Source of the DNA: an uncultured Fidelibacterota bacterium
GTDB taxonomy: Bacteria > Fidelibacterota > Marinisomatia > Marinisomatales > UBA1611
Direction: 5' to 3'
Assembly (NCBI GenBank): GCA_902559415.1
Contig: CACEHW010000002.1
Span: 1 to 61,918 of the forward strand
Length of the DNA: 61,918 nucleotides
Shown here: piece by piece, positions 1 to 61,918 of the stretch
How the letters are laid out: each line of letters starts with the position of its first letter
Position numbering within the stretch: the stretch's first letter is position 1
Notes under the pieces: model-generated
What the model was told of the DNA's origin: nothing
Database searches by the model: none
What the model saw: the letters and a program-made list of their open reading frames with translations, nothing else
Made by a program: the position numbers and the translations under genes

Positions 1-560
1 ATATCCCGTTCTACCATTATTACCATGATCATGAACGATTATAGGATAAGCATCATCAATATTATTAAAACCACCTAACTTTTCAGCTCCTTGATCTATA
101 GCGGTTGCATACTCAGTATAATTGCAGGTTGGAGTAAAATTTGAGATACCATTGGTCACTGGATGGTCATTTTGGACTATAGAAATTTGCCCTGGTTGTT
201 GATATTGATAACCCGCATCCTGCACGTAAGGAGTAATCGCGGCTAGATCAGCATTACCAAGATAATATGTTCTTGTCTCAAAAAGAAACCAGCTTAAACT
301 GAGTATACCACCACCATTTTGCAAATATGTATTCAAGTTAGGAAAAAAATTATATGACCATGTATTATATCCTCCATCTCCATGTCCTGAACCACCAATA
401 ATTATAACATCATAATCAGAGATTTCCGAAATTTCATCTGCTTGGTCTAAAGTCAAAGTGACCGCAGAAAAGTCAAAATAGGTATCATCATTTAATTGCG
501 CTGCAACCAATTCTTTAGTGGCAATGTTAGAATTACTGACAATGGCAACCTTAATATTTA
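1..560 (-). repeat. Copy A of a ThuA-like coding module. It is paralogous to 13807..14366.
   Basis: Hand alignment is collinear. In the best patch, 391..508 vs 14199..14316, I count 8 mismatches in 118 nt. Flanking parts are clearly more diverged. Confidence 0.75.
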
Positions 561-2471
561 AACTATTATCTGTAATACTGAGAGTCGGCTCAATAAACTC
601 ATCTCCAAATTTTTGTGATAAATCCCAGGTAATTCCTGGTACCCACATTTCTGCTCCATACTCATAGGCGCCAATGTCAGGTGCAGTACCAACATAGCCA
701 TCTGTGAAACCTTCAATTACTAGACCTGCATCTACTAAAGCAGAGTCAGGGTGCGGCCTAAAGTTTAAGTTATCAGGGTCTATTAGCATACCTCGCACAC
801 TTCTACCGATCTCATAACCGTTGACATTGTGTGTGTAAATTCCAGGAACAGGGTGATCCTCATAGGATCCGCTTCTGTGTCCAGATATCCTATCAGCAAC
901 ATTATTATGTGTAAGCGTGCCCTCATTTCCGCCCTGTTCAATCATGATAAGGATATCATTCTTATTTTCAGGACCATCAATGACTGTATTATTAAATATC
1001 TTAAACTCAAATCCTTTTGCCATAATGCCACTGTTTCCAAGTCCCCACATAACATTGTGATGCATAATACCATTGTTGCCTGTGCCATTACCATCGAACC
1101 TTGCTCCGTATTTAACTGAACTATGGAGCCAGTTGTAACTGATTTCCGTTCCAGGCGCTTGACCAGTCATTACCTGAACCATTGCTCCATCACCTTGCAT
1201 ATGGCCAGTATCTGAAATATTATTAAGAGTAATCAAACTAGCATCGCCAGGGTTTAATGTGGCCGAAGCACCCAACTTATGCATTGTATTTCTTCGAATA
1301 ATATTATTTGCGCCACCCATTTGAATCGTGGTCATCAAACTATTTAGATCCGTAACACTGTAATCAATATGATAAAAATAACAGTCTTCGATTGTGTTAT
1401 TGTGAGAATACATCTCTAACGCAGATCCATCTGTATATCTAAAAGCGCTCTTTGATACTTTGCAATAACTACTGGACCTGAATACAGACATATCTGGTTG
1501 AGTATCAGTAATACCTAGCATTCTCTTATGGCAACTTGGGTACCATAAGTTGCAATTCTCTACTTTTGAATAATCGCAGTTATCAAATTGAAATGTTGTT
1601 CCAAAAAATTCTAATCCATGAATTTCCACATAATCAGAATTCGAAATATTAAAAGCATAGCTTTGTACTTTTCCTCTAATACTTAATTCGTTTGGATCTT
1701 GACCCTGAGGTGGCCAAAAATAAAGCATTTTATCTGAAGTATCGAAAAACCACTCTCCTTCGCTATCTAAAAATTCTATTTTTCCTTCAAGGTAATAATC
1801 GTGGTGTTTTACTTTCCACTCGTTATCAGGTACAAGATCATAGGTAATAGTGTTTCCTGAGTGAGTATTAATTTTTCTCGTCCAGGTTCTAAAAGATCCT
1901 ACATTCAAAATCGCAATTGCATCAACCACGCTAAAACCAATTGAAGAAAGGTCGACATCCCCATGAGGTTTATCTACTAAAGTACCATTCTCATATGCTG
2001 GTTCTTGGGATTGATCCATTGTACCATGAGCCCAGTGGTTTTCTTTATCCCATATACTGCCATCATCAAAATTTGCATTTGGCCACCTTGCCATCACCTG
2101 CTCTTTTCTATCAAGAAATAGCTGCCATATATCAAAATCAATCTGAGTTTTCCATATATTTCCTTGATGAGCAGTCCAAGCAGTAGATATTAACTTGGTC
2201 CCATCAATTACCACCCTATCATTATCAAATGATTTAAATAATATGGGCGCACCATCTGAACCTGACACACCATCTAAGGTTATTTGCTCGCGATATGATC
2301 CTTCCATTATGTTAATGACATCACCACCTTCAACAATATCAGCTGCCTTTTGAATAGTTAGAAAAGGTGAGTCTATTGTACCTGGGTTCTCATCACTCCC
2401 TTGAACAGATACGAAGTAATCTGCTCCGCTACATACACTAATAAACATTATGAGCAAAATATATTTTTTCA
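1..2471 (-). CDS. Secreted right-handed beta-helix (pectin-lyase-fold-like) protein followed by a ThuA/GATase1-like module. Partial: the C-terminal end runs off the left edge of the window.
   Basis: The ATG at 2471..2469 on the minus strand opens a frame with no stop down to position 1, which is why it is missing from the ORF track. Hand translation starts MKKYILLIMFISVCSGADYFVSVQGSDENPGTIDSPFLTIQKAADIVEGGDVINIMEGSYRE (signal peptide plus the typical beta-helix N-cap). The last ~185 aa visible (IKVAIVSNSNIATKELVAAQLNDDTYFDF...IIIGGSG...IVHDHGNNGRTGY) parallel aa 277..~460 of the 1183-aa protein. Confidence 0.7.
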
Positions 2472-2575
2472 TTTTTAATGACCTAATCACGTATTGTTAA
2501 AATAATAAAATAAACTGAGATATGAATTTAAAATAGTATTTATCCTAAATGGCATATCATAATTAGTTTTCATTA

Positions 2576-3151
2576 ATGTCTTTCCATCAAAATAAACCAG
2601 ATGAAATTTTTAAAGAGGAACTCAATGATTTGCATTCTGCTGTAAAGGATGCTGGCCACGATTACCATCTATTCACCATTGCCACTGTAAATGATAAGGT
2701 CCCGGAAATTAGAACAGTGGTTCTTCGAGATTTTATTATTAAAAAATACCAAATAAGTTTTCATACTGATACTAGAAGTCCCAAGTATAGCCAAGTCAAA
2801 TCAAATCCCGCCATATCTGCACTTTTTTATAGTACTCAAAAAAGAACTCAATTACGAATTCATGGTAATGCAACAATTTGCAAAGACCAAAATCTTTTAA
2901 ATACGTTATGGAGTAATCTTAATAAAGATAGCAGAGAATGTTATCAAGGAGAAGTACCTCCAAGTGGAAATATCCCAAAATCAAAAATTATAAATGATAC
3001 TTCTAGTGAAATGAATGGATTTGAAAATTTTTCCAGAGTATCAATTGAAATTTCTACTATCGAGATACTTAGGCTACATCATCTAGGCCATAAAAGATTA
3101 CTTTGTGATGTATTAAAAGACCCAATCGATTTTCAGTGGATAGCCTCATGA
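2576..3151 (+). CDS. Pyridoxamine 5'-phosphate oxidase-like FMN-binding protein
   Basis: 191 aa of PNPOx-like size and pattern (TVVLRDF..., LRIHGNA, C-terminal IEISTIEILRL). Its stop overlaps the next start as ATGA. Confidence 0.5.
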   Translation: MSFHQNKPDEIFKEELNDLHSAVKDAGHDYHLFTIATVNDKVPEIRTVVLRDFIIKKYQISFHTDTRSPKYSQVKSNPAISALFYSTQKRTQLRIHGNATICKDQNLLNTLWSNLNKDSRECYQGEVPPSGNIPKSKIINDTSSEMNGFENFSRVSIEISTIEILRLHHLGHKRLLCDVLKDPIDFQWIAS

Positions 3152-4263
3152 GGAAATCAATTAGTATCGGTTTTTTGTTTACATTAGTTTTGCTTACAAC
3201 ACCCTCATGCTCAAGATTATATTTTGGGCCAAATAGCGTTCCAAAGTTTTCAACGAATCAACCTAATGAACTAGGACCCAATGTAAGCTTGTGGGAAGAC
3301 GGTCTTCGAACATCAGGAGATAGAAATGAATTTGAGTGGTGGTATTTTGATGCAAAACTAGATGATGGATCTGTATTAGTAACCTACTTTTGGAAAGTTC
3401 ATTTTATTGGAAATCAATATTTTATAGGATTTAATTATAGAGACCCTGAGGGAAACGATTTTTTTAAATTAAAATACTTTAAATCAAGGCAAGTTTCTTT
3501 CTCATCAGATAGTTGTGATGTTAGGTATGGCGGCAACACCTTCGTAGGTAATCTTAAAAACTACAGTATTACTATTGACCCTGACGATTTTGATGGTGTT
3601 GGTTTTGATTTAACTCTTAAATCAAATATGGACCCATATAGGCCACAGGATGGAATCATCAAAGCTGGAAATGATTATTTTGCTTGGCTTTCTGCTGTTC
3701 CAAATGGGAAAATAGATGGTGAACTTACAATAAATGGCAAAAAATCAAAACTTTCTGGGAGTGGGTATCACGACCACAACTGGGGTAATACCCCTCTTCA
3801 ACATTTATTCGATGATTGGGTATGGTTCAGAGGAGAAATTGAAGATAAAACCATCGTAGCAGCGGTTCTTTATATGGCAGATAAACGCGGTGGATATGAC
3901 GTACCAATTTTGTACGTAGCCGACAGCAGCAAGGTGTACGTGAATAGATTCGGTCAGGATGGTCTTTATACAAAAAAATCTTCAAGAATTACTGATCTAT
4001 ACAACAAGCACAATGAACCACTTTTTCGTGAGCTGGATATGATAACTGAGGATGGATACAAAATAAATATTAAAGGTAAAAATGTCATAGATAACTCCAA
4101 TCTTTTTAAAAGGGGTAAGATGCCTTATCCTTTAAGGTTGGCGATGGGTGCTGCGAAGGTCGATCCTTTTTACACAAGATTTGATAGTGAGCTTAGTATC
4201 AGTATCGATGGTCAAACTCCCAAAATAGGTTTTGGGGTTTTTGAGATAATGGACCTTAAATGA
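3148..4263 (+). CDS. CrtC/AttH-like (hydroxyneurosporene synthase family, lipocalin-like) secreted or lipoprotein
   Basis: Motifs EFEWWYFDAKLDDGS and GSGYHDHNWGN. The N-terminus MRKSISIGFLFTLVLLTTPSC is signal- or lipoprotein-like. I chose the ATG at 3148 over the GTG at 3136 because it forms an ATGA overlap with the upstream stop. Confidence 0.5.
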   Translation: MRKSISIGFLFTLVLLTTPSCSRLYFGPNSVPKFSTNQPNELGPNVSLWEDGLRTSGDRNEFEWWYFDAKLDDGSVLVTYFWKVHFIGNQYFIGFNYRDPEGNDFFKLKYFKSRQVSFSSDSCDVRYGGNTFVGNLKNYSITIDPDDFDGVGFDLTLKSNMDPYRPQDGIIKAGNDYFAWLSAVPNGKIDGELTINGKKSKLSGSGYHDHNWGNTPLQHLFDDWVWFRGEIEDKTIVAAVLYMADKRGGYDVPILYVADSSKVYVNRFGQDGLYTKKSSRITDLYNKHNEPLFRELDMITEDGYKINIKGKNVIDNSNLFKRGKMPYPLRLAMGAAKVDPFYTRFDSELSISIDGQTPKIGFGVFEIMDLK

Positions 4264-5144
4264 AATCATCCGCATTTGGGTTTAAGGAAGTATCCAAGCA
4301 CTTCCAAAACATTAAAGCTCTGGATGGAATATCACTTGATATACCTTTGAATTCTATTTTTGGCTTGCTTGGACCAAATGGAAGCGGAAAATCAACATTA
4401 ATGAGGATATTAGCTGGATTAATACAATCCTGGGATGGTACGTTAAACGTTGGTGGTAAACTTCGTACATCTGGAAATAATGAGCATCTAAAAGACTTTG
4501 GATTTCTAATTGAAGCCCCCTCCTTTTATGAATATCTATCTGCGTTTGATAATTTAAAAATCCTTTCAAGATTGATGAATATAAATACAGAAGCTATAAA
4601 TGAAGTTTTAGATACTGTAAATCTCACTGAAAGGGCAAATGATAAGGTGAAAACCTATAGCTACGGTATGAAACAGCGATTAGGATTAGCTCAGTGTTTA
4701 CTTCATGACCCTCAAATTCTTATTCTTGATGAACCAAATAATGGATTAGACCCTTCTGGAATTCGAGAGATGAGTAGAATTATCCATGGCTTGCATAAAA
4801 ATGGGAAAACAATATGTATTAGCACCCATATACTAAGCGAGGTTGATTCACTTTGTACCCATGCTGCTATACTTCAAAAAGGTAAAAAGATAGCTACACT
4901 TGAACTAGATGAAAAATACCACAGTTACACCACCTACCTTATTCAATCAGATAATAGTCAAAAAACAATAGATGATTTTAAAAAAGTACCAGATTTTCAG
5001 TTCAAGATCATTGATGATAGAAACCTAATCTTAAAAACAAAACTACAAAATGTAACAAATATGGTTAAAGATATTGATCCAAACAGTTTTGATAATAAAA
5101 CAATAACGAAACAATCTAACCTCCTGGAATTTTTTAATGCTTAA
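4260..5144 (+). CDS. ABC transporter ATP-binding protein
   Basis: Walker A GPNGSGKST, ABC signature YSYGMKQRL and Walker B ILILDEP. ATGA overlap with the upstream gene. Confidence 0.9.
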   Translation: MKSSAFGFKEVSKHFQNIKALDGISLDIPLNSIFGLLGPNGSGKSTLMRILAGLIQSWDGTLNVGGKLRTSGNNEHLKDFGFLIEAPSFYEYLSAFDNLKILSRLMNINTEAINEVLDTVNLTERANDKVKTYSYGMKQRLGLAQCLLHDPQILILDEPNNGLDPSGIREMSRIIHGLHKNGKTICISTHILSEVDSLCTHAAILQKGKKIATLELDEKYHSYTTYLIQSDNSQKTIDDFKKVPDFQFKIIDDRNLILKTKLQNVTNMVKDIDPNSFDNKTITKQSNLLEFFNA

Positions 5145-5976
5145 GAGCTTAATAATAAATGAAATTATAAAAGTCTCACACAAAAAAAGGACCTACATCA
5201 GTTTCTTTTTGATTACAATTTTGATTCCTTTTATTGTACTAGCAGTTAAAAATGGAGGCGGATCTCTTGAGAGCAAGTTATATGGTCAATTAGCTGATTC
5301 TTTTATATTTGTTGGTAGTCTCGTGAATGGCAATCTCTCTGCCTATATTATTATTGCTATTTTAATTAGCCACATGCCATTCCTTAGCACAATTGTAGCC
5401 TCTGAAATTGTATCAGGGGAATATTCCAAAGGTACATTCAGAATGTATTTAACTAGGCCAGTTAGTAGAAACTTAGTTTTATTATCTAAACTACTAATTG
5501 TCCTGGCTTATACAACCCTGATGATGTTTTATTTTGTAATGTATACACTAATTATAAGTAGACTAATTATTGGAGATGGTGACCTTGTAGTATTCCATGA
5601 GGGTCTGCTGGTTCTTGATGCGACAGATACGGTTTGGAGATTTTTTCTCAGTTTTTGGCTGTCAAATATTCTAATGCTCACTGTGACCTGCTTGTGCTTT
5701 ATGATAAGCACGTTTTCAAAAAACAGCGTTACACCAATTATTGTTACTATCTCAATTGTTTTTATTGGAACCGCTGTAGCGTTTATCCCCATAGAATTAT
5801 TCGAGCTTTTAAACCCCTATTTATTTACGGGATATATTGATCTTTTTTTAACAGCTTTCCATGACCCTTTGCCCAAAGACATATACATTCAGGAAGTTAT
5901 TGTTTGTGGTCTCTGGTCATTTATTTTTATAACTACTTCATTTTATCATTTTAATAAATGCGATATACTAGATTAA
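5137..5976 (+). CDS. ABC-2 type transporter permease
   Basis: 279 aa with about 6 hydrophobic spans. It overlaps the ATPase stop by 8 nt. Confidence 0.7.
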   Translation: MLKSLIINEIIKVSHKKRTYISFFLITILIPFIVLAVKNGGGSLESKLYGQLADSFIFVGSLVNGNLSAYIIIAILISHMPFLSTIVASEIVSGEYSKGTFRMYLTRPVSRNLVLLSKLLIVLAYTTLMMFYFVMYTLIISRLIIGDGDLVVFHEGLLVLDATDTVWRFFLSFWLSNILMLTVTCLCFMISTFSKNSVTPIIVTISIVFIGTAVAFIPIELFELLNPYLFTGYIDLFLTAFHDPLPKDIYIQEVIVCGLWSFIFITTSFYHFNKCDILD

Positions 5977-6689
5977 TAATACTCCTTTTTACGCCAATAT
6001 TTATTTTTGCAAATGATCTTTATCTGAATGATGTTAATAGGGTTGTAGATAAAACCCAGAAACAATTTGAAAAAGCATCTGATTACCAGGTTACCATGAA
6101 AATTGAGTTAAAAGTACCTGGCTTCCGCATGCCTAAAAAAAAGTATAAAGTTTTTTTCAAGCAACCAAACAAGCTCAAGATTAAATCTCGAGGATTTGGG
6201 ATGTTACCGAAGACTGGCATTTTTACATCACCAAAAGACAATTTTGACAATTTAAAAAACATGCGTCTGATTTCTACAAATAATAACAACGGACAGGTTT
6301 ACATAAAAGGAGAGGTCATTGTTGATAGTTTAAAACTTAAAATGCCAAATGAATATGCTAAGTTAGGTTTCAGGCCAACTGTAACCGTAAAAATAGATAC
6401 AAACAACTGGGTTATAAATAATATAATTACAGAGTTAGATACACTTAAACTAGTAGAAATAACAAACACATATAAAAAAGTTGATAATAATTACGTTATG
6501 CCTTCTGCTTCAACGGTACAGTATTTTATAAAAGATGCAAAACTCTCTGGTTGGCTTAAAAAAGATATCACCAGTATTGTTGGTCAAAATCCTCTAGAAC
6601 AAAAAAGCGATATGGTTGAGGGAAAAATATCCATAGTATATGAAGACTATATTATTAACCGTGGTATAAAAGATAAGGTATTTGATTAG
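5958..6689 (+). CDS. Secreted LolA-like / outer-membrane lipoprotein-sorting-like protein
   Basis: Signal peptide MRYTRLIILLFTPIFIFA and a beta-rich 243-aa body. It overlaps the permease gene by 19 nt. The fold assignment is only a guess from size, context and pattern. Confidence 0.35.
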   Translation: MRYTRLIILLFTPIFIFANDLYLNDVNRVVDKTQKQFEKASDYQVTMKIELKVPGFRMPKKKYKVFFKQPNKLKIKSRGFGMLPKTGIFTSPKDNFDNLKNMRLISTNNNNGQVYIKGEVIVDSLKLKMPNEYAKLGFRPTVTVKIDTNNWVINNIITELDTLKLVEITNTYKKVDNNYVMPSASTVQYFIKDAKLSGWLKKDITSIVGQNPLEQKSDMVEGKISIVYEDYIINRGIKDKVFD

Positions 6690-6693
6690 GCAG

Positions 6694-8046
6694 CTAAAAA
6701 TTCAGATTAATTGAAACACCAGGTACTAAGGTTCTATTTTGGTTTAATAGTATCGGGCTAACTGCGAGTACCATTTCATTTTTTCTTTTTGTTGGGATAT
6801 CATTTTTTGAAAAGTCAGAACTTATATTTATTCTAGAGAAGTACCACCCTGCCGTGATACTGGCCGCATCCAAATATCTAGCTGACCTTTCTCCATAATC
6901 AACGCCTGTTAATAAAGCAGTACCAACCCATGCCAAATAGGCCGCACCTGCACCAAGCGCAACTATTTTTTCTTGACCTTGCGATAAACTACCATATTTT
7001 TTATTCAACTTATTCCCCAAATATAAAAACCCGTTCACCCCTGCCATTGTGAGCATTGTCTGATCTTTATAATGATTTAACTCAATTGCATATCCAAGTA
7101 CCAAACTATTCAGATATCCTAAGCCTATTGATAAATTCAAAAATGCTACATCACCCTCCGTAATTGATGAGTTTTTCAGGGCAATTTCTTTCGCAATTTT
7201 ACCACCAAATAGTGCTCCAGCATAAACCAAGGAAGTTGTCCACCTCGCAAAATTCTCAGGGTTTTTCTGCGACCAACTATACCAATCAGTTTGTTGAATC
7301 ACGCCAACAGAATTTAATGCACCGAGGTTAATACCTAGTGATATCAAGAATGACTGACCATTTGATAAATTCCACTTCGTATACGATCTATCAGCTAAAA
7401 TTGATCCGTAAGGAGTTGAAACCATTGTATAGCCGAGAGCTACTTTTCCATCAGGATCAAACTCAGACCAATTTTTCAATCCCACAACACTAATAATTGG
7501 TACAATAGAATAGAAACCTAGATTTGCTCCTGCAAATTGAAGATATGAACGTCCAAGCGGCAGGTCCATATTTTTTGTATAACTAGAACTTAAAGTAAAA
7601 GTAGCGCCAAAGACTAATAGCCTGAAACCAATATATTCATCATCATCTTGATCCCAATCTAACAAGTAAGGTATTCCGCCGCCATAGAGTGTGTTTCCAA
7701 CGCCCATAGCTGCATAGATAGTCCTCCATCTTGCCTCTTGATTTAAAGAGAGCTGGCTCGCTTTAGCATTTAAATAAGAATTTGAAAGAGAACTTTTTTT
7801 ATTGTTTCTTACGCTGCCATTGGTAATACCATCTGAAATTAGAGATATATCCTTTTTAGGGATTGTAAGCTGACCGAATTCAGTATTGAGACTGTAGGTT
7901 GAGTCAGTTTTATTTAACAATTCACCTGTAATTTTATTACCATTTTTTAACTCAATCGTAAGCTTAGCGTTTTGAGATAAAGAGAAGGATAATAGAAAAA
8001 ATAAAAATAAAGTCGCCCTATAACTTTGATAATAATCCCTTATCAT
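6694..8046 (-). CDS. Hypothetical envelope protein, Gly-rich and hydrophobic, with a C-terminal aromatic residue
   Basis: 450 aa with an N-terminal signal-like segment. It ends in ...VSINLNF, which resembles an OMP beta-signal. No recognised catalytic motif. Confidence 0.5.
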   Translation of the reverse strand: MIRDYYQSYRATLFLFFLLSFSLSQNAKLTIELKNGNKITGELLNKTDSTYSLNTEFGQLTIPKKDISLISDGITNGSVRNNKKSSLSNSYLNAKASQLSLNQEARWRTIYAAMGVGNTLYGGGIPYLLDWDQDDDEYIGFRLLVFGATFTLSSSYTKNMDLPLGRSYLQFAGANLGFYSIVPIISVVGLKNWSEFDPDGKVALGYTMVSTPYGSILADRSYTKWNLSNGQSFLISLGINLGALNSVGVIQQTDWYSWSQKNPENFARWTTSLVYAGALFGGKIAKEIALKNSSITEGDVAFLNLSIGLGYLNSLVLGYAIELNHYKDQTMLTMAGVNGFLYLGNKLNKKYGSLSQGQEKIVALGAGAAYLAWVGTALLTGVDYGERSARYLDAASITAGWYFSRINISSDFSKNDIPTKRKNEMVLAVSPILLNQNRTLVPGVSINLNF

Positions 8047-8130
8047 GTACTAATCTAGGAACATTATATTTGACTTATTAATAATAGTTTTACTTGCCAT
8101 ATTTAATTAATTATAAATATTTATTATCTA

Positions 8131-10068
8131 ATGAATGAGATACTTTGGAAACCAAAAAACGTAAATAAAACCAAGTTAAAAGAATTTACAGATCTTATTA
8201 ATGATAAGTATGCGTTAGATATAGTCGGCTACCAAGAGTTATATAAATGGTCGATCAAAAAAATACCAAATTTTTGGAGTGAAATTTTAGAATATACAGA
8301 AGTGAAATACTCTGGGGACGCCGGCAATGTTCTTTCAGACCTTGAAATGAAACCCGGACTAAAATGGTTTCCAAATATTTCACTTAATTTTGCAGAAAAT
8401 TTATTAAAACATAAAAATGATGAACTTGCAATCATCTCAAAAAATGAAAATTCAGACCTAGTTAAAATAACATATAATGAACTTTACCTTAGTGTGGCAA
8501 AATTAGCCTACTCCTTAAAAAAATTAGGTTTAAAACAAGGTGATCGAGTTGCAGCCGTGCTTCCAAATTCTCATGAGGCTGTTATTGCGATGCTGGCAAC
8601 AACATCAATAGGGGCTATTTGGAGCTCTTGCTCTCCTGATTTCGGGATAGCATCTGTTACAGATAGATTTAAACAGATTGAGCCTAAATTTATTTTCTCA
8701 ATCCATTCTTATTATTATAATGGTAAATCATTTGATTTTCATGAAAAACTAAATTCTATTATTGAAAATCTCCCTTCACTAGAAAAAATCATTATATCCA
8801 CAGCTGGTACTTTACAATCAAACAAATCAAAGCCACATTTAGATTTCTCAGACCTTCTTGAAAATGAAGAAAGCGAAATAAAATTCGAACGTTTCCCATT
8901 TGATCACCCGGCATTTATACTCTATACTTCTGGAACAACTGGATTGCCAAAGTCAATTGTCCATGGTACTGGTGGAACACTGCTACAGCACAATAAAGAG
9001 CTACTCCTACATTGTGATGCAACGAAAAAAGATACAGCATTTTATTATACCACCTGCGGTTGGATGATGTGGAACTGGCTGGTTAGCTTTTTATCTGTAG
9101 GTTCTACCATAGTTCTGTATGATGGCTCTCCTTTTTTCCCAAACGAAAAAGCAATGTGGAATCTAATTGATGAACTTGATATAACAATCTTTGGGACCAG
9201 TGCAAAATTTATTGATGCCTGCAGAGCTAATGACCTATCTCCTTCTGATTTTGCGAGACTTGATTCTCTAAAACAAATACTATCAACTGGATCTCCACTG
9301 GTGACTGAGAGCTTCAATTATGTCTACGAGCACGTAAAAAAAGACGTTCTCCTGGGCTCTATTTCTGGTGGAACAGATATTATATCCTGCTTTGCTTTAA
9401 ATAACCCAACATTACCTGTTTATAAGGGAGAACTACAATGTCGTGGTTTGGGAATGGATGTTGATGTTTTTGATAATAACGGTAAATCTATTCGAAATAA
9501 AAAAGGTGAACTTGTTTGCAGGTCTCCCTTTCCATCCATGCCGATATCTTTCTGGAATGATAAAAGCGGAGAAAAATACCATAATGCGTATTTTAACAAA
9601 TTTAAAGATACTTGGGCTCACGGGGATTTTATTGAGGTTAATGACCATGGTGGTGTCATTATTTATGGTCGAAGCGATGCAACCCTAAACCCTGGTGGTG
9701 TAAGAATTGGTACATCGGAAATATACAGGGTTGTAGAATCATTTTTAGAAGTAGATGATAGCTTAGTCATTGCTCAAGAGTGGGAAAATGATCAACGAAT
9801 AATATTGTTTTTAAAACTTAGAGAACCTCATATCTTTTCAGAAGAACTTGCTGACACCATTAAGAAAACTATTAGAACCTCCCTCTCTCCAAGACATGTA
9901 CCTTCGATCATACTTCAAACAAAAGATATCCCTTATACAATTAGCGGGAAAAAAGTGGAGCTTGCTGTTAAAAAGATTATTGAAGGTAAAGAAGTTGTAA
10001 ATCAAGATGCTCTCAGCAACCCTGAATCACTTGACCTTTATAAATCTATTCCAGAATTATCATCATAG
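8131..10068 (+). CDS. aacS: Acetoacetyl-CoA synthetase (acetoacetate-CoA ligase)
   Basis: 645 aa. The N-terminus ILWKP...YQELYKWSI...FWSEI is typical of AacS. AMP-binding motif YTSGTTGLPKSIVH. Confidence 0.85.
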   Translation: MNEILWKPKNVNKTKLKEFTDLINDKYALDIVGYQELYKWSIKKIPNFWSEILEYTEVKYSGDAGNVLSDLEMKPGLKWFPNISLNFAENLLKHKNDELAIISKNENSDLVKITYNELYLSVAKLAYSLKKLGLKQGDRVAAVLPNSHEAVIAMLATTSIGAIWSSCSPDFGIASVTDRFKQIEPKFIFSIHSYYYNGKSFDFHEKLNSIIENLPSLEKIIISTAGTLQSNKSKPHLDFSDLLENEESEIKFERFPFDHPAFILYTSGTTGLPKSIVHGTGGTLLQHNKELLLHCDATKKDTAFYYTTCGWMMWNWLVSFLSVGSTIVLYDGSPFFPNEKAMWNLIDELDITIFGTSAKFIDACRANDLSPSDFARLDSLKQILSTGSPLVTESFNYVYEHVKKDVLLGSISGGTDIISCFALNNPTLPVYKGELQCRGLGMDVDVFDNNGKSIRNKKGELVCRSPFPSMPISFWNDKSGEKYHNAYFNKFKDTWAHGDFIEVNDHGGVIIYGRSDATLNPGGVRIGTSEIYRVVESFLEVDDSLVIAQEWENDQRIILFLKLREPHIFSEELADTIKKTIRTSLSPRHVPSIILQTKDIPYTISGKKVELAVKKIIEGKEVVNQDALSNPESLDLYKSIPELSS

Positions 10069-10793
10069 TGAAAGACATCTATCTATATCCTGATCTCTAC
10101 GATGCCCTTCATCAAGATATAGAGACAGACAAAAATGTTATTACCCACTATGCAAAAAAGTGTAATGGCTCTGTTTTAGAGGTAGCCTCTGGCACAGGAA
10201 GATTATCAAAATACATTACAGATCTCGGACTGCCATATACTGGTATAGATAACAGCCAATCATTTCTAGACGTCTCCATTAAAAATCTAGGTAATAGAGG
10301 AACATTCTTACTTCGTGATATGCGTGATTTTCATCTAAATAAAAAATTTGATTTTATATTTATCGGTTTCAATTCGTTCTTGCACAACCTTACAGATAAA
10401 GACGCAGTAAGCTGTCTTACATCAATTAAAACTCACTTAAATGATGGCGGATTATTCTTGCTATCTATTTTTCAACCTGACCACAGTTTTCTTTACAGAG
10501 ATGAATACCTTTATGAAGCTAGAACCTTTTTTGATTATCAAGGGAAACAATGCAGGATGATGGAGAGAAACTCATTTGATGATGAAACGCAAATTAATAG
10601 CTTAATATGGCAGCTGGAGATCGATGGCAATCTCTCAGAGGAAACGTACTCGTTTAAGCAGAGAATGTACTACCCGCATAAGATGGACTTATTATTTCAG
10701 GAAACAGGATTCTCAATTCAAGAAAAGTTTGGTGACTGGGATATGAACCCCTTAGATGAGGAAAGTCCACTGCAGATCTACATCTGCAAATGA
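10068..10793 (+). CDS. Class I SAM-dependent methyltransferase
   Basis: Motif I VLEVASGTGRLS. The GTG start overlaps the aacS stop by 1 nt. Confidence 0.8.
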   Translation: MKDIYLYPDLYDALHQDIETDKNVITHYAKKCNGSVLEVASGTGRLSKYITDLGLPYTGIDNSQSFLDVSIKNLGNRGTFLLRDMRDFHLNKKFDFIFIGFNSFLHNLTDKDAVSCLTSIKTHLNDGGLFLLSIFQPDHSFLYRDEYLYEARTFFDYQGKQCRMMERNSFDDETQINSLIWQLEIDGNLSEETYSFKQRMYYPHKMDLLFQETGFSIQEKFGDWDMNPLDEESPLQIYICK

Positions 10794-10800
10794 GTAAGCA

Positions 10801-11631
10801 TTAACCTCGTTTAATAGGTTCTCTATAGGTCTGAAATGGTATCAACAACAGGTTTTTTAAGCTAGTGTGGTCTTCCTTATCCATATGAGTATCTAAACCG
10901 TATACCAAAGATGTCACATCTTCTTCATATACCGCAGTGCCAAAAATATGATCCCAAAAAGAGAAAATATTACCATAGTTTGTATCTGTATATGGCTGAA
11001 CGTAGTGGTGATGCACTTTATGAAAGTGTGGTGTGACAAATACATATGATAAAAGCTGATCTATCACTCTGGGCATTTGGATATTAGCATGGGTTAAGTG
11101 CGCAAAAAAAGCAGATATAGTTTGATATAACATAACGAGTCCAAACGCTGGACCAACAACAAGAACAGCAAGTGTTGTGAAAGCCAATCTAAGAATATTC
11201 TCACCTGGGTGATGCCTCAAACCGCTAGTAACATCAACATTTGTATCAGAGTGATGGATAATATGAAATCTCCACATCCACCTTACCTTGTGCTCAAGAA
11301 AGTGAATCAACCAAGCTCCAATTAGATCCATTAAGGCAAGTCCAATAATAACATAAAGAAAAACGGGAAGATCGATCATATGTAAAATTCCAAATTGATT
11401 ACGTTGAGTATAGTCAACGGCAGCGACGATCAATGCAGCACCAAAAAGATTAATAACGAGTGTTATAAGCGTAAAGGTAATGTTAATAGCGGCGTGTTTT
11501 CCTTTATGATAATCAAATCTAAATAAAGGAGATAGAGCCTCTACTATTAAAAAAAACGATAACCCTGATACTAAAAATAGAGTTCTTACAGTAGTAGGTA
11601 TATTTTCAAAATAGGTTAAAACTTCTTGCAT
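10801..11631 (-). CDS. Fatty acid hydroxylase / sterol desaturase family membrane protein
   Basis: Histidine boxes HKVRWMWRFHIIHHSD and HFHKVHHH in a polytopic 276-aa protein. Confidence 0.8.
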   Translation of the reverse strand: MQEVLTYFENIPTTVRTLFLVSGLSFFLIVEALSPLFRFDYHKGKHAAINITFTLITLVINLFGAALIVAAVDYTQRNQFGILHMIDLPVFLYVIIGLALMDLIGAWLIHFLEHKVRWMWRFHIIHHSDTNVDVTSGLRHHPGENILRLAFTTLAVLVVGPAFGLVMLYQTISAFFAHLTHANIQMPRVIDQLLSYVFVTPHFHKVHHHYVQPYTDTNYGNIFSFWDHIFGTAVYEEDVTSLVYGLDTHMDKEDHTSLKNLLLIPFQTYREPIKRG

Positions 11632-11642
11632 CTATATCTTTA

Positions 11643-14600
11643 TTATTTCAGCAATACCATTTTTTTCATGTGATGATGGTCGCCTGCCTGTAAAGTGTAA
11701 ATATACATCCCAGCACTAACAGGTAAGCCCCTGTCATTGGTCGCATTCCAAAGCGCTGTGTGATACCCAGCTGATTGAGTATCTTGAACTAGCGTCCTCA
11801 CCTTCCTGCCCATCATGTCATACACTGTGATTACAACACTAGTAGCCTCAGGGAGTGCATAGCGTATCTGCGTACTAGGGTTAAATGGATTAGGATAGTT
11901 CTGCTCTAATGCAAACACTGTTGGCACTGTAGCTTGTTCTGATGCAGATAAAACAACTGCTGCAATATCCGAAGCATCACTCTCATTACCAGCACTATCT
12001 ACCGCAGTGATCCAGTATTCATATGAACCTTGAGTTCCTTCTTCATCCACATAAAAAGAGTCTGTTGTTGTAAAGACCATTGCAGGATCAAAACTGTTAA
12101 GATCATTTCTATAGATATTATGATAACTAAAATCCTCCTCTATCTGTGTAGCCCATTGCAGAATCACACTAGAACCGCTTTCAAGAGCCATTAACCCTTG
12201 AGGTACTGTAGGATGTAGGTTATCAATAGAAAAGCCTGTTACAGGCTCAGAAACATGGTAGAGCTCTACATCTTCAGTATGAGCTGTTACTCTGAACATG
12301 CTATGATGAACGCCGTGAGCTGTAGAGTCTCCTAGCGTTGGAACTACAAGACTGTACTCATCTTCTGTACCGATCCAAGGTACTGTAGTAATAAAATCCC
12401 ATAGATCTGTTGTGTCTTGTTGCATGCTATCAGGATTTACTTTTCTCCATGTGGAGAACTGCGTAAATAGTAATGACGGATCTACCTGACCAGGCTTCCA
12501 TACGATCTGCATCTGTTTACCCTGGTCATTTGGTACGTCCCTTAGGCTTAATATCTCTGGACGGTGGTCTGCTATATGAACTATAAATTGCTCACTTACT
12601 ACATACTCACTGTCCGATACGCTTAAGGTAAATACGTACTCCCCATCTTGATCAGGATCACCTACCATCTTCGAGCCATCTAGTGTTAACCAAGACGGTG
12701 CTCCTTCAAGAGTGAAAAAGATATCAGAGTCTATGTCATCTGCATAGAGCCAATGCTCTAGTCCCGATGTAATATCACCCATAGCATGGAAATGATCCAT
12801 CGTAAAAAATGGTGGGTCGTTCACAGGAATAACCTCTACAGTAAACTCCTCTACATCCGAAGCTCTGCTCATATTATCATTAGCAACAACAACGATCTCT
12901 GCTGTTCCATTCCAATCAGCATCCGGAGTGATATAAAGAAGAGTATCTTCTACAAAAGCAGATACTCTATTTTGTGAGCTATAGGCATAAACACTTAGCT
13001 CAGCATTATCAATGTCACTAGCAAATACGGTAAGAACCAGTGTTGAGTCTTCATGCATCAATGTATCTGCAAAAGCAGATAACACCGGAGCATCATTCAT
13101 CGGCTCTACAAAAAGATGTATCATCGCGGTATCAGATAGAAAATCAGCTACGCCATCTGTAGTACCATTATCTGTTACAGAAAACAGAAAACTATCTGCA
13201 CCAAAGAAGTTCACATCAGGCGTGTAAGTAAACTCTCCGGAGGTATCAATTACACTTAGAGTACCGTTCAACGTACTTAAAGTAATACTGTAGGTTAAAT
13301 TTTGTATCTCTTGCTGTGTAGGGAAATAATCTCCATCTTCAGCATGTAGTTCTCCATGAAGGGTATCATCCTCTGCAACCATAAAATGATCACCCATTGC
13401 AATTGGCTTATCATTTACTTCGGTCACTTCTATGGTAACCATAGCGGATTCACTGTAGGCTTCACCATCATAGGCTACATACTTAAACGAGTCTAAACCA
13501 AAAAAGTTATTATAAGGGGAATATGTAACGGTAGAATCTGTTATGAAAACAACCTCCCCATGAAATGGACTATCTATGATCGTATAGCTGATAGGATCAT
13601 TATCAGCATCTTGAGAAATAAGATCAATGGTGCTAGAGACATCCTCAACTGAACTAGAAACAAATGAGCTGGCAATAGGTGGGTTGTTTTGATTTGACTC
13701 ACCCCCTGCTAACCAGTAAACCATCTGCTCTAAAAGCTGATCTTCTACCCCTGAACGCATGTTGCTATTGCCATAACCAGTGTTTGCCATGTACATGCCA
13801 CCTAAATATCCGGTCCTACCATTACTACCATGGTCATGAACAATTATAGTATTCGCATTATCTGTTCCAACTAAACCACCAAGTTTCTCTGCACCTGGGT
13901 CTATGGCAATTTCATATTCAGTATAATTACAAGTTGGATTAAAGTCTGAAATACCACTTGTGACGGCATGATTAGTTTGAAGAATGCTTATTTGTCCAGG
14001 TGTTTGATAGTGATAAGTCCCATCATCCACATAAGGTGTAATTGCAGCAAGATCCGAAGCAACCTGTCCTCCACCATTCCAAGTACTCATTGTTTCATGA
14101 ACAAACCAACCAGTAGACAAAATACCACCACCATTTTGCAAGTATGTATTTAAGGTAGAGTAAAAGCTAGCGGTATATCCTCCATTTGCATATCCTGAAC
14201 CACCAATAATTATAATATCATAATCAGAGATCTCAGAAATTTCATCTGCTTGGTCTACAGTCAAAGTAACTGCAAAAAAGTCAAAATAGGTATCATCATT
14301 TAATTGTGCTGCAACCGCTTCCTTAGTGCTGTTATAAGCACTACTAACAACTGCAACTCTAATCGATGATGCATTTTCTTCATTCCAAGATGCACCGTTA
14401 ATAACTGCGTTATTATTATTTGAACTTAAATCATTTGCTGTGCTACCTTGCCCTTCATTAAAGCGCCAATAACATACTAAATCTGAAGCAGAATTGTAGC
14501 TAGAGGTATTGGAACTAAGATTTATTATAGTGCCTTGGTTATAAATTGCAGATACCTCACTAGCAGAAATTGATTTATTCCACATTGCAACATCATCTAA

Positions 14601-15194
14601 GCTCCCATTTAAAAAATATAGAGGGTCAGATGAATAAACTTTTCTAGCACCAAGCTCAAGATTTCGAGTGTTGTTTCCATTTGCGGTTAATCCTGATATT
14701 GAAACACTAGATTCTTCATCTAAAGAACCATTGATATAAATTTTAGATGAGCCATTATCAGTGGTGATAATAATATGGTACCAAGTTTCAATCTGAGGAG
14801 AAAAACTTGAACTAAATTCTGGCCAGTTTCCTGATGGATGATTTCTGTATCTAAATTTAATCTCACCATCATCATTTAAAAAAACCCAGAACATATCCTC
14901 GGCCGAGAAAATGTACTGCACAGAGGATACATCATTAAAATTAACCCAAAAAGACAAGCTAAATGCATCCTCATCAGAAAAATCATAATCAGAAGAAGCA
15001 GGAATATCTAGATAATCATCGACCCCATCAAAATTTAAATAAGAATAAGACTCATCAGAATTTCTATCTATTGATGGTGAATATTCATTTTGATAAACAC
15101 TTGATAATTCAATATCTCCTGCCCAATTACTAAAAATAAAATCAGATTCAGAAAAAGCAATAGTTACTGTTAGAAAAATTAGAGAAAACCACAT
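11643..15194 (-). CDS. Large T9SS-sorted surface protein: LamG-like, ThuA-like, cadherin/Ig-like repeats, NDQGKQ beta-sandwich, FN3-like and T9SS CTD
   Basis: 1183 aa. LamG-type LDDVAMWNKSISASEVSAIYNQG. Repeat boundaries VNDKPIA, MNDAPV and VNDPPFF. The C-terminus is ...NYPNPFNPSTQIRY...GMYIYTLQAGDHHHMKKMVLLK (type A sorting domain). Confidence 0.85.
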   Translation of the reverse strand: MWFSLIFLTVTIAFSESDFIFSNWAGDIELSSVYQNEYSPSIDRNSDESYSYLNFDGVDDYLDIPASSDYDFSDEDAFSLSFWVNFNDVSSVQYIFSAEDMFWVFLNDDGEIKFRYRNHPSGNWPEFSSSFSPQIETWYHIIITTDNGSSKIYINGSLDEESSVSISGLTANGNNTRNLELGARKVYSSDPLYFLNGSLDDVAMWNKSISASEVSAIYNQGTIINLSSNTSSYNSASDLVCYWRFNEGQGSTANDLSSNNNNAVINGASWNEENASSIRVAVVSSAYNSTKEAVAAQLNDDTYFDFFAVTLTVDQADEISEISDYDIIIIGGSGYANGGYTASFYSTLNTYLQNGGGILSTGWFVHETMSTWNGGGQVASDLAAITPYVDDGTYHYQTPGQISILQTNHAVTSGISDFNPTCNYTEYEIAIDPGAEKLGGLVGTDNANTIIVHDHGSNGRTGYLGGMYMANTGYGNSNMRSGVEDQLLEQMVYWLAGGESNQNNPPIASSFVSSSVEDVSSTIDLISQDADNDPISYTIIDSPFHGEVVFITDSTVTYSPYNNFFGLDSFKYVAYDGEAYSESAMVTIEVTEVNDKPIAMGDHFMVAEDDTLHGELHAEDGDYFPTQQEIQNLTYSITLSTLNGTLSVIDTSGEFTYTPDVNFFGADSFLFSVTDNGTTDGVADFLSDTAMIHLFVEPMNDAPVLSAFADTLMHEDSTLVLTVFASDIDNAELSVYAYSSQNRVSAFVEDTLLYITPDADWNGTAEIVVVANDNMSRASDVEEFTVEVIPVNDPPFFTMDHFHAMGDITSGLEHWLYADDIDSDIFFTLEGAPSWLTLDGSKMVGDPDQDGEYVFTLSVSDSEYVVSEQFIVHIADHRPEILSLRDVPNDQGKQMQIVWKPGQVDPSLLFTQFSTWRKVNPDSMQQDTTDLWDFITTVPWIGTEDEYSLVVPTLGDSTAHGVHHSMFRVTAHTEDVELYHVSEPVTGFSIDNLHPTVPQGLMALESGSSVILQWATQIEEDFSYHNIYRNDLNSFDPAMVFTTTDSFYVDEEGTQGSYEYWITAVDSAGNESDASDIAAVVLSASEQATVPTVFALEQNYPNPFNPSTQIRYALPEATSVVITVYDMMGRKVRTLVQDTQSAGYHTALWNATNDRGLPVSAGMYIYTLQAGDHHHMKKMVLLK
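13807..14366 (-). repeat. Copy B of the ThuA-like coding module. It is paralogous to 1..560.
   Basis: See copy A. Protein level: SIRVAVVSSAYNSTKEAVAAQLNDDTYFDFFAVTLTVDQADEISEISDYDIIIIGGSGY vs NIKVAIVSNSNIATKELVAAQLNDDTYFDFSAVTLTLDQADEISEISDYDVIIIGGSGH. Confidence 0.75.
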
Positions 15195-15217
15195 AGTAAA
15201 AAACGTCCTAATAAATT

Positions 15218-15250
15218 AAAAAAATAGGCTCCCAAGATTTATGGGAGCCT
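15218..15250 (-). terminator. Rho-independent terminator after the 2581-aa gene
   Basis: Perfect 9-bp stem aggctccca (15226..15234) / tgggagcct (15242..15250). Read on the minus strand it is followed by a T-run (plus-strand aaaaaaat at 15218..15225). It lies 11 nt past the stop. Confidence 0.7.
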
Positions 15251-15260
15251 GTATTAAAAA

Positions 15261-18200
15261 CTACTTGAGAAGCACCATTTTTCTCACTTGTCTAAAATCA
15301 CCCGCTTGGATTGTGTAGATATACATCCCGGCAGATACACTTCTACCTAAATTATCTGTAGCGTCCCAGCGAATAGCTCTATACCCTACCTCTTGAAATT
15401 CATTAATAAGAGTACGAACCTCACGTCCCATAACATCATAGATCATGATCGATACAATCTGCGACTCTGGTATATCATAGTTAATTGTAGTAGTAGGATT
15501 AAACGGATTTGGATAATTCTGGTGTAAAGCAAAAGCCTTAGGAACCATTGACTCATCAACAGAAAGAAGTGGTCTAGCATCGATAAACAGGCTTCTAATC
15601 TCATCGCTCATAGTCGTATCCTGGCCATCTGTTGCGAAAACCAACCAGTCACATGTAATGGACTGAAATCCAGCAGTTTCAAGAAGCGCAATGGCAGATG
15701 AGTGAGGTATCATAAGCTCTGTAACTCCCACGTCTGCAGAATATAAAGCAGGTGTCTCAACAGAATATGGACCATTGAAAAGTAAGAATCCATATGCAAC
15801 TGAATCACCATCGACATCTTCACTCATTGTCCAAGAAACATCTATGGTAGCAGCCCCAGCAACAGATTCTGCTGTGATTATTACCTCAGCACTATCCTCA
15901 GGCGTAATTAATGAGAAAACACCAGGAGCATCATTTACTGAATTAATAAAAACTAAAACAGTATCATAAACGAATGAACCTGAACCATCTGTACCAACAA
16001 TGTGCAAGGTATCAACACCAAACATGTTGATCATTGGAGCGATTTCTAAATCATATCCCTCTACAGAAAAATCAAATATATCGTGGTTAGTAGCCATAAT
16101 ATCAAACTCCATGCTATCTCCATCAACATCTAAAAAGTAAGGCTCAGTCTCAGATCCAGCTAGGTTAACGATAAATGGCTCAGCATCTTCTTCAGCATAT
16201 ATGTCTGCAATTGGGACAATAATCTCGGGATCATCATTAACAGGAACTACATACAGCGAAACATAATAAGGTTCACTGTAAGAGGAACCGTCATACGCTG
16301 TAACAACCAGTGGAATATCACCAAAAAAGTTTTCATTTGGCACAATTCTAAATCCATACTGAATTGGAGATATTGTGTAATGATCTACAACCTGGGCTGT
16401 ATCATCAGCAGCAGATATATCCAGAGAAATTGATTCCAGTTGAGTATCATTATCTCTAATTACAAACTGATAGATAAAGACGTCTAGAGAGTCATCTTCT
16501 AATGTTTCAAAAGAAGGAGCATCAACTATCTCTGGAGTATCATCAACAGAATTAACAGTAACAACTAATGTGTCCATCACATCATCTCCTGATGGGTCAG
16601 TGGCAATTATAACGACAGTATCTTCACCGAAAAAATTCGGCGAAAATGATAAATGTAGTGAGTCTACTTCTACCATAGCAGATACCACGCCAGTTCCGTA
16701 AGTGAAAACATCAAAGTTCAGTGAATCACCATCGCTATCATAAAAATATGGATCAGTTTCTGAGCCCATTAGACTTATTACAATATCCTCAGAATCCTCA
16801 TCAACAACAATATCACTCGCGGCAGTTACCACAATTGGTGCGTCGTTCGATGGCTGAACTATAACCATAAGATTCCAAACATTACTAGAAGCCTCACCAT
16901 CGCTAATTGTTGATGGAACATACAATGTATCTGAAACATTCGGGTCTGCGATAACTTTGTAACCAGTGTCAATCATCTGGATGCTATAACCATCTCCATC
17001 TTCAAGGGCGAGCGTCAAGCTACTTTCTTCACTATCAATATCATAGTAGACAAAGTCCTCAATGCTGACTATAAAAGAGTCTTCTTCTTCAATTACAAAA
17101 TACGCGGCAGTTGTAATAACAGGAGCGTCATTCACACTTGCAACGCTGACTGCAATTGTATCCACAGCAGATTCCCCACTAGCATCAGTACCCATAATGT
17201 AAACCACATCATTGCCATATGCATCTGGATAAAAATCTAAATGCAGCGTATCACCCATAACCATTGGCATTACTAAATCAGTTCCAGCCGTGTAAGCCTC
17301 AAACACTAGATCATCACCATCGTTATCAATAAAGTAGGGTAATGTTTCAGATCCATATAAAGAAACAACTACGGGATCTGCATCCTCATCTACTGCAATA
17401 TCAGCAAGGGTGTTAACAATCTCAGGGACATCATTATTTCCAATGACATTTACAAACACCTCTTCAACATTACTCGATGCAATTCCATCGCTGAATGTTA
17501 TAGGAATAACAAATTGTCCAGAAAAGTTTTCAGATGGAGTTATGGTATATCCCTCTGCTATTTCAGTGGCTGTGTAGTTTCCTCCTACCGGGGTACGATT
17601 CCATGAAAATCCACCACCACTATTATTACCGGAATAACTAGTAAAAGTAACATCATAGTACTGCCCAGTATCAGTTAGATATAGTGACAAAACAGGAGTC
17701 CCAGCAACTTGCTGAACCAAAGCCTGATTAACATTATACCCTGATTGAAGTATAGCAGCGTTTAATGAGGTGTATTCTAAGCTAGAATAATTATCATCCT
17801 CTGTAGCACCCCATCTCCACATAGTTCCAGATGGGCCATTAGGGCTATAACTATCTTGAGAGTAGATATTGAATATCCCTTGATTGCTTGCTCTAGTGAG
17901 CCAGACAGTCTCTGATATTCGGTCTTGATTAACTTCTAATGTCCAATCTGCATTATTTTCTTTTGTAAAAGAGACAGCTTCAGAGGTTATTTCCAAGCTT
18001 AAAGAGCCTTGTTCAGTATCTGGATCTTCAACTACAAAATCACTGACTAATATATCAAAGGGAGTCTCTTCTAAAGTCTCAAAAGAAGCTGAATAAACTA
18101 CAACAGGAGCATCATTAACCGGGTTAACTGAGATCTGAACCTCAGCTGTATTTGAAGAGAGTTCACCATCGCTATTCATATAAGTAAACATATCTGAAGT

Positions 18201-21200
18201 TGTTTCACTTCCATTATGAACATAAGAAAAAGATTGATCTGTGTTTACTGTCAATATACCATGCATTGGCTGATCAACTACCATGATCTGCAGATCATCT
18301 CCATCAACGTCTGAATCATTGGATAATAGACCTGCGTTTACATCAGATACTACTGTACCACCCTCATCAACATTATACGCATCATTGACGGCTATTGGAG
18401 CATCATTTACAGGAGTTATATTAACAGAAAAAGTTACGGGAACATCATAACCACCATCATATGCATTTAGTGTAATCTCGGATGCTGCATCACCATTAAA
18501 GTTTAAATCTGATGCTTCTAACGTTAATATCTGACCAGATATTGATGCTGATACCTTATCACCACCTGTTTGAGAGAGGATTTCGTAGACTATTTGAGAA
18601 GGAGCCTGCTCTTCGTCATACATCTTGGTATACACATCAATCTCAACACTACCATCTTCCTCAAGTAATACTGGTTCAGTCCATGTCCAAACCGGAGCTG
18701 TATTTGCACCACAAATTGTAACAGTATTTGAAGTGTAACTTACTCCATCTACTGTTCCATCGTTTGGAGTAACAACTGCATGCCACTCTTCATCACAAGC
18801 GGTTGCTGCAGCGAGTACTGTTAAACCAGTTTGAGAAGACTCAAGAAAACCATTCTTATACCATGCTACCGATGCGATTACGTTATCACCATCAATATCT
18901 TCAGTTAAAAAACTTAAAGTTAGATCATTATCAATTGCTGGCACAGCTGGACTAATTGCCACATCCTTAACAATTGGGGCGTCATTTACGCCGTAGACAG
19001 ATAAATCAAATCCATAAACTGGACTACTTGCACCATCTTGATCTGTGGCAACAACATTAACTGATAAAATTCCATAGAAATTAGGATCAGGTATAAGACC
19101 GTCTCCATTTAAATTAACTGTAAAATTATCACCGTCAAGTACACTTATTGAAAAAGATTGCTCAGAACCGTCAGAATCTGAAATGGCAAAATCTGACGCT
19201 GCAAAAACGATCTCACTATCTTCAGCAATAGAACCAGGACCATTATATCTGGTAAGTGAAGGTGCATCATTAACATTTAAAACAGTTATAGAAACACTAA
19301 ATTGTGCAGATGTGCTACCATCAGAGATTGAGTAATTCACATCTAGAGTACCAACGAAATCTAATCCAGGAGTAATCGATTTTGAATCATCAGAAACTGT
19401 ATATCCAGTTCCCGCTTCAGCTAGAAGTGTAAAATCAAATGGGAAATCATTGTCAACATCCTCAACCACAAAATCATTTATTGATGCTGTGAAACTCTCT
19501 TCCTCAAGAACCTCACTCGGCCCGTTGTAGCTAACTACAACAGGGGCATCATTCACAGGATCAATTGCAATTGAAAAGAAAATATTCTTCTCGAATGGTT
19601 GACCTTCTGATTGATCAATGATCTTTAAAGAAATATCATTCTGATATAGGTTTTCATCATCAGGAGTACCAGATAGAATGACGCTGTAAACACCCTCGGC
19701 TTCTGTAATAGCACCAAGACTAACCCAGTTTGATGCAATACCTGCTAAAGAAGCTTCGTAGTTATCAACACTATTCCCGTCAATATCGGTCCATGTTACG
19801 CTCATTGAAAAAGCCGTTTCCTCTACTGCTTGACCATCAGCAACATTTGAGACCATAACCGCATCATTAACCGGGACAACATTGATCTCAACATTCATAG
19901 AATCCATTTTTTCACCATCACCAATAAAAGCCTTAACAGTTAAAGGGCCATTATAATTTGGATCAGGATTAATAGTCTTAGAATCAGAACCAGTAGAATA
20001 GTTGTCTCCGGGGATGAGCATTAGAGATAAGTCTATAGGACTGTTATCAGGATCAAAAACAACAAACTTATCTACAGATAGCTCTAGAGATTCATCTTCA
20101 TGCACATCGGTTGGACCCGTATAAGCTTCAATCATAGGAGCATCATTAACGGCTCCGATAGGAATGTAATAATACTCAATAAAACTTTCTTCGAAGCCCT
20201 CAGAGCGGTCTATAACTGAAAATGAAACATCATTCTGACCTAGGTTTACATCATCAGGAGTACCAGATACAATTGCGTTGTATATCCTATCTACGCCTTC
20301 TCCTGAGCTATATACGTTTGTCACATCAAGCCAGTTATCTGCAGGACCCCCAAGTAAAACTTCATAAACGCTAGCATCTTCAGTACCGTCTGGATCTTTC
20401 CAAGCTAGTGTAAGGCTATATAGCTCTTCTTCTGTTGCAGGTCCATTGTTGATTATGTCAGAGCCACTTGTAATTAGATAAGATGGGTCATTGACAGGAT
20501 TTACTTCCATTGGCACAATATAGATATTTGCTCCACCACTACCATCAAGGACTTCGACATGAACCTCTATAGCTCCGTTAAAATTTGGCGCTGTATTGAT
20601 CATACCTGGCATTTCTAAAGAGCGTATGTAATTCTCGCCTGGAAGAATATTCAAACTCATGTTAACAATGTCATTATCAGGATCATCTATTGAGAAATCA
20701 TATATCTCAAAAAAGAAACCCTCATCCTCATTAAAGCTAGGTGAACCATTGTAAGAAACAATTACAGGGTTGTCATTTACAGGGTCAATACTCACATCAA
20801 CAAATGCATCAGAGAATTCATTGCCATCATCAGCTCTAAGGGTCAACGTCCCGATAGACATTCCATAGAAATTCTCAGAAATTGCCGAAACAATTAGCTG
20901 ACTACCTTGAAAGTAAGCTGATATACTCTCTTCATTTGTATTACCCTGTACAGTTAATACTAACTGTGAGATAGCCTGCTCTGAGTCATTCACAAAACCA
21001 GCCATCTCAAAACGATTTCCTTCAGAATCTTCAGGAACGTGAATCATTGGTATCTCGTCACTCCATAATGGAGCTGTATTTCCGCCACATATTGTAATAA
21101 CATTCGAAGTAATCTCAACGCCTAATAATTCTCCATCACCAGGTACTACGGTAGCGTACCACTCATCTCCACATGCCGTAGCTGCAGCAGGTAAAACAGA

Positions 21201-23006
21201 ACCAACATTGTTAGTTATAACACCATTTTTAAACCAATTAATTTCTGTATTCTGTTCACTATCACCATCTGGATCAAAATAAACATAGGAAACTGTAATA
21301 TTGTCATTCTCATTCGGGACAGCAGGAACTAGTGCAACATCATAAGCCTGTGGCGGGCGATTTACAGCTATATATGCATATGCCGAACCAGAACCAAAAC
21401 CAAGGTTTCCACCCATATCTGTAGCACTGACTTTATAGTAGAGCGGGACATTAAAAGGAGCACCATCATCTACATAATCAGGAGAAGCTGAAAAACCAAC
21501 GAAGTTGCTAAAATTTGGTTGGAAAAGTGAATCAGGAGCCCTGTGAATGCTATAGTAATTAAAATCATCTACAACAATCGGATTCCAGCTTAATGTAACT
21601 ACAGTATTTTCTACGCTAGCGACTAAACCATTCGGAGCTGGAGGTGCAATATTATCGTAAGACCTACCAGTAGAATATTGTGAATGGAAGAATAAATTTG
21701 GGTTATCTGTATGCGCAACTACTTTAAAAGCGGTTGGTACTTCATCCTCTAAGGTAGTTACAACTGAGGCATATGGCGTATGACCAACCCACGGAATTGT
21801 ATTTAGATAATCCCAAGTACCAAGTTCACTAACCATAACATCATTACCTGAAGGAGTTACCAGAGATTCTCCTTGACCTGGGACTGTCCAGAAAAGCTCA
21901 CACATAGCACCACCACCATTTTCATAGTATTCTAAAACGACAGTATGTTGGCCTTCTGTTAGTTCAATTGAGCCGCTATGAGAAGTCGGTGGGAAATCAA
22001 ACCACTGGTCAATCACAACAGCGCCATCAACAAAAAGCCTCACACCATCATCCGAGTGAGTTCTGAAATCATATAATCCAGTAACAGGCGCATAGATATC
22101 GCCAGTCCACCTAACCTGAAAATCATCATTAACAGGTAATGGGTTTTGATCAAAATTTATATTAATCAATGAGTCCTCTCTTGTTAGTAGAAGCTCTCCA
22201 AATTCTGGAGATGTACCCGCTCCAGGACTAGAAAAATATTCACCGTAGAATACTCCATTGCCTGATGATGTGAAATCAGAAGGATGAGGGCTGTATCTAT
22301 AAATGCTGAATTCTGTAAAGTATGGTAAATCAATTAAATCACCAGGTTCCCAGGATAGCATCATCTGCTTGCCTTGGTCATTATTGATATCTGTTAGTGA
22401 AGTAATATGCGGGTTTTGATTAGGAGCTTCAAAGATATCTATTTCTTCGATTGTGATAACTCCCTCAGCATTCAGAGCAACCGTTAGGTAATTACCATCA
22501 CAGTCAACACCCCAACCATAATCATTACACTGCTCACAGTTATTATCATTAACACAGTAATCTTGAGCCCAGCCATCATCATAAACAATAAAATCTATAT
22601 CTAAGGGAGCATTAACCTGCCCTTCTAGGTGCACAACAAAGTCATAAGTCTCACCATAAACAAAAATACCATCTCCGTTAAAAATACCATCACTTGAATC
22701 ACCAAATACAACCTCACCGCCTTGAATCAGCACAGCCGGATCTATGCCTATATCAGATTCTAGATAAGCATCTAGCACTACATTGGATTCACCAAAGTCA
22801 AATCGAACCCCATCAGCATAATTAAGATCTGGGGAAACGACATTTACTGATAACCGGACTGTCGTATGGTTATCACCCTCTGCTCTGAAGGCATTTGCAC
22901 TTACAGAAGTACCCGTGAGATCTCGACTTCCTTGAGCAAAAATTCCTGAGATAAGTAGGGTGAAAATAAGAGAATTAGAAATTTTTTTGACATTATTCAT
23001 GTTCAA
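15261..23006 (-). CDS. Giant T9SS-sorted adhesin-like protein with a PA14 domain, FN3-like domain, many cadherin/Ig-like VNDAP-delimited repeats and a T9SS CTD
   Basis: 2581 aa with a signal peptide. PA14-like FQVRWTGDIYAPVTGLYDFRTHSDDGVRLFVDG. More than 15 repeat boundaries of the (P)VNDAP type. The C-terminus is NYPNPFNPTTTINY...GMYIYTIQAGDFRQVRKMVLLK. Confidence 0.9.
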   Translation of the reverse strand: MNMNNVKKISNSLIFTLLISGIFAQGSRDLTGTSVSANAFRAEGDNHTTVRLSVNVVSPDLNYADGVRFDFGESNVVLDAYLESDIGIDPAVLIQGGEVVFGDSSDGIFNGDGIFVYGETYDFVVHLEGQVNAPLDIDFIVYDDGWAQDYCVNDNNCEQCNDYGWGVDCDGNYLTVALNAEGVITIEEIDIFEAPNQNPHITSLTDINNDQGKQMMLSWEPGDLIDLPYFTEFSIYRYSPHPSDFTSSGNGVFYGEYFSSPGAGTSPEFGELLLTREDSLININFDQNPLPVNDDFQVRWTGDIYAPVTGLYDFRTHSDDGVRLFVDGAVVIDQWFDFPPTSHSGSIELTEGQHTVVLEYYENGGGAMCELFWTVPGQGESLVTPSGNDVMVSELGTWDYLNTIPWVGHTPYASVVTTLEDEVPTAFKVVAHTDNPNLFFHSQYSTGRSYDNIAPPAPNGLVASVENTVVTLSWNPIVVDDFNYYSIHRAPDSLFQPNFSNFVGFSASPDYVDDGAPFNVPLYYKVSATDMGGNLGFGSGSAYAYIAVNRPPQAYDVALVPAVPNENDNITVSYVYFDPDGDSEQNTEINWFKNGVITNNVGSVLPAAATACGDEWYATVVPGDGELLGVEITSNVITICGGNTAPLWSDEIPMIHVPEDSEGNRFEMAGFVNDSEQAISQLVLTVQGNTNEESISAYFQGSQLIVSAISENFYGMSIGTLTLRADDGNEFSDAFVDVSIDPVNDNPVIVSYNGSPSFNEDEGFFFEIYDFSIDDPDNDIVNMSLNILPGENYIRSLEMPGMINTAPNFNGAIEVHVEVLDGSGGANIYIVPMEVNPVNDPSYLITSGSDIINNGPATEEELYSLTLAWKDPDGTEDASVYEVLLGGPADNWLDVTNVYSSGEGVDRIYNAIVSGTPDDVNLGQNDVSFSVIDRSEGFEESFIEYYYIPIGAVNDAPMIEAYTGPTDVHEDESLELSVDKFVVFDPDNSPIDLSLMLIPGDNYSTGSDSKTINPDPNYNGPLTVKAFIGDGEKMDSMNVEINVVPVNDAVMVSNVADGQAVEETAFSMSVTWTDIDGNSVDNYEASLAGIASNWVSLGAITEAEGVYSVILSGTPDDENLYQNDISLKIIDQSEGQPFEKNIFFSIAIDPVNDAPVVVSYNGPSEVLEEESFTASINDFVVEDVDNDFPFDFTLLAEAGTGYTVSDDSKSITPGLDFVGTLDVNYSISDGSTSAQFSVSITVLNVNDAPSLTRYNGPGSIAEDSEIVFAASDFAISDSDGSEQSFSISVLDGDNFTVNLNGDGLIPDPNFYGILSVNVVATDQDGASSPVYGFDLSVYGVNDAPIVKDVAISPAVPAIDNDLTLSFLTEDIDGDNVIASVAWYKNGFLESSQTGLTVLAAATACDEEWHAVVTPNDGTVDGVSYTSNTVTICGANTAPVWTWTEPVLLEEDGSVEIDVYTKMYDEEQAPSQIVYEILSQTGGDKVSASISGQILTLEASDLNFNGDAASEITLNAYDGGYDVPVTFSVNITPVNDAPIAVNDAYNVDEGGTVVSDVNAGLLSNDSDVDGDDLQIMVVDQPMHGILTVNTDQSFSYVHNGSETTSDMFTYMNSDGELSSNTAEVQISVNPVNDAPVVVYSASFETLEETPFDILVSDFVVEDPDTEQGSLSLEITSEAVSFTKENNADWTLEVNQDRISETVWLTRASNQGIFNIYSQDSYSPNGPSGTMWRWGATEDDNYSSLEYTSLNAAILQSGYNVNQALVQQVAGTPVLSLYLTDTGQYYDVTFTSYSGNNSGGGFSWNRTPVGGNYTATEIAEGYTITPSENFSGQFVIPITFSDGIASSNVEEVFVNVIGNNDVPEIVNTLADIAVDEDADPVVVSLYGSETLPYFIDNDGDDLVFEAYTAGTDLVMPMVMGDTLHLDFYPDAYGNDVVYIMGTDASGESAVDTIAVSVASVNDAPVITTAAYFVIEEEDSFIVSIEDFVYYDIDSEESSLTLALEDGDGYSIQMIDTGYKVIADPNVSDTLYVPSTISDGEASSNVWNLMVIVQPSNDAPIVVTAASDIVVDEDSEDIVISLMGSETDPYFYDSDGDSLNFDVFTYGTGVVSAMVEVDSLHLSFSPNFFGEDTVVIIATDPSGDDVMDTLVVTVNSVDDTPEIVDAPSFETLEDDSLDVFIYQFVIRDNDTQLESISLDISAADDTAQVVDHYTISPIQYGFRIVPNENFFGDIPLVVTAYDGSSYSEPYYVSLYVVPVNDDPEIIVPIADIYAEEDAEPFIVNLAGSETEPYFLDVDGDSMEFDIMATNHDIFDFSVEGYDLEIAPMINMFGVDTLHIVGTDGSGSFVYDTVLVFINSVNDAPGVFSLITPEDSAEVIITAESVAGAATIDVSWTMSEDVDGDSVAYGFLLFNGPYSVETPALYSADVGVTELMIPHSSAIALLETAGFQSITCDWLVFATDGQDTTMSDEIRSLFIDARPLLSVDESMVPKAFALHQNYPNPFNPTTTINYDIPESQIVSIMIYDVMGREVRTLINEFQEVGYRAIRWDATDNLGRSVSAGMYIYTIQAGDFRQVRKMVLLK

Positions 23007-23174
23007 TTTTCCTTATTGTGTTGATGTAGCAAAAAAAGTTGTGTTCAAAAACGAGTTCTAATTTAATTAAAATTTGTTCTGATGGATAAAATTTATGGTG
23101 ATTTTTTAAAAAATTTTATGAGAGAAAAATCAAAGTTTTATTAGTGCTATTCTACTTAGCTTAATTAAAAATTT

Positions 23175-23831
23175 TTAGTAAGGTCCATATAGTTCCATTA
23201 TCCTTTTGGTCAGCGTCTCTTTTGTATGTCTAAATGATTCGGTGTTTTCCATTATTGCTTCAAATGCCTGATGTATCTCTTGTGTGTTTTCAACAATCAT
23301 CGTTTTATTATCTTTAATATCATCATCGAATTTTATTAATTGCTCTATAGCATTTTCAATAAGCTCTTCACGCTCTTCAAGCTTTTTGCGAAAAAGCTCA
23401 ATTCTTACATCAATCTCTGCAGATAATTCATCATAGTTACTGAAAATCAGATCATTGTTCTCTGATATTAGCTCTTGAGCCTCGTATATATCATTCTCAC
23501 GACTAATAGTTCTTATCTCATTCTCCCTTAGCCTATTCAGAAACTCTTCATTTTGCTTTCTGTCCTTATCAGCAACTGATCTAATAGAAAACTGAACTTT
23601 ATTTTTATCATAAGATGCGATCTTCCCGCTTCCATCCTCAACACCACCGATAAATGTAGTAATCTCCCCTAGCCTATTGTATGTTGATATGAAACCACCA
23701 TTTTGGTTGTCAACTACCCTAATAGAATTAACCGTAATATCACCCAAATTGCTTTTTTGTGAGGCGGTAAACATTACAAAGCTCACCGAAAGACAAATTG
23801 CAGTTATAAAACCATGAAAATATTGATTCAT
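23175..23831 (-). CDS. Anchor-family paralog P1: conserved N-terminal hydrophobic anchor, a short beta module and a long coiled coil
   Basis: The ATG at 23831 is preceded by GGAGA (ttGGAGAtaaatATG), so the TTG at 23843 in the track is probably not the start. N-terminus MNQYFHGFITAICLSVSFVMFTAS. The C-terminal half is heptad- and charge-rich. Confidence 0.7.
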   Translation of the reverse strand: MNQYFHGFITAICLSVSFVMFTASQKSNLGDITVNSIRVVDNQNGGFISTYNRLGEITTFIGGVEDGSGKIASYDKNKVQFSIRSVADKDRKQNEEFLNRLRENEIRTISRENDIYEAQELISENNDLIFSNYDELSAEIDVRIELFRKKLEEREELIENAIEQLIKFDDDIKDNKTMIVENTQEIHQAFEAIMENTESFRHTKETLTKRIMELYGPY

Positions 23832-23873
23832 ATTTATCTCCAACTATTTAATTTATTCAAAAGTTTACTGATC

Positions 23874-24482
23874 TTATTTAACCAAGGTATTAACAACACC
23901 CTTACCGGATTGATCTACTCCGACTACTGCTCTTGAGGATCCGATATTGTTATTTACAGATAATAAACCGGCGTCATTCTGATCAGTGCCAAGGAATATA
24001 GTTTCAGAACCTAACCCGTTATAGGTCTTTACCTGACCTCCATTGATTTTATTGGTACCAACAAAAACAGTTTCTTTTCCTCGAAGGTTAAAAAAAGTCA
24101 TTCCCCCACCACCTAGAGATAATGAGGACATACGCAAAGAAGATACCCCATTACGATCATTTAAAAGGAAACTACCTCCACTATTTCCATCAACACCAAT
24201 ATTAATAATTTCTTTTCCTTTTAAGCTTCTTAGTACTAATGCTGAGCCTTTTCTTTTGGATGAAAGTTCGATACCAGCTTTCTTACTTTTTAAAGACTTT
24301 AGCCAGAAATATGAATCCATCCTATCACTACCAATCTCACCAACTTGATTTCCGGCATTATCAACTATAGTGATTTTTTGGACTGTTAGATTATCTATTT
24401 TTCGCTTTTTTGCACCGACAAACAAAAAAAAACTAGTTGTTAAAATAACCGCAGAAATAAATCCAGTCAAATACTGATTCAT
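23874..24482 (-). CDS. Anchor-family paralog P2: N-terminal anchor plus Gly/Asn-rich beta-hairpin-like repeats
   Basis: aaGGAGtatatATG. N-terminus MNQYLTGFISAVILTTSFFLFVGAKK. The body repeats roughly as G-x-G-x-h-x-h-x-N-x-x-G-x-E-x-h-x-h-G. Confidence 0.7.
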   Translation of the reverse strand: MNQYLTGFISAVILTTSFFLFVGAKKRKIDNLTVQKITIVDNAGNQVGEIGSDRMDSYFWLKSLKSKKAGIELSSKRKGSALVLRSLKGKEIINIGVDGNSGGSFLLNDRNGVSSLRMSSLSLGGGGMTFFNLRGKETVFVGTNKINGGQVKTYNGLGSETIFLGTDQNDAGLLSVNNNIGSSRAVVGVDQSGKGVVNTLVK

Positions 24483-24543
24483 ATATACTCCTTATTAAAA
24501 AACTTAAAAACTACAGGTGAGAATGAATTTTTAAGAAAATATG

Positions 24544-25818
24544 TCAAGCAATTTCAAGTGGCTTCATTTTTGAAGAAACACTTTCAAAAAGAGCAGTCTC
24601 AAAGTCAACGTTGCTCTTATAAAAATCACCAAATACAGATTCCCAAATTGAGCTTTCTTCCATACATAAATAAAAGAATAGATCATTATGCCATGCTCTG
24701 AATTCATTGTAGACATTCGAAAATATCTCTGCCTTGACTTCTTTTGTATAAGATGATTTACCTACCGCATCTACCATTGGTATTTGGAGAACTTTACTTT
24801 TTAAACCTGCAGATCTGAGTTTATTAATTGCTGGTTTTATAAATGTGAGTGTTCCCATAGAGATCATTGCGATTTGGTGAGGTTCAAACATTGACATTAC
24901 TTTGTTAACAATATTTTTATAATCATTTTCATATCCCTCATAATAAACGATAGGATGAAAATGAAAACCAACAAGGACTCCTTTATCAGATAAACTTTTT
25001 GCACAGCTTAGTCTCTGATCTAAACTAGCAGTCCCATGCTCTTCATGATCAATAAATATCTGAGGATTTAAAGACCAACTAACAAAAACATTGTCCGGTA
25101 TATCTGTTTTTAACAAGTGGGCTATATTCTTTGATTTTGTTTTGAATTCTAAAATAATATTAGAATTCTCCCTCGCAAAATCTAACTGAGCATCTAGCAC
25201 CCCTTCTCTATTGCCTACAGCTAGTGAATCTGAAGACTGACCAGATCCAATGTGATAATTTTTATTTGGATCCAGAGGTATATTTGAGAGCTTTTCTTTC
25301 AGGTTCTTATCGATAGAAATTTTACCGTCGGTGTAAAATGTCTGAATACTGCAATAACTACAACCAAGGCTACATCCCTGGACAGCATCAATCGTCATTA
25401 AGTTACAACAAACAGTCTTCTCTGATGCGACAGGACACATACCAAAGACCTCATTATCCTGCTCACTTACTTGAATTTTTCTAGGAACAGGCCTTGGTAA
25501 ATTCTTTGTATCAACAGTATCATATTTAATTTTAGATGTTTTCAGTGAATTCCATTCACTCTTGACATGAGATATAACATCTTTTTTGGTCAATGGCCTG
25601 TTTTGAGAGATTTCAAAATTCTCTATACATTTTTTAACTCCAAATTCATCCCACATATAAAAATCTCTAGCTATAATTGAAAGCTGTCTAAGGTCTTGAT
25701 ATGAAAATCTATATTTTAAACTTAGATCTACAATATCTTGCCTATCAACGATATCCAAGTTCAGAAATACTTTGTCATTTTCAATTTGAGAAATTTTACT
25801 TTTAATACTACTATTCAT
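24544..25818 (-). CDS. Radical SAM protein of the spore-photoproduct-lyase (SplB / COG1533-like) family, with an N-terminal extension of about 130 aa
   Basis: CX3CX2C cluster motif GCSLGCSYCS. Downstream blocks (ILEFKTKS...HLL, SWSLNP...DHEEHGTASLDQRL, VGFHFHPIVYYEGYENDY, ISMGTLTF) are collinear with my recollection of B. subtilis SplB. Confidence 0.65.
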   Translation of the reverse strand: MNSSIKSKISQIENDKVFLNLDIVDRQDIVDLSLKYRFSYQDLRQLSIIARDFYMWDEFGVKKCIENFEISQNRPLTKKDVISHVKSEWNSLKTSKIKYDTVDTKNLPRPVPRKIQVSEQDNEVFGMCPVASEKTVCCNLMTIDAVQGCSLGCSYCSIQTFYTDGKISIDKNLKEKLSNIPLDPNKNYHIGSGQSSDSLAVGNREGVLDAQLDFARENSNIILEFKTKSKNIAHLLKTDIPDNVFVSWSLNPQIFIDHEEHGTASLDQRLSCAKSLSDKGVLVGFHFHPIVYYEGYENDYKNIVNKVMSMFEPHQIAMISMGTLTFIKPAINKLRSAGLKSKVLQIPMVDAVGKSSYTKEVKAEIFSNVYNEFRAWHNDLFFYLCMEESSIWESVFGDFYKSNVDFETALFESVSSKMKPLEIA

Positions 25819-25835
25819 CTAAGCCATCACTTTAG

Positions 25836-26330
25836 CTATTTTGCTAAAACCCTTGTCTCTAAGACAGGTAGGTCATTTGTTTCTTCAAGAATATGTACGG
25901 TTTTAACATCTTTAATTATGGTGCCGTAACCATCTGTGAGTGTTATTTCAAATTTATATTCACCTGGCCCAGCATTGAAAGCAACCCTAGGAGAACTTGG
26001 GTTTGGCTCTAAATAAACAGTTTTTCCGGCTACCTGTTTCCATTCAAAAATTAATTTATCTACCTTGTTAGGATCGTAGGAACCACCAGCATCAAGGATA
26101 ACAGTCGCTATATTTGTTTCTGGTCTGCCGTCGTGCTTTATTCTAACCTTAAAAATTTTATCATCGATCGCCTTAGCTTTTTCCCGATCTTCTTTTTGCT
26201 TTTTAAGTTCAGCAACCTTGCGCTCTTTTTTTGCGATTTTCTCTTCTTCAAAAACTTTTTCTAGCTCTATTAAACCAAGCAAAGCAGCAACACATAAAAC
26301 TAGAAATAGTACGGCTGTTCTTTCATTCAT
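25836..26330 (-). CDS. Membrane-anchored protein with a charged helix and a PKD-like Ig domain
   Basis: N-terminal TM AVLFLVLCVAALLGLI, a K/E-rich helix, then VILDAGGSYDPNKVDKLIFEWKQVAG...GEYKFEITLTDGYG (PKD-like pattern). Its stop lies 17 nt before the radical SAM start. Confidence 0.6.
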   Translation of the reverse strand: MNERTAVLFLVLCVAALLGLIELEKVFEEEKIAKKERKVAELKKQKEDREKAKAIDDKIFKVRIKHDGRPETNIATVILDAGGSYDPNKVDKLIFEWKQVAGKTVYLEPNPSSPRVAFNAGPGEYKFEITLTDGYGTIIKDVKTVHILEETNDLPVLETRVLAK

Positions 26331-26410
26331 AAACCAATATCCTGAATTATTTTATTTTTAAAACTATTTTTACAAATAATAACCAATATCTTATAGCTAC
26401 AGTAGCTCTA

Positions 26411-26551
26411 TTACTGCAGTATTCTACTAAAATCAAACATGTGTTTCAATAAGATTGCCATCCCAACATCATAAATAGGTTTAGCATCAGGAGCGCTATA
26501 ATTCCATAGAATTATCCCCAAAAGCCAAACTAAGTATTTTACTTTATCCAT
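26411..26551 (-). CDS. Possible unannotated small membrane protein (46 aa)
   Basis: The ATG at 26551 lies 5 nt after the stop of the Cas4-like gene. Hand translation is MDKVKYLVWLLGIILWNYSAPDAKPIYDVGMAILLKHMFDFSRILQ*. It is below the ORF-track size cut-off. Confidence 0.3.
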   Translation of the reverse strand: MDKVKYLVWLLGIILWNYSAPDAKPIYDVGMAILLKHMFDFSRILQ

Positions 26552-26556
26552 ATAAT

Positions 26557-27495
26557 TTAATTACCTATTTCTTTTTCATCATAACATATTGTCTGAAAGC
26601 TGCAATAACTGCAGGGGTAACTTTCTCTATCCTCACTTGCCAATGGGAATAGGTCAATTTCAGTTTTATTATTATCAACATCGGTCAACAATTCTTTCAT
26701 TGAATCAATACTATTTTCAATAAATCCCTTTGCCGAATCGATTAATCTATTTGTAGGCTTTACCTTAACAGGTAATTGTTGATTAAGATAAACATCAAAG
26801 AGTCTGATTAGATTTAAATCAACATCCCATTTTTGTTTAGCATATAATGCATAAATCGCCAATTGCACTTCATTTTCTTTCGCAACTTTGCCTGTTTTCC
26901 AATCATAAATATAGACCCGCTCACCATGTCTAATAGCAAAATCAAGCTTAACCCAAAGCTTAGCCCCATGAACCTCAAAAGAATCTAGGTCTTCAATCGC
27001 TAGCCACTGGGTATCAGACATAGTTTGAATAAAACGGTATGAATCTGAAGCAAAAAAACCATCAACACTATTTACCATTAGATCTCTAATGTCTAACAGC
27101 TCTTGATCAGACAGGCTCTTTTTATAATAATGCTCAAATAAATTAGCTTTCCACTTAGGACTGTCTTCCCACTCTTTATTTTTAGATTGAGCCCATGACT
27201 GCTTAAAGTTTTTAATAACATTTTCCTTAGACTTTTCTATGTCTGCTTTTCTTCCATAGCGCAAGATTTTAAGAGTTCTTTCCACCTCATCATGTACGAT
27301 AGAACCTGCGAGCATTGGTAGAGAAGTCATTTTATTTAGCATGTATAATTTTTTACTTAACTCATCTGCATCTTTATTCCAACCGCCCCAACTACCGTAG
27401 TAAGAATAGTAGTACTTACGCTTACAAGTATTAAAAGCATTATCCCTTGAGAAACTCCAGGAAAAATCATTTTTGAATTCTTTTTTATCAGCCAT
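26557..27495 (-). CDS. Cas4/AddB-type PD-(D/E)XK nuclease with a predicted 4-Cys Fe-S cluster
   Basis: N-terminal WSFSRDNAFNTCKRKYYYSY (single Cys), GSIVHDEVE, LDFAI...IYDWKTGK (D...D-x-K), QLAIYALYA (QxxxY), and C-terminal CSYCSFQTIC (CX2CX5C). Confidence 0.75.
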   Translation of the reverse strand: MADKKEFKNDFSWSFSRDNAFNTCKRKYYYSYYGSWGGWNKDADELSKKLYMLNKMTSLPMLAGSIVHDEVERTLKILRYGRKADIEKSKENVIKNFKQSWAQSKNKEWEDSPKWKANLFEHYYKKSLSDQELLDIRDLMVNSVDGFFASDSYRFIQTMSDTQWLAIEDLDSFEVHGAKLWVKLDFAIRHGERVYIYDWKTGKVAKENEVQLAIYALYAKQKWDVDLNLIRLFDVYLNQQLPVKVKPTNRLIDSAKGFIENSIDSMKELLTDVDNNKTEIDLFPLASEDRESYPCSYCSFQTICYDEKEIGN

Positions 27496-27497
27496 TT

Positions 27498-28205
27498 TTA
27501 GTTAAAACTATCTAACATGGTAATAATTTCATTTTTCATATAAGGCATGGAAAACGTTTCTACTCTATCATCTTTTAGCTGCGCAACCAACTGTCTGGCT
27601 ACTTGTATCCCATAATATTTTTCAAGGATGTATCTATATAGAGATAATTGCAATGCGTAGTGATTATACTTACAATCATCAATCTTACAACTCTCTTTTT
27701 TGATTCCTTTTTTACCATTAAATGAACTCTTATCGATACGTTTAGAAGTCTTCCAATCAATTAGTACATACTCACCTGTTTTTTTATCCATCATCAGTAT
27801 ATCAATTGTTCCTGCTATGCCAAGTTCTTTACTGTAAACTATAACTTCAGGAAAAGTTTCAATGTTAGGCTTGGAGATATAAGCACCAATCCATTTTGCA
27901 GCAACAATAGATTTGATATCCTTAGGGTCCGTTCCATCTTTTATCCAATTTTCAATTTCAAGATGAACCTCAGTGCCATATTCTCTAGCGAATTGCCACT
28001 GCTTCATAATTGACTCAGGTGTTTCACCAAAGTATTTAGGGACATTATTTACGAGATGATTTGCAATTTTAATTTCATCAAAGGGCTCAAAGAAGCTCCC
28101 TACAAAGGAAGTAACGCTGGTGAATGAAAAATCTGGCTGATCTAAGAGCTTGTACTCATGCTTATCGATTTCTAAGGTAATGTCATTATTATTAATTTTA
28201 TTCAT
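27498..28205 (-). CDS. PD-(D/E)XK (RecB-family/phage-exonuclease-like) nuclease lacking the Fe-S cysteines
   Basis: GTEVHLEIENW, GTIDILMMDKKTGEYVLIDWKTSK (D...D-x-K) and YALQLSLYRY (QxxxY). There is a 2-nt gap to each neighbouring gene. Confidence 0.7.
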   Translation of the reverse strand: MNKINNNDITLEIDKHEYKLLDQPDFSFTSVTSFVGSFFEPFDEIKIANHLVNNVPKYFGETPESIMKQWQFAREYGTEVHLEIENWIKDGTDPKDIKSIVAAKWIGAYISKPNIETFPEVIVYSKELGIAGTIDILMMDKKTGEYVLIDWKTSKRIDKSSFNGKKGIKKESCKIDDCKYNHYALQLSLYRYILEKYYGIQVARQLVAQLKDDRVETFSMPYMKNEIITMLDSFN

Positions 28206-28207
28206 AT

Positions 28208-28825
28208 TTAAGATTTTTTACCTGATTTAAACCACCCTCTATTACCAAATTTATCATACAATAAAACAGAACCATTTCCACTATTATTTGTACCATACTT
28301 TCCTGTAATTCTTCCATCCTTATTAAAAGTAGTTAGGGATTGAATCAAATGAAGAGATTCTTTACCTTGATCATCGAATAAGCTAAGCTTACCATAACCA
28401 CCATCATTACCACCTAATAAAGAAGTTAGTTTGGAGTTATTATTAAAAGTTGATAGTGTACCCTCACCCGATCTATTTTCGCCTAAAGAAGAGGTTTTAA
28501 TACCATTTTCATTAAAAGTATTTAGGTTTCCACCATTTTTCAAATAAACGCTACCTTTTCCTTCTTTACTTGAGTTTATACTAACTACCTCTACATTTTC
28601 AGAGTTATATATTTTTATTTTCCCATTTTCTATTGAAATAAGTTTATCACCTTCTTTATCTACAATCTTCAAAATCCCACCGAATCCATTTTTATCAGTA
28701 ATCGTAACTGAATTCGCAATAATATCACCAAAATGCTGAGATCCTCCAAACTGAGCTCCCATAAAAATAAAAACAGAACAAAGTAAAAGTGCAGATGTTG
28801 TAAATCCTTTTAAATAATTAACCAT
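28208..28825 (-). CDS. Anchor-family paralog P3: N-terminal anchor plus Gly/Asn-rich beta-hairpin-like repeats
   Basis: The ATG at 28825 is preceded by GGAGA (ttGGAGAaaaacATG), so the TTG at 28837 is probably not the start. N-terminus MVNYLKGFTTSALLLCSVFIFMGAQ. The repeats resemble those of P2. Confidence 0.7.
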   Translation of the reverse strand: MVNYLKGFTTSALLLCSVFIFMGAQFGGSQHFGDIIANSVTITDKNGFGGILKIVDKEGDKLISIENGKIKIYNSENVEVVSINSSKEGKGSVYLKNGGNLNTFNENGIKTSSLGENRSGEGTLSTFNNNSKLTSLLGGNDGGYGKLSLFDDQGKESLHLIQSLTTFNKDGRITGKYGTNNSGNGSVLLYDKFGNRGWFKSGKKS

Positions 28826-28861
28826 GTTTTTCTCCAAACAGTTTTCAATAGTTATGAAATA

Positions 28862-29137
28862 TTATATTTTTTTCACTTCGTCATATGAATAATTATTGTC
28901 TTTATCCTCTATAGAGTCACCGTGCTCATGTAATGATATTTTATAACCATCAACGACATCAATCTCCTTTATTCCATCTATGTGCATTTTTTTACTTTTG
29001 TATTCTGGTATTACTTTCGCTTTTGCTTTTGCCTCTTTTACATCACTCGCTACCACAAAATAGTTAGTGTGCGACTCATAAAAACCACTAGAAACATTAT
29101 CATCATAAAAACCTGCATGGACCAAGTATAACTTCAT
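28862..29137 (-). CDS. Small DUF1543-like protein
   Basis: 91 aa. MKLYLVHAGFYD...ESHTNYFVVASDVKEAK...HIDGIKEIDVVDGYKISL matches my recollection of the DUF1543 pattern (E-x-H-D/T...hhha, hIDgw.ev..vdGYkI). Unverified. Confidence 0.45.
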   Translation of the reverse strand: MKLYLVHAGFYDDNVSSGFYESHTNYFVVASDVKEAKAKAKVIPEYKSKKMHIDGIKEIDVVDGYKISLHEHGDSIEDKDNNYSYDEVKKI

Positions 29138-29219
29138 GGAAGACTCCTTATTTATAAATATTTAAAATTAGATAGCTTGAGAAAATAATTAGAATCACTT
29201 AAAAGAATATGTTTAACTC

Positions 29220-29735
29220 TTAGATACTTTTAATTAGGATAGATAAAAGTATTAACACTACTATAATAACCTGCACCACAGTTTCATTCCCAAAAATTTT
29301 TTCAGGACTGAAATTTGCAATCTTAAAATCAAAATTATCAAATCGAGATTCTGATAAAGGGCTAACTGAAGGAGGAGGAACTTCATCTTTTAATATCCTG
29401 TCCATATAGGAATCCTTTGGCGATTCTCCATAGATATTTGTGTTTGGATCACTATCTAAAAACATAAAATAAAAATAAATAAAACCTAAGAGCGGTACGT
29501 TTGCGGCTAGTACCCAAAGGCCATTTCTACCAGTATCATGTAAACGGCGAATTCCGACACCCACAGCCGGACAAACGGTTAACACTAAGTAAGATATCAA
29601 GGCAATTTTACCAACAAAGAATAAAGCAAAGCATATAATGATATGAACCAGGGTAAACATCCAGAATTCTTTTCTTCTAGCTCTGCCTTGGAAGTTTAAA
29701 TAATTATTAAATACTACTTCAATATACCATCTCAT
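29220..29735 (-). CDS. DUF805 family inner-membrane protein with an extended C-terminus
   Basis: GRARRKEFWMFTL and IRRLHDTGRNGLW motifs. An extra C-terminal TM segment is present. Confidence 0.7.
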   Translation of the reverse strand: MRWYIEVVFNNYLNFQGRARRKEFWMFTLVHIIICFALFFVGKIALISYLVLTVCPAVGVGIRRLHDTGRNGLWVLAANVPLLGFIYFYFMFLDSDPNTNIYGESPKDSYMDRILKDEVPPPSVSPLSESRFDNFDFKIANFSPEKIFGNETVVQVIIVVLILLSILIKSI

Positions 29736-29820
29736 TTTCAGATCCTATATGTTTATAATTAATTAAAATAAAGGTATTTAAAATAATCTTATTTTTCAAT
29801 TAATTCTAATACTTGCTATT

Positions 29821-30621
29821 CTATTTTTTTAAAATAGCACAAACATAGGTCATAGAACCATTTGAGAAGGAGTTATATATATCTGTTCCCTTTATTCCAG
29901 CGTAGGTCTTAAATAATTTTCTTATAAAAATAGATACGCTTTTATCAATATGATCTTCGCGATACTCAGATAACTTATCTAGGCCTTGAATGATATTATC
30001 CGTTATATCAATTCTGTTTAAAAATTTTAAATCTGAGCTACTAAATTGATCATATAACTCTTGGATACCATCTGTGGTTCTAAAATCACAAAATAAAAAG
30101 AATCCACCCGTTTTTAAGGATCTATAGGCCTCACTCAAGAATTTTGACATATCTCCATAGCAATGAGAGGATTCAACATTAATAAGAACATCAAAAGAAT
30201 TATCAGGGAATGGTATACTCTCAGAGTCTCCGCATACAAAATTTAAATTGGGAATATTGTAGAACTCTGAACATAGACCAACAGCCTCATTTGATATATC
30301 CATTCCTGTAATTGAAGACGGCTGTAGATACCTAGCAATATAAGAAGCCCCACCGCCTCTGCCCGAACCAACCTCTAAGATATTTTTATTCTTAATATCT
30401 GCATGACTTGAGACAAAGTGATAAAGCTGAATAGGATAACGTTCATTTTCATCATCATCTTCTAGGTCAAGATTGAATTCAGGCGCATGATAGCCATAAT
30501 TCATAAGCTTGAGATTTGAATTACGTGCTTTCTTAGCAAATATATCATACCACTTCTCCCAAAACCATTTCTTTGAAGATGGAGATAGTTTTAATATGAT
30601 TAATATTATAGTCTTTAACAC
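29821..30621 (-). CDS. Class I SAM-dependent methyltransferase
   Basis: ILEVGSGRGGGASYIA (motif I) and VLINVESSHCY. Confidence 0.8.
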   Translation of the reverse strand: MLKTIILIILKLSPSSKKWFWEKWYDIFAKKARNSNLKLMNYGYHAPEFNLDLEDDDENERYPIQLYHFVSSHADIKNKNILEVGSGRGGGASYIARYLQPSSITGMDISNEAVGLCSEFYNIPNLNFVCGDSESIPFPDNSFDVLINVESSHCYGDMSKFLSEAYRSLKTGGFFLFCDFRTTDGIQELYDQFSSSDLKFLNRIDITDNIIQGLDKLSEYREDHIDKSVSIFIRKLFKTYAGIKGTDIYNSFSNGSMTYVCAILKK

Positions 30622-30663
30622 GTAATCATAAGGTAAATAGTGAACTAAATAAAATCCACTATT

Positions 30664-31416
30664 TTATTTAAACATATTTTTAATATGCTCTAGATTGATC
30701 TTTAATGAATTATTCTCAGCTGAAATTGAATCAAGAAATGAATTAGCGATAGAGCTCCATAGATCATAACCTTTTGTACTCAGATGTAAACTATCACTTA
30801 CAAAAAGCTCAGGAAATGGTCTACCATTTTCTCCGATCATAGGAGTAGCAGTATCTAAATAATATAAGTTGTCATGATCCCTTACATATAACTTTATAAG
30901 ATCATTAGTCATTTTCATTTCAGGCCAATACCTCCACCTAGATGGACTTGGTTTAATTGAAATAAAAACTAATGCACAATGGGCAATCTTATCATTTACT
31001 AAAGTTGTAAAATCAATAAAATCATCGAGTACTTGCTCTGGCGATTTATTATCAGCAATATCATTATCACCGGCATAAAGTAATATTGTTTTTGGAGCGT
31101 ATTTTTCTACCATATGGTCAAAATAGTAAATAATGTCCGAAAGGTGTGAACCTCCAAACCCACGATTGATGATATTACCTTTAAAATATTGACTTGTAGG
31201 CCAAAGTCTTATGCTAGAACTACCAACAAACAATATACCGCCCTTTGAAAAAGAATTTTTCTTATCCCAATCTATGAATTGCTCTATGAATAATTCTTTA
31301 CCATGTTTAGAGGAATAAAACCTTTCAGGATTTGGATTTTGCTGGGCTGTTATTTGAAAAGAAAAGATTAAAATAAAAAAAAGGGCTACTATTCTCATTA
31401 AAGTTAAAAATTTCAT
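30664..31416 (-). CDS. Secreted SGNH/GDSL hydrolase (esterase)
   Basis: Blocks ILFVGSSSI, GFGGS, YAGDNDI and DSLHLS. The ATG at 31416 gives the signal peptide MKFLTLMRIVALFFILIFSFQITAQ; the track start at 31434 is TTG. Confidence 0.8.
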   Translation of the reverse strand: MKFLTLMRIVALFFILIFSFQITAQQNPNPERFYSSKHGKELFIEQFIDWDKKNSFSKGGILFVGSSSIRLWPTSQYFKGNIINRGFGGSHLSDIIYYFDHMVEKYAPKTILLYAGDNDIADNKSPEQVLDDFIDFTTLVNDKIAHCALVFISIKPSPSRWRYWPEMKMTNDLIKLYVRDHDNLYYLDTATPMIGENGRPFPELFVSDSLHLSTKGYDLWSSIANSFLDSISAENNSLKINLEHIKNMFK

Positions 31417-31572
31417 CAAGCAATACGCTTGCAAAATCTATTAACGAGAACAATAGCCCTACACATAGGTTAATTTACTAAAAATACACTAAATAATAAT
31501 TTTTGTGGATTTTTTTAGACTGAAAAGTCTAAAATAAAGAAGAAGTCCCAAACGAGGAGACCTTCAATGAAA

Positions 31573-31770
31573 TTAATCTATACGGGATATATCAGTAGCT
31601 TGTTTACCTCTATCTCCATCAGTTGCATTAAACTCTACTTTATCTTCATCACGTACTTGCTGACCATCAGCTAGCATCGACTCATGAAAAAAGTAATCTG
31701 TACCATCATCTCCGGTAACAAATCCATATCTTTTTTCTCTATTGTAGAATTTTACTTTACCTGTTTCCAT
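31573..31770 (-). CDS. Cold-shock domain protein (CspA family)
   Basis: 65 aa with GKVKFYNREKRYGFVT (RNP1-like) and DYFFHES (RNP2-like). Confidence 0.85.
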   Translation of the reverse strand: METGKVKFYNREKRYGFVTGDDGTDYFFHESMLADGQQVRDEDKVEFNATDGDRGKQATDISRID

Positions 31771-31834
31771 TTTTTCCTCTTTAGTTAATAATTAAATGTA
31801 TTGTTTTTTTAACAGTAATGTAATAAAAATTTTA

Positions 31835-33466
31835 TTATTTTTTATTGCCTGTCATTTCCCACTTTATTAGTTCTACAGGGATATTCCCAGCATCATTATA
31901 GTATCTAAGAAAGTCTTTAATATTAAATGACTTTCCTTCTTTTTCGAGTTTTTTAGCAACATCTTTGATAAGGTTTTCAATTAAATACTTACCCGTAATA
32001 TAGCAAGTTCCATACCCTGGTTGCCTTAAATACAAGTGTTGTTCAAATTGTAAAAGATGTGGTTCTCTTTCCATCCAACCTCGAGGTGTCCATTTAACAT
32101 GAACGTGCCCAGCTTCTTCCATGGTCATCATATTAGCATGGGCATATAAAGATCCAAGACCTCGCGCAGCTCTTTGAGCGAGCATTATCCAAACTATTTC
32201 TTTTGATCTCGGGCTATCTTCATAAAGACCTAATTGCATAAATATTTCCTCTACTCCAGTTGCAATGCCCTCACTTTTGGAATCAAAAATATTGTATAGC
32301 AAAGGCCCTCTTCTAATTGGACTCTCATGGGGATTATCTCTCACTTCAGCTAAATCAAACCAATGATAAAAATGAGAGTATAATGGTACAGGATCATAGT
32401 GCATACCAATATAGAAAAAATTCCTATCTTCTTCAGGAACAAACTCACCCATATGCTCTCTCAAAGCAGGCTCCATATTATCTTTTATATCCATAATGTC
32501 ATTATTTAAAAGAAAGTCCATTAGTCTTCTGACACCATTCTCTTTCATTATATTAAATTCTTTTTCTGTCTTAGCTGATTTCATTGGCGGAAGGTTACGA
32601 TTTAAATGCTCTTGAAATTTTAGAGAGCTCCAGGCTCTATCTAGCTCACGTTTTAACAAAGAGACCTCTTCTTCCCAAGATAATGGTACTAGGTGAACAT
32701 TATTTTGATACCATGTATAGTTTTCCTTACCTATTCCAGAAGGTCCATCTTTTACAGATTTTTTAGATATTAACCAATCAAGAAAAGCTTCATTTGCTTC
32801 AAGGGCCTTATTAATCGGTTTTTGTAAAATTTTATCAAATTTTTTACCGTGATGCTTCTCTATTTTTTCTTTTATGTAGATAATGTTTTTCTTTTGATCT
32901 TTAAAGTTTTCAATTCCCGCAACCCAAAGATCTTTTGCATTCCCAGTTAGATTACCTCTTGCCTGAAATAAAATATTTGGAATCACCTCAAACTCAGAGG
33001 CCATTCTCTCGGCATCGTTTTTTTTCATAGGGAACTCATACTGCCAAAATTCTAAAAGTGAATGATTTGTAGGTCCTTCATGTGCTGGAACATCGCTCTC
33101 ATACATCCAAATAGTCTGATAAAAAGCTGGGTCTCTTGACCAAGGCTTTAAAACCCTGTAATTAAAATCATAACCGTTCATTTCAGACTGGACAATGTGC
33201 CAATCAACTTTGTGGTATATAGGCCACTTTGTAGTGTCAATATTTTTTAGTTCATTTTTTAAATTAAAAAATTCTTTTCTGCTCTCATCAAAACGTTTAG
33301 AGGTATAATCAGGAGCACCACTAGACATTGGCGGAATTTCAAAATCTCTCCAACGTTGAAATAGCTCAATTAATTGATCATAATTTGCTGGTCTAATATT
33401 TTGTTCTGATTTTATTGGCATGATAAGCATAAATATTATTACATAGTTTAATTTTATAACTTTCAA
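31835..33466 (-). CDS. Secreted hypothetical protein, possibly DUF885-like
   Basis: 543 aa with a TTG start and a signal-like N-terminus. The C-terminal LRQPGYGTCYITGKYLIENL...FNIKDFLRYYNDAGNIPVELI resembles the DUF885 C-terminus. I did not find the usual HExxPGHH motif. Confidence 0.35.
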   Translation of the reverse strand: MKVIKLNYVIIFMLIMPIKSEQNIRPANYDQLIELFQRWRDFEIPPMSSGAPDYTSKRFDESRKEFFNLKNELKNIDTTKWPIYHKVDWHIVQSEMNGYDFNYRVLKPWSRDPAFYQTIWMYESDVPAHEGPTNHSLLEFWQYEFPMKKNDAERMASEFEVIPNILFQARGNLTGNAKDLWVAGIENFKDQKKNIIYIKEKIEKHHGKKFDKILQKPINKALEANEAFLDWLISKKSVKDGPSGIGKENYTWYQNNVHLVPLSWEEEVSLLKRELDRAWSSLKFQEHLNRNLPPMKSAKTEKEFNIMKENGVRRLMDFLLNNDIMDIKDNMEPALREHMGEFVPEEDRNFFYIGMHYDPVPLYSHFYHWFDLAEVRDNPHESPIRRGPLLYNIFDSKSEGIATGVEEIFMQLGLYEDSPRSKEIVWIMLAQRAARGLGSLYAHANMMTMEEAGHVHVKWTPRGWMEREPHLLQFEQHLYLRQPGYGTCYITGKYLIENLIKDVAKKLEKEGKSFNIKDFLRYYNDAGNIPVELIKWEMTGNKK

Positions 33467-33502
33467 ATAATTTATCCCTTGTTAGTTTAAATCTACATTT
33501 AT

Positions 33503-33943
33503 CTAATATCTTAAAATAACCTGATATTTATACCATTTTAATATTTGTTCGAAATCACTATATATATGTGATGCTTTATCATAGCTATCTGATTCTGGTC
33601 TAAGGACATACATTGCAAACTCGCTAGGATTTTTCATTTCGTTAAACTCAAAATGCGATACAACCTCAATGGACCAACTCGCACTAAGATTAGGTTCGAA
33701 TGCTAATGAAGAGTCAAAAGAACTTAGCTTTGCTTGTTCATCGAGACTTAAATAGGCATGCTCGATTGTAGCCAACACTGCAAGGGTATAATTATTTGTA
33801 CATTTGAATTTAATATAAGGGTAAAACCAATCAGTAGAAGGTCCTCCATCATCATGTCCCTGGCAAGACCCAATGGTGTTTATACCATCTAAATCATTTA
33901 TAAAGTTAACGAGCTGCTTTATTTCTTTATCAATATCATTCAT
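33503..33943 (-). CDS. Hypothetical protein
   Basis: 146-aa ORF in a codirectional gene string. It contains TIGSCQGH. No family recognised. Confidence 0.5.
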   Translation of the reverse strand: MNDIDKEIKQLVNFINDLDGINTIGSCQGHDDGGPSTDWFYPYIKFKCTNNYTLAVLATIEHAYLSLDEQAKLSSFDSSLAFEPNLSASWSIEVVSHFEFNEMKNPSEFAMYVLRPESDSYDKASHIYSDFEQILKWYKYQVILRY

Positions 33944-33952
33944 TAAAGATAG

Positions 33953-34528
33953 TTACCAATAATACCCACTATCTTTCAACCATTTTTGTATACCAGTATG
34001 AGATAACCTCGCAGCTTTTCTGTAAGAGTCCAATGCAATTTCAAAATTTTTATTTTTCTGGTATACTATCCCCAAGTTATAGTGTGCACTGGCATAGTCT
34101 GGTTTTAGAATAATAGCATTTTGAAAAGCATTAATAGCCTTAGAGTAGTTTTTTATTTCTTTATACGAATTTCCTAAATTGTTATAAGCATGCGCGTCAT
34201 TTGGCCTTAACTCTATTGTTTTTAGATAATATTCAATAGCTTTTTTAAAATTTTTCGTAAAAAAAGCATTATTCCCTTTTTGAAATGCATCAGAGGCTCT
34301 TAGTAATAAGGTCTCATTTCTATGCTCGATAAGTAAACTATCTCTAACAATAATACTTTTAGAAAGTTTTCTTTCTAGATCATGCACTTGATTTACTGCA
34401 CTTCTAGCAATTGACTTAGTTCTTTTTAGTTCTTTTTTTAAGGACTCTAACTCTACTACGTATTCATCTGGAACTGTCGATGAGCAACCATAAATTAAAA
34501 TTGATAATATTATAAAATATCTTTTCAT
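33953..34528 (-). CDS. TPR-repeat lipoprotein
   Basis: MKRYFIILSILIYGCSS lipobox, followed by 3 to 4 TPRs (AHAYNNLGNSYKEIKNYSKAINAFQNAIILKPDYASAHYNLGIVY). Confidence 0.8.
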   Translation of the reverse strand: MKRYFIILSILIYGCSSTVPDEYVVELESLKKELKRTKSIARSAVNQVHDLERKLSKSIIVRDSLLIEHRNETLLLRASDAFQKGNNAFFTKNFKKAIEYYLKTIELRPNDAHAYNNLGNSYKEIKNYSKAINAFQNAIILKPDYASAHYNLGIVYQKNKNFEIALDSYRKAARLSHTGIQKWLKDSGYYW

Positions 34529-34611
34529 ATAATTTGCAATAGTAATGGGGTTTGTTTTTAAGTGGCAGGTGGAGAAAAAATATAATACTAAATTATATTA
34601 GAAATATATAT

Positions 34612-35037
34612 TTATTTAGATTTAATCCTGGATAATGCATTTTCATATTGAATTAATTTAATAGAAACATTTTCCTTTATATCAATACTCTTATGGATTT
34701 TAATATTATCCATTAAGTCAATGACTTTAATCTTAATAGCTAACTTATTTTTTAGAACTCTGCTGATATAACTATCATAAAGTTCGTCATTTTTTCTACT
34801 TAAGGCGTCTACTGCCTCTACTATATCCTTATTAAAGCCTTCTATTTCTAAACAGTCTAATTCGACATCAGATTTTTCAATTACATCATGAAGAACTGCA
34901 GTGATCATCTGATCTTCATTTTTAGTTTTTAGCATAATCCTCATCGGATGAAGGATATATGGCTCACCATTTACATTGTACTGATTTTTATGAGAATTAT
35001 GAGCAATTGAAATAGCTTTTTGAAGTAACTCCTGCAT
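34612..35037 (-). CDS. Stand-alone HD-domain protein resembling a small alarmone ((p)ppGpp) hydrolase
   Basis: 141 aa. AHNSHKNQYNVNGEPYILHPMRI...AVLHDVIEKSDV...IVEAVDALSRK parallels the RelA/SpoT hydrolase-domain core (H...HD). Confidence 0.6.
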   Translation of the reverse strand: MQELLQKAISIAHNSHKNQYNVNGEPYILHPMRIMLKTKNEDQMITAVLHDVIEKSDVELDCLEIEGFNKDIVEAVDALSRKNDELYDSYISRVLKNKLAIKIKVIDLMDNIKIHKSIDIKENVSIKLIQYENALSRIKSK

Positions 35038-35052
35038 AAATAAGTAAAAAAG

Positions 35053-35355
35053 CTAAAAAGGCAAATCGTCATCCTCGATTGGGTTAGGAGTAGCTTGCTG
35101 CTGCGAAGGTGCTGGCGCCATTTCCTGCTGTGGTTGAGAATTTTGTCTTTGGTATTCACTCTTGTAGGCATAATGTGTAGCGCCTTTTTCTGAGACTTCT
35201 CTTCTCTTGGCAATAACCAAATTTACCCAACCATTTTCATCAGCATGCTCTTGCAATTCACTTACTTTGAACGCAGCATTTATAAGACTACCACCATTAT
35301 CAAAAACTTTTTCCCTTAATGAACACTGATTTATATAAACTCTATCTTGAGCCAT
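35053..35355 (-). CDS. Small protein with a Q/P-rich linker and an SSB-type C-terminal acidic tip (DDDLPF)
   Basis: 100 aa ending ...QNSQPQQEMAPAPSQQQATPNPIEDDDLPF. The N-terminal ~65 aa is not the canonical SSB OB-fold sequence. Confidence 0.6.
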   Translation of the reverse strand: MAQDRVYINQCSLREKVFDNGGSLINAAFKVSELQEHADENGWVNLVIAKRREVSEKGATHYAYKSEYQRQNSQPQQEMAPAPSQQQATPNPIEDDDLPF

Positions 35356-35443
35356 TTCTACCTCTCTTTTAAATATATTTTATTAGAACGAACAAAAAAT
35401 TACATTGGATATATCTTGTACCAAAATTAAAAGGAGTGCTTAA

Positions 35444-35476
35444 ATAAAAAAACCCGGACAAAACCGGGTTTTTTTA
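35444..35476 (-). terminator. Bidirectional rho-independent terminator
   Basis: aaaaaaaCCCGGacaaaaCCGGGttttttt, starting about 20 nt downstream of the 35496 stop (minus strand). Confidence 0.7.
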
Positions 35477-35495
35477 TTTAAGGTAGATATATTAT

Positions 35496-36353
35496 CTACT
35501 TAGCAAGTTTTTGCTGTTTTACATTATTATTATAAATACCAATATCATCATGATTATAATGACTCCAATAAGCTCTGTGCTTATCTTGGAAAGCTTTACG
35601 CTCTTTCTCATCTGGCCAGCCTGCTTTTAACAATTTACTTATATCTTCATCTAAAAGATCATCCATATTGGCATATTCATTTACAAAAACCACAGGCCAT
35701 CCTTTTGAACCTCCAGCACTACCAGACCAATAATGTGTAAGCATCATGTGACTGAGGACCCGGTCATCTTTCATTACTACCTTATCAAACCACTCCTGCA
35801 TTATTTTATCTCTATCTTCAGATGTACCGCCCTCTATTTCACTTAGCGGAGCAAGAGTAAACTCTTGGATTGTAATTATAGTATTTTCTTTCATCTTTTT
35901 ATTACGACGCTTAAGCATTTTTTTATTTAATTCATAGTTACCCATGTCAGAATGTCCACCAAGCCAATACTCTCCAAAACGCTTTTGAAACTTTTCTCTG
36001 GTCTTTTTATTTGGCCAACCCTTTTTTCTTCTATCTGCAGTAGATCTAATGCTATTATCTGCATCCATAAAATTTTTCCATTCATTCATAACCACTACCT
36101 CACTTGAGTTTCCTGACAAATAGTGGTAAAGGATATTAGAACTGATAAGCAAATTATCTCTAGATACCATTTTTTTTCTGTGCTCATCAAATAACTTTTC
36201 ACGTTCTTTCCAATCACCATTTTCTACAGTTCTCCATGGCTTTAAGTAATATTTTGACAATGTAACTATGGTATTACCTTCGGTGTATTGACCAAATACT
36301 ACACATGATGAAATGCAAACTAAGATTAACATTTTTATCTTATTTATGTTCAT
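35496..36353 (-). CDS. Secreted hypothetical protein built from two tandem copies of a ~125-aa domain
   Basis: Signal peptide. Both halves carry ...GWP[ND][KE]K[TE]R[EK].FQ......YW...H.D.G.Y... (GWPNKKTREKFQKRFGEYWLGGHSDMGNY / GWPDEKERKAFQDKHRAYWSHYNHDDIGIY). Confidence 0.6.
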   Translation of the reverse strand: MNINKIKMLILVCISSCVVFGQYTEGNTIVTLSKYYLKPWRTVENGDWKEREKLFDEHRKKMVSRDNLLISSNILYHYLSGNSSEVVVMNEWKNFMDADNSIRSTADRRKKGWPNKKTREKFQKRFGEYWLGGHSDMGNYELNKKMLKRRNKKMKENTIITIQEFTLAPLSEIEGGTSEDRDKIMQEWFDKVVMKDDRVLSHMMLTHYWSGSAGGSKGWPVVFVNEYANMDDLLDEDISKLLKAGWPDEKERKAFQDKHRAYWSHYNHDDIGIYNNNVKQQKLAK

Positions 36354-36439
36354 CTTGTCCTCCTTTTGTGTTCTACGCTATTTTGACAATCAAAATAACA
36401 CCCTAATGTAATACTAAAATAATCAGATGTGGGGAGATA

Positions 36440-37273
36440 TCAGTTTTCCACTGGATACATATTAAAATTCTGATTGTCAAAATATTCAATTCTGTTTGAT
36501 ATCTTAGACTCTATAGATATTTTCAACTCCTCAGATATTCTGTCTGACCTATAACGGATTGCAAAATATGGTAAGAAACTCTCTGCTATATCTTCCCTTA
36601 AAGGATGCTCTTCAGCATAAGAAGAAATAAAACCACAATCTGCTTTCTGAGCATGAAGCCATAAAGAATCAGTCGCATGATATGCATCTAATGAAGTATG
36701 AGCTGCTTCGTGTATGAGAGTTTCCTCTAAGATACCTTGGTCCTCATAATTAAGCTCAGAATAATCAGTATGAATGAGTAGATTATTATTCCCACCGCCA
36801 AATGGATAGTTGCCTTTGTGTATCCATACTGTTTTTACATCTTTTCTAAGCTCTGTTGACAATTGACCTATTACTGGCGCAAATTTTTCTGCTTGTAACT
36901 TTGCGGACGCAAGATCGCCAAATTCTGGATTAACCTGTATTTCTATTTGAATGGAGTCATCATAATTAGCAGGGAATAAATACGGAGTACTTGTTATCCA
37001 ATCGGCAACTCTTCTATCAAACATAATTCTTTCGGCCCTACCATTATATGACAGGTTTATAAACGTGGTATAATCCTCTGGAGTCACAATATCTGGATCA
37101 ATAAAAATAGTACCATGGAAGGGAGCAGCAATCAAGCTATCACAACTTTGGTCATTTGATAATTTTCCGATATCATTTTTTGTATTTTGACAAGCAATTT
37201 GACAAAAGCTAAATAGAAATAAAAAATTAATTATCCTGCATATATTTAAAATTTTAATACACCTGAACTTCAT
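36440..37273 (-). CDS. Secreted or lipoprotein putative zinc metallopeptidase (HEXXH)
   Basis: TLIHEAAHTSLDAYH. The ATG at 37273 forms an ATGA overlap with the upstream stop; the track start at 37291 is less likely. Confidence 0.55.
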   Translation of the reverse strand: MKFRCIKILNICRIINFLFLFSFCQIACQNTKNDIGKLSNDQSCDSLIAAPFHGTIFIDPDIVTPEDYTTFINLSYNGRAERIMFDRRVADWITSTPYLFPANYDDSIQIEIQVNPEFGDLASAKLQAEKFAPVIGQLSTELRKDVKTVWIHKGNYPFGGGNNNLLIHTDYSELNYEDQGILEETLIHEAAHTSLDAYHATDSLWLHAQKADCGFISSYAEEHPLREDIAESFLPYFAIRYRSDRISEELKISIESKISNRIEYFDNQNFNMYPVEN

Positions 37274-37767
37274 TTTAAAAGCTCTGACCATCTGCTACAA
37301 ATATCTTCAAAAGAAATCGCCATATTTGCAGGACTAGAACTAGGCAGAGACACATAATTGATAGAAGAAATTGGTTTAAAGAATTTGTTAAACATACTCT
37401 CCGATTTTTTACCATTAAAACCGATGACTTTAATAGATGGAAAGTCTAGTAATAGTGATTGAATATCATTAGGGATTTCTCTTTTAATGTTACTATCTAA
37501 ACTACCTTTTCTCTCAGCACCGTGAACCACATCCCACAATCCAATTCTATGCTTCTTTAAAAATAATTTTTTAGATGCATAATCAGTTGATATTTCACTA
37601 TTAGTTATTTTTGATAATATGGTCCACATCCTATTTCTGGGATGGCCATAATATTGATTTAGCTCTATTGATTTTTTCCCTGGTAGAGAGCCTAATATGA
37701 GAATCTCAGTATCATTAAAAATTATTGGCTCGAATGATTTTGAAAAATCTGAATTTTTAATCAGCAT
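37270..37767 (-). CDS. DNA-deoxyinosine (hypoxanthine) glycosylase, UDG superfamily family 6-like
   Basis: ILGSLPGKKSIELNQYYGHPRNRMW near the N-terminus and LPSSSPAN near the C-terminus, as I recall for HDG-type UDGs. Confidence 0.65.
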   Translation of the reverse strand: MLIKNSDFSKSFEPIIFNDTEILILGSLPGKKSIELNQYYGHPRNRMWTILSKITNSEISTDYASKKLFLKKHRIGLWDVVHGAERKGSLDSNIKREIPNDIQSLLLDFPSIKVIGFNGKKSESMFNKFFKPISSINYVSLPSSSPANMAISFEDICSRWSELLK

Positions 37768-37772
37768 ATAAA

Positions 37773-38141
37773 TTATTTATCTGCATACTTATCAGCTCCT
37801 AAAAAATGAATTGATATATATTTTTCTTTTCCAACTACCCAACTATCATGAGGTCTTGAAGATACATAAAAAATATCTCCTTTATTTACAGTATGTATTT
37901 CCCCATCTTTGAAATCAACCGTAGCACTACCAGATAACACCATCCCTAAATGCTCTACTTCACAAAATTTTGTACCACTTAAAGGAGATACATCCTCTGA
38001 CCATTTCCAGCCTGGTTCGTATACTGCTTTACCAATTGTCATTGTAGGTAGATTTACCAATTCAAACTTACCTTTTTCAAATTTTCTTATTTCATCAGGG
38101 TTGTCAAAGTTTTTAAGAATTATATCTAGATTATTAATCAT
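37773..38141 (-). CDS. Cupin domain protein
   Basis: 122 aa with a beta-barrel pattern (CEVEHLGMVLSGSATVDFKDGEIHTVNKGDIFYV). Confidence 0.6.
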   Translation of the reverse strand: MINNLDIILKNFDNPDEIRKFEKGKFELVNLPTMTIGKAVYEPGWKWSEDVSPLSGTKFCEVEHLGMVLSGSATVDFKDGEIHTVNKGDIFYVSSRPHDSWVVGKEKYISIHFLGADKYADK

Positions 38142-38174
38142 ACTACACTCCCAATCATAAAAAGTAGAAAATTA

Positions 38175-38552
38175 CTATTGGTAATGAACTTCACTTACTT
38201 TACCGATTACAGACCAACCATAATTGCCGTAAGCATTATTTACTATTATCGAACCATTTCCATTAAAACCATCTCCATACCAAGCACCTAAGTTTACAAC
38301 TTTATAGCCCTTATTATTCTTAATTTGAATAGAGCCCGCCTCGCGCACGGTTGAACCAACGAAGAGTATTTCTTCTTTTTCTTTATTATAAAAACGTATT
38401 GATTCTGAATTGATAACAACCTTCCCTTTATCATCTTCAATAATAATAGGAAGGTTAACCTCTTCACTAGAACTACTATCACTGCTAATAAAAAAATACA
38501 AACTAGTGGCAAGGCACAAAGCGGTAAAAAACCCTGTAAAATATTGTCTCAT
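38175..38552 (-). CDS. Anchor-family paralog P4: N-terminal anchor plus a short Gly/Asn-rich beta module
   Basis: gaaAGGAattgtATG. N-terminus MRQYFTGFFTALCLATSLYFFISS, then IIIEDDKGKVVI...IQIKNNKGYKVVNLG...GNGSIIVNN. Confidence 0.7.
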   Translation of the reverse strand: MRQYFTGFFTALCLATSLYFFISSDSSSSEEVNLPIIIEDDKGKVVINSESIRFYNKEKEEILFVGSTVREAGSIQIKNNKGYKVVNLGAWYGDGFNGNGSIIVNNAYGNYGWSVIGKVSEVHYQ

Positions 38553-38579
38553 ACAATTCCTTTCTTCTAAAATAGATTT

Positions 38580-39788
38580 CTAACTGAATACTTTTTCTGA
38601 TGCTTTTATTCCAGATAAAACCGCGCCTTCAATGCTACCATAAAAACTATGATCTCCTGCAATAATAATTCCCTTAGGTGTTGGTTGCGAGTTTGATTGA
38701 AAAAAATTATATCTTTGCATTATTGTAGCATTTTTAATGCTAAAATTTTTCACATAATCATAGTTTGACTCATTCCCGCCAAAATAATTCGATAATCTTT
38801 TTTTTATTAAAGCAATATCTAACTTATCTTTTGAATTATGACCAATAATTGAGATGGAAAGCAGGTTGTTAGATTTACAATAATGTTTACTAATTTTATT
38901 TAGTACTGCAATGTTGTTGATTATGTTATCCTTAGGAAAAAGATGAATATACTTCCCGTTTTTAATATCTATATCTGAAACAAAATAAAGATTTTCTACA
39001 GAATTATATTTAACAGGATTTAAACCAATTTTTTCATGACTCCCGCCTGTTAAAACAATATTACTAGCCTGAAGTGATAAACCATTATTAAAAATCAATG
39101 CTTTCCCATCTTCAATTTTTTCAAGAGAGCGATTAAATAAAACTCTATCTGAATTTATATTTTTTGCTATTAAATCTGGTATTGTTTGCATTCCATTTTG
39201 AGGAATACATGCTAGGCCTTTGCTAAAATTTGAGAAAACATATTTAAAAAATTTTGAAGATGTTATAAGGTCTTTTTCAAGAAAAATACCTGCAAAAAAT
39301 GGATTAAAAAAAAGTTCAATAAACTTCTCTGAAAACTTTCTTTTTTTTAAAAAATCAATAGTTGTCATATCCTCAGATATATCTTTTTGAATATCATAGT
39401 TAGATAAATCAAATATCAAAGAAAGCACTCTCAGCTTATCTTTAAAAGAGGACAACGAAGAAAATAGGCTTGCAAATAATTGTTTTGGATCTCTTAGTGG
39501 GTCTGAAATTAATTTAAAGGATGAACCATCGTGAATAACAGCGCCAGGTTTAAACATTCTCAGTTTAATCTCATTTTCATCAAACAACCGAATTGTATTC
39601 TGATAAGCAGTATTAAACACCTGAAAACCGATGTCATAAATATTACCGTTTTCATAGATAGAACCTACCCGGCCACCAAGCCTATTTGATTTTTCTATGA
39701 GTATATAATCTCTTTTCTGTTTCTCTAAGCTAACAGCACAGGATAACCCTGAAAGGCCACCACCAATAATCACAGTATCAACTTTCAT
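38580..39788 (-). CDS. FAD/NAD(P)-binding oxidoreductase (amine oxidase / desaturase-like)
   Basis: N-terminal dinucleotide fold DTVIIGGGLSGLSCA...IEKSNRLGGR. C-terminal IIAGDH...GSIEGAVLSG. Confidence 0.75.
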   Translation of the reverse strand: MKVDTVIIGGGLSGLSCAVSLEKQKRDYILIEKSNRLGGRVGSIYENGNIYDIGFQVFNTAYQNTIRLFDENEIKLRMFKPGAVIHDGSSFKLISDPLRDPKQLFASLFSSLSSFKDKLRVLSLIFDLSNYDIQKDISEDMTTIDFLKKRKFSEKFIELFFNPFFAGIFLEKDLITSSKFFKYVFSNFSKGLACIPQNGMQTIPDLIAKNINSDRVLFNRSLEKIEDGKALIFNNGLSLQASNIVLTGGSHEKIGLNPVKYNSVENLYFVSDIDIKNGKYIHLFPKDNIINNIAVLNKISKHYCKSNNLLSISIIGHNSKDKLDIALIKKRLSNYFGGNESNYDYVKNFSIKNATIMQRYNFFQSNSQPTPKGIIIAGDHSFYGSIEGAVLSGIKASEKVFS

Positions 39789-39885
39789 TGTATTTATAGT
39801 TATTTTACTCCCACAAGAAGTTCAATATTAATTAAGATAAGGAATTGAATTACACCATTAATTATTGTCTTCATTAAGGTATTAT

Positions 39886-40530
39886 ATGAAAAGATCTGAA
39901 AAAGCAATTATCATTGGAAAAACTCTTGATGAGCTATATCCGAAAACTCCTATTCCGCTTGATCATGATAGCTCTTATACCCTTCTAGTTGCAGTAATGC
40001 TCTCTGCACAAACAACAGATAAAAAAGTCAATGAAGTAACACCTAAACTATTTAGCATCGCTAATACACCACAGAAAATGGCAGAGTTAAGTACTGATAC
40101 TATTCAAGAAATCATAAAAGAAATAGGACTAGCTCCTACTAAAGCAAAAAATCTTCATAAAATGGCTCTTCAGCTCATTGAAGGAGGAGGAGTTAAACAA
40201 GATTGGGATTATTTAGAAAGCTTAGCTGGTGTTGGCCATAAAACAGCAAGCGTTGTAATGTCACAGTGGTATGGTGTACCAGCATTCCCTGTTGATACCC
40301 ACATTCATCGTTTAGCTTATAGATGGGGATTATCAAATGGTAAAAATGTGGAAAAAACAGAATTAGATCTAAAAAAAATATGGCCAGAAGATCAATGGAA
40401 TCGTAGACACCTCCAAATTATATTTTTCGGAAGAGAGCACTGCCCTGCTAGAAACCACAATCTAAAAGATTGTTTAATTTGCTCGTGGGCAGCTTCACAG
40501 AAAAGGATTACACAAGAAGCTAAAAAATAA
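39886..40530 (+). CDS. nth: Endonuclease III (HhH-GPD DNA glycosylase/AP lyase)
   Basis: LVAVMLSAQTTDKKVN, HhH LAGVGHKTASVVM, VDTHIHR, and a C-terminal Cys cluster. The ATG at 39886 is preferred over the TTG at 39865. Confidence 0.85.
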   Translation: MKRSEKAIIIGKTLDELYPKTPIPLDHDSSYTLLVAVMLSAQTTDKKVNEVTPKLFSIANTPQKMAELSTDTIQEIIKEIGLAPTKAKNLHKMALQLIEGGGVKQDWDYLESLAGVGHKTASVVMSQWYGVPAFPVDTHIHRLAYRWGLSNGKNVEKTELDLKKIWPEDQWNRRHLQIIFFGREHCPARNHNLKDCLICSWAASQKRITQEAKK

Positions 40531-40550
40531 TTACAACTAGAATAGATATA

Positions 40551-41813
40551 CTAGATTACTGCTTTCGTATTCCTTAAGAAATACAACCAAACAGCAAGCC
40601 TCAATATTGTAGAAAACATCATTACGCCATGTATAATGGTTTCAAGTTGAATTAGGGAATAAAAACTACTTTCATATTTAGTTAGAACCCCACCAATCAA
40701 ACCCCCTATAAAAATAGACAATCCTCTAAAAAACACTCTCTTTGAAGTGATTTTAATCATTTCTTTACTCTTCATATGTTCATAAAGACGGTTATCTAAA
40801 GCTAATGCTCTACCACTAAACATAAGAGATGCCAAAGATGCTATTACAATAGATCCTGGAAGGATTAACTCTTTCGGCAGATAATATAAAAAAACCCAAA
40901 ATACTGGTAAAATAGCTATCCAAAAACTTGTAAAACGAATAGTTGTATAGGTACCACTGTGATCAATTCTTTTTCCCCAATACCTCATACTAAACAAACC
41001 TAGGACCTGGCTAACATTAATTAATATTGCTAACTCGATATAATCGAAATTTAAATCCCTCAACCAATAAACCATCATTAAGGGACCAGAAACATGAAAA
41101 GAAAATTCTGATAAAGAATCATAAGTAATAAAACGTTTCAATTCTTTAGTCATCTCTACTGAACTTTCGACAATTTCAACTTTTTCATCTTTTGAAGTAT
41201 CAATAGGTTCATATTGTCTCTTTATATAATACATGCATCCAAAATTTGCAACCATGCCAATACTAAAAATAAAAATAAAACCATTAAATGTATTTGTATC
41301 TTCGAACGAGTTTAGAACTGTGCCTGCGATCAAGGAGGATATAAGCATGAAAATTCGTACCACTTGCGATCTATTACCAAAATATCTGCCTCTTAGCCTA
41401 CCCGGAACTAGATAACCCATCCATGAAGTCCATGGAGACATCTGAGACATTGCTACTGCGTAATAAATACATATAAATCCAAGTAATAGAAGGAAATTAC
41501 CAGACGAATAGCCAGCATAGAGAATTAATGGGATAATAATGGTCTGAATAAACTTAAGTAGTATTATAAGAGTTTTTCTAGAACGTAAAATACCATAAAA
41601 CCATCCTGTTAGATTTTGAAATAATGCTCCAAAAAAAATTGGGAAGGTAGATAGAATCGAGATCTCGTAACTGGAATATTTTAGAAATTCAAAAAAGGCT
41701 CCAAAATATGTCTCAACCATACCATACATAACAGCCCACCAAGAACCCTCAACGGTTGAGGTTTTGAGTGATGACCTTATTTGTCTAGACTCTCGTCTTC
41801 TTCTTTGTGACAT
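40551..41813 (-). CDS. MFS-type transporter-like polytopic membrane protein
   Basis: 420 aa with about 12 hydrophobic spans in two halves. Substrate unknown. Confidence 0.55.
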   Translation of the reverse strand: MSQRRRRESRQIRSSLKTSTVEGSWWAVMYGMVETYFGAFFEFLKYSSYEISILSTFPIFFGALFQNLTGWFYGILRSRKTLIILLKFIQTIIIPLILYAGYSSGNFLLLLGFICIYYAVAMSQMSPWTSWMGYLVPGRLRGRYFGNRSQVVRIFMLISSLIAGTVLNSFEDTNTFNGFIFIFSIGMVANFGCMYYIKRQYEPIDTSKDEKVEIVESSVEMTKELKRFITYDSLSEFSFHVSGPLMMVYWLRDLNFDYIELAILINVSQVLGLFSMRYWGKRIDHSGTYTTIRFTSFWIAILPVFWVFLYYLPKELILPGSIVIASLASLMFSGRALALDNRLYEHMKSKEMIKITSKRVFFRGLSIFIGGLIGGVLTKYESSFYSLIQLETIIHGVMMFSTILRLAVWLYFLRNTKAVI

Positions 41814-41849
41814 TAAGTTGAGGCTCTCTAATTCAATAGCTTTTAAAAA

Positions 41850-44606
41850 TTAACCAGTCGTCTGCATGGCAGCAGCGATATGATTAATGCTGACAAAAAT
41901 TGCATTATCAAGTTGTATATCGCTTTTATCTGAATGTTTGTATCTATGTAACAATTCAGCTTGTGCTATATTTAAAATATCAGTGAATGGGTTTCTAAAT
42001 CGAATGGAGTTATCTATTATTTTATTGCGTTCTAATAAAGTGTTATATCCCGTTATTTTTTTATAGGCATTTAAAATTAAAGAATACTCTTTTTCAATTG
42101 AAAAGTGAAAATCTCTATCCTTTTTTGAGCTTGCATATAAAATAGAAGTATTTAATCTAGATCTAGCCATCTCAAAAGACATATTATCCAAGAGCTGTTT
42201 AAAAAACTTAGATTTGATAAAACTTATTTTCAATTTTTCAAGCTTATTTGGATTGTTGACCGCTTTATTTAAAGCAATTCCCATACCATACCAGCCACTG
42301 AGATTATATCTAATTTGCGTCCAAGAAAATACCCAAGGGATAGCTCTTAAGTCATCAAAGCTAATAATATGCTCATCAATTTTTTTTCTTGAGGCTGGTC
42401 TAGAAGTAATTGGAATCTTACTAATATGGTTTATAGGCGTAGTATTTAATAAGAAATACCAGCAATCTTCATTAATAATATCTTTTTTATAGGTCGTGTA
42501 AGACTGTTCTATAATATCTTTGATAAAACCATTATCGTTATCATCCTCAAATGAATTTTGATGTAACGAAGTTATTTGCGCGCTAATGATTTGTTCTAAA
42601 TGTCTTTTAGCAATTCTTGCAGAGCCATAACGATAGTTAATCACCTCGCCTTGCTCAGTAAAACGAATTTTCCCGTTCTGACATTCTTTAGGAAGACTTA
42701 AAATAGCTTTGTTACTTTTACCTCCTCCTCTGCTTATTGAACCTCCTCGGCCATGAAACAACATAAATTCAACGCCACGACTATTCATCAAATTAGAAAT
42801 TTCAATTTGACATTTATTCAAACAATAATTCGCCATACCAAAACCACCATCTTTATTGCTATCAGAATATCCTAGCATGATTTCTTGAAAGTTACTTTTA
42901 TTTTCTAAGTGCACCTTGTAGAGATTATTATCAATTAAATCTGCAAGTAGGTTTGGAGTATTTTTTAGATCACCGATTGTTTCATATAATGGGATAACAT
43001 TTAGGAAAGACTTATAGCCTCTAGTACCAGACTCTACTAAACCATTTATTTTACCAAGAAATAATACTTCAAGAACATCGCTTGTAGCGTGAGTCATGCT
43101 AATTATATAAGTTGATATTAAACTTTTATCAATATCATAAACTTCTTTGATAATTTTAAATGTGTTTATAACCTCATTTGAAATATGTGATAATTTATTT
43201 TTATCAATAATAATTTCGTTATTAGCAGATAAAATAAGACTTTCTAAAAGATCACACTTTTGTGTTTCATTTAACTCACCATATTTTATATCTGGCTTTG
43301 CATGTTTAATAATTTCATCAATTGCATATTCATGTATTTCAGAATGTTGGCGTATATCTAAGCTAACGAAGTTCAACCCGAAAGTCTTTGACCTAACTAA
43401 AATATCCTTAAGAATTCCATTTAATAGATGATCGTCATCAGAAATTTTCAATAAAAATTCTGAGATAATATTTAAATCATTTTGAAATTTTTCTAAGTTA
43501 TATACCATTTTTTTAGAAAAAATAGAATCATTATAATCGATTAATTTTTGTTTTATACATAAAACCTTTAACCTTAGAGGTTCATATTGATAACGTTGTA
43601 TTATATTTTTATCGATACTAACTATATTAAGATCCTTTTCAATAGATTGAGCTAGAGTAATACTATCCACCGATTCATCTACATGAATACTCAAATCATC
43701 AAATAAATTATCAAGGTCAACTAAATATTTATTTACAAGTACACTTATTTGTTTTTTGATTGCATATCTTGTTATCTCACTAGTTACATTAGGATTACCA
43801 TCTCTATCACCACCAACCCAGCTATGAAATTTAAGAATATCTCCTAAAAAAACTTTTTCTTCATAATATTCTTCAAAAGAAGATTCAATATCATTTGACA
43901 GTTCTGAGATTGTATACCAGAGTGTATCAATTGTACTTTTAATTGTATTATTTATCTCATCTTTTGCAGTAATGCTATGTGATCTAACGTCATCAGTTAA
44001 CATTATTAATTTGCAGAGTCTAACAGCTTCGTTCTCTGATTTTTTTAAATCTATATTACTTAATTCATCATCTAAGATAGTGTCAATTATTTGAAGTAAC
44101 TTTTTTTGTTTTTTTATAATTGAAGGCCTTCTGGTCTCAGTTGGATGAGCGGTAAAAGTTGGGTGTATTTTTATACTACCAATAATTTTTTTTGCTTCGC
44201 CTATATTGATATTATTTTTCTTTAATGATTTTATAGCAGATGGTATTGAATCAACTTTAGGATTGTCCTTATCTGATATTCTATCCCTTTCTTTATTTAT
44301 AGCAATAATCTCATTTAACTCTGCTTGGTTCAAAAGGTGAAAATAAGTTCCTATAAATTTCATCAACTTATTAATATGATTTAGTGGCCAATTTTTGAAT
44401 GTTTTACCTATCTTTTCTTTTAATATATTTTCATCGATTGTTTCCGAAATAATATCAATCATAAAAGTAGTAAGCTGATGGTGCTTTTCATCTGGCAAAC
44501 CGCTGGAAACAGTTTCTAATAACTTAACAATATAGGAAGACCTTGCTTTCATCCTATCAGATAAAGAACAACTATCAGCAAATTTTAAAATTTGTTTTTC
44601 TAGCAA
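41850..44606 (-). CDS. ppc: Phosphoenolpyruvate carboxylase
   Basis: HPTFTAHPTETRR, GYSDSNKDGG, FHGRGGSISRGGG, and C-terminal ...MQTTG. TTG start. Confidence 0.95.
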   Translation of the reverse strand: MLEKQILKFADSCSLSDRMKARSSYIVKLLETVSSGLPDEKHHQLTTFMIDIISETIDENILKEKIGKTFKNWPLNHINKLMKFIGTYFHLLNQAELNEIIAINKERDRISDKDNPKVDSIPSAIKSLKKNNINIGEAKKIIGSIKIHPTFTAHPTETRRPSIIKKQKKLLQIIDTILDDELSNIDLKKSENEAVRLCKLIMLTDDVRSHSITAKDEINNTIKSTIDTLWYTISELSNDIESSFEEYYEEKVFLGDILKFHSWVGGDRDGNPNVTSEITRYAIKKQISVLVNKYLVDLDNLFDDLSIHVDESVDSITLAQSIEKDLNIVSIDKNIIQRYQYEPLRLKVLCIKQKLIDYNDSIFSKKMVYNLEKFQNDLNIISEFLLKISDDDHLLNGILKDILVRSKTFGLNFVSLDIRQHSEIHEYAIDEIIKHAKPDIKYGELNETQKCDLLESLILSANNEIIIDKNKLSHISNEVINTFKIIKEVYDIDKSLISTYIISMTHATSDVLEVLFLGKINGLVESGTRGYKSFLNVIPLYETIGDLKNTPNLLADLIDNNLYKVHLENKSNFQEIMLGYSDSNKDGGFGMANYCLNKCQIEISNLMNSRGVEFMLFHGRGGSISRGGGKSNKAILSLPKECQNGKIRFTEQGEVINYRYGSARIAKRHLEQIISAQITSLHQNSFEDDNDNGFIKDIIEQSYTTYKKDIINEDCWYFLLNTTPINHISKIPITSRPASRKKIDEHIISFDDLRAIPWVFSWTQIRYNLSGWYGMGIALNKAVNNPNKLEKLKISFIKSKFFKQLLDNMSFEMARSRLNTSILYASSKKDRDFHFSIEKEYSLILNAYKKITGYNTLLERNKIIDNSIRFRNPFTDILNIAQAELLHRYKHSDKSDIQLDNAIFVSINHIAAAMQTTG

Positions 44607-44664
44607 AATAAAATTGTATTTTTTTTTAATAAATCGGGTATTAATAATAAAAAGTAATCACATA

Positions 44665-44913
44665 CTATTTAAAATGTTTAAGTTGAAAATGATAATTATT
44701 TTTTCTCCATAATAAGATTGTAAATAAACGTAAACAAACGCCTAGAGTTATAATTAAAACCACTAATGGAGTTAAACCGATAATAAATATTGCAAAAAAA
44801 TGCTGATATAACATACAAATCGTAATGCCTAATGCAATTCCAAATATCATTGAAATAAAATGTGAAAGCTGTGCAAACCTCTTAAATGATTTACTGATTT
44901 GTATCTTTTCCAA
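44665..44913 (-). CDS. Small hypothetical membrane protein
   Basis: 82 aa with two hydrophobic spans. Confidence 0.4.
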   Translation of the reverse strand: MEKIQISKSFKRFAQLSHFISMIFGIALGITICMLYQHFFAIFIIGLTPLVVLIITLGVCLRLFTILLWRKNNYHFQLKHFK

Positions 44914-44933
44914 AACTAATCTCCTAAATAAAA

Positions 44934-45122
44934 TTAAATATCATTCTTCTTTTGGTCTTTGATATCATTAAATATCGAAAGTAATAGCCATATAAATATC
45001 ATGAATGGAACCACATTTTCATCTTTTATAGGAATAATTCCAATTATACTTATAAACGAAAGGAATAAACATACATCAGCAAAAATCTCACCTCTAAGGA
45101 ACCATTTTTTAAATCGATTCAT
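44934..45122 (-). CDS. Small hypothetical membrane protein
   Basis: 62 aa with two hydrophobic spans. Confidence 0.35.
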   Translation of the reverse strand: MNRFKKWFLRGEIFADVCLFLSFISIIGIIPIKDENVVPFMIFIWLLLSIFNDIKDQKKNDI

Positions 45123-45224
45123 ACCTTAATCTACTAAAACAAATTCCGCATTAAAGTGAATCATTGTTTTTATATGAATAAATTTATGATAATATAATTA
45201 TTACTTTTTGAAAAGGAGCTTAAT

Positions 45225-45593
45225 ATGAAATCATATTTCCAAGGAATAATAACTGGTGCTGTATTTACAGTCTCAATTTTAATTTTTATGGGACAAACAA
45301 CATTAGATAAACAAATAAAAAGCCAATTAAAAGAATTAGAGTCCTTACAAAAGGAGATTGATTTATTAGGTAAATCAATGTCAGAATCTTTTAATGAAGA
45401 TCAAAAATCAAATTCAGAAATAAAAAATAGTTTTCTTATATCAGGTGAAAAACGTTTTGAAAAGTTGGAAGTAAAACTAGATAAGATATATACTTTATTA
45501 GATGATAATATCGATAAAATTTTTACTTATACTACTGATAACAATGGCATCTTGCAGGATATATATACTGACGGTGTTCCTTGCAATAATTAA
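45225..45593 (+). CDS. Anchor-family paralog P5: N-terminal anchor plus a coiled coil
   Basis: aaAGGAGcttaatATG. N-terminus MKSYFQGIITGAVFTVSILIFMGQ, followed by a heptad-like segment KQIKSQLKELESLQKEIDLL. It is the only family member on the plus strand. Confidence 0.65.
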   Translation: MKSYFQGIITGAVFTVSILIFMGQTTLDKQIKSQLKELESLQKEIDLLGKSMSESFNEDQKSNSEIKNSFLISGEKRFEKLEVKLDKIYTLLDDNIDKIFTYTTDNNGILQDIYTDGVPCNN

Positions 45594-45688
45594 ATCGCTT
45601 GAATTATTAAAGATTATAAAGCTGATATTCTTTACTTTAGGGATAATGTATTTATATATTTAATTACAAGTTATAAGGAGTCAATTTT

Positions 45689-45964
45689 ATGAATATAGAT
45701 ATCACTGCTAGAAACTTTGCACCCTCACCATATTTAAAAACATTTATCCAAGATAAGCTAAGTGGATTACTAAAGTATGATCCTAATATCATATCATCAA
45801 AGGTTGTTCTTTTAAAAGAAGGTCGAGCTGAAAAAGTAGAATTAATACTTAAATCAAAGAGAACTAATTATATCACAAAATGCTATTCTTCAGTTTTTGA
45901 AAAAACATTTATTAACGCTATTAAAAAAATCAAAGTTCAAATAAAAAAGCATAGCAAATACTAA
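45689..45964 (+). CDS. hpf: Ribosome hibernation factor (short HPF/RaiA family)
   Basis: 91 aa with MNIDITARNF...L...I..KL..L typical of the S30EA/sigma-54 modulation protein family. Confidence 0.75.
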   Translation: MNIDITARNFAPSPYLKTFIQDKLSGLLKYDPNIISSKVVLLKEGRAEKVELILKSKRTNYITKCYSSVFEKTFINAIKKIKVQIKKHSKY

Positions 45965-46040
45965 GAGCTCCAATCAATTAATAACCACACCAAGGTGTAC
46001 TTTTCTTATTAATAGTTAAAAAATTAAGTAGAAGATTTAA

Positions 46041-46688
46041 TTAAAAATGAATATCAAAATTTAATTTTGTATGGCTTGCATTTACATCATACGAAGGTCT
46101 AAAAGAAAACTTCAATTGTTTTCCATATTTATATCTAACTGCTTCCCGTTTATCATGAATCACTTTTAATCCATGAAAAACATCGTAATAATATGAGCCA
46201 AATATTGCAATGAATCCAAGTGCAACAAGAGCAGGAGATCCACCTGAATATGTCACTTTCTCATATACCTGATTTAGTCTATATTTAATCGAATCACCTC
46301 CAATAATTTCAATTGGGATTTTCTCAAAACGAGTCTCATTTTCAAGATCTTGATTCATAATTAAAATTTCATAATCAGAATCGCTCCACTCCTTTTTCTC
46401 CTCATTACCAGATATTGACCCAATTAAAGAAATCAATCCGCCAATGGAAACATATGAAAGTTTCTTAGCTAATTCTTTTTCACCGGCATAGCGATGCACT
46501 ATTCCAGGAATAGGAATAAAAGCAAGTCCAACTCCAATTGACATTCTACGATTCATATCTTGATATTCCTCAAATGTCATACTTTCTGGTATAGGATATA
46601 AGGGTGTTTCACTTAGAATCTCATTTTGTTGGTTAGATTGCGAAAATAAAATTGATGCAAATATCGATATCGTTATTATTTTTTTCAT
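46041..46688 (-). CDS. Secreted or envelope hypothetical protein
   Basis: Signal peptide MKKIITISIFASILFSQ and an internal hydrophobic hairpin FIPIPGIVHRYAGEK. It ends LNFDIHF. Confidence 0.5.
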   Translation of the reverse strand: MKKIITISIFASILFSQSNQQNEILSETPLYPIPESMTFEEYQDMNRRMSIGVGLAFIPIPGIVHRYAGEKELAKKLSYVSIGGLISLIGSISGNEEKKEWSDSDYEILIMNQDLENETRFEKIPIEIIGGDSIKYRLNQVYEKVTYSGGSPALVALGFIAIFGSYYYDVFHGLKVIHDKREAVRYKYGKQLKFSFRPSYDVNASHTKLNFDIHF

Positions 46689-46804
46689 CAGTTTCTCTTG
46701 TTTTCAGATAAATATAAAAAACATAAATACATTTCGCTAGTCAAAAGCATTTCATAAAAATAATCAACTATATAAATTTATAAATTGGATATAATAAAGA
46801 ATTA

Positions 46805-46915
46805 CTATTTAAAAAGAACCATTTTCATAGTTTGAATATTATTACCTGCTTTTATTGTATAAAGGCATAATGCTGCTGAAACTGACTCATTTTTATCATT
46901 ATTGGCATTCCTAAT
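46805..46915 (-). pseudogene. Relic of a T9SS C-terminal sorting domain (last ~37 codons only)
   Basis: Minus-strand frame reads IRNANNDKNESVSAALCLYTIKAGNNIQTMKMVLFK*, compared with IRWDATDNLGRSVSAGMYIYTIQAGDFRQVRKMVLLK* (15261 gene) and LWNATNDRGLPVSAGMYIYTLQAGDHHHMKKMVLLK* (11643 gene). There is no in-frame start; the nearby ATG at 46947 is in another frame. Confidence 0.7.
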
Positions 46916-46949
46916 ACAAACCTCAAATAAAAAAAATATTTTTTCATAG

Positions 46950-47267
46950 TTAGTCTTCGATAAAAACTGTGTGTTCAACAATCCATTTATTTAAACTTGG
47001 AATTACCCAAAAAATGTAAATACCAAATGTTATTATACTTAAGAACCACCATTTTATCCATAATCCTATAAGAGATAAGCCACCACCAATAAATTTTAAA
47101 CGCTTACCATTAATAACAGTATGTTCAGTCCTCCATTTATGGTACATACAAAGAGCCCAAGGATATCCAAGACCAAATGTAAAAATAGTAATACTCCAAC
47201 CAATCACTGCAGTAAGAATGTATGAACCAGCTCCACCGTCAAACTGAAATTGTTTAGATTTTTCCAT
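46950..47267 (-). CDS. YjgN/DUF898-like small membrane protein
   Basis: 105 aa. FTFGLGYPWALCMYHKWRTEHTVINGKRLKFIGGG and ITFGIYIFWV resemble the DUF898 repeat pattern. Confidence 0.5.
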   Translation of the reverse strand: MEKSKQFQFDGGAGSYILTAVIGWSITIFTFGLGYPWALCMYHKWRTEHTVINGKRLKFIGGGLSLIGLWIKWWFLSIITFGIYIFWVIPSLNKWIVEHTVFIED

Positions 47268-47420
47268 TATATTCCTTTTCGCTACTTAATTGATTTTCAT
47301 CGCCGTAATAATGAATCTACAAATAATATTAATTAAATATAATACTACGGAATTTTAATAAAACATGATAAAAATCTTATTAATTTTGCTCTGTAAACGC
47401 TATAGTCGAGTGAAGAAACA

Positions 47421-47450
47421 AAAAAACCCCGACAAAGGCGAGGTTTTTTG
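47421..47450 (-). terminator. Weak terminator-like hairpin downstream of tRNA-Ser
   Basis: aaaaaaCCCCGacaaaggCGaGGtttttt. The stem is short and imperfect, flanked by A6 and T6. Confidence 0.35.
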
Positions 47451-47461
47451 CAAATCATATG

Positions 47462-47551
47462 TGGAGAGAGAGGGATTCGAACCCTCGAATAGGCTATAAA
47501 CCCATTACTCCCTTAGCAGGGGAGCGCCTTCAGCCGCTCGGCCACCTCTCC
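47462..47551 (-). tRNA. tRNA-Ser (anticodon GCU)
   Basis: The minus strand reads GGAGAGGTGGCCGAGCGGCTGAAGGCGCTCCCCTGCTAAGGGAGTAATGGGTTTATAGCCTATTCGAGGGTTCGAATCCCTCTCTCTCCA. It folds by hand into a 7-bp acceptor stem, a D arm (GCC/GGC), an anticodon stem (CTCCC/GGGAG) with loop CTGCTAA, a long variable arm and a T arm (GAGGG-TTCGAAT-CCCTC). No CCA is encoded. Confidence 0.9.
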
Positions 47552-47681
47552 AAATAACAATTTTAACAAAGTGAAATTAGCATTTAAAGTTAAAATCATC
47601 AAAGATGATTATTAATAAATATTAATAATCATAAGTATAATAATAAGTAAATTTAATTATATTTACTTTAAGTATTACCTG

Positions 47682-48653
<972 letters not shown>

Positions 48654-48691
48654 TTACTCGATTGAATATAGATATATATAAAAAAGATGTG

Positions 48692-49918
48692 CTAGTCCAT
48701 ATTAGACACTATTTCATACCCGAACTCAGAACATTTAAGTTCTTCTGCTCCTTCCATCAATCGATGGAAATCATAGGTAACTTTTTTCAAACCAATTGCG
48801 CCTTCAATGCCTTTAACAATTAAATCAGCAGCTTCCTGCCAGCCTAGATACTCGAGCATCATTACTCCTGATAGAATAACAGAACTTGGGTTAACTTTAT
48901 CTTGTCCAGCATACTTTGGTGCTGTCCCATGTGTTGCTTCAAAAATAGCATGGCCACTAGTATAATTAATATTTGCGCCTGGCGCGATTCCTATACCACC
49001 AACAATAGCTGCCAGAGCATCAGAGATATAATCACCATTTAGGTTAAGAGTAGCGATGACATCATATTCAGAAGGTCTTAATAAAATTTGCTGTAAAAAT
49101 GCATCTGCTATAACATCTTTAATGATTAACTCATGGCCATCTTTTTTGATTATTTGCCAAGGTCCACCATCAAGGTCTTTGGAGCCGTAACCTTCTCTAG
49201 CAAGCTCATAACCCCAATCTCTAAAAGCCCCCTCGGTAAATTTCATAATATTTCCTTTATGCACAAGTGTAACCGAGTCTCTTTTTTGTTCTATAGCATA
49301 ATCAATAGCAGCTTTTACTAATCTCTCTGTACCTTCTTTTGATACTGGCTTGACACCTAAACTAGTCGTATCAGGAAATCTTATATTCTGAACACCTAGG
49401 TCTTCAATTAAAAACTTTTTTACTTTTTTAATACCTTCTGAACCATGCATCCACTCAATGCCAGCATAAATATCTTCTGTGTTTTCACGAAAAATAACCA
49501 TATCAACCATTTGAGGTTCTTTAACTGGGGATGGAACCCCTTTAAACCAACGTACAGGACGAACACACGCATATAAGTCAAGTTTTTGTCTCAAAGCGAC
49601 ATTTAGAGATCGAATACCTCCACCAATAGGAGTCGTAAGCGGTCCTTTAATTGCAATCTTATGATCTAAAATAGTATCTAGCGTCTCATTTGGAAGCCAC
49701 TCACCGTTGTTGTTAAATGCTTTTTCACCAGCTAAAACCTCTACCCACTCAATAGACTTCTCTCCATTATAAGCCATAGCAACAGCACTATCAAAAACAT
49801 TTGAGGCAGCAGCCCATATGTCAGCTCCTATACCATCACCTTCAATGAAAGGAATTCTTACATTATTAGGCACAGATAAACCACTATCTGTCATTTCTAC
49901 TTTTTTACTTTGCGACAT
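48692..49918 (-). CDS. icd: NADP-dependent isocitrate dehydrogenase
   Basis: 408 aa with [22 protein letters not shown] and NLNGDYISD. Confidence 0.95.
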
Positions 49919-49925
49919 TTCTAAA

Positions 49926-50189
49926 TCAACTTTCTATTTTTTTCTTAACTTTTTTATCTTTTTTCTTCGGCTTTACTTTTTTGTCATCCGAAGACTCACT
50001 CTTTTTATTTTTATAATCCGTTAAATAATAACCTGATCCTTTAAAAATCAAACCTGTTCCACCACTTATAACTCTTCTTAGACTATCTTTTTTGCAATCA
50101 GGGCACTCTTTCTTAGGAGCGTCCGACATCGATTGGAAATATTCATACATATTTTCACAATCATTGCATATGTAGTCGTATGTAGGCAT
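49926..50189 (-). CDS. FmdB-family zinc-ribbon protein with a Lys-rich tail
   Basis: [16 protein letters not shown]...ECPDCKK (CxxC...CxxC). The ATG at 50189 is preferred over the TTG at 50231. Confidence 0.75.
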
Positions 50190-50234
50190 TACTATAGTTT
50201 TGTATAAATATCTAGATACAAAATTTAACAAAGA

Positions 50235-50714
50235 TTAAACATTATATCTGTCATATAATGCATCTTGGACACATTTTGGGACGTAATCAGAGATATCACC
50301 TCCTAGTCTAGCGACATCCTTAATAACTGTTGAATTAAGATGAATATATTTCTCATCTGGCATCATAAACAAAGATTTTATATTAGGGTTTAAATTAAAA
50401 TTCATCATAGCCATTTGAAACTCAAATTCAAAATCACTAACATGCCTTAATCCTCTAATTATAGCGACAGAATCGGTAGAACGAACAAAATCAACAATCA
50501 AACCCTCAAAAGTATCAACCCTAATATTTTTCACTTTTGAAAGACTTTTTTTTATTAGATCCACTCTCTCACCATCACTAAATAAAGGAGATTTTTCTTG
50601 ATTTACAGCAACAACTAAAATTAATTCATCAAATAATTCAGCTGCTTTTTTTGCAATATCTAAATGCCCGTTATGAATAGGGTCAAAAGTACCAGGATAT
50701 ACTATGCGTTTCAT
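50235..50714 (-). CDS. coaD: Phosphopantetheine adenylyltransferase
   Basis: YPGTFDPIHNGHLDI and the 159-aa size. Confidence 0.95.
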   Translation of the reverse strand: MKRIVYPGTFDPIHNGHLDIAKKAAELFDELILVVAVNQEKSPLFSDGERVDLIKKSLSKVKNIRVDTFEGLIVDFVRSTDSVAIIRGLRHVSDFEFEFQMAMMNFNLNPNIKSLFMMPDEKYIHLNSTVIKDVARLGGDISDYVPKCVQDALYDRYNV

Positions 50715-51223
50715 AATTTTGTAAAAAGTAAAACCTTGGTATCTCCATACACCTTTTCAATACAATTTTTGTAAGAGAAATTATTATTATTCATTTCAAC
50801 TATTAATTTACCATTTTTAGATAATTTTTCTATACAACTCTCAAATAACCAAGTATAGTCTATTTTACCATATGGGGGATCAGCAAAAATTAGATCATAA
50901 AATTCTTTAGATTGTTTAAAAAAGGATTCTACATTTTTTTTTAAAATAAGAATTTCAGCATTTTCAAATTTAGTTTTATTCTTGAATAATAGTTTCACAT
51001 TTTGAGAATTATTCTCGATAAAAGTTAGAGAATTAGCGCCTCTACTTATACATTCAAAACCTAAAATACCACTTCCTGAATACAAATCTAAAACATTTGA
51101 GAAATTAAAGGGACTAATCATATCAAAAAGGCTTTTTCGTATTCTTGACTTTGTTGGGCGATAAGAAGCACCCTTTTTTGTTTCGATACGAATACCCTTG
51201 TAGGTGCCGCCAAGTATTTTCAT
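50711..51223 (-). CDS. rsmD: 16S rRNA (guanine966-N2)-methyltransferase
   Basis: RPTKSRIRKSLFDM, LDLYSGSG and FADPPY. 4-nt overlap with coaD. Confidence 0.85.
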   Translation of the reverse strand: MKILGGTYKGIRIETKKGASYRPTKSRIRKSLFDMISPFNFSNVLDLYSGSGILGFECISRGANSLTFIENNSQNVKLLFKNKTKFENAEILILKKNVESFFKQSKEFYDLIFADPPYGKIDYTWLFESCIEKLSKNGKLIVEMNNNNFSYKNCIEKVYGDTKVLLFTKL

Positions 51224-51227
51224 TATA

Positions 51228-52961
51228 CTAGCTACTTAAAAAAGAAACGTAAAAGCCAGCCCTCGGGTCGGGTTTATCAACTTCATTAAATAAAACAAAT
51301 TTTCTTAGAAGAACTGTCGGTCCAGATCTAAGGAGTATATCTGCAGTTTTTCTAATATCCTCATCACCTCTAACCCAAACCAAAATTGGTTCATATATCC
51401 TATTTGTTTTATAAAATTGATCAAATTCTCGTATTGTGTAATCATTTATAGAAGTATCTAACTCAGTTAAAAAACTATCCTTGTTAATACCTATGCTTAT
51501 ATCGTTAGATTTATTTAAGTCAGGAAAATCAAAACTATAATACCATAAAAACATTGTACTATCAGACCCTGCTGACTCAACAGAGTAACTCGTTGTTTCA
51601 AGACCAACAATATGCTCAATGTCCGGATTTAATCCACTCATATATTCAAGACTAATAAATGTCCCAGTTATTGTGAGATTATTATATAGCTTAAGCTCAG
51701 TTGATTGAAAAAGTCTGGATACAACATTAGAAATTTCACGTGATTGCAAATGCATATTAATATCATAATCAACCATACCTTCAGATCGCTCTTTTAGATC
51801 TATAGGGTCAATTTTTTTTATAACATATTCTTCATTATCACCAAAAAGAGGCTTGTTTATACTTTCGCGGAATTTGATATAATTCATAGCAAAAAACAGT
51901 CCCATTATAACGATGAGTGCAAATAGAAGCCATACCATTTCGCCTCCAGATATTGGGTCAGTTTTTAGCTTCTTTGGTTTTGGCTTAGTTTCTGCTTTTG
52001 GTAATGAAAAAGGTTCTTTTTCAACATCTTTTTCTTCTGAAAATATTTCAGTAAATAAGAAATCAGAGATCTTCTCCTCTTCAAAAAAATTAAATGAATG
52101 TCTAGTACTAGCTCCGATTGCTAAACTAGTCAGAACATTTGATTCATAGTGATCGGTTGTATCAGAAATCGTACTAGTGAGCTTCATATCATCAAAAGGT
52201 GTCATAACTCTTAAATCAGAATTTTCCCAACATTTTAAAGCCTGTCTACCGAGTTTATCAGCACTGTAAACAGGTACATCATCTACATCTGATTGAATTA
52301 ACTTCAATGAACCTAAAGTGTATTCCTCTTCTTCTGTTGAAGAAATAAGTTTTGGTTGCCCAGAACTAAATGCAAGCAAACCATGATCAAACCTACAATT
52401 TTTAACCATTAAAAATTTATATTGGTTCTTATTTTTTAAAACCATCGCAGCATCAGATACGTGACCGGCATCTATAATTACTGAACTGTAAGGGCCCATC
52501 CAGTAGGGATTGCCGCCTAATTCAGATACAGATAACTTAATTGTTCTTATTAGAGTAGTTGAACATGCTACTGTATGAATATTAACCTCATCAGGGAGAT
52601 ATATTTGTCCAAATACAGACATTTTTTGAACAGGAGGTCTGTTTTTGTTTTTCTCAACCCAATTTATATAGTCCCAGTAATCTTCTCTAGCTAGGTCAAT
52701 TTCCGTTTCAATACAATCGTGAAAAATAAAATTATCTGATATTGCGACTGCAATATCTTGACCACTAAATGGTATTTTTTCAGATGCTCTCCTAAGAGCA
52801 ATACCTAAAATAGAATTTAAATCACCTTCTTTATATATAAGATTTGATATCGGGTCATTATAATCAATTTGTTTCACATTGTGTAGGGTAAGCCCACCAT
52901 TATCATCATCTGACCAAACACCAGCTATGAGAAACTTATCTGAAACAACGATACCAATCAT
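51228..52961 (-). CDS. Hypothetical bitopic membrane protein (cytoplasmic N-domain, one TM, C-terminal domain)
   Basis: 577 aa with a single TM (MVWLLFALIVIMGLFFAMNYI) near aa 340 after a K/P-rich linker. A PilM/N-like arrangement is only a speculation. Confidence 0.45.
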   Translation of the reverse strand: MIGIVVSDKFLIAGVWSDDDNGGLTLHNVKQIDYNDPISNLIYKEGDLNSILGIALRRASEKIPFSGQDIAVAISDNFIFHDCIETEIDLAREDYWDYINWVEKNKNRPPVQKMSVFGQIYLPDEVNIHTVACSTTLIRTIKLSVSELGGNPYWMGPYSSVIIDAGHVSDAAMVLKNKNQYKFLMVKNCRFDHGLLAFSSGQPKLISSTEEEEYTLGSLKLIQSDVDDVPVYSADKLGRQALKCWENSDLRVMTPFDDMKLTSTISDTTDHYESNVLTSLAIGASTRHSFNFFEEEKISDFLFTEIFSEEKDVEKEPFSLPKAETKPKPKKLKTDPISGGEMVWLLFALIVIMGLFFAMNYIKFRESINKPLFGDNEEYVIKKIDPIDLKERSEGMVDYDINMHLQSREISNVVSRLFQSTELKLYNNLTITGTFISLEYMSGLNPDIEHIVGLETTSYSVESAGSDSTMFLWYYSFDFPDLNKSNDISIGINKDSFLTELDTSINDYTIREFDQFYKTNRIYEPILVWVRGDEDIRKTADILLRSGPTVLLRKFVLFNEVDKPDPRAGFYVSFLSS

Positions 52962-52976
52962 GATATATTTAGCTAT

Positions 52977-53732
52977 CTAATCCCAGCTTCGATTTCCATC
53001 ATTAATCTCACCATGACCTGATGATTTAAGTGAAAAAATCAAAAACCTTGGATCTTTATAAGGGTTTTCTTTTGTTATAGGACTCTTTACCTTGAATTTT
53101 TTGTTTTCATTATCAATATTTATAAAATACTGATCACCGCTTAATGGACAATTAAAAATATTTGAGTCGGGAATGAAAGTCTTATAATACTCAACCAACT
53201 CAACACGTTTAAGTGGCTCCTCACCAAGATTTGCTACGAAATTTGGGTCTTGACTGTATGTTTCTAAGAACTTTTTTTGAGTAAAACTTGTATCATTTCT
53301 TCCAAGTTCTTGAGAGAACATTACAATCTGAACTGTTGTATCAAGAATAGTATCTCTCCTATAACTTTTAAACCCAAAAGTAGTATCATAATTAAATCCA
53401 AACGTTTCATTTATATCAACGTTATACTCCCTACCAAACAGTGTAAGAGACTGTTCACCTACATATAAGGAATCACCTAAAAGCGAGTCTCTCGCAGAGT
53501 TAACTACTTTCATAGCCTCATAAAAATTTGGATTATATGACCCAGTCAGTTGTTCATAAAAAGATTCTACATCATAGATATTCTTCATGTTAAACCGACT
53601 TGATTTTTCATACTCTTGCTCTTCTGACCAGATAGATACTGGTGCATATATAACAAAAATAAGAAAAAGAAATGCTAGAAGTGTAAAAAGCTCTAAAGCA
53701 TCTGATAATTTTTTCTGTTCTAATTTTGACAT
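52977..53732 (-). CDS. Hypothetical N-terminally anchored protein
   Basis: 251 aa with N-terminal hydrophobic LELFTLLAFLFLIFVIYAPVSIW. Confidence 0.45.
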   Translation of the reverse strand: MSKLEQKKLSDALELFTLLAFLFLIFVIYAPVSIWSEEQEYEKSSRFNMKNIYDVESFYEQLTGSYNPNFYEAMKVVNSARDSLLGDSLYVGEQSLTLFGREYNVDINETFGFNYDTTFGFKSYRRDTILDTTVQIVMFSQELGRNDTSFTQKKFLETYSQDPNFVANLGEEPLKRVELVEYYKTFIPDSNIFNCPLSGDQYFINIDNENKKFKVKSPITKENPYKDPRFLIFSLKSSGHGEINDGNRSWD

Positions 53733-53851
53733 GTAACGTTATTTTTCCGTATTAGTTATAACAATTTTCGACAACAATAGCACTCAATATTAATAAACCA
53801 ATAGGCATTGAGGTTATTATTTTCTTAAAAATGATAAAAGAATTATTATGA

Positions 53852-54940
53852 CTATAAATCTATCTTTGAGTAAGGGTTTTTTATTTGGCTTAGTTCATTT
53901 CGAAGTGACTCAATAATTTTTTTACTACCTCTAGATAATGAACTAGGAGTTTCAACAACTACTCGAACAATTTGGTCACCTTTTGAAGAGCTTCTAAGCA
54001 TTGGAAAACCTTTTCCTCTCATTCTTAAAAGTTTACCAGATTGGATACCTGGAGGAATTTTTAATGTTGATTTGCCATCAAGAGTAGGGATTTCAATTTT
54101 ATTTCCAAAAACAGCATCAGGGTAACTAATAGTAAGTTCTATAAAAATATTTTCACTATCTCGAACAAAATATTGATGGGGTTTCTCTTCAAATACAACA
54201 AGTAAATCGCCAGCGTTACCCAACACGTTTTCATTTCCTTGCCCCTCGACAGTCATATAATTACCAGATTCAACTCCGGCAGGAACTTTTATACTTATTG
54301 TTTTATCTTTTTTAATCATACCATCTGGACCAACACCACTAGGTCTTTTGCCCACAGTTTTTCCATTACCACCGCATCTGGGGCACACACTAGTTTGTTG
54401 CATTCTCCCTAGAACGGTATTAGCAATTTGAGTGACTTGACCTTGCCCTTGACAGGTTGAACAGGTAGTAAATTCTACACCATCAGCTACCACAGATCGT
54501 TTTACTTTAATTTTCTTTTCTACACCTTTATTTATTTCCTCATAATGAAGCGATAATTTTATTCTTATATCTGCTCCTTTTACTCTACCACCTCTTTGTC
54601 TTCCTCCACCAAAAATATCACCAAAAGGACTTCCTCCACCAAAAATATCACCAAATTGAGAAAAAATATCATCCATGTTCATGTGAACTCCACCACCAAA
54701 TCCAGCACCTTGGGAACCCATTCCTACACCAGCATGACCAAACTGATCATATTGACTTCTTTTTTGGTCATTACTTAATACACTATATGCTTCAGCAGCT
54801 TCTTTGAAGTTTTTTTCAGCCTGCTCATTTCCAGGATTCTTATCTGGATGGAACTTTAGTGCAAGTTTTCTGTATGCTTTTTTTATTTCATCAGCAGATG
54901 AGTCTTTGGAAACGCCAAGTACATCGTAAAAATCTCTCAT
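53852..54940 (-). CDS. dnaJ: Molecular chaperone DnaJ
   Basis: J domain with HPDKN, a G/F region, and four CxxCxG zinc-finger motifs. Confidence 0.95.
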   Translation of the reverse strand: MRDFYDVLGVSKDSSADEIKKAYRKLALKFHPDKNPGNEQAEKNFKEAAEAYSVLSNDQKRSQYDQFGHAGVGMGSQGAGFGGGVHMNMDDIFSQFGDIFGGGSPFGDIFGGGRQRGGRVKGADIRIKLSLHYEEINKGVEKKIKVKRSVVADGVEFTTCSTCQGQGQVTQIANTVLGRMQQTSVCPRCGGNGKTVGKRPSGVGPDGMIKKDKTISIKVPAGVESGNYMTVEGQGNENVLGNAGDLLVVFEEKPHQYFVRDSENIFIELTISYPDAVFGNKIEIPTLDGKSTLKIPPGIQSGKLLRMRGKGFPMLRSSSKGDQIVRVVVETPSSLSRGSKKIIESLRNELSQIKNPYSKIDL

Positions 54941-55482
54941 TTCTTGTTCACAATCACTTTTGCATGACGGATGACCTTATCATGATATCTATATCCTTTT
55001 TCAAAAACACTCAAAATAGTATTATCATCTTTCTTTTTATCTTGCTGAGTCATCATCGCATCATGCAGTTCTGGGTCTAGAGGCTCACCCTCTTCACCAA
55101 AAGGCTCAATGCTCTTATTCTCAAAAAAACGTTCTATTTTTGTTCGTAGCAAGTTGATACCATCAACCAATGAATCTTCATTTTTTTTGTCTGAACTTTC
55201 TGCAGACTCTACCATCCTGTTTAAATCATCAAATATTGGTAAAACTTCTTTTAAAACGCTCTCACCATCATACTGTAAAAGAGAGGAAATTTCTTTATTT
55301 TTTCGTTTTCGAAAATTTTCGAATTCAGCTTTGAGTCTTATGTGTTTGTCTGTAAGAATATCAAAATCTTTTTTAAAGCTAGTCTTTTTTGTATTTGCTT
55401 TTTTAGTTTTTGAATCTTGTTTCTTTTTAGTAGTCTGCTTTTTTGTCTTAGCAGTTTTCTTTTCTGTCAAAATGGACTCCAA
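54937..55482 (-). CDS. grpE: Nucleotide exchange factor GrpE (Lys-rich N-terminus)
   Basis: RLKAEFENFRKR and C-terminal GYRYHDKVIRHAKV. 4-nt overlap with dnaJ. Confidence 0.9.
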   Translation of the reverse strand: MESILTEKKTAKTKKQTTKKKQDSKTKKANTKKTSFKKDFDILTDKHIRLKAEFENFRKRKNKEISSLLQYDGESVLKEVLPIFDDLNRMVESAESSDKKNEDSLVDGINLLRTKIERFFENKSIEPFGEEGEPLDPELHDAMMTQQDKKKDDNTILSVFEKGYRYHDKVIRHAKVIVNKK

Positions 55483-55535
55483 TTAGTAATATTTAATAAA
55501 TTGTTAATTCTATCAGTATAATATTGAAAATGAGA

Positions 55536-56408
55536 TTATTTCATCACACCTGATACAGCTCTATAACTACCCAGTACAGAAATTATACCAGAAAGCAAAG
55601 TAAGCCATAAAAACAATATGGGAGCTATTGTGAGTTCAATATTCCAACTTGTAAAGTTATCAATAACATAGTTAGCACCGTTAATAGTGGCTATAATTAG
55701 AGGAACTGAAATAATGGTGGCTAAAATTCCATCTATTAATCCTTCAAAAATAAATGGCATTTGAATAAATAATTTAGTGGCACCGATTAATTTTAATGAG
55801 TTAATGAGTTCTTTTCGAGAATAAATAGAGAGTTTAACAGTGTTATAAATCACAAGTACAGCTACAGTAATAAACACCATAGCTACCCAAGGAAACACTT
55901 TCATAAAGCGTGAGTAGGTACGTTCTATCTTTTTAATTAGATGACCCTGGTACCTTACCTCTTCTACACCTTCCATTCTTTTTATATCATTTACAATAGG
56001 CGTCGCATTCAATAATTCTTCAGAATTTCTTTTTAGATTTACTACTGCACTGATAGGCAATGGATTATATCCCAGTATGCTAAGGATATCTTCTCCAAAT
56101 TGATCTTTGAAAATTCTAACTGCATCATCCTTATTTATAACGGTTGAAGAACGTACTCCTTTTATTTCAAGAATAGAATCAGATACTTTTTTCGCCATTT
56201 TCAAATCTACATTTTGCTTGAAAAAAACTTCGATCTTATACTTAGATCTTAGGTACTGAAGTATAGATCTTGTATTTTCTCCCGCAGTAGCTAATAACCC
56301 AACAAAATACAATGCAAGAAACAATGAAAACACAGCCGTAAAGGTAGTCATTTTATGTCGCCAGACATTCTTTAGACCTTCGGAAACTAAATATAAAAAT
56401 TTATCCAC
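55536..56408 (-). CDS. ftsX: Cell division permease-like protein FtsX
   Basis: 290 aa with one TM, a periplasmic domain, then three TMs. 1-nt overlap with ftsE. Confidence 0.8.
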   Translation of the reverse strand: MDKFLYLVSEGLKNVWRHKMTTFTAVFSLFLALYFVGLLATAGENTRSILQYLRSKYKIEVFFKQNVDLKMAKKVSDSILEIKGVRSSTVINKDDAVRIFKDQFGEDILSILGYNPLPISAVVNLKRNSEELLNATPIVNDIKRMEGVEEVRYQGHLIKKIERTYSRFMKVFPWVAMVFITVAVLVIYNTVKLSIYSRKELINSLKLIGATKLFIQMPFIFEGLIDGILATIISVPLIIATINGANYVIDNFTSWNIELTIAPILFLWLTLLSGIISVLGSYRAVSGVMK

Positions 56409-57061
56409 TAACTACCTCGCAACAAACCATCTTTTAGCTCAATGATTCTACGCCCTCTACCCTTAATTAAATTATAATTATGAGAGGCCATTAATATTGT
56501 AGTTCCATTGTTATTAATAGTCTCTAATAGTTGAACTAGCTCAAATGCAGCTACAGGGTCAAGATTGCCGGTTGGCTCATCCGCTAGAATTAGAGCAGGT
56601 TCTTTTACAATGGCACGAGCTAATGTGACCCTTTGCTTTTCTCCACCAGAAAGTTCATGAGGATAGTGTGTTCTTTTTCCTTCAAAACCAACCATGTCAA
56701 GAGCATCCTCAACTCTATATGAAATTTCACTTGCATCACAACCAACGACATGTAAAGGTAAAGCAACATTATGAAACACATTCCGGTCATTCAACAAGTG
56801 ATAATCCTGAAAGACCATACCAATATCTCGCCTTAATGAAGGAACATGGCTTTTTTTCATCTTTTCAGATCGAAAATTTCCAACACTTAACTTTCCTGAA
56901 TCACAAAAAAGATCAAAATAAATAAGTCTCATAAGTGTCGTTTTACCTGATCCAGTTGGGCCTATTAAGAAAACAAATTCACCTTCATCAATTGAAAAAG
57001 AAAGATTTGTAACGCCTCTACCTTTTTGGTGGGTATAAGATACATTTTGAAAATCTATCAT
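56408..57061 (-). CDS. ftsE: Cell division ATP-binding protein FtsE
   Basis: Walker [10 protein letters not shown], signature LSGGEKQR and Walker [13 protein letters not shown]. Confidence 0.9.
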
Positions 57062-57206
57062 ATGGTTAAATTAGTTATATATTATCTTTAGAAAAAGCAT
57101 AGAAGGCTATCTGTAAGCAAAATACATATAATTATGAATATAAATACTCTAAAATGTGCTTAAATTTCTTAAGAACAATTAATGTATTTGTAAAAAGGAT
57201 AATTTT

Positions 57207-58148
57207 TTGAACTTAGTAGTAGATCTGTTTTTAGTAACAATTTCGATTGTAATGCTCTGGAAAGGTGCTGACTGGCTCGTTGAATCTGCTGCGGAAATTG
57301 CACATTCATTAAAAATCTCTGACCTGGTAATTGGCCTAACAGTTGTTGCTTTTGGTACATCAGCACCAGAATTTGCTGTGACTATAAGAGCAGCTATAAC
57401 AGGACAGACTGATATATCTATTGGCAATGTTGTCGGATCTAATATATTCAACCTTGGTTTTATCTTAGGTGGCACTGCAATGATCAGGGCAATTAACATT
57501 ACTCCTAAACTTCTTTACAGAGACGGTACATTTCTACTTCTCGCAACCATATTAATATATATTCTTTTCTTTGGATTTAATGGATGGGATATTGCTGATG
57601 CCATATCTGTTACAGAGGGAGCTATCCTTTTTATTGCATTAATTGGTTATATTATTTTCTTGTTTATCAAAAAAGAAACAATTGAAGAAACACATCCAGA
57701 ATCTGCAAACCTACAATCTTATTTATGGTTTGGGATTGGTCTTATTTCAATTGTACTTGGAGGTCACTTGATGGTTGAACATGCTTCTTCACTAGCACGT
57801 GCATTTGGTGTCTCAGATTGGGTTATTGCAGTGACTATTGTTGCAGCAGGAACATCAGCCCCTGAATTAGCGACATCTCTGACAGCAGCATTTAAAGAGA
57901 AGCACGGGATGGCCATAGGGAATCTTATAGGAAGCGATTTATTTAATTTATTAGGTGTACTTGGTTTAGCAGGAATAATTAACCCTACAAGTATACAGTC
58001 AGATATTCATTCAAGTATTGTTGTACTAATTATTATGGTTTCTATGGTACTAATAATGATGAGAACTAACTGGCAAATAAGTAGGTTGCAAGGTACAGTA
58101 CTTGTAACTCTTAATTTAGTGAGGTGGTATCTAGACTTCGCTGGATAA
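57207..58148 (+). CDS. Ca2+/Na+ antiporter (CaCA / YrbG family)
   Basis: Two alpha-repeats, GTSAPEFAV and GTSAPELAT. 313 aa, TTG start. Confidence 0.85.
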   Translation: MNLVVDLFLVTISIVMLWKGADWLVESAAEIAHSLKISDLVIGLTVVAFGTSAPEFAVTIRAAITGQTDISIGNVVGSNIFNLGFILGGTAMIRAINITPKLLYRDGTFLLLATILIYILFFGFNGWDIADAISVTEGAILFIALIGYIIFLFIKKETIEETHPESANLQSYLWFGIGLISIVLGGHLMVEHASSLARAFGVSDWVIAVTIVAAGTSAPELATSLTAAFKEKHGMAIGNLIGSDLFNLLGVLGLAGIINPTSIQSDIHSSIVVLIIMVSMVLIMMRTNWQISRLQGTVLVTLNLVRWYLDFAG

Positions 58149-58156
58149 ACTATTAT

Positions 58157-58738
58157 TTATCTACTGTATAAATTGTTTTTATTAATATAGTCCCAAATTG
58201 GTAGAGTGACCATATACCGAATCGTCAAATCCTCTACCCACCTAGATCTAATTTTAGATGAGGATAATTCAAATCTAGGTATATTTGCAAAATGAACATC
58301 TTTTAAGATCCAATGCGGTATATCACTTGGTCTAAACCCAGGCCTAATTGCGACTATGACTTTAGCCTCTTTTAAAATCTCTCTTGGCTTTTTCCAATTT
58401 TTAAGATCAATTAAACTATCACTACCTATCAAATAGTATATTTCGTCTTTTTTAACTTTTAATTTCTTTTTTATATCAATGATAGAATCGATTGAATAAG
58501 AGGTCCCTTTTCTAATTACATCGACATCTGAATATTCAAACTTAGGATTATCTTTAATCGCTATTTTGACCATATTAATTCTATGATCTATTCTTGTAAT
58601 ACCATTTTTATGCGCAGGAGAATATGCTGGTATAAAAAGAATTTTATCAAAGTTCTCAGCTTCACAAACAGTTTGAGCTATAAGCAGATGCCCAATATGA
58701 GGAGGATCAAAAGTACCCCCGAATAAACATATTTTCAT
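58157..58738 (-). CDS. nadD: Nicotinate-nucleotide adenylyltransferase
   Basis: FGGTFDPPHIGHL and SSSKIR. Confidence 0.9.
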   Translation of the reverse strand: MKICLFGGTFDPPHIGHLLIAQTVCEAENFDKILFIPAYSPAHKNGITRIDHRINMVKIAIKDNPKFEYSDVDVIRKGTSYSIDSIIDIKKKLKVKKDEIYYLIGSDSLIDLKNWKKPREILKEAKVIVAIRPGFRPSDIPHWILKDVHFANIPRFELSSSKIRSRWVEDLTIRYMVTLPIWDYINKNNLYSR

Positions 58739-59475
58739 TATTCTTTGTTTTCAGAGAACCTTAATGTTAAATCATTTACAAGATCTTCTTGAACAATATA
58801 TTCCTTACCTCTAGTAAGCCAATGTTTTTCAGCTTTTTTAACGCTTCCTTCTCTAAGGTAGGACTGAATGACCTCATAATGAGTATTTTCAACAATGTCA
58901 GTATCATAGTATTGCTCAAGCACCTGATCAAAAGACATTCTGGCAGGCTCAAATTCATCTAATTTCATGTAAAGAATGCCCGTTTCATATAATTTTTTTG
59001 CAAGTTTATTCCTTAATGCACCCATTGATTCGGTAACAACTAGACTGTGTTCAGAATCTGGAAAATCATCTAAAAATTCCCGATATCTCTCCAACGCCTT
59101 TTCTGTATATGATTGGTCATTATAATAATTAGGGCTTTCAATTCTATAAGCTTCACAAATTCGAAATCTTGCTTTTTCAAAGAAAGGACTATATGACATT
59201 TTTCGAGTTAAGTTTTCGTATTCTTGAATAGATAATATATACTGCTCATTAAGAAAATAAGATTCAGCTAAAAAGAATTGAGCATCGTCACCGTAGTCTG
59301 TGCCAGTACCTCTAGATAAAATAAATTGAAACTCTTCCTGAGCTTTAACGTATTTTTCTTGATCTAAAAAATCCATGCCAGTTTTTAAATGATCTGCCAA
59401 AGGAATACTAACATCAGGAAGAGATGATGAACATCCAATTAAGAATAATAAAGAAGTTAAATATATGTTTTTCAT
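58738..59475 (-). CDS. bamD: Outer membrane protein assembly factor BamD-like TPR lipoprotein
   Basis: Lipobox LLFLIGCSS and TPR-like helices. Size and position upstream of nadD fit, with TAATG overlaps on both sides. Confidence 0.65.
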   Translation of the reverse strand: MKNIYLTSLLFLIGCSSSLPDVSIPLADHLKTGMDFLDQEKYVKAQEEFQFILSRGTGTDYGDDAQFFLAESYFLNEQYILSIQEYENLTRKMSYSPFFEKARFRICEAYRIESPNYYNDQSYTEKALERYREFLDDFPDSEHSLVVTESMGALRNKLAKKLYETGILYMKLDEFEPARMSFDQVLEQYYDTDIVENTHYEVIQSYLREGSVKKAEKHWLTRGKEYIVQEDLVNDLTLRFSENKE

Positions 59476-60401
59476 TAAAAATTTACTTGAAAAGATAAAC
59501 CACCAACACCATAAGAATTACTTGGATTAAATAATAATCCTAGGTCAAGATCTACTTTTTTAGCATCCTCTCCACTTTTTTCGTTTTTTATACTACGATT
59601 TGCCCAAACAGCTTCTAGTCCACTAATGACATGATTAAACATCATAGCGCTGATACTAAATTTAGCAAAAGAAAGCCATTGGTTTGATTTATAACGATCA
59701 TCAAGATAACTTTGTTTCATTGGAGTCTTTATGACTATTTCTGTGCTATCACCGACATCTTTCTCTTCCCAATACCAGCTTGTAGAAACATCCGACCACC
59801 CTCCAACAAACTGATCATATTTCCCGATATTTTCATAATAATGTCTATCTTTTACCATACTAAGATCATCGCTATCTAAATAACCTGATAAAATTGAAAG
59901 ACTATCAGAAGTTAAGAATTCAGTATTGAACAGATTTACTAAATCACCTTTTAAATGTATTGTAAGGTGGTGAGTTCCAACATAATCTCTCATGGCTTTT
60001 AATTTATTATCAGTAAAAAATAAACCGTTATTTTCAATTACCTCTGGACCAGATTGAGTGAAATTCCACCAATCTTTCACATTCCAGTTTTCATCAGCAA
60101 ATTTTTGATAATCCATTCGAATTTCATCTGCTTTTTTATTAGCATACATAATACTCGTTATACTTACAATTTCAGTTGCAATGAAAATACCAGGCTTCCA
60201 GATTGGCTCTTTGTTATATACTTGACCCAGGCCAGGAACAACTAATGATAACAAAAGAGGTTTTCCAGGATAGAATGTAGAGTCTTTTTCTACAACCAAT
60301 TTTGTAGAGTCTTGTCCAAATAGAACCATACTTAAACTTAAAAATAATATAAATCTAGAAATCAAATAAGAGCCTAAAATATGTTCTGTATTCCTTACCA
60401 T
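59475..60401 (-). CDS. DUF5683-like envelope protein
   Basis: VVPGLGQVYNKEPIWKPGIF matches the DUF5683 pattern as I recall it. It ends GLSFQVNF. The start is uncertain because of a 47-nt overlap with the upstream ORF. Confidence 0.5.
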   Translation of the reverse strand: MVRNTEHILGSYLISRFILFLSLSMVLFGQDSTKLVVEKDSTFYPGKPLLLSLVVPGLGQVYNKEPIWKPGIFIATEIVSITSIMYANKKADEIRMDYQKFADENWNVKDWWNFTQSGPEVIENNGLFFTDNKLKAMRDYVGTHHLTIHLKGDLVNLFNTEFLTSDSLSILSGYLDSDDLSMVKDRHYYENIGKYDQFVGGWSDVSTSWYWEEKDVGDSTEIVIKTPMKQSYLDDRYKSNQWLSFAKFSISAMMFNHVISGLEAVWANRSIKNEKSGEDAKKVDLDLGLLFNPSNSYGVGGLSFQVNF

Positions 60402-61918
60402 AAGAATATAATTCTCCTTTAATAGTTCTGTTAAATTTAGTTAATCCTTTGTGAATCTCTAGCTCAATTGCAGTGGGGTAATTATAGAATGAAAAACCAT
60501 TAATTCGCCATTGTAGGCCAGCAGACTTTTTCCACATTTGATCATCCTTATCGCGCCATGCATCACCGAATTGAAAGATCGCTCCAATTACACTATTCTG
60601 CATAATAAACCATCCAAACTTAACGTGTTTTTCCCTTAATATAGGATACCTCAATGATAAATCTACTAGGGCAGTCCTTGTACCTTCTATACCATAAAAT
60701 GGATAACCTTTGAGACCGCTCATTCCTCCATTAAAAAAATGAAAGAAGGAATCGACTTTTGTATTTGTTATATATCCACCATTTAAATGAATACTAGTTG
60801 TCAATCTTTCTACCCAAGGTAACTCATAGTGGAAAGCAAGGTCACCTTGCAATCTAACTAGATTATTATCTTTAAAATTCTCAACCAATGTTCCAGCATC
60901 AGATAGATCAAGACCTTCAATAAATTTATTTTTTTCAAAATCAAATTTTGCTGCTACTTTAAATCCATTTGAAGGATTTATTCCTCCATCAAGGCGAGGT
61001 TTTATCACATCTAGTTTCCAATCAAAATTTAATGATACACCATTGTAATAATCGTAAGCTACTCCAGCTTCTATATTCTCAGAAGGAAGCGACTCACTTA
61101 CGAAAGCTCTATATCTTTGTAATGAACTAAAAATTTCTATGCTGCTTCCATAAAAGGGAAATCTAATGCCAGGTCGGAATAATAACATCCTAAATTTGAT
61201 ATCACTATCTATCTGGTAAATATCTTGATACTGAGTTTTATCAGAGGTATTTCGTGTTAAATAAAAGGTCTCAAAAAATACAGTAGGATACAAACGATTA
61301 AACTCAAAAATAAAAAATAAGTCAGTGTCCATTAAACTATTTAATGACATCCCACCAAATAAACTCAATCTCTCTAAAATCTCACTTGAATAGAAATAAA
61401 ATCCAGGTTTCGCGGTTCCATATTCATACATCAGTTTTGGCATAATAAACATATTCGGAAACTGATCAACATATTTATCGGATTTGGTTGTGTCTAAAGA
61501 GGTTATGGGTTCTGATAAATTCTCATTTTTTTTATAATATGTTTTAGAGTAACCAACCAAGTCATCGTCTATGATCTTTACAGTATCTATAACCGCTATT
61601 TTATAGCCACCATCTTTGTACAATGAGTATAAAACTCTACCATCACTATTAATATTTGGCATAAATGAGCCACCAAAAACGTTAGTAATATATCCCTGCA
61701 CACCATTTTTTTCATCAATCATATATAAATTAAAAATACCACTTTTATCATCAGCATAAATGAGAGCACCATCTTTTGAAAAAGTTACATTACGTTCATC
61801 CCATAGGTCATTATTTAAAACCATCTTGTATGTTGAATCATCTAAGGATATCTTTGCAATATCTCTGTAATGATGGAATGATATATCGAAATACAAACTA
61901 TTATCGAAATAATTATAT
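60355..61918 (-). CDS. PD40/TolB-like beta-propeller repeat protein with a beta-barrel-like C-terminal region; probably 5'-truncated by the window edge
   Basis: DGALIYADDKSGIFNLYMID and DGRVLYSLYKDGGYKIAVID (PD40-like blades). It ends YFRLLFDF. The frame stays open from 61896 to the window end, so the real start may lie outside the window. Confidence 0.45.
   Translation of the reverse strand, partial: YNYFDNSLYFDISFHHYRDIAKISLDDSTYKMVLNNDLWDERNVTFSKDGALIYADDKSGIFNLYMIDEKNGVQGYITNVFGGSFMPNINSDGRVLYSLYKDGGYKIAVIDTVKIIDDDLVGYSKTYYKKNENLSEPITSLDTTKSDKYVDQFPNMFIMPKLMYEYGTAKPGFYFYSSEILERLSLFGGMSLNSLMDTDLFFIFEFNRLYPTVFFETFYLTRNTSDKTQYQDIYQIDSDIKFRMLLFRPGIRFPFYGSSIEIFSSLQRYRAFVSESLPSENIEAGVAYDYYNGVSLNFDWKLDVIKPRLDGGINPSNGFKVAAKFDFEKNKFIEGLDLSDAGTLVENFKDNNLVRLQGDLAFHYELPWVERLTTSIHLNGGYITNTKVDSFFHFFNGGMSGLKGYPFYGIEGTRTALVDLSLRYPILREKHVKFGWFIMQNSVIGAIFQFGDAWRDKDDQMWKKSAGLQWRINGFSFYNYPTAIELEIHKGLTKFNRTIKGELYSYGKEYRTYFRLLFDF

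Follow-up and report, generated by a model that had tools for sequence, protein, structure and literature searches.

An unannotated, phylum-restricted protein family of Marinimicrobia with a conserved N-terminal membrane-spanning segment

The window analyzed here is a 61,918-nucleotide stretch of DNA from an uncultured marine Fidelibacterota bacterium (Marinimicrobia/SAR406; GCA_902559415.1, CACEHW010000002.1:1-61918). Amid housekeeping genes it holds five open reading frames, to which an initial annotation had drawn attention: P1 (23175..23831, 218 aa), P2 (23874..24482, 202 aa), P3 (28208..28825, 205 aa) and P4 (38175..38552, 125 aa) on the minus strand and P5 (45225..45593, 122 aa) on the plus strand. 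All five were confirmed at these positions and their closely similar N-termini read exactly as quoted there, following the pattern M-x-x-Y-[FL]-x-G-[FI] and continuing into a hydrophobic helix. This conserved segment, residues 1-24, is encoded at 23760..23831 in P1 (MNQYFHG plus the hydrophobic helix), 24411..24482 in P2, 28754..28825 in P3 and 38481..38552 in P4, all on the minus strand, and at 45225..45296 (plus) in P5; besides the sequence, AlphaFold2 models for P1 and P3 and the N-terminal HMM score for P5 were used for its assignment. A six-frame scan of the window for the motif returned only P1-P5 as ORF starts; three further matches, either internal to a longer ORF or in frames broken by stops, do not represent gene starts. 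The GGAG-type ribosome-binding sites claimed for all five genes were found for P1, P2, P3 and P5; P4 is preceded by AGGA instead. For P1 and P3 the mechanical longest ORF begins at an upstream TTG, and the ATG start is backed by the family alignments.

A typical member of the family is tripartite: it combines a ~40-residue N-terminal module with the consensus MKQYFTGFFTAvCLTASvFLFMG[AS]-QNKNLGDIxVNSIxV, 2-10 copies of a β-hairpin repeat unit of ~23 aa, and the end motif G-x-x-GW-x3-GK. In P3 the module is followed by ~7 β-hairpin repeats and the C-terminal end motif GNRGWFKSGK (28220-28276, minus), nine repeat cores being detected, a count reached by 0 of 2000 shuffles. P4 contains an acidic linker and two repeats between the module and its C-terminal end motif GNYGWSVIGK (38199-38258, minus). 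P2 carries KKRK directly after the module, then degenerate β-hairpin repeats with four cores at ~23 aa spacing, and has no GW-GK end motif. In P1 the module leads via 2-3 β-hairpin repeat cores into a helix (coiled coil) of ~130 residues with the invariant C-terminus LYGPY. P5 proceeds from the conserved N-terminal segment to a coiled coil (residues 26-105; 45300-45539, plus) and lacks β module, repeats and end motif. The h-x-h-x-D-x-x-G module is found in P1-P4 and absent from P5, as originally proposed, and the repeats described as Gly/Asn-rich for P2-P4 are real, although their period is ~23 aa instead of 20 and P1 has 2-3 cores as well. The coiled coils attributed to P1 and P5 are corroborated by the heptad periodicity of both proteins (p<0.0002 for P1, p=0.0006 for P5 residues 26-105) and by the AlphaFold2 model of P1, which shows strands 36-41/46-51/57-61 and a helix at residues 83-215. 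The model of P3 contains 14 strands, with pLDDT values of 84-91 over residues 50-140. Model confidence was moderate overall (mean pLDDT 74-76) and poor around the juxtamembrane region.

The N-terminal similarity exceeds the background of the window: pairs of P1-P5 share 7-13 of 24 residues (mean 9.7), whereas 17 other hydrophobic N-termini of the window share 3.1 on average and 8 at most. Identity among the five genes amounts to 0.33-0.54 at third codon positions versus 0.58-0.83 at second positions; the conservation therefore acts on the protein, and neither a DNA/RNA element nor gene conversion of recent date accounts for it. A trivial explanation would be that low-GC hydrophobic N-termini are alike by composition and that the five genes are unrelated, and indeed pairwise BLASTP of the five proteins without residues 1-24 gave nothing below E=0.3. 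Profile searches, intermediate sequences and common end motifs, however, tie P1-P4 together without the TM segment. After removal of residues 1-24, 75 of 84 representatives still matched at least one window ectodomain, 52 of these 75 matching at least two of P1-P4. For example, the truncated representative P0152 recovered P3 (8e-17), P1 (2e-15), P2 (2e-10) and P4 (8e-6), the E-values of these TM-less matches referring to a five-sequence database. An ectodomain-only HMM ranked P3 (1.6e-7) and P1 (1.2e-5) at the top of 249 window ORFs. Consequently, the matches survive masking of the hydrophobic segment for P1-P4, whose ectodomains are joined via intermediate family members, and the initial annotation's caveat of a purely compositional similarity no longer applies. 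P5 is joined to the family through its N-terminus only; with an N-terminal HMM of 26 columns, built with P5-like sequences left out, it reached 30.8 bits, compared with 6.9 bits for the best other window ORF. Together, the N-terminal profile matches, the TM-less ectodomain links and the P5 score refute the compositional reading, to which we attach next to no probability.

In a set of 1.84 billion representatives, the search with an N-terminal profile (A2), a step suggested at the outset, recovered 232 protein clusters with E<=1e-3, of which 82 also passed E<=1e-10; the matches nearly always start at residue 1. The pattern M[KRN]QYF[TS]GF was confirmed at 19 loci in 185,579 species genomes. All taxon-named loci among them belong to Candidatus Marinimicrobia or Neomarinimicrobiota, and the remaining ones go by 'uncultured bacterium' or 'bacterium' alone. 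No model of Pfam, NCBIfam or PHROGs matches the family, so that it does not coincide with a family characterized there. The five genes are true paralogs belonging to a real, unannotated and phylum-restricted family with a conserved membrane-spanning head. P1 has 68 orthologs (identity 55-92%), P2 has 46 and P3 has 25 homologs; orthologs of P4 (P0121, P0133, P0137-P0140) and P5 (P0231, P0245, P0260) were identified as well. P3, P2, P1 and P4 remain syntenic in relatives that share 57-65% identity with the window in P2, and this retention together with the low third-codon identity indicates that the paralogs are old. In the member neighborhoods examined, no conserved neighbor gene pointing to a partner was found.

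The initial annotation had regarded the N-terminus as unusually conserved, which holds among the paralogs and not within orthologous groups, where it is no more conserved than the remainder of the protein. The TM core does not stand out within these groups either; in P3 the identity of residues 12-24 is 0.33 versus 0.65 overall. What is unusual is that the N-terminus is the sole part alignable across all paralogs, where its conservation goes well past that of ordinary signal anchors. Its position-specific features were counted in 126 representatives chosen for having Y4 and G7. K or R stands at position 2 in 107 of them (Asn in the window's P1 and P2), position 8 nearly always holds F (84), L (29) or I (10), and position 12 is V/A/I/T/L/M; G occupies position 23 in 100 and A or S position 24 in 121. 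Consensus positions 8-24 contain no acidic residue, the uncharged stretch of the segment covers ~21 residues, and the polar region begins at Q/K25. AlphaFold2 predicted one helix for this segment (residues 2-25 in P1 and 2-26 in P3), on which the conserved Y4, G7, T10/A11, L14, S17, F21 and G23-[A/S]24 fall on one face. In line with this, the information content of positions 4-24 shows a periodicity peak at 105-110 degrees (~3.4-3.5 residues); a permutation test gave p=0.0008 over positions 4-24 and a weaker p=0.017 over positions 8-24. The small or polar residues G7, A11, T10, S17 and [A/S]24, plus L14 and F21, line this face at i,i+4 and i,i+7 spacing.

These findings are best explained, with a probability of about one half, by ancient and syntenically fixed paralogs of small single-pass membrane proteins, so far of Marinimicrobia (SAR406) only, which keep their N-terminal segment as a helix-packing anchor. 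The module would start with a cytoplasmic stub of 3-4 residues (M-K/N-Q-Y), cross the membrane as one helix retained as a signal-anchor, and end with the juxtamembrane strand NLGDIxVNSIxV, with the N-terminus on the inner side of the membrane and the C-terminus on the outer. An anchor is suggested by the ~21 uncharged residues of the segment, long in comparison with the h-regions of the window's ordinary signal peptides (about 11-13 residues by our own reading), by its single predicted helix and by the KKR following it in P2 and its orthologs. The flanking charges (mean 1.84 K/R after the helix versus about 1 before) leave a charge-based topology ambiguous, and for P2 alone the charge rule would predict a cytoplasmic C-terminal domain. 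Further points against the anchor are the fit of G23-[A/S]24 and the following Q/K to a signal peptidase I site, the modest conservation of the TM core among orthologs, the weaker periodicity of positions 8-24, the lack of a conserved neighbor gene and the moderate AlphaFold2 confidence. The conserved face may act as a small-xxx-small motif combined with a Ser/Thr heptad 'zipper' and pack on other helices within the membrane; the putative partners would be further copies of the protein itself, other paralogs or a single partner common to all. The arrangement of G7-x3-A11 and T10-x6-S17-x6-[A/S]24 on one face resembles the GxxxG/small-xxx-small and serine-zipper association motifs known from glycophorin A, a likeness of sequence pattern only. 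The proteins might have a role in the cell envelope.

Alternatively, and with less probability, the segment could be an ordinary Sec signal that signal peptidase I removes behind G23-[A/S]24, releasing soluble periplasmic or secreted repeat and coiled-coil proteins that begin at Q/K25. Signal conservation of this kind might then reflect a special targeting need, by analogy to the YSIRK-G/S motif of Gram-positive surface proteins, which likewise is a conserved motif in an N-terminal export signal preceding differing exported parts. The present motif is a different one, its hydrophobic stretch is longer, its cleavage is putative, and the host is no Gram-positive coccus but belongs to Marinimicrobia, a candidate phylum encoding T9SS-type cargo proteins. 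The frequent G23 and A/S24 and the polar region from Q/K25 onward would suit a signal peptidase I site, with an appropriate -1 residue in 96% of the representatives and an appropriate -3 residue (I/T/V/L) in about half. K/R2 would provide the charge of the n-region, and 24 residues is a typical length of Gram-negative signals. Furthermore, AlphaFold2 placed a low-confidence linker directly after residue 25, and on a PorK/GldK-like domain of one relative the module replaces the usual lipoprotein or signal sequence. On the other hand, Met, which is rare at -3 of signal peptidase I sites, occupies this position in 64 of 126 representatives, followed by I (24), T (16), V (14) and L (7). The h-region would comprise 17-21 residues, exceeding that of the window's other secreted proteins. 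P2 and all its orthologs carry KKR[KTS] at +1 to +4, and positive charges after the signal block Sec export, as is known from E. coli work. Moreover, helical conservation on one face is no property of ordinary signal peptides, and the orthologs of P1, P2 and P4 conserve their first 24 residues as much as the mature part, or more.

The initial annotation had also entertained, as a speculation, a class III (prepilin-type) signal. On this view, G7 would mark the cleavage site of a prepilin peptidase, and the paralogs would build a common pilus-like fiber from their remaining helices, much as major and minor pilins do, which have just the N-terminal helix in common. The family resembles type IV pilins and pseudopilins in that a few initial residues with Gly at their end precede F/L/I (123 of 126 representatives, a set selected for Y4 and G7) and a hydrophobic helix, the sole region that the divergent paralogs have kept in common. 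Pilin sets likewise combine divergent paralogs with a shared N-terminal helix, and the conserved face would suit packing in a fiber core. This reading nevertheless failed most tests and is improbable. No Glu/Asp occupies +5, and neither the five window proteins nor four typical relatives matched the prepilin N-methylation models TIGR02532 and PF07963 even with a threshold of E<=10, the sole related match being ComGG on P5 (E=0.03, 14.9 bits versus a cutoff of 40). The leader M-K-Q-Y-F-T-G contains the hydrophobic Y4 and F5, predicted to lie inside the helix, K2 is its only charge, and K/R is absent at -2 in about 90% of the representatives. Cleavage after G7 would leave just 17 hydrophobic residues, and the predicted helix ends at residue 25-26 without reaching into the head domain, giving way to a flexible linker with a β-hairpin array behind it rather than an alpha-beta head. 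Some family members (e.g. P0223, P0236, P0259) lack the M-x-x-Y-x-x-G start altogether. The canonical pilin N-terminus G-F-T-L-I-E was absent from 451 kb of related DNA, and no pilus genes adjoin any family member.

According to the anchor reading, the module would bear interchangeable outward parts, usually a meander sheet of 2-10 hairpin repeats, closed by the end motif in P3 and P4 and left without it in P2. The ~21-23 aa hairpin units with their [FY]-[ND]-x-x-G-[KR] core resemble YD/RHS repeats (PF05593, TIGR01643) and Borrelia OspA, and Foldseek matched the predicted repeat fold of P3 to OspA single-layer sheets, including OspA variants, and to RHS/YD shells (E about 1e-5, TM-scores of only 0.2-0.3). 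Matches to RhsA, TcB/TcC and teneurin shells ranged from E 4e-5 to 3e-3 with TM-scores of 0.1-0.3, and OspA sheets scored equally. The RHS_repeat and YD_repeat models gave no significant match in the five proteins, 97 family representatives and four regular relatives (best YD-repeat score: TIGR01643 on L014, E=4.3, 8 bits). Unlike YD/RHS proteins, the family members are small (100-310 aa), carry an N-terminal TM helix and have no RHS core, toxin tip or closed shell.

Other outward parts would be a PorK/GldK-like FGE-sulfatase domain in one relative and the long coiled coils of P1 and P5, and these cases together suggest that the N-terminal module is interchangeable. In the relative (L023), the one such case, which lies on a contig of 3.1 kb, residues 1-37 are fused to a complete FGE-sulfatase domain (6e-82). 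Its best NCBIfam match is GldK (1.6e-46), the model for the periplasmic T9SS ring lipoprotein PorK/GldK, which has the FGE-sulfatase fold, at 159 bits and thus far under the family cutoff of 350; in contrast to PorK/GldK, its N-terminus is the family module and not a lipoprotein signal. P1 and P5 share with the phage i-spanin Rz and with FtsB/FtsL, which cross the inner membrane once and bear periplasmic coiled coils, the succession of an N-terminal TM helix and a long heptad-periodic helix. The matches to these proteins were weak and stayed below threshold (E=0.034 for the Rz-like spanin of PHROG and 0.086 for ftsL_broad), and the P1 helix, up to its LYGPY end, is family-specific and highly conserved.

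The five ORFs of the initial annotation, namely P1 (23175–23831, minus strand, 218 aa), P2 (23874–24482, minus strand, 202 aa), P3 (28208–28825, minus strand, 205 aa), P4 (38175–38552, minus strand, 125 aa) and P5 (45225–45593, plus strand, 122 aa), were all found where it had placed them, and the N-termini it quoted are identical to those of the translated ORFs. The GGAG-type ribosome-binding sites described there for each gene were recovered upstream of P1, P2, P3 and P5, whereas P4 is preceded by AGGA. In a six-frame scan of the window the motif M-x-x-Y-[FL]-x-G-[FI] starts an ORF only in P1–P5, corresponding to five family copies in 62 kb; three further matches fall inside a longer ORF or into frames broken by stops and do not mark the beginning of a gene. 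Among the first 24 residues each pair of P1–P5 shares 7 to 13 identical residues (mean 9.7), compared with a mean of 3.1/24 and a maximum of 8 for 17 other hydrophobic N-termini of the window. The paralogs agree closely at second codon positions (identity 0.58–0.83) and poorly at third positions (0.33–0.54), indicating selection on the protein. The N-terminal likeness of the paralogs does not stem from recent gene conversion or from a nucleic-acid element.

After removal of residues 1–24, pairwise BLASTP among P1–P5 gave no significant match. Homologs were obtained for P2 (46, with 52–94% identity), for P3 (25) and with a joint profile (475); all of them are metagenomic, carry no informative name in the source databases and contain no credible Pfam domain, and some single ortholog clusters comprise hundreds of metagenomic sequences. 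A profile of the N-terminal region (64 positions), searched exhaustively against 1.84 billion cluster representatives, matched 232 clusters at E ≤ 1e-3, 82 of them even at E ≤ 1e-10, and nearly always from residue 1 of the protein onwards. Furthermore, 75 of 84 family representatives stripped of residues 1–24 matched at least one window ectodomain in BLASTP and 52 matched at least two, with E-values computed for a five-sequence database. For example, representative P0152 without its first 24 residues matched P3 (8e-17), P1 (2e-15), P2 (2e-10) and P4 (8e-6). An HMM built from nine ectodomains ranked P3 (1.6e-7) and P1 (1.2e-5) at the top of the 249 window ORFs. Since the intermediates and the ectodomain HMM link them, P1–P4 are, on the sequence evidence, homologous past the anchor; the similarity of these four thus survives masking of the transmembrane segment, a check proposed in the initial annotation, by way of profiles and intermediates. 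P5 is linked to the family through its N-terminus only; this tie is specific, as P5 reached 30.8 bits against a 26-column HMM from whose training P5-like sequences had been left out, versus 6.9 bits for the best other window ORF. A purely compositional origin of the N-terminal likeness is excluded, as it is contradicted by the profile matches, the ectodomain links, the HMM score of P5 and the background identity of 3.1/24.

The consensus of 126 representatives, which were chosen to have Y4 and G7, reads M-K-Q-Y-F-T-G-F-F-T-A-v-C-L-T-A-S-v-F-L-F-M-G-[A/S]-Q-N-K-N-L-G-D-I-x-V-N-S-I-x-V. Full-length members from related loci consist of three parts: this N-terminal module, 2–10 tandem repeats, each about 23 residues long and built on the core h-x-h-[FY]-[ND]-x-x-G (G-x-G-x-L-x-T-Y-N-x-x-G-K-x-T-x-Y-L-G-T in regular members), and a C-terminal motif, D-G-x-h-x-L-x-D-x-x-G-x-x-G-W-x3-G-K, which 18 of 29 locus-encoded members possess, P3 and P4 among them. 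Repeats of about 20 aa had been described for P2, P3 and P4; they are present, but their cores lie about 23 residues apart, and P1 has cores as well (nine in P3, four in P2, three in P1, two in P4, none in P5). None of 2000 shuffles matched the nine cores of P3. The AlphaFold2 model of P3 (19 sequences; mean pLDDT 74, 84–91 over residues 50–140) comprises one helix at residues 2–26, a poorly predicted linker and 14 strands, while that of P1 comprises a helix at 2–25, three weak strands and a continuous helix at 83–215 with a pLDDT of about 85–92. The coiled coils proposed for P1 and P5 are corroborated by heptad periodicity (P1 residues 83–215, P5 residues 26–105) and, for P1, by the long predicted helix, which is strongly conserved and terminates in an invariant LYGPY. 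The P1 model gave no Foldseek match below E = 1.

A 346-aa protein of a Neomarinimicrobiota MAG (L023:1762–2799, plus strand) carries residues 1–37 of the module, followed directly by a complete FGE-sulfatase domain (6e-82) for which NCBIfam offers PorK/GldK, a periplasmic T9SS lipoprotein, as the best match (1.6e-46, below cutoff); the fusion was seen once, on a contig of 3.1 kb. Because this protein joins the module to an FGE-sulfatase domain, the module behaves as a self-contained N-terminal unit able to bear different C-terminal parts. In the metagenomic protein P0302 a P1-type N-terminus (MKQYFSGFISAICLSISFVM...TLGDIVVNSI) precedes a P3-type body, which is either an assembly chimera or the result of recombination at the conserved GDIxVNSI motif. 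A subgroup of family members (P0205, P0223, P0236, P0246, P0259, P0266, P0268 and P0282) is devoid of M-x-x-Y-x-x-G; here a second conserved N-terminal motif, M-x-x-[IL]-D-[IP]-[KR]-S-h-h-I-G, precedes the helix and an NLGDITVNSI strand.

Within positions 4–24 the most informative residues are Y4, G7, T10/A11, L14, S17 and F21, together with G23-[A/S]24. Conservation over this stretch is periodic with a spectral peak at 105–110 degrees, i.e. 3.3–3.4 residues per turn; the permutation p-value is 0.0008 for positions 4–24, two of which were fixed by sequence selection, and 0.017 for positions 8–24, which played no role in that selection. A small-xxx-small pair (G7, A11) and a Thr/Ser heptad (T10, S17, [A/S]24) meet on the conserved face, and both resemble established helix-association patterns. 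The uncharged stretch spans about 21 residues versus about 11–13 for the h-regions of ordinary signal peptides in the window, by our own reading, and both the P1 and P3 models place residues 2–25 in a single helix. Because of the periodic face, the long uncharged stretch and the single predicted helix, we favour a signal-anchor that stays in the membrane and packs through its conserved face against other helices; the partners may be copies of itself, paralogs or one common partner.

Alternatively, the segment could be a Sec signal cleaved after G23-[A/S]24, a reading that we regard as possible if somewhat doubtful: G23-[A/S]24 followed by Q/K agrees with the −1 rule in 96% of the representatives, yet half of them carry Met at −3, the h-region is long, KKR directly follows the segment in P2 and all its orthologs, and the orthologs of P1, P2 and P4 conserve residues 1–24 at least as strongly as the rest of the protein. 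Positive charge such as KKR right after the signal blocks Sec export in E. coli. The initial annotation had speculated about a class III (prepilin-type) signal. In favour of it are the Gly followed by F/L/I and an N-terminal helix common to divergent paralogs, a pilin-like pattern. We consider this improbable, since there is no acidic residue at +5 and no HMM match, the 'leader' is itself hydrophobic, only 17 hydrophobic residues would follow the putative cut in a helix that ends at residue 25, and some family members lack the motif entirely. Moreover, 451 kb of related DNA contained no canonical pilin N-terminus, and pilus genes were absent from the surroundings of members. A lipoprotein signal was rejected as well: Cys13 occurs in 72 of the 126 representatives, but positions −3 to −1 read T-A-[V/I/L] without a lipobox, and P2 and P5 have no Cys13.

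Topology as predicted from charge is ambiguous, with about one K/R before the helix and a mean of 1.84 K/R and 1.57 D/E in the next 15 residues. P2, which lacks K/R ahead of the helix and has KKRK behind it, is predicted to have a cytoplasmic repeat domain, and P4, with R2 ahead and DSSSSEE behind, to have the opposite orientation. Residues 25–28, straight after the hydrophobic segment, read KKR[KTS] in P2 and all its orthologs, and the segment is preceded by scarcely any positive charge or none; this is at odds with the predicted topology of P4 and with export by means of a cleaved signal.

The pattern M[KRN]QYF[TS]GF occurred 66 times in 185,579 species-representative genomes, and 19 of these matches could be confirmed as relatives; about 58 chance matches are expected by our own rough estimate, compatible with the 47 unconfirmed ones. 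All confirmed loci with a taxon name derive from Candidatus Marinimicrobia/Neomarinimicrobiota MAGs, the rest being titled 'uncultured bacterium' or 'bacterium'. The order P3 ... SPL-like radical-SAM gene – P2 – P1 – giant adhesin is retained in relatives at a P2 identity of 57–65%, indicating that the paralogs are old and positionally stable; the related locus L006 has a truncated 125-aa ORF at the expected position of P4. Among the genes neighbouring members no family recurs beyond this local synteny. P1-type genes lie directly upstream of giant cadherin-like T9SS cargo genes in two lineages, and such genes are frequent in these genomes. We considered a functional tie to the adjacent giant T9SS adhesins and rejected it as unsupported: no more than two independent contexts show the genes side by side, and adhesin genes of this sort are widespread in these genomes. 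In the window, the giant ORFs at 11643–15194 (minus strand, 1183 aa) and 15261–23006 (minus strand, 2581 aa) are located directly downstream of P1 and share a C-terminal ...NYPNPFNP... sequence; their counterparts in related loci combine cadherin-like, Big_9 or PA14 repeats with T9SS sorting tails (Por_Secre_tail, FlgD_ig). Several Marinimicrobia loci (L010, L014, L015, L017, L018, L022) encode near members Y-x-N-G/W-rich repeat proteins (family F2) that by eye look like MORN variants (YwqK-like).

The initial annotation did not recognise the family, and neither do the databases: when the five window proteins, 97 representatives and four regular relatives were compared with Pfam, NCBIfam and PHROG, no family scored above cutoff, YD-repeat models gave no sequence match in the same set, and a literature search found no account of the family. 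Isolated TspO, HemN_C and L24 matches among the representatives probably reflect chimeric metagenome ORFs, and a marginal PDB-sequence profile match to the T4 gp45 clamp (E = 0.007) was judged spurious. Foldseek matched P3 to PDB structures of engineered OspA single-layer beta-sheets and of RHS/Tc/teneurin YD-repeat shells (E of about 1e-5 to 1e-3); TM-scores against OspA/RHS structures were only 0.2–0.3, consequently the resemblance is limited to a local hairpin meander. In size and aromatic/Gly pattern we take the hairpin repeats to resemble carbohydrate- or wall-binding hairpin repeats. The family lies outside the pilins, the YD/RHS repeat proteins and any Pfam, NCBIfam or PHROG family tested. 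Single-pass membrane or exported repeat proteins are nothing unusual in general; what distinguishes this family, undescribed and confined to one phylum, is an interchangeable N-terminal module under unusual constraint.

In the dark ocean Marinimicrobia (SAR406) rank with the most abundant bacteria that have not been cultured, and to our knowledge almost nothing is known about the construction of their cell envelope. With a probability of roughly 0.15, the module (some 40 residues, helix plus NLGDIxVNSI strand) is an undescribed phylum-specific signal, either for sorting to one envelope machine or for helix-mediated hetero-oligomer assembly. In the former case hairpin-repeat arrays, coiled coils and a PorK/GldK-like domain would all be sent to one dedicated machine, in the latter differing proteins would co-assemble via their helices into a hetero-oligomeric membrane-rooted structure; either role would be functionally analogous to, and unrelated to, pilin N-termini or YSIRK signals. 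If true, this would establish envelope proteins of a new class in the phylum and offer a route to the machine recognising the module. If the segment is a retained anchor only, the outcome is a new domain-of-unknown-function family defined by the N-terminal module, the ~23-aa hairpin repeat and the GW-GK end motif. A conserved, interchangeable module with one invariant helical face is a concrete, testable starting point.

Elsewhere in the window, two adjacent ORFs at 51228–52961 (minus strand, 577 aa) and 52977–53732 (minus strand, 251 aa) sit between a dnaJ-like ORF, which they immediately follow, and a 170-aa ORF; neither has a Pfam match at E ≤ 0.01, and a hydrophobic segment is located at the N-terminus of the 251-aa protein. 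Arranged head-to-head with P5 are two small and very hydrophobic ORFs at 44665–44913 (minus strand, 82 aa) and 44934–45122 (minus strand, 62 aa), where the AT content of the window is highest (GC 0.26). The DNA is low in GC throughout (about 26–40% per 2-kb window). GC skew is negative in nearly all 2-kb windows (1–60000), the cumulative skew dropping almost monotonically to −3.8, and most genes are on the minus strand, which places the window within one replichore.

What the first reader, a model, noticed from the sequence alone, without database searches (positions are those of the whole stretch)
26411..29137. Tight operon of a DUF1543-like protein, anchor-family P3, a PD-(D/E)XK nuclease, a Cas4/AddB-like Fe-S nuclease and a 46-aa ORF: a candidate uncharacterised DNA-targeting module
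Four minus-strand genes are packed with gaps of 24, 2 and 2 nt, and a fifth mini-ORF follows 5 nt after the last stop. This arrangement implies co-translation. The combination is two different RecB-superfamily nucleases together with a membrane-anchored repeat protein and a tiny DUF1543-like protein. No helicase, ATPase, methyltransferase or recombinase partner is present. This does not match any repair or defence operon I know: AddAB/AdnAB need helicase domains, and Cas4 normally sits with cas1/cas2. The operon lies in a mosaic accessory stretch between giant adhesin genes and housekeeping genes. A membrane-tethered sensor plus nuclease effectors is the sort of architecture seen in anti-phage systems, but that reading is inference.
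Basis: partly seen in the sequence, partly recalled or inferred. Interest (0 to 1): 0.7.

Follow-up and report, generated by a model that had tools for sequence, protein, structure and literature searches.

The report
Two solo DNA exonucleases sitting together
The five tightly packed genes are real, but they are independently conserved chromosomal genes of a marine Marinimicrobia (SAR406) bacterium, including two ordinary RecB-type DNA exonucleases, that lie side by side only in one narrow lineage; this is not a new anti-phage or DNA-targeting system.

Summary
Observation confirmed. Five minus-strand ORFs lie at the stated coordinates with gaps of 24, 2, 2 and 5 nt, and the domain calls are right: DUF1543; a membrane-anchored repeat protein; a Cys-less PD-(D/E)XK nuclease ("nuc235"); a four-cysteine Cas4/AddB-type nuclease ("nuc312"); and a conserved 46-aa protein.

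- The set co-occurs only in one narrow Marinimicrobia clade (nuc235 at 68% identity or more). There the whole neighbourhood of more than 12 genes is syntenic and diverges in step.
- nuc312 belongs to a family found in at least 581 species genomes across many phyla. It is a solo gene with no conserved partner.
- In sister Marinimicrobia clades nuc235 is followed by a DnaQ-like exonuclease or by no nuclease at all.
- DUF1543 sits in four unrelated contexts elsewhere.
- The anchor protein is one of four scattered paralogues in the window.
- Gaps of 5 nt or less occur at 36% of same-strand junctions in this window.
- PADLOC gives only generic Cas4-like hits, and there are no defence, mobile-element or CRISPR features.

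One lineage (L135) keeps just the nuclease pair adjacent in different flanks, so a functional pairing of the two nucleases remains a minority possibility.

Most likely these are housekeeping ssDNA-end and flap exonucleases, one MGME1-like and one Cas4/EXO5-like. Interest is low.

The parts
28862..29137 (-). 91-aa DUF1543 protein, the first gene of the same-strand run. An AAGGAG lies 7 nt upstream and an 82-nt AT-rich spacer precedes it. It is independently conserved across Marinimicrobia.
   Evidence: Pfam PF07566 3.4e-9, 36.8 bits against a cut-off of 22.9. The search found 352 homologues. Homologues at 58-69% identity sit in four unrelated contexts without nucleases. Sequence.
28208..28837 (-). 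209-aa membrane-anchored all-beta Gly-rich repeat protein, probably starting at the ATG at 28825. It is one of four paralogues in the window and is the fastest-evolving gene of the run.
   Evidence: No Pfam, NCBIfam, PHROG or PADLOC match. Paralogues at 23874-24482, 23175-23843 and 38175-38552. The AF2 model has low confidence (pLDDT 54.6) and shows an N-terminal helix followed by beta hairpins. Only 118 relatives among 1.84 billion representatives. Identity within the clade is 42-98%.
27498..28205 (-). 235-aa Cys-less PD-(D/E)XK exonuclease ('nuc235'). It has an MGME1-like / phage-exonuclease-like fold and the catalytic motifs H81/E83, D135, D150-x-K152 and Q186-x3-Y190.
   Evidence: PDDEXK_1 1.2e-4. 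phrog_298 exonuclease 9.5e-24. Invariant residues in alignment A2. AF2 pLDDT 86. Best PDB fold is human MGME1, E 3e-6 and TM 0.56, followed by Cas4, AdnA, EXO5, RecE and AddA. Viral exonucleases reach TM up to 0.8.
26557..27495 (-). 312-aa Cas4/AddB-nuclease-type PD-(D/E)XK nuclease with a four-Cys Fe-S site ('nuc312'). It belongs to a widespread solo family with the signature YGxWGGW and is the slowest-evolving gene of the run.
   Evidence: PDDEXK_1 8.1e-18 over the full length. Invariant residues C24, E121, H122, D185, D198, K200, Q211, Y215, C295, C298 and C304. At least 581 species genomes in many phyla. No conserved partner. Closest solved sequence is ACE1 9iac, E 3.9e-8, C-terminal half only. 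Identity within the clade is 78-99%.
26411..26551 (-). 46-aa conserved small hydrophobic protein with the motif WN(F/Y)(G/S)xPxAKPxYDV...LKH. It is specific to this clade.
   Evidence: The reading frame and motif are conserved in 20 distinct sequences from related contigs. Two copies carry an internal stop (L005, L106). No family match.
24544..26330 (-). Downstream syntenic neighbours, not part of a module: a 164-aa PKD-like membrane protein (25836-26330) and a 424-aa spore-photoproduct-lyase-family radical SAM protein (24544-25818).
   Evidence: Pfam SPL 1.1e-16 and a weak K319L-like PKD match. They are conserved with the run in the close clade only. They are absent next to either nuclease elsewhere.

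Best explanation
The run is a lineage-specific juxtaposition, probably co-transcribed in this lineage, of independently conserved chromosomal genes in a streamlined Marinimicrobia/SAR406 genome. It is not a dedicated multi-gene system.

The two nucleases are stand-alone members of the RecB/PD-(D/E)XK superfamily.
- nuc312 is a Cas4/AddB-nuclease/EXO5-type enzyme. Its Fe-S-stabilised domain most likely binds a free single-stranded DNA end and degrades or nicks it. This is inferred from the family.
- nuc235 is an MGME1-like / phage-exonuclease-like enzyme that most likely trims ssDNA ends and flaps. This is inferred from the fold and motifs.

Each most likely works on its own in chromosomal DNA maintenance: flap and end processing, and resection for recombinational repair.

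The DUF1543 protein, the membrane-anchored repeat protein and the 46-aa protein are unrelated passengers in the same dense minus-strand gene run.

Shown: gene identities, conserved catalytic and Fe-S residues, phyletic and neighbourhood patterns. Inferred: substrates, polarity, a repair role and co-transcription.
For: 1. Co-occurrence is confined to one clade. All 33 contigs with nuc235 at 68% identity or more keep the order MTase-DUF805-DUF1543-anchor-nuc235-nuc312-mini-PKD-SPL wherever sequence is available. Identities of flanking and run genes co-vary (Spearman 0.73-0.94). This points to vertical inheritance of a whole chromosomal neighbourhood.
2. nuc312 is solo elsewhere. It has different neighbours at 51-58% identity within Marinimicrobia. 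In 77 of the 80 best species-genome loci, drawn from at least 581 matches in many phyla, no homologue of nuc235, DUF1543 or the anchor lies within 10 kb. There is no cross-phylum conserved neighbour; Latescibacterota loci have aroA upstream and dnaE nearby.
3. At 49-55% identity nuc235 is followed by an RNase_T/DnaQ-like gene in about 40 loci. In 5 loci it is followed directly by a transporter.
4. DUF1543 homologues at 58-69% identity lie in four unrelated contexts.
5. The anchor protein has four scattered paralogues in the window.
6. Tight gaps are the genome's norm.
7. PADLOC hits on the two nucleases are only to individual Cas4-like nuclease models, and 17 neighbouring proteins give no PADLOC hit at all. 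There are no CRISPR arrays, no flanking repeats and no GC anomaly. nuc312 has no phage match and only three remote plasmid matches. Relatives of nuc235 in viral contigs and phage genomes reach at most 39% identity, and at most 35% over most of its length.
8. nuc312 is the most conserved gene of the region (mean 86% identity), which does not look like an arms race. This agrees with the published picture of solo Cas4-family genes as vertically inherited 'regular' genes enriched in small-genome environmental microbes (PMC5704561).
9. Catalytic and Fe-S residues are invariant, and nuc235 has an MGME1-like fold.
Against: The nuc235-to-nuc312 junction stays at -4 to +8 nt in all 32 close-clade contigs where both genes are present. 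One more distant lineage (L135; nuc235 51%, nuc312 64%) keeps just these two genes adjacent, about 80-100 nt apart, with entirely different flanks. In sister clades the gene after nuc235 is again an exonuclease. These patterns hint at some selective value in co-expressing nuc235 with a second nuclease.

No biochemical data exist for either family. No transcript data were available. Whole-genome presence/absence could not be examined because only 10-kb flanks were seen.
Confidence: 0.72

Rival explanations
1. Only the two nucleases form a functional pair: a helicase-less, AddAB-like two-nuclease machine. The Cys-less nuc235 would resemble the AddA nuclease or MGME1, and the Fe-S nuc312 would resemble the AddB nuclease or EXO5. 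Together they would process DNA ends or flaps with complementary polarity in a streamlined genome. The DUF1543, anchor and mini-ORF genes would be passengers.
For: - The junction is -4 to +8 nt in all 32 close-clade contigs where both genes are present.
- The pair alone is adjacent in L135, with different flanks.
- nuc235's weak NCBIfam match is to the AddA nuclease domain, and nuc312 has the AddB-type C-x2-C-x5-C site.
- In sister clades nuc235 is followed by another exonuclease of the RNase_T type.
Against: - In most Marinimicrobia lineages sampled the two genes are not adjacent.
- nuc312 occurs in at least 581 species of many phyla without nuc235 within 10 kb.
- nuc235 also occurs with no nuclease neighbour at all.
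- The RNase_T gene occurs without nuc235 (L017).
- Clade A and L135 may share one ancestral adjacency, so this may be a single event.
Confidence: 0.18
2. One reading: an uncharacterised anti-phage or anti-plasmid system in which the membrane-anchored repeat protein senses infection and the two nucleases act as effectors.
For: nuc312 matches the PADLOC models for pAgo-associated Cas4-like nucleases (3.3e-17), and nuc235 matches Cas4 models weakly. The genes are tightly packed. Nucleases are common defence effectors (general knowledge).
Against: - The PADLOC hits are to individual nuclease models, scoring about the same as the generic Pfam PDDEXK_1 model (61 against 65.7 bits).
- There is no pAgo, cas gene, CRISPR array or other defence gene nearby.
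- The components do not co-occur outside one clade.
- The neighbourhood is inherited vertically and is always present in that clade.
- nuc312 is the slowest-evolving gene of the region.
- The anchor is one of four paralogues scattered among unrelated genes.
Confidence: 0.04
3. Remnant of a prophage or mobile-element recombination module, that is, a phage exonuclease plus accessory genes domesticated in the chromosome.
For: nuc235 hits phrog_298 'exonuclease' at 9.5e-24. Its fold matches many viral exonucleases with TM up to 0.8. At least 348 viral contigs encode relatives.
Against: - Viral relatives are at most 35% identical, whereas cellular marine relatives are 49-97% identical.
- No integrase, SSAP, structural genes, att-like repeats or tRNA lie nearby; the only tRNA is 18 kb away.
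- nuc312 has no phage match.
- Synteny with ordinary (non-mobile-element) chromosomal flanking genes is stable.
Confidence: 0.03

Closest known systems
Solo Cas4-family / PF12705 (PDDEXK_1) stand-alone nucleases (Hudaiberdiev et al. 2017, PMC5704561)
   Same: nuc312 is a single-domain nuclease of about 300 aa. It has RecB motifs and four Fe-S cysteines and is encoded outside CRISPR-cas. It appears vertically inherited and occurs in small-genome environmental bacteria.
   Different: It scores below the Cas4 equivalog cut-off (21 against 65 bits). It forms its own subfamily with an N-terminal FSWSxSR...C...YGxWGGW signature. No member has been characterised.
[quoted passage not shown]
   Same: It is the closest solved sequence to nuc312 (E 3.9e-8). 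PADLOC's Aga_Cas4-like_Nuc model aligns over the full length. ACE1 is an ssDNA nuclease with a fold like the nuclease domains of bacterial DNA-repair complexes (abstract).
   Different: ACE1 is defined by co-encoding and heterodimerising with a long-A pAgo. No pAgo gene flanks nuc312 here, and no pAgo-sized gene recurs next to it in the 80 genome loci. The sequence match covers only the C-terminal half.
AddB / AdnAB nuclease domains (AddAB, AdnAB helicase-nucleases)
   Same: nuc312 has the same C-x(n)-C-x2-C-x5-C Fe-S staple around a RecB nuclease core. nuc235 resembles the Cys-less AddA nuclease domain.
   Different: There is no helicase or ATPase domain in either protein or in adjacent genes. 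The proteins are 235 and 312 aa, against more than 1,000 aa for AddA and AddB.
MGME1 (human mitochondrial genome maintenance exonuclease 1) and phage PD-(D/E)XK exonucleases (phrog_298)
   Same: MGME1 is the best structural match to the nuc235 model (E 3e-6, TM 0.56). Both are Cys-less RecB-type nucleases of similar size. Viral exonucleases match with TM up to 0.8, and phrog_298 matches at 9.5e-24.
   Different: Sequence identity is only about 15% to MGME1 and at most 35% to viral relatives. nuc235 is a bacterial chromosomal gene. No SSAP partner is present, unlike phage Exo/Beta-type modules. Activity is untested.

Membership tests
PD-(D/E)XK nuclease superfamily, Pfam PDDEXK_1 (PF12705): nuc312 | Score above the Pfam gathering cut-off, with conserved motifs (D, D/ExK, QxxxY) | tested here: met
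   65.7 bits against a cut-off of 22, covering residues 12-304. D185, D198, K200, Q211 and Y215 are invariant in 16 sequences down to 31% identity.
PD-(D/E)XK nuclease superfamily, Pfam PDDEXK_1 (PF12705): nuc235 | Score above the Pfam gathering cut-off, with conserved motifs | tested here: met
   22.5 bits against a cut-off of 22, which is marginal. Support comes from phrog_298 at 9.5e-24, invariant H81, E83, D135, D150, K152, Q186 and Y190, and the fold match to MGME1, Cas4 and AddA.
Cas4/AddB-type Fe-S nucleases | Four conserved cysteines: one N-terminal plus C-x2-C-x5-C at the C-terminus | tested here: met
   C24, C295, C298 and C304 are invariant in nuc312. nuc235 has no such cysteines. 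Cluster binding itself is not testable here.
CRISPR-associated Cas4 (TIGR00372 / PF01930) | Score above the equivalog cut-off | tested here: not met
   nuc312 scores 21.2 bits and nuc235 27.9 bits, against a cut-off of 65.
CRISPR-associated Cas4 (TIGR00372 / PF01930) | Adjacent to cas1/cas2 and a CRISPR array | tested here: not met
   No cas models hit the neighbours. There is no CRISPR-like array in the window.
AddAB / AdnAB / RecBCD helicase-nucleases | Nuclease domain fused to, or partnered with, a UvrD-like helicase/ATPase | tested here: not met
   The proteins are 235 and 312 aa single-domain proteins. No helicase Pfam hit occurs in the adjacent genes.
APACE1 (long-A pAgo + ACE1) | Cas4-family nuclease co-encoded with a long-A Argonaute | tested here: not met
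   The immediate neighbours are nuc235 and the 46-aa ORF. No recurrent large neighbour other than a multihaem-cytochrome-like protein and aroA/dnaE appears in the 80 genome loci.
DUF1543 (PF07566) | Score above the Pfam gathering cut-off | tested here: met
   36.8 bits against a cut-off of 22.9. The function of the family is unknown, and no paper in the held library mentions it.
Known anti-phage defence systems (PADLOC-DB 2.0) | System-specific protein models, with partner genes, in the neighbourhood | tested here: not met
   Only stand-alone Cas4-like nuclease models hit the two nucleases. The other 17 proteins scanned gave nothing.
Conserved multi-gene module (operon-level family) | The same gene set co-occurs across lineages independently of the surrounding synteny | tested here: not met
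   The full set is found only where the flanks are also syntenic. Each component is found alone elsewhere. Only the nuclease pair recurs once in other flanks (L135).

The most novel reading that the evidence does not exclude
nuc235 (MGME1/AddA-nuclease-like, no Fe-S) and nuc312 (AddB/EXO5/Cas4-like, Fe-S) act together as a minimal, helicase-independent two-nuclease DNA-end or flap-processing pair in streamlined marine Marinimicrobia. nuc235 would be a 'hub' nuclease that different lineages co-express with alternative partner exonucleases: Cas4-like here, DnaQ-like in sister clades.
Probability: 0.15. Interest if true: 0.45.

Novelty: new member of a known kind. Interest (0 to 1): 0.2.

Why it matters
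The main value is as a cautionary result. In compact genomes with long same-strand gene runs, 2-nt junctions and a suggestive mix of domains do not define a system, and neighbourhood conservation has to be tested beyond the local synteny block.

Two smaller points may be useful.
- The YGxWGGW Fe-S nuclease is an uncharacterised solo Cas4-like family. It is highly conserved and very widespread (at least 581 species, many phyla), and could be a general repair nuclease of environmental bacteria.
- nuc235 is a bacterial chromosomal relative of MGME1 and phage exonucleases that is repeatedly found next to a second exonuclease.

Neither point changes current understanding unless biochemistry shows a partnership.

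Tried and rejected
- **Defence system:** PADLOC on 19 proteins gave only generic Cas4-like hits. Rejected.
- **CRISPR or mobile element:** there are no arrays, no meaningful flanking direct or inverted repeats, no nearby tRNA, no Rfam hits other than one tRNA and no GC anomaly.
- **Promoter and terminator scan:** counts were not different from shuffles, so this says nothing about the operon structure.
- **Conserved partner of nuc312 across phyla:** neighbour clustering found only within-phylum synteny (aroA/dnaE in Latescibacterota; a multihaem-cytochrome-like gene in some Planctomycetota). Apparent 979-989-aa 'fusions' in L044 and L078 were artefacts of my crude ORF caller in high-GC DNA.
- **nuc235 + RNase_T as an obligatory pair:** rejected. 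Five loci lack the RNase_T gene, and L017 has the RNase_T gene without nuc235.
- **L006 upstream fragment as a truncated nuc235:** it is not one.
- **Structure of the anchor protein:** the AF2 model had low confidence (pLDDT 54.6), so I ran no fold search. Pfam scans of longer relatives gave only spurious repeat-driven hits.
- **Solved-structure sequence searches:** nothing significant was found for DUF1543 (weak 2qsd, E 0.13) or for nuc235.
- **Literature on DUF1543:** none in the held library.
- **Exact-sequence look-up of the window's nuc312:** not on record.


Full report
**1. Observation**

The gaps are 24, 2, 2 and 5 nt (junction sequences).

The anchor gene probably starts at the ATG at 28825 rather than the TTG at 28837. 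A GGAG lies 8 nt upstream, and all homologues align from residue 5. That makes the first gap 36 nt.

The domain calls hold.
- The 91-aa protein is DUF1543 (3.4e-9, above cut-off).
- nuc312 matches PDDEXK_1 over its full length (8e-18).
- nuc235 matches PDDEXK_1 marginally but matches the phage 'exonuclease' family phrog_298 strongly (9.5e-24).
- The 209-aa protein and the 46-aa ORF match no family.

All five are conserved as proteins in related contigs, so they are real genes. The 46-aa ORF keeps its frame and a WN(F/Y)(G/S)xPxAKPxYDV...LKH motif in 20 distinct relatives; two copies carry an internal stop.

**2. Organism and setting**

Named homologues come from Candidatus Marinimicrobia / Neomarinimicrobiota / Fidelibacterota MAGs and marine metagenomes. 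The window is a low-GC (about 0.33), dense genome, roughly 90% coding by the ORF list used. Nearly all genes from 10.8 to 39.8 kb lie on the minus strand.

Of 50 same-strand neighbour pairs in the window, the median gap is 25.5 nt and 36% are 5 nt or less. Other runs of three or four abutting or overlapping genes exist. The tight packing is therefore this genome's norm and is not evidence of functional coupling. The locus shows no GC anomaly, no flanking repeats, no CRISPR-like array and no nearby tRNA.

**3. Do the genes co-occur?**

*(a) Close clade.* All 33 contigs in which nuc235 is 68-97% identical keep the same order wherever sequence is available: small-molecule methyltransferase, DUF805, DUF1543, anchor, nuc235, nuc312, mini-ORF, PKD-like protein, SPL-family radical SAM protein, anchor paralogues, giant adhesin. 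Per-contig identities of the flanking genes track those of nuc235 (Spearman 0.73-0.94). A whole chromosomal neighbourhood is therefore being inherited vertically. The stretch is not a mosaic accessory island.

*(b) nuc312 beyond that clade.* At 51-58% identity within Marinimicrobia it is a solo gene in three different contexts. A scan of one genome per species found at least 581 genomes encoding the family, defined by a YGxWGGW signature. They span Latescibacterota, Planctomycetota, Lentisphaerota, Sumerlaeota, Verrucomicrobiota, Acidobacteriota, Myxococcota and even archaeal MAGs. Among the 80 best loci, only the three at 87-88% identity have nuc235, DUF1543 or an anchor homologue within 10 kb. 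Neighbour clustering found no partner conserved across phyla. In Latescibacterota the gene follows aroA and lies near dnaE.

*(c) nuc235 beyond the clade.* At 49-55% identity about 40 loci have nuc235 followed, often with overlap, by a 296-aa RNase_T/DnaQ-like exonuclease gene in a housekeeping context. Five loci have lost that gene, so nuc235 abuts a transporter. One MAG contig has the RNase_T gene without nuc235.

*(d) DUF1543.* Homologues at 58-69% identity lie in four unrelated contexts (next to an esterase, a cupin, an MBL-fold protein, and HMGL/GH5 genes) and never next to nucleases.

*(e) The anchor protein.* It is one of four paralogues scattered through the window (28208, 23874, 23175, 38175). 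They share an N-terminal transmembrane helix. The family is small (118 relatives among 1.84 billion representatives) and is the fastest-evolving gene in the run (42-98% identity). Its AF2 model has low confidence and shows an N-terminal helix followed by beta hairpins.

*(f) One exception.* In contig L135 (nuc235 51%, nuc312 64%) just the two nuclease genes are adjacent, about 80-100 nt apart, between a Por-tail protein and a macro-domain gene.

**4. What the nucleases are**

nuc312 has invariant C24, E121, H122, D185, D198, K200, Q211, Y215, C295, C298 and C304 down to 31% identity. This is a RecB nuclease core with the C-x(n)-C-x2-C-x5-C Fe-S arrangement of AddB and Cas4 (family knowledge). 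It scores far below the Cas4 equivalog cut-off. Its closest solved relative by sequence is the pAgo-associated ACE1, covering the C-terminal half only (E 3.9e-8; PMC12094033). There is no pAgo here. It has no match in 50,697 phage genomes and only three remote plasmid matches. It is the most conserved gene of the region (mean 86% identity).

nuc235 has invariant H81, E83, D135, D150, K152, Q186 and Y190 and no cysteine cluster. A confident AF2 model (pLDDT 86) is most similar to human MGME1 (E 3e-6, TM 0.56), then to Cas4, AdnA, EXO5, RecE and AddA. It also resembles many viral PD-(D/E)XK exonucleases (TM up to 0.8). Viral-contig relatives are at most 35% identical, and GenBank phage matches reach 39% only over partial stretches. 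Cellular marine relatives are 49-97% identical.

**5. Defence?**

PADLOC models hit only the two nucleases, and only as generic Cas4-like nucleases. The best hit, Aga_Cas4-like_Nuc at 61 bits, scores about the same as the generic Pfam model. The other 17 proteins scanned in and around the run gave nothing.

The methyltransferase two genes upstream is a small-molecule O-methyltransferase type, not a DNA methyltransferase. The published phylogenomics of Cas4 describes solo Cas4-family genes as vertically inherited 'regular' genes. They are over-represented in small-genome environmental microbes and are suggested to have uncharacterised repair or defence roles. It also notes that the pfam12705 branch is not CRISPR-associated (PMC5704561). 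The present data fit that description.

**6. Best explanation (confidence about 0.7)**

This is a lineage-specific juxtaposition of independently conserved chromosomal genes in a compact genome, probably co-transcribed. The two nucleases are stand-alone enzymes that act on ssDNA ends and flaps: one is of the Cas4/EXO5/AddB-nuclease type with Fe-S, the other MGME1-like without it. They most likely serve DNA replication and repair, each on its own. DUF1543, the anchor protein and the mini-protein are unrelated passengers.

Gene identities, motif conservation and neighbourhood statistics are shown. Substrates, polarity and a repair role are inferred from family knowledge.

**7. Rivals**

- *The two nucleases alone form a helicase-less AddAB-like pair (about 0.18).* Support: the junction of -4 to +8 nt in all 32 close-clade contigs where both genes are present, the L135 pair, and the recurrence of a second exonuclease after nuc235. 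Against: the solo distributions described above.
- *Anti-phage module with a membrane sensor (about 0.04).*
- *Prophage-module remnant (about 0.03).*

The last two are contradicted by the evidence in sections 3 and 5.

**8. Novelty and score**

These are new members of known kinds: solo Cas4-family / PD-(D/E)XK nucleases, a DUF1543 protein, and a lineage-specific membrane protein family. The finding as framed, a new DNA-targeting module, is not supported. Interest is 0.2.

The most novel reading not excluded is a two-nuclease partnership, with nuc235 as a hub that pairs with alternative exonucleases (probability about 0.15, interest about 0.45 if true).

Noticed in passing
L007 10001-11564; L008 305-1868; about 40 of loci L118-L170: In sister Marinimicrobia clades the nuc235 orthologue (49-55% identity) is followed by a 296-aa RNase_T/DnaQ-like exonuclease gene; in L007 and L008 the two genes overlap. 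The C-terminal extension of that protein, about 100 aa, is unassigned. The partner gene is deleted in L133, L139, L146, L155 and L159, and it occurs without nuc235 in L017.
   Followed up: partly
window 26411-26551: The 46-aa ORF is a genuinely conserved small hydrophobic protein with the motif WN(F/Y)(G/S)xPxAKPxYDV...LKH. I found it only in the close clade, always between nuc312 and the PKD-like gene. Two relatives (L005, L106) carry an in-frame stop.
   Followed up: partly
window 28208-28837, 23874-24482, 23175-23843, 38175-38552: Four paralogues of an unannotated family share an N-terminal 'M(N/R)QY(L/F)xGF' transmembrane anchor followed by Gly-rich beta repeats, or a coiled-coil-like tail in 23175-23843. 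Two of them sit next to giant Por-secretion adhesins. The TTG starts at 28837 and 23843 are probably four codons too early.
   Followed up: partly
window 24544-25818 and 25836-26330: A spore-photoproduct-lyase-family radical SAM protein with an N-terminal extension of about 140 aa is preceded, 17 nt upstream, by a 164-aa membrane-anchored PKD-like protein. The pair is conserved throughout the close clade. The function of SPL-family proteins in non-sporulating marine bacteria is unclear.
   Followed up: no
L019-L037 (Latescibacterota genomes), around position 10001: In Latescibacterota the nuc312-family gene lies directly downstream of aroA (EPSP synthase) and next to a divergently oriented dnaE. 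This arrangement is conserved in about 18 species. It is a housekeeping context for this uncharacterised nuclease family.
   Followed up: partly
L017 35-931 and L018 10001-10885 (MAG MED647, Neomarinimicrobiota): One MAG carries two diverged paralogues of the nuc312 family (46% and 45% identity to the window protein) on different contigs.
   Followed up: no
L041, L047, L057, L044, L078 (Planctomycetota): The nuc312-family gene is followed by a protein of about 730 aa with several CxxCH motifs, which looks like a multihaem cytochrome. Apparent fusions in L044 and L078 were ORF-calling artefacts.
   Followed up: partly
window 11643-23006: Two giant adhesin-like genes (1183 and 2581 aa) lie just downstream of the anchor paralogues. 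The 1183-aa protein has cadherin-like, Big_9 and Laminin_G_3 domains and a Por secretion tail; relatives of the larger gene have PA14, cadherin-like and Big_9 domains and a weak Por-tail match. This arrangement is conserved in the clade.
   Followed up: no
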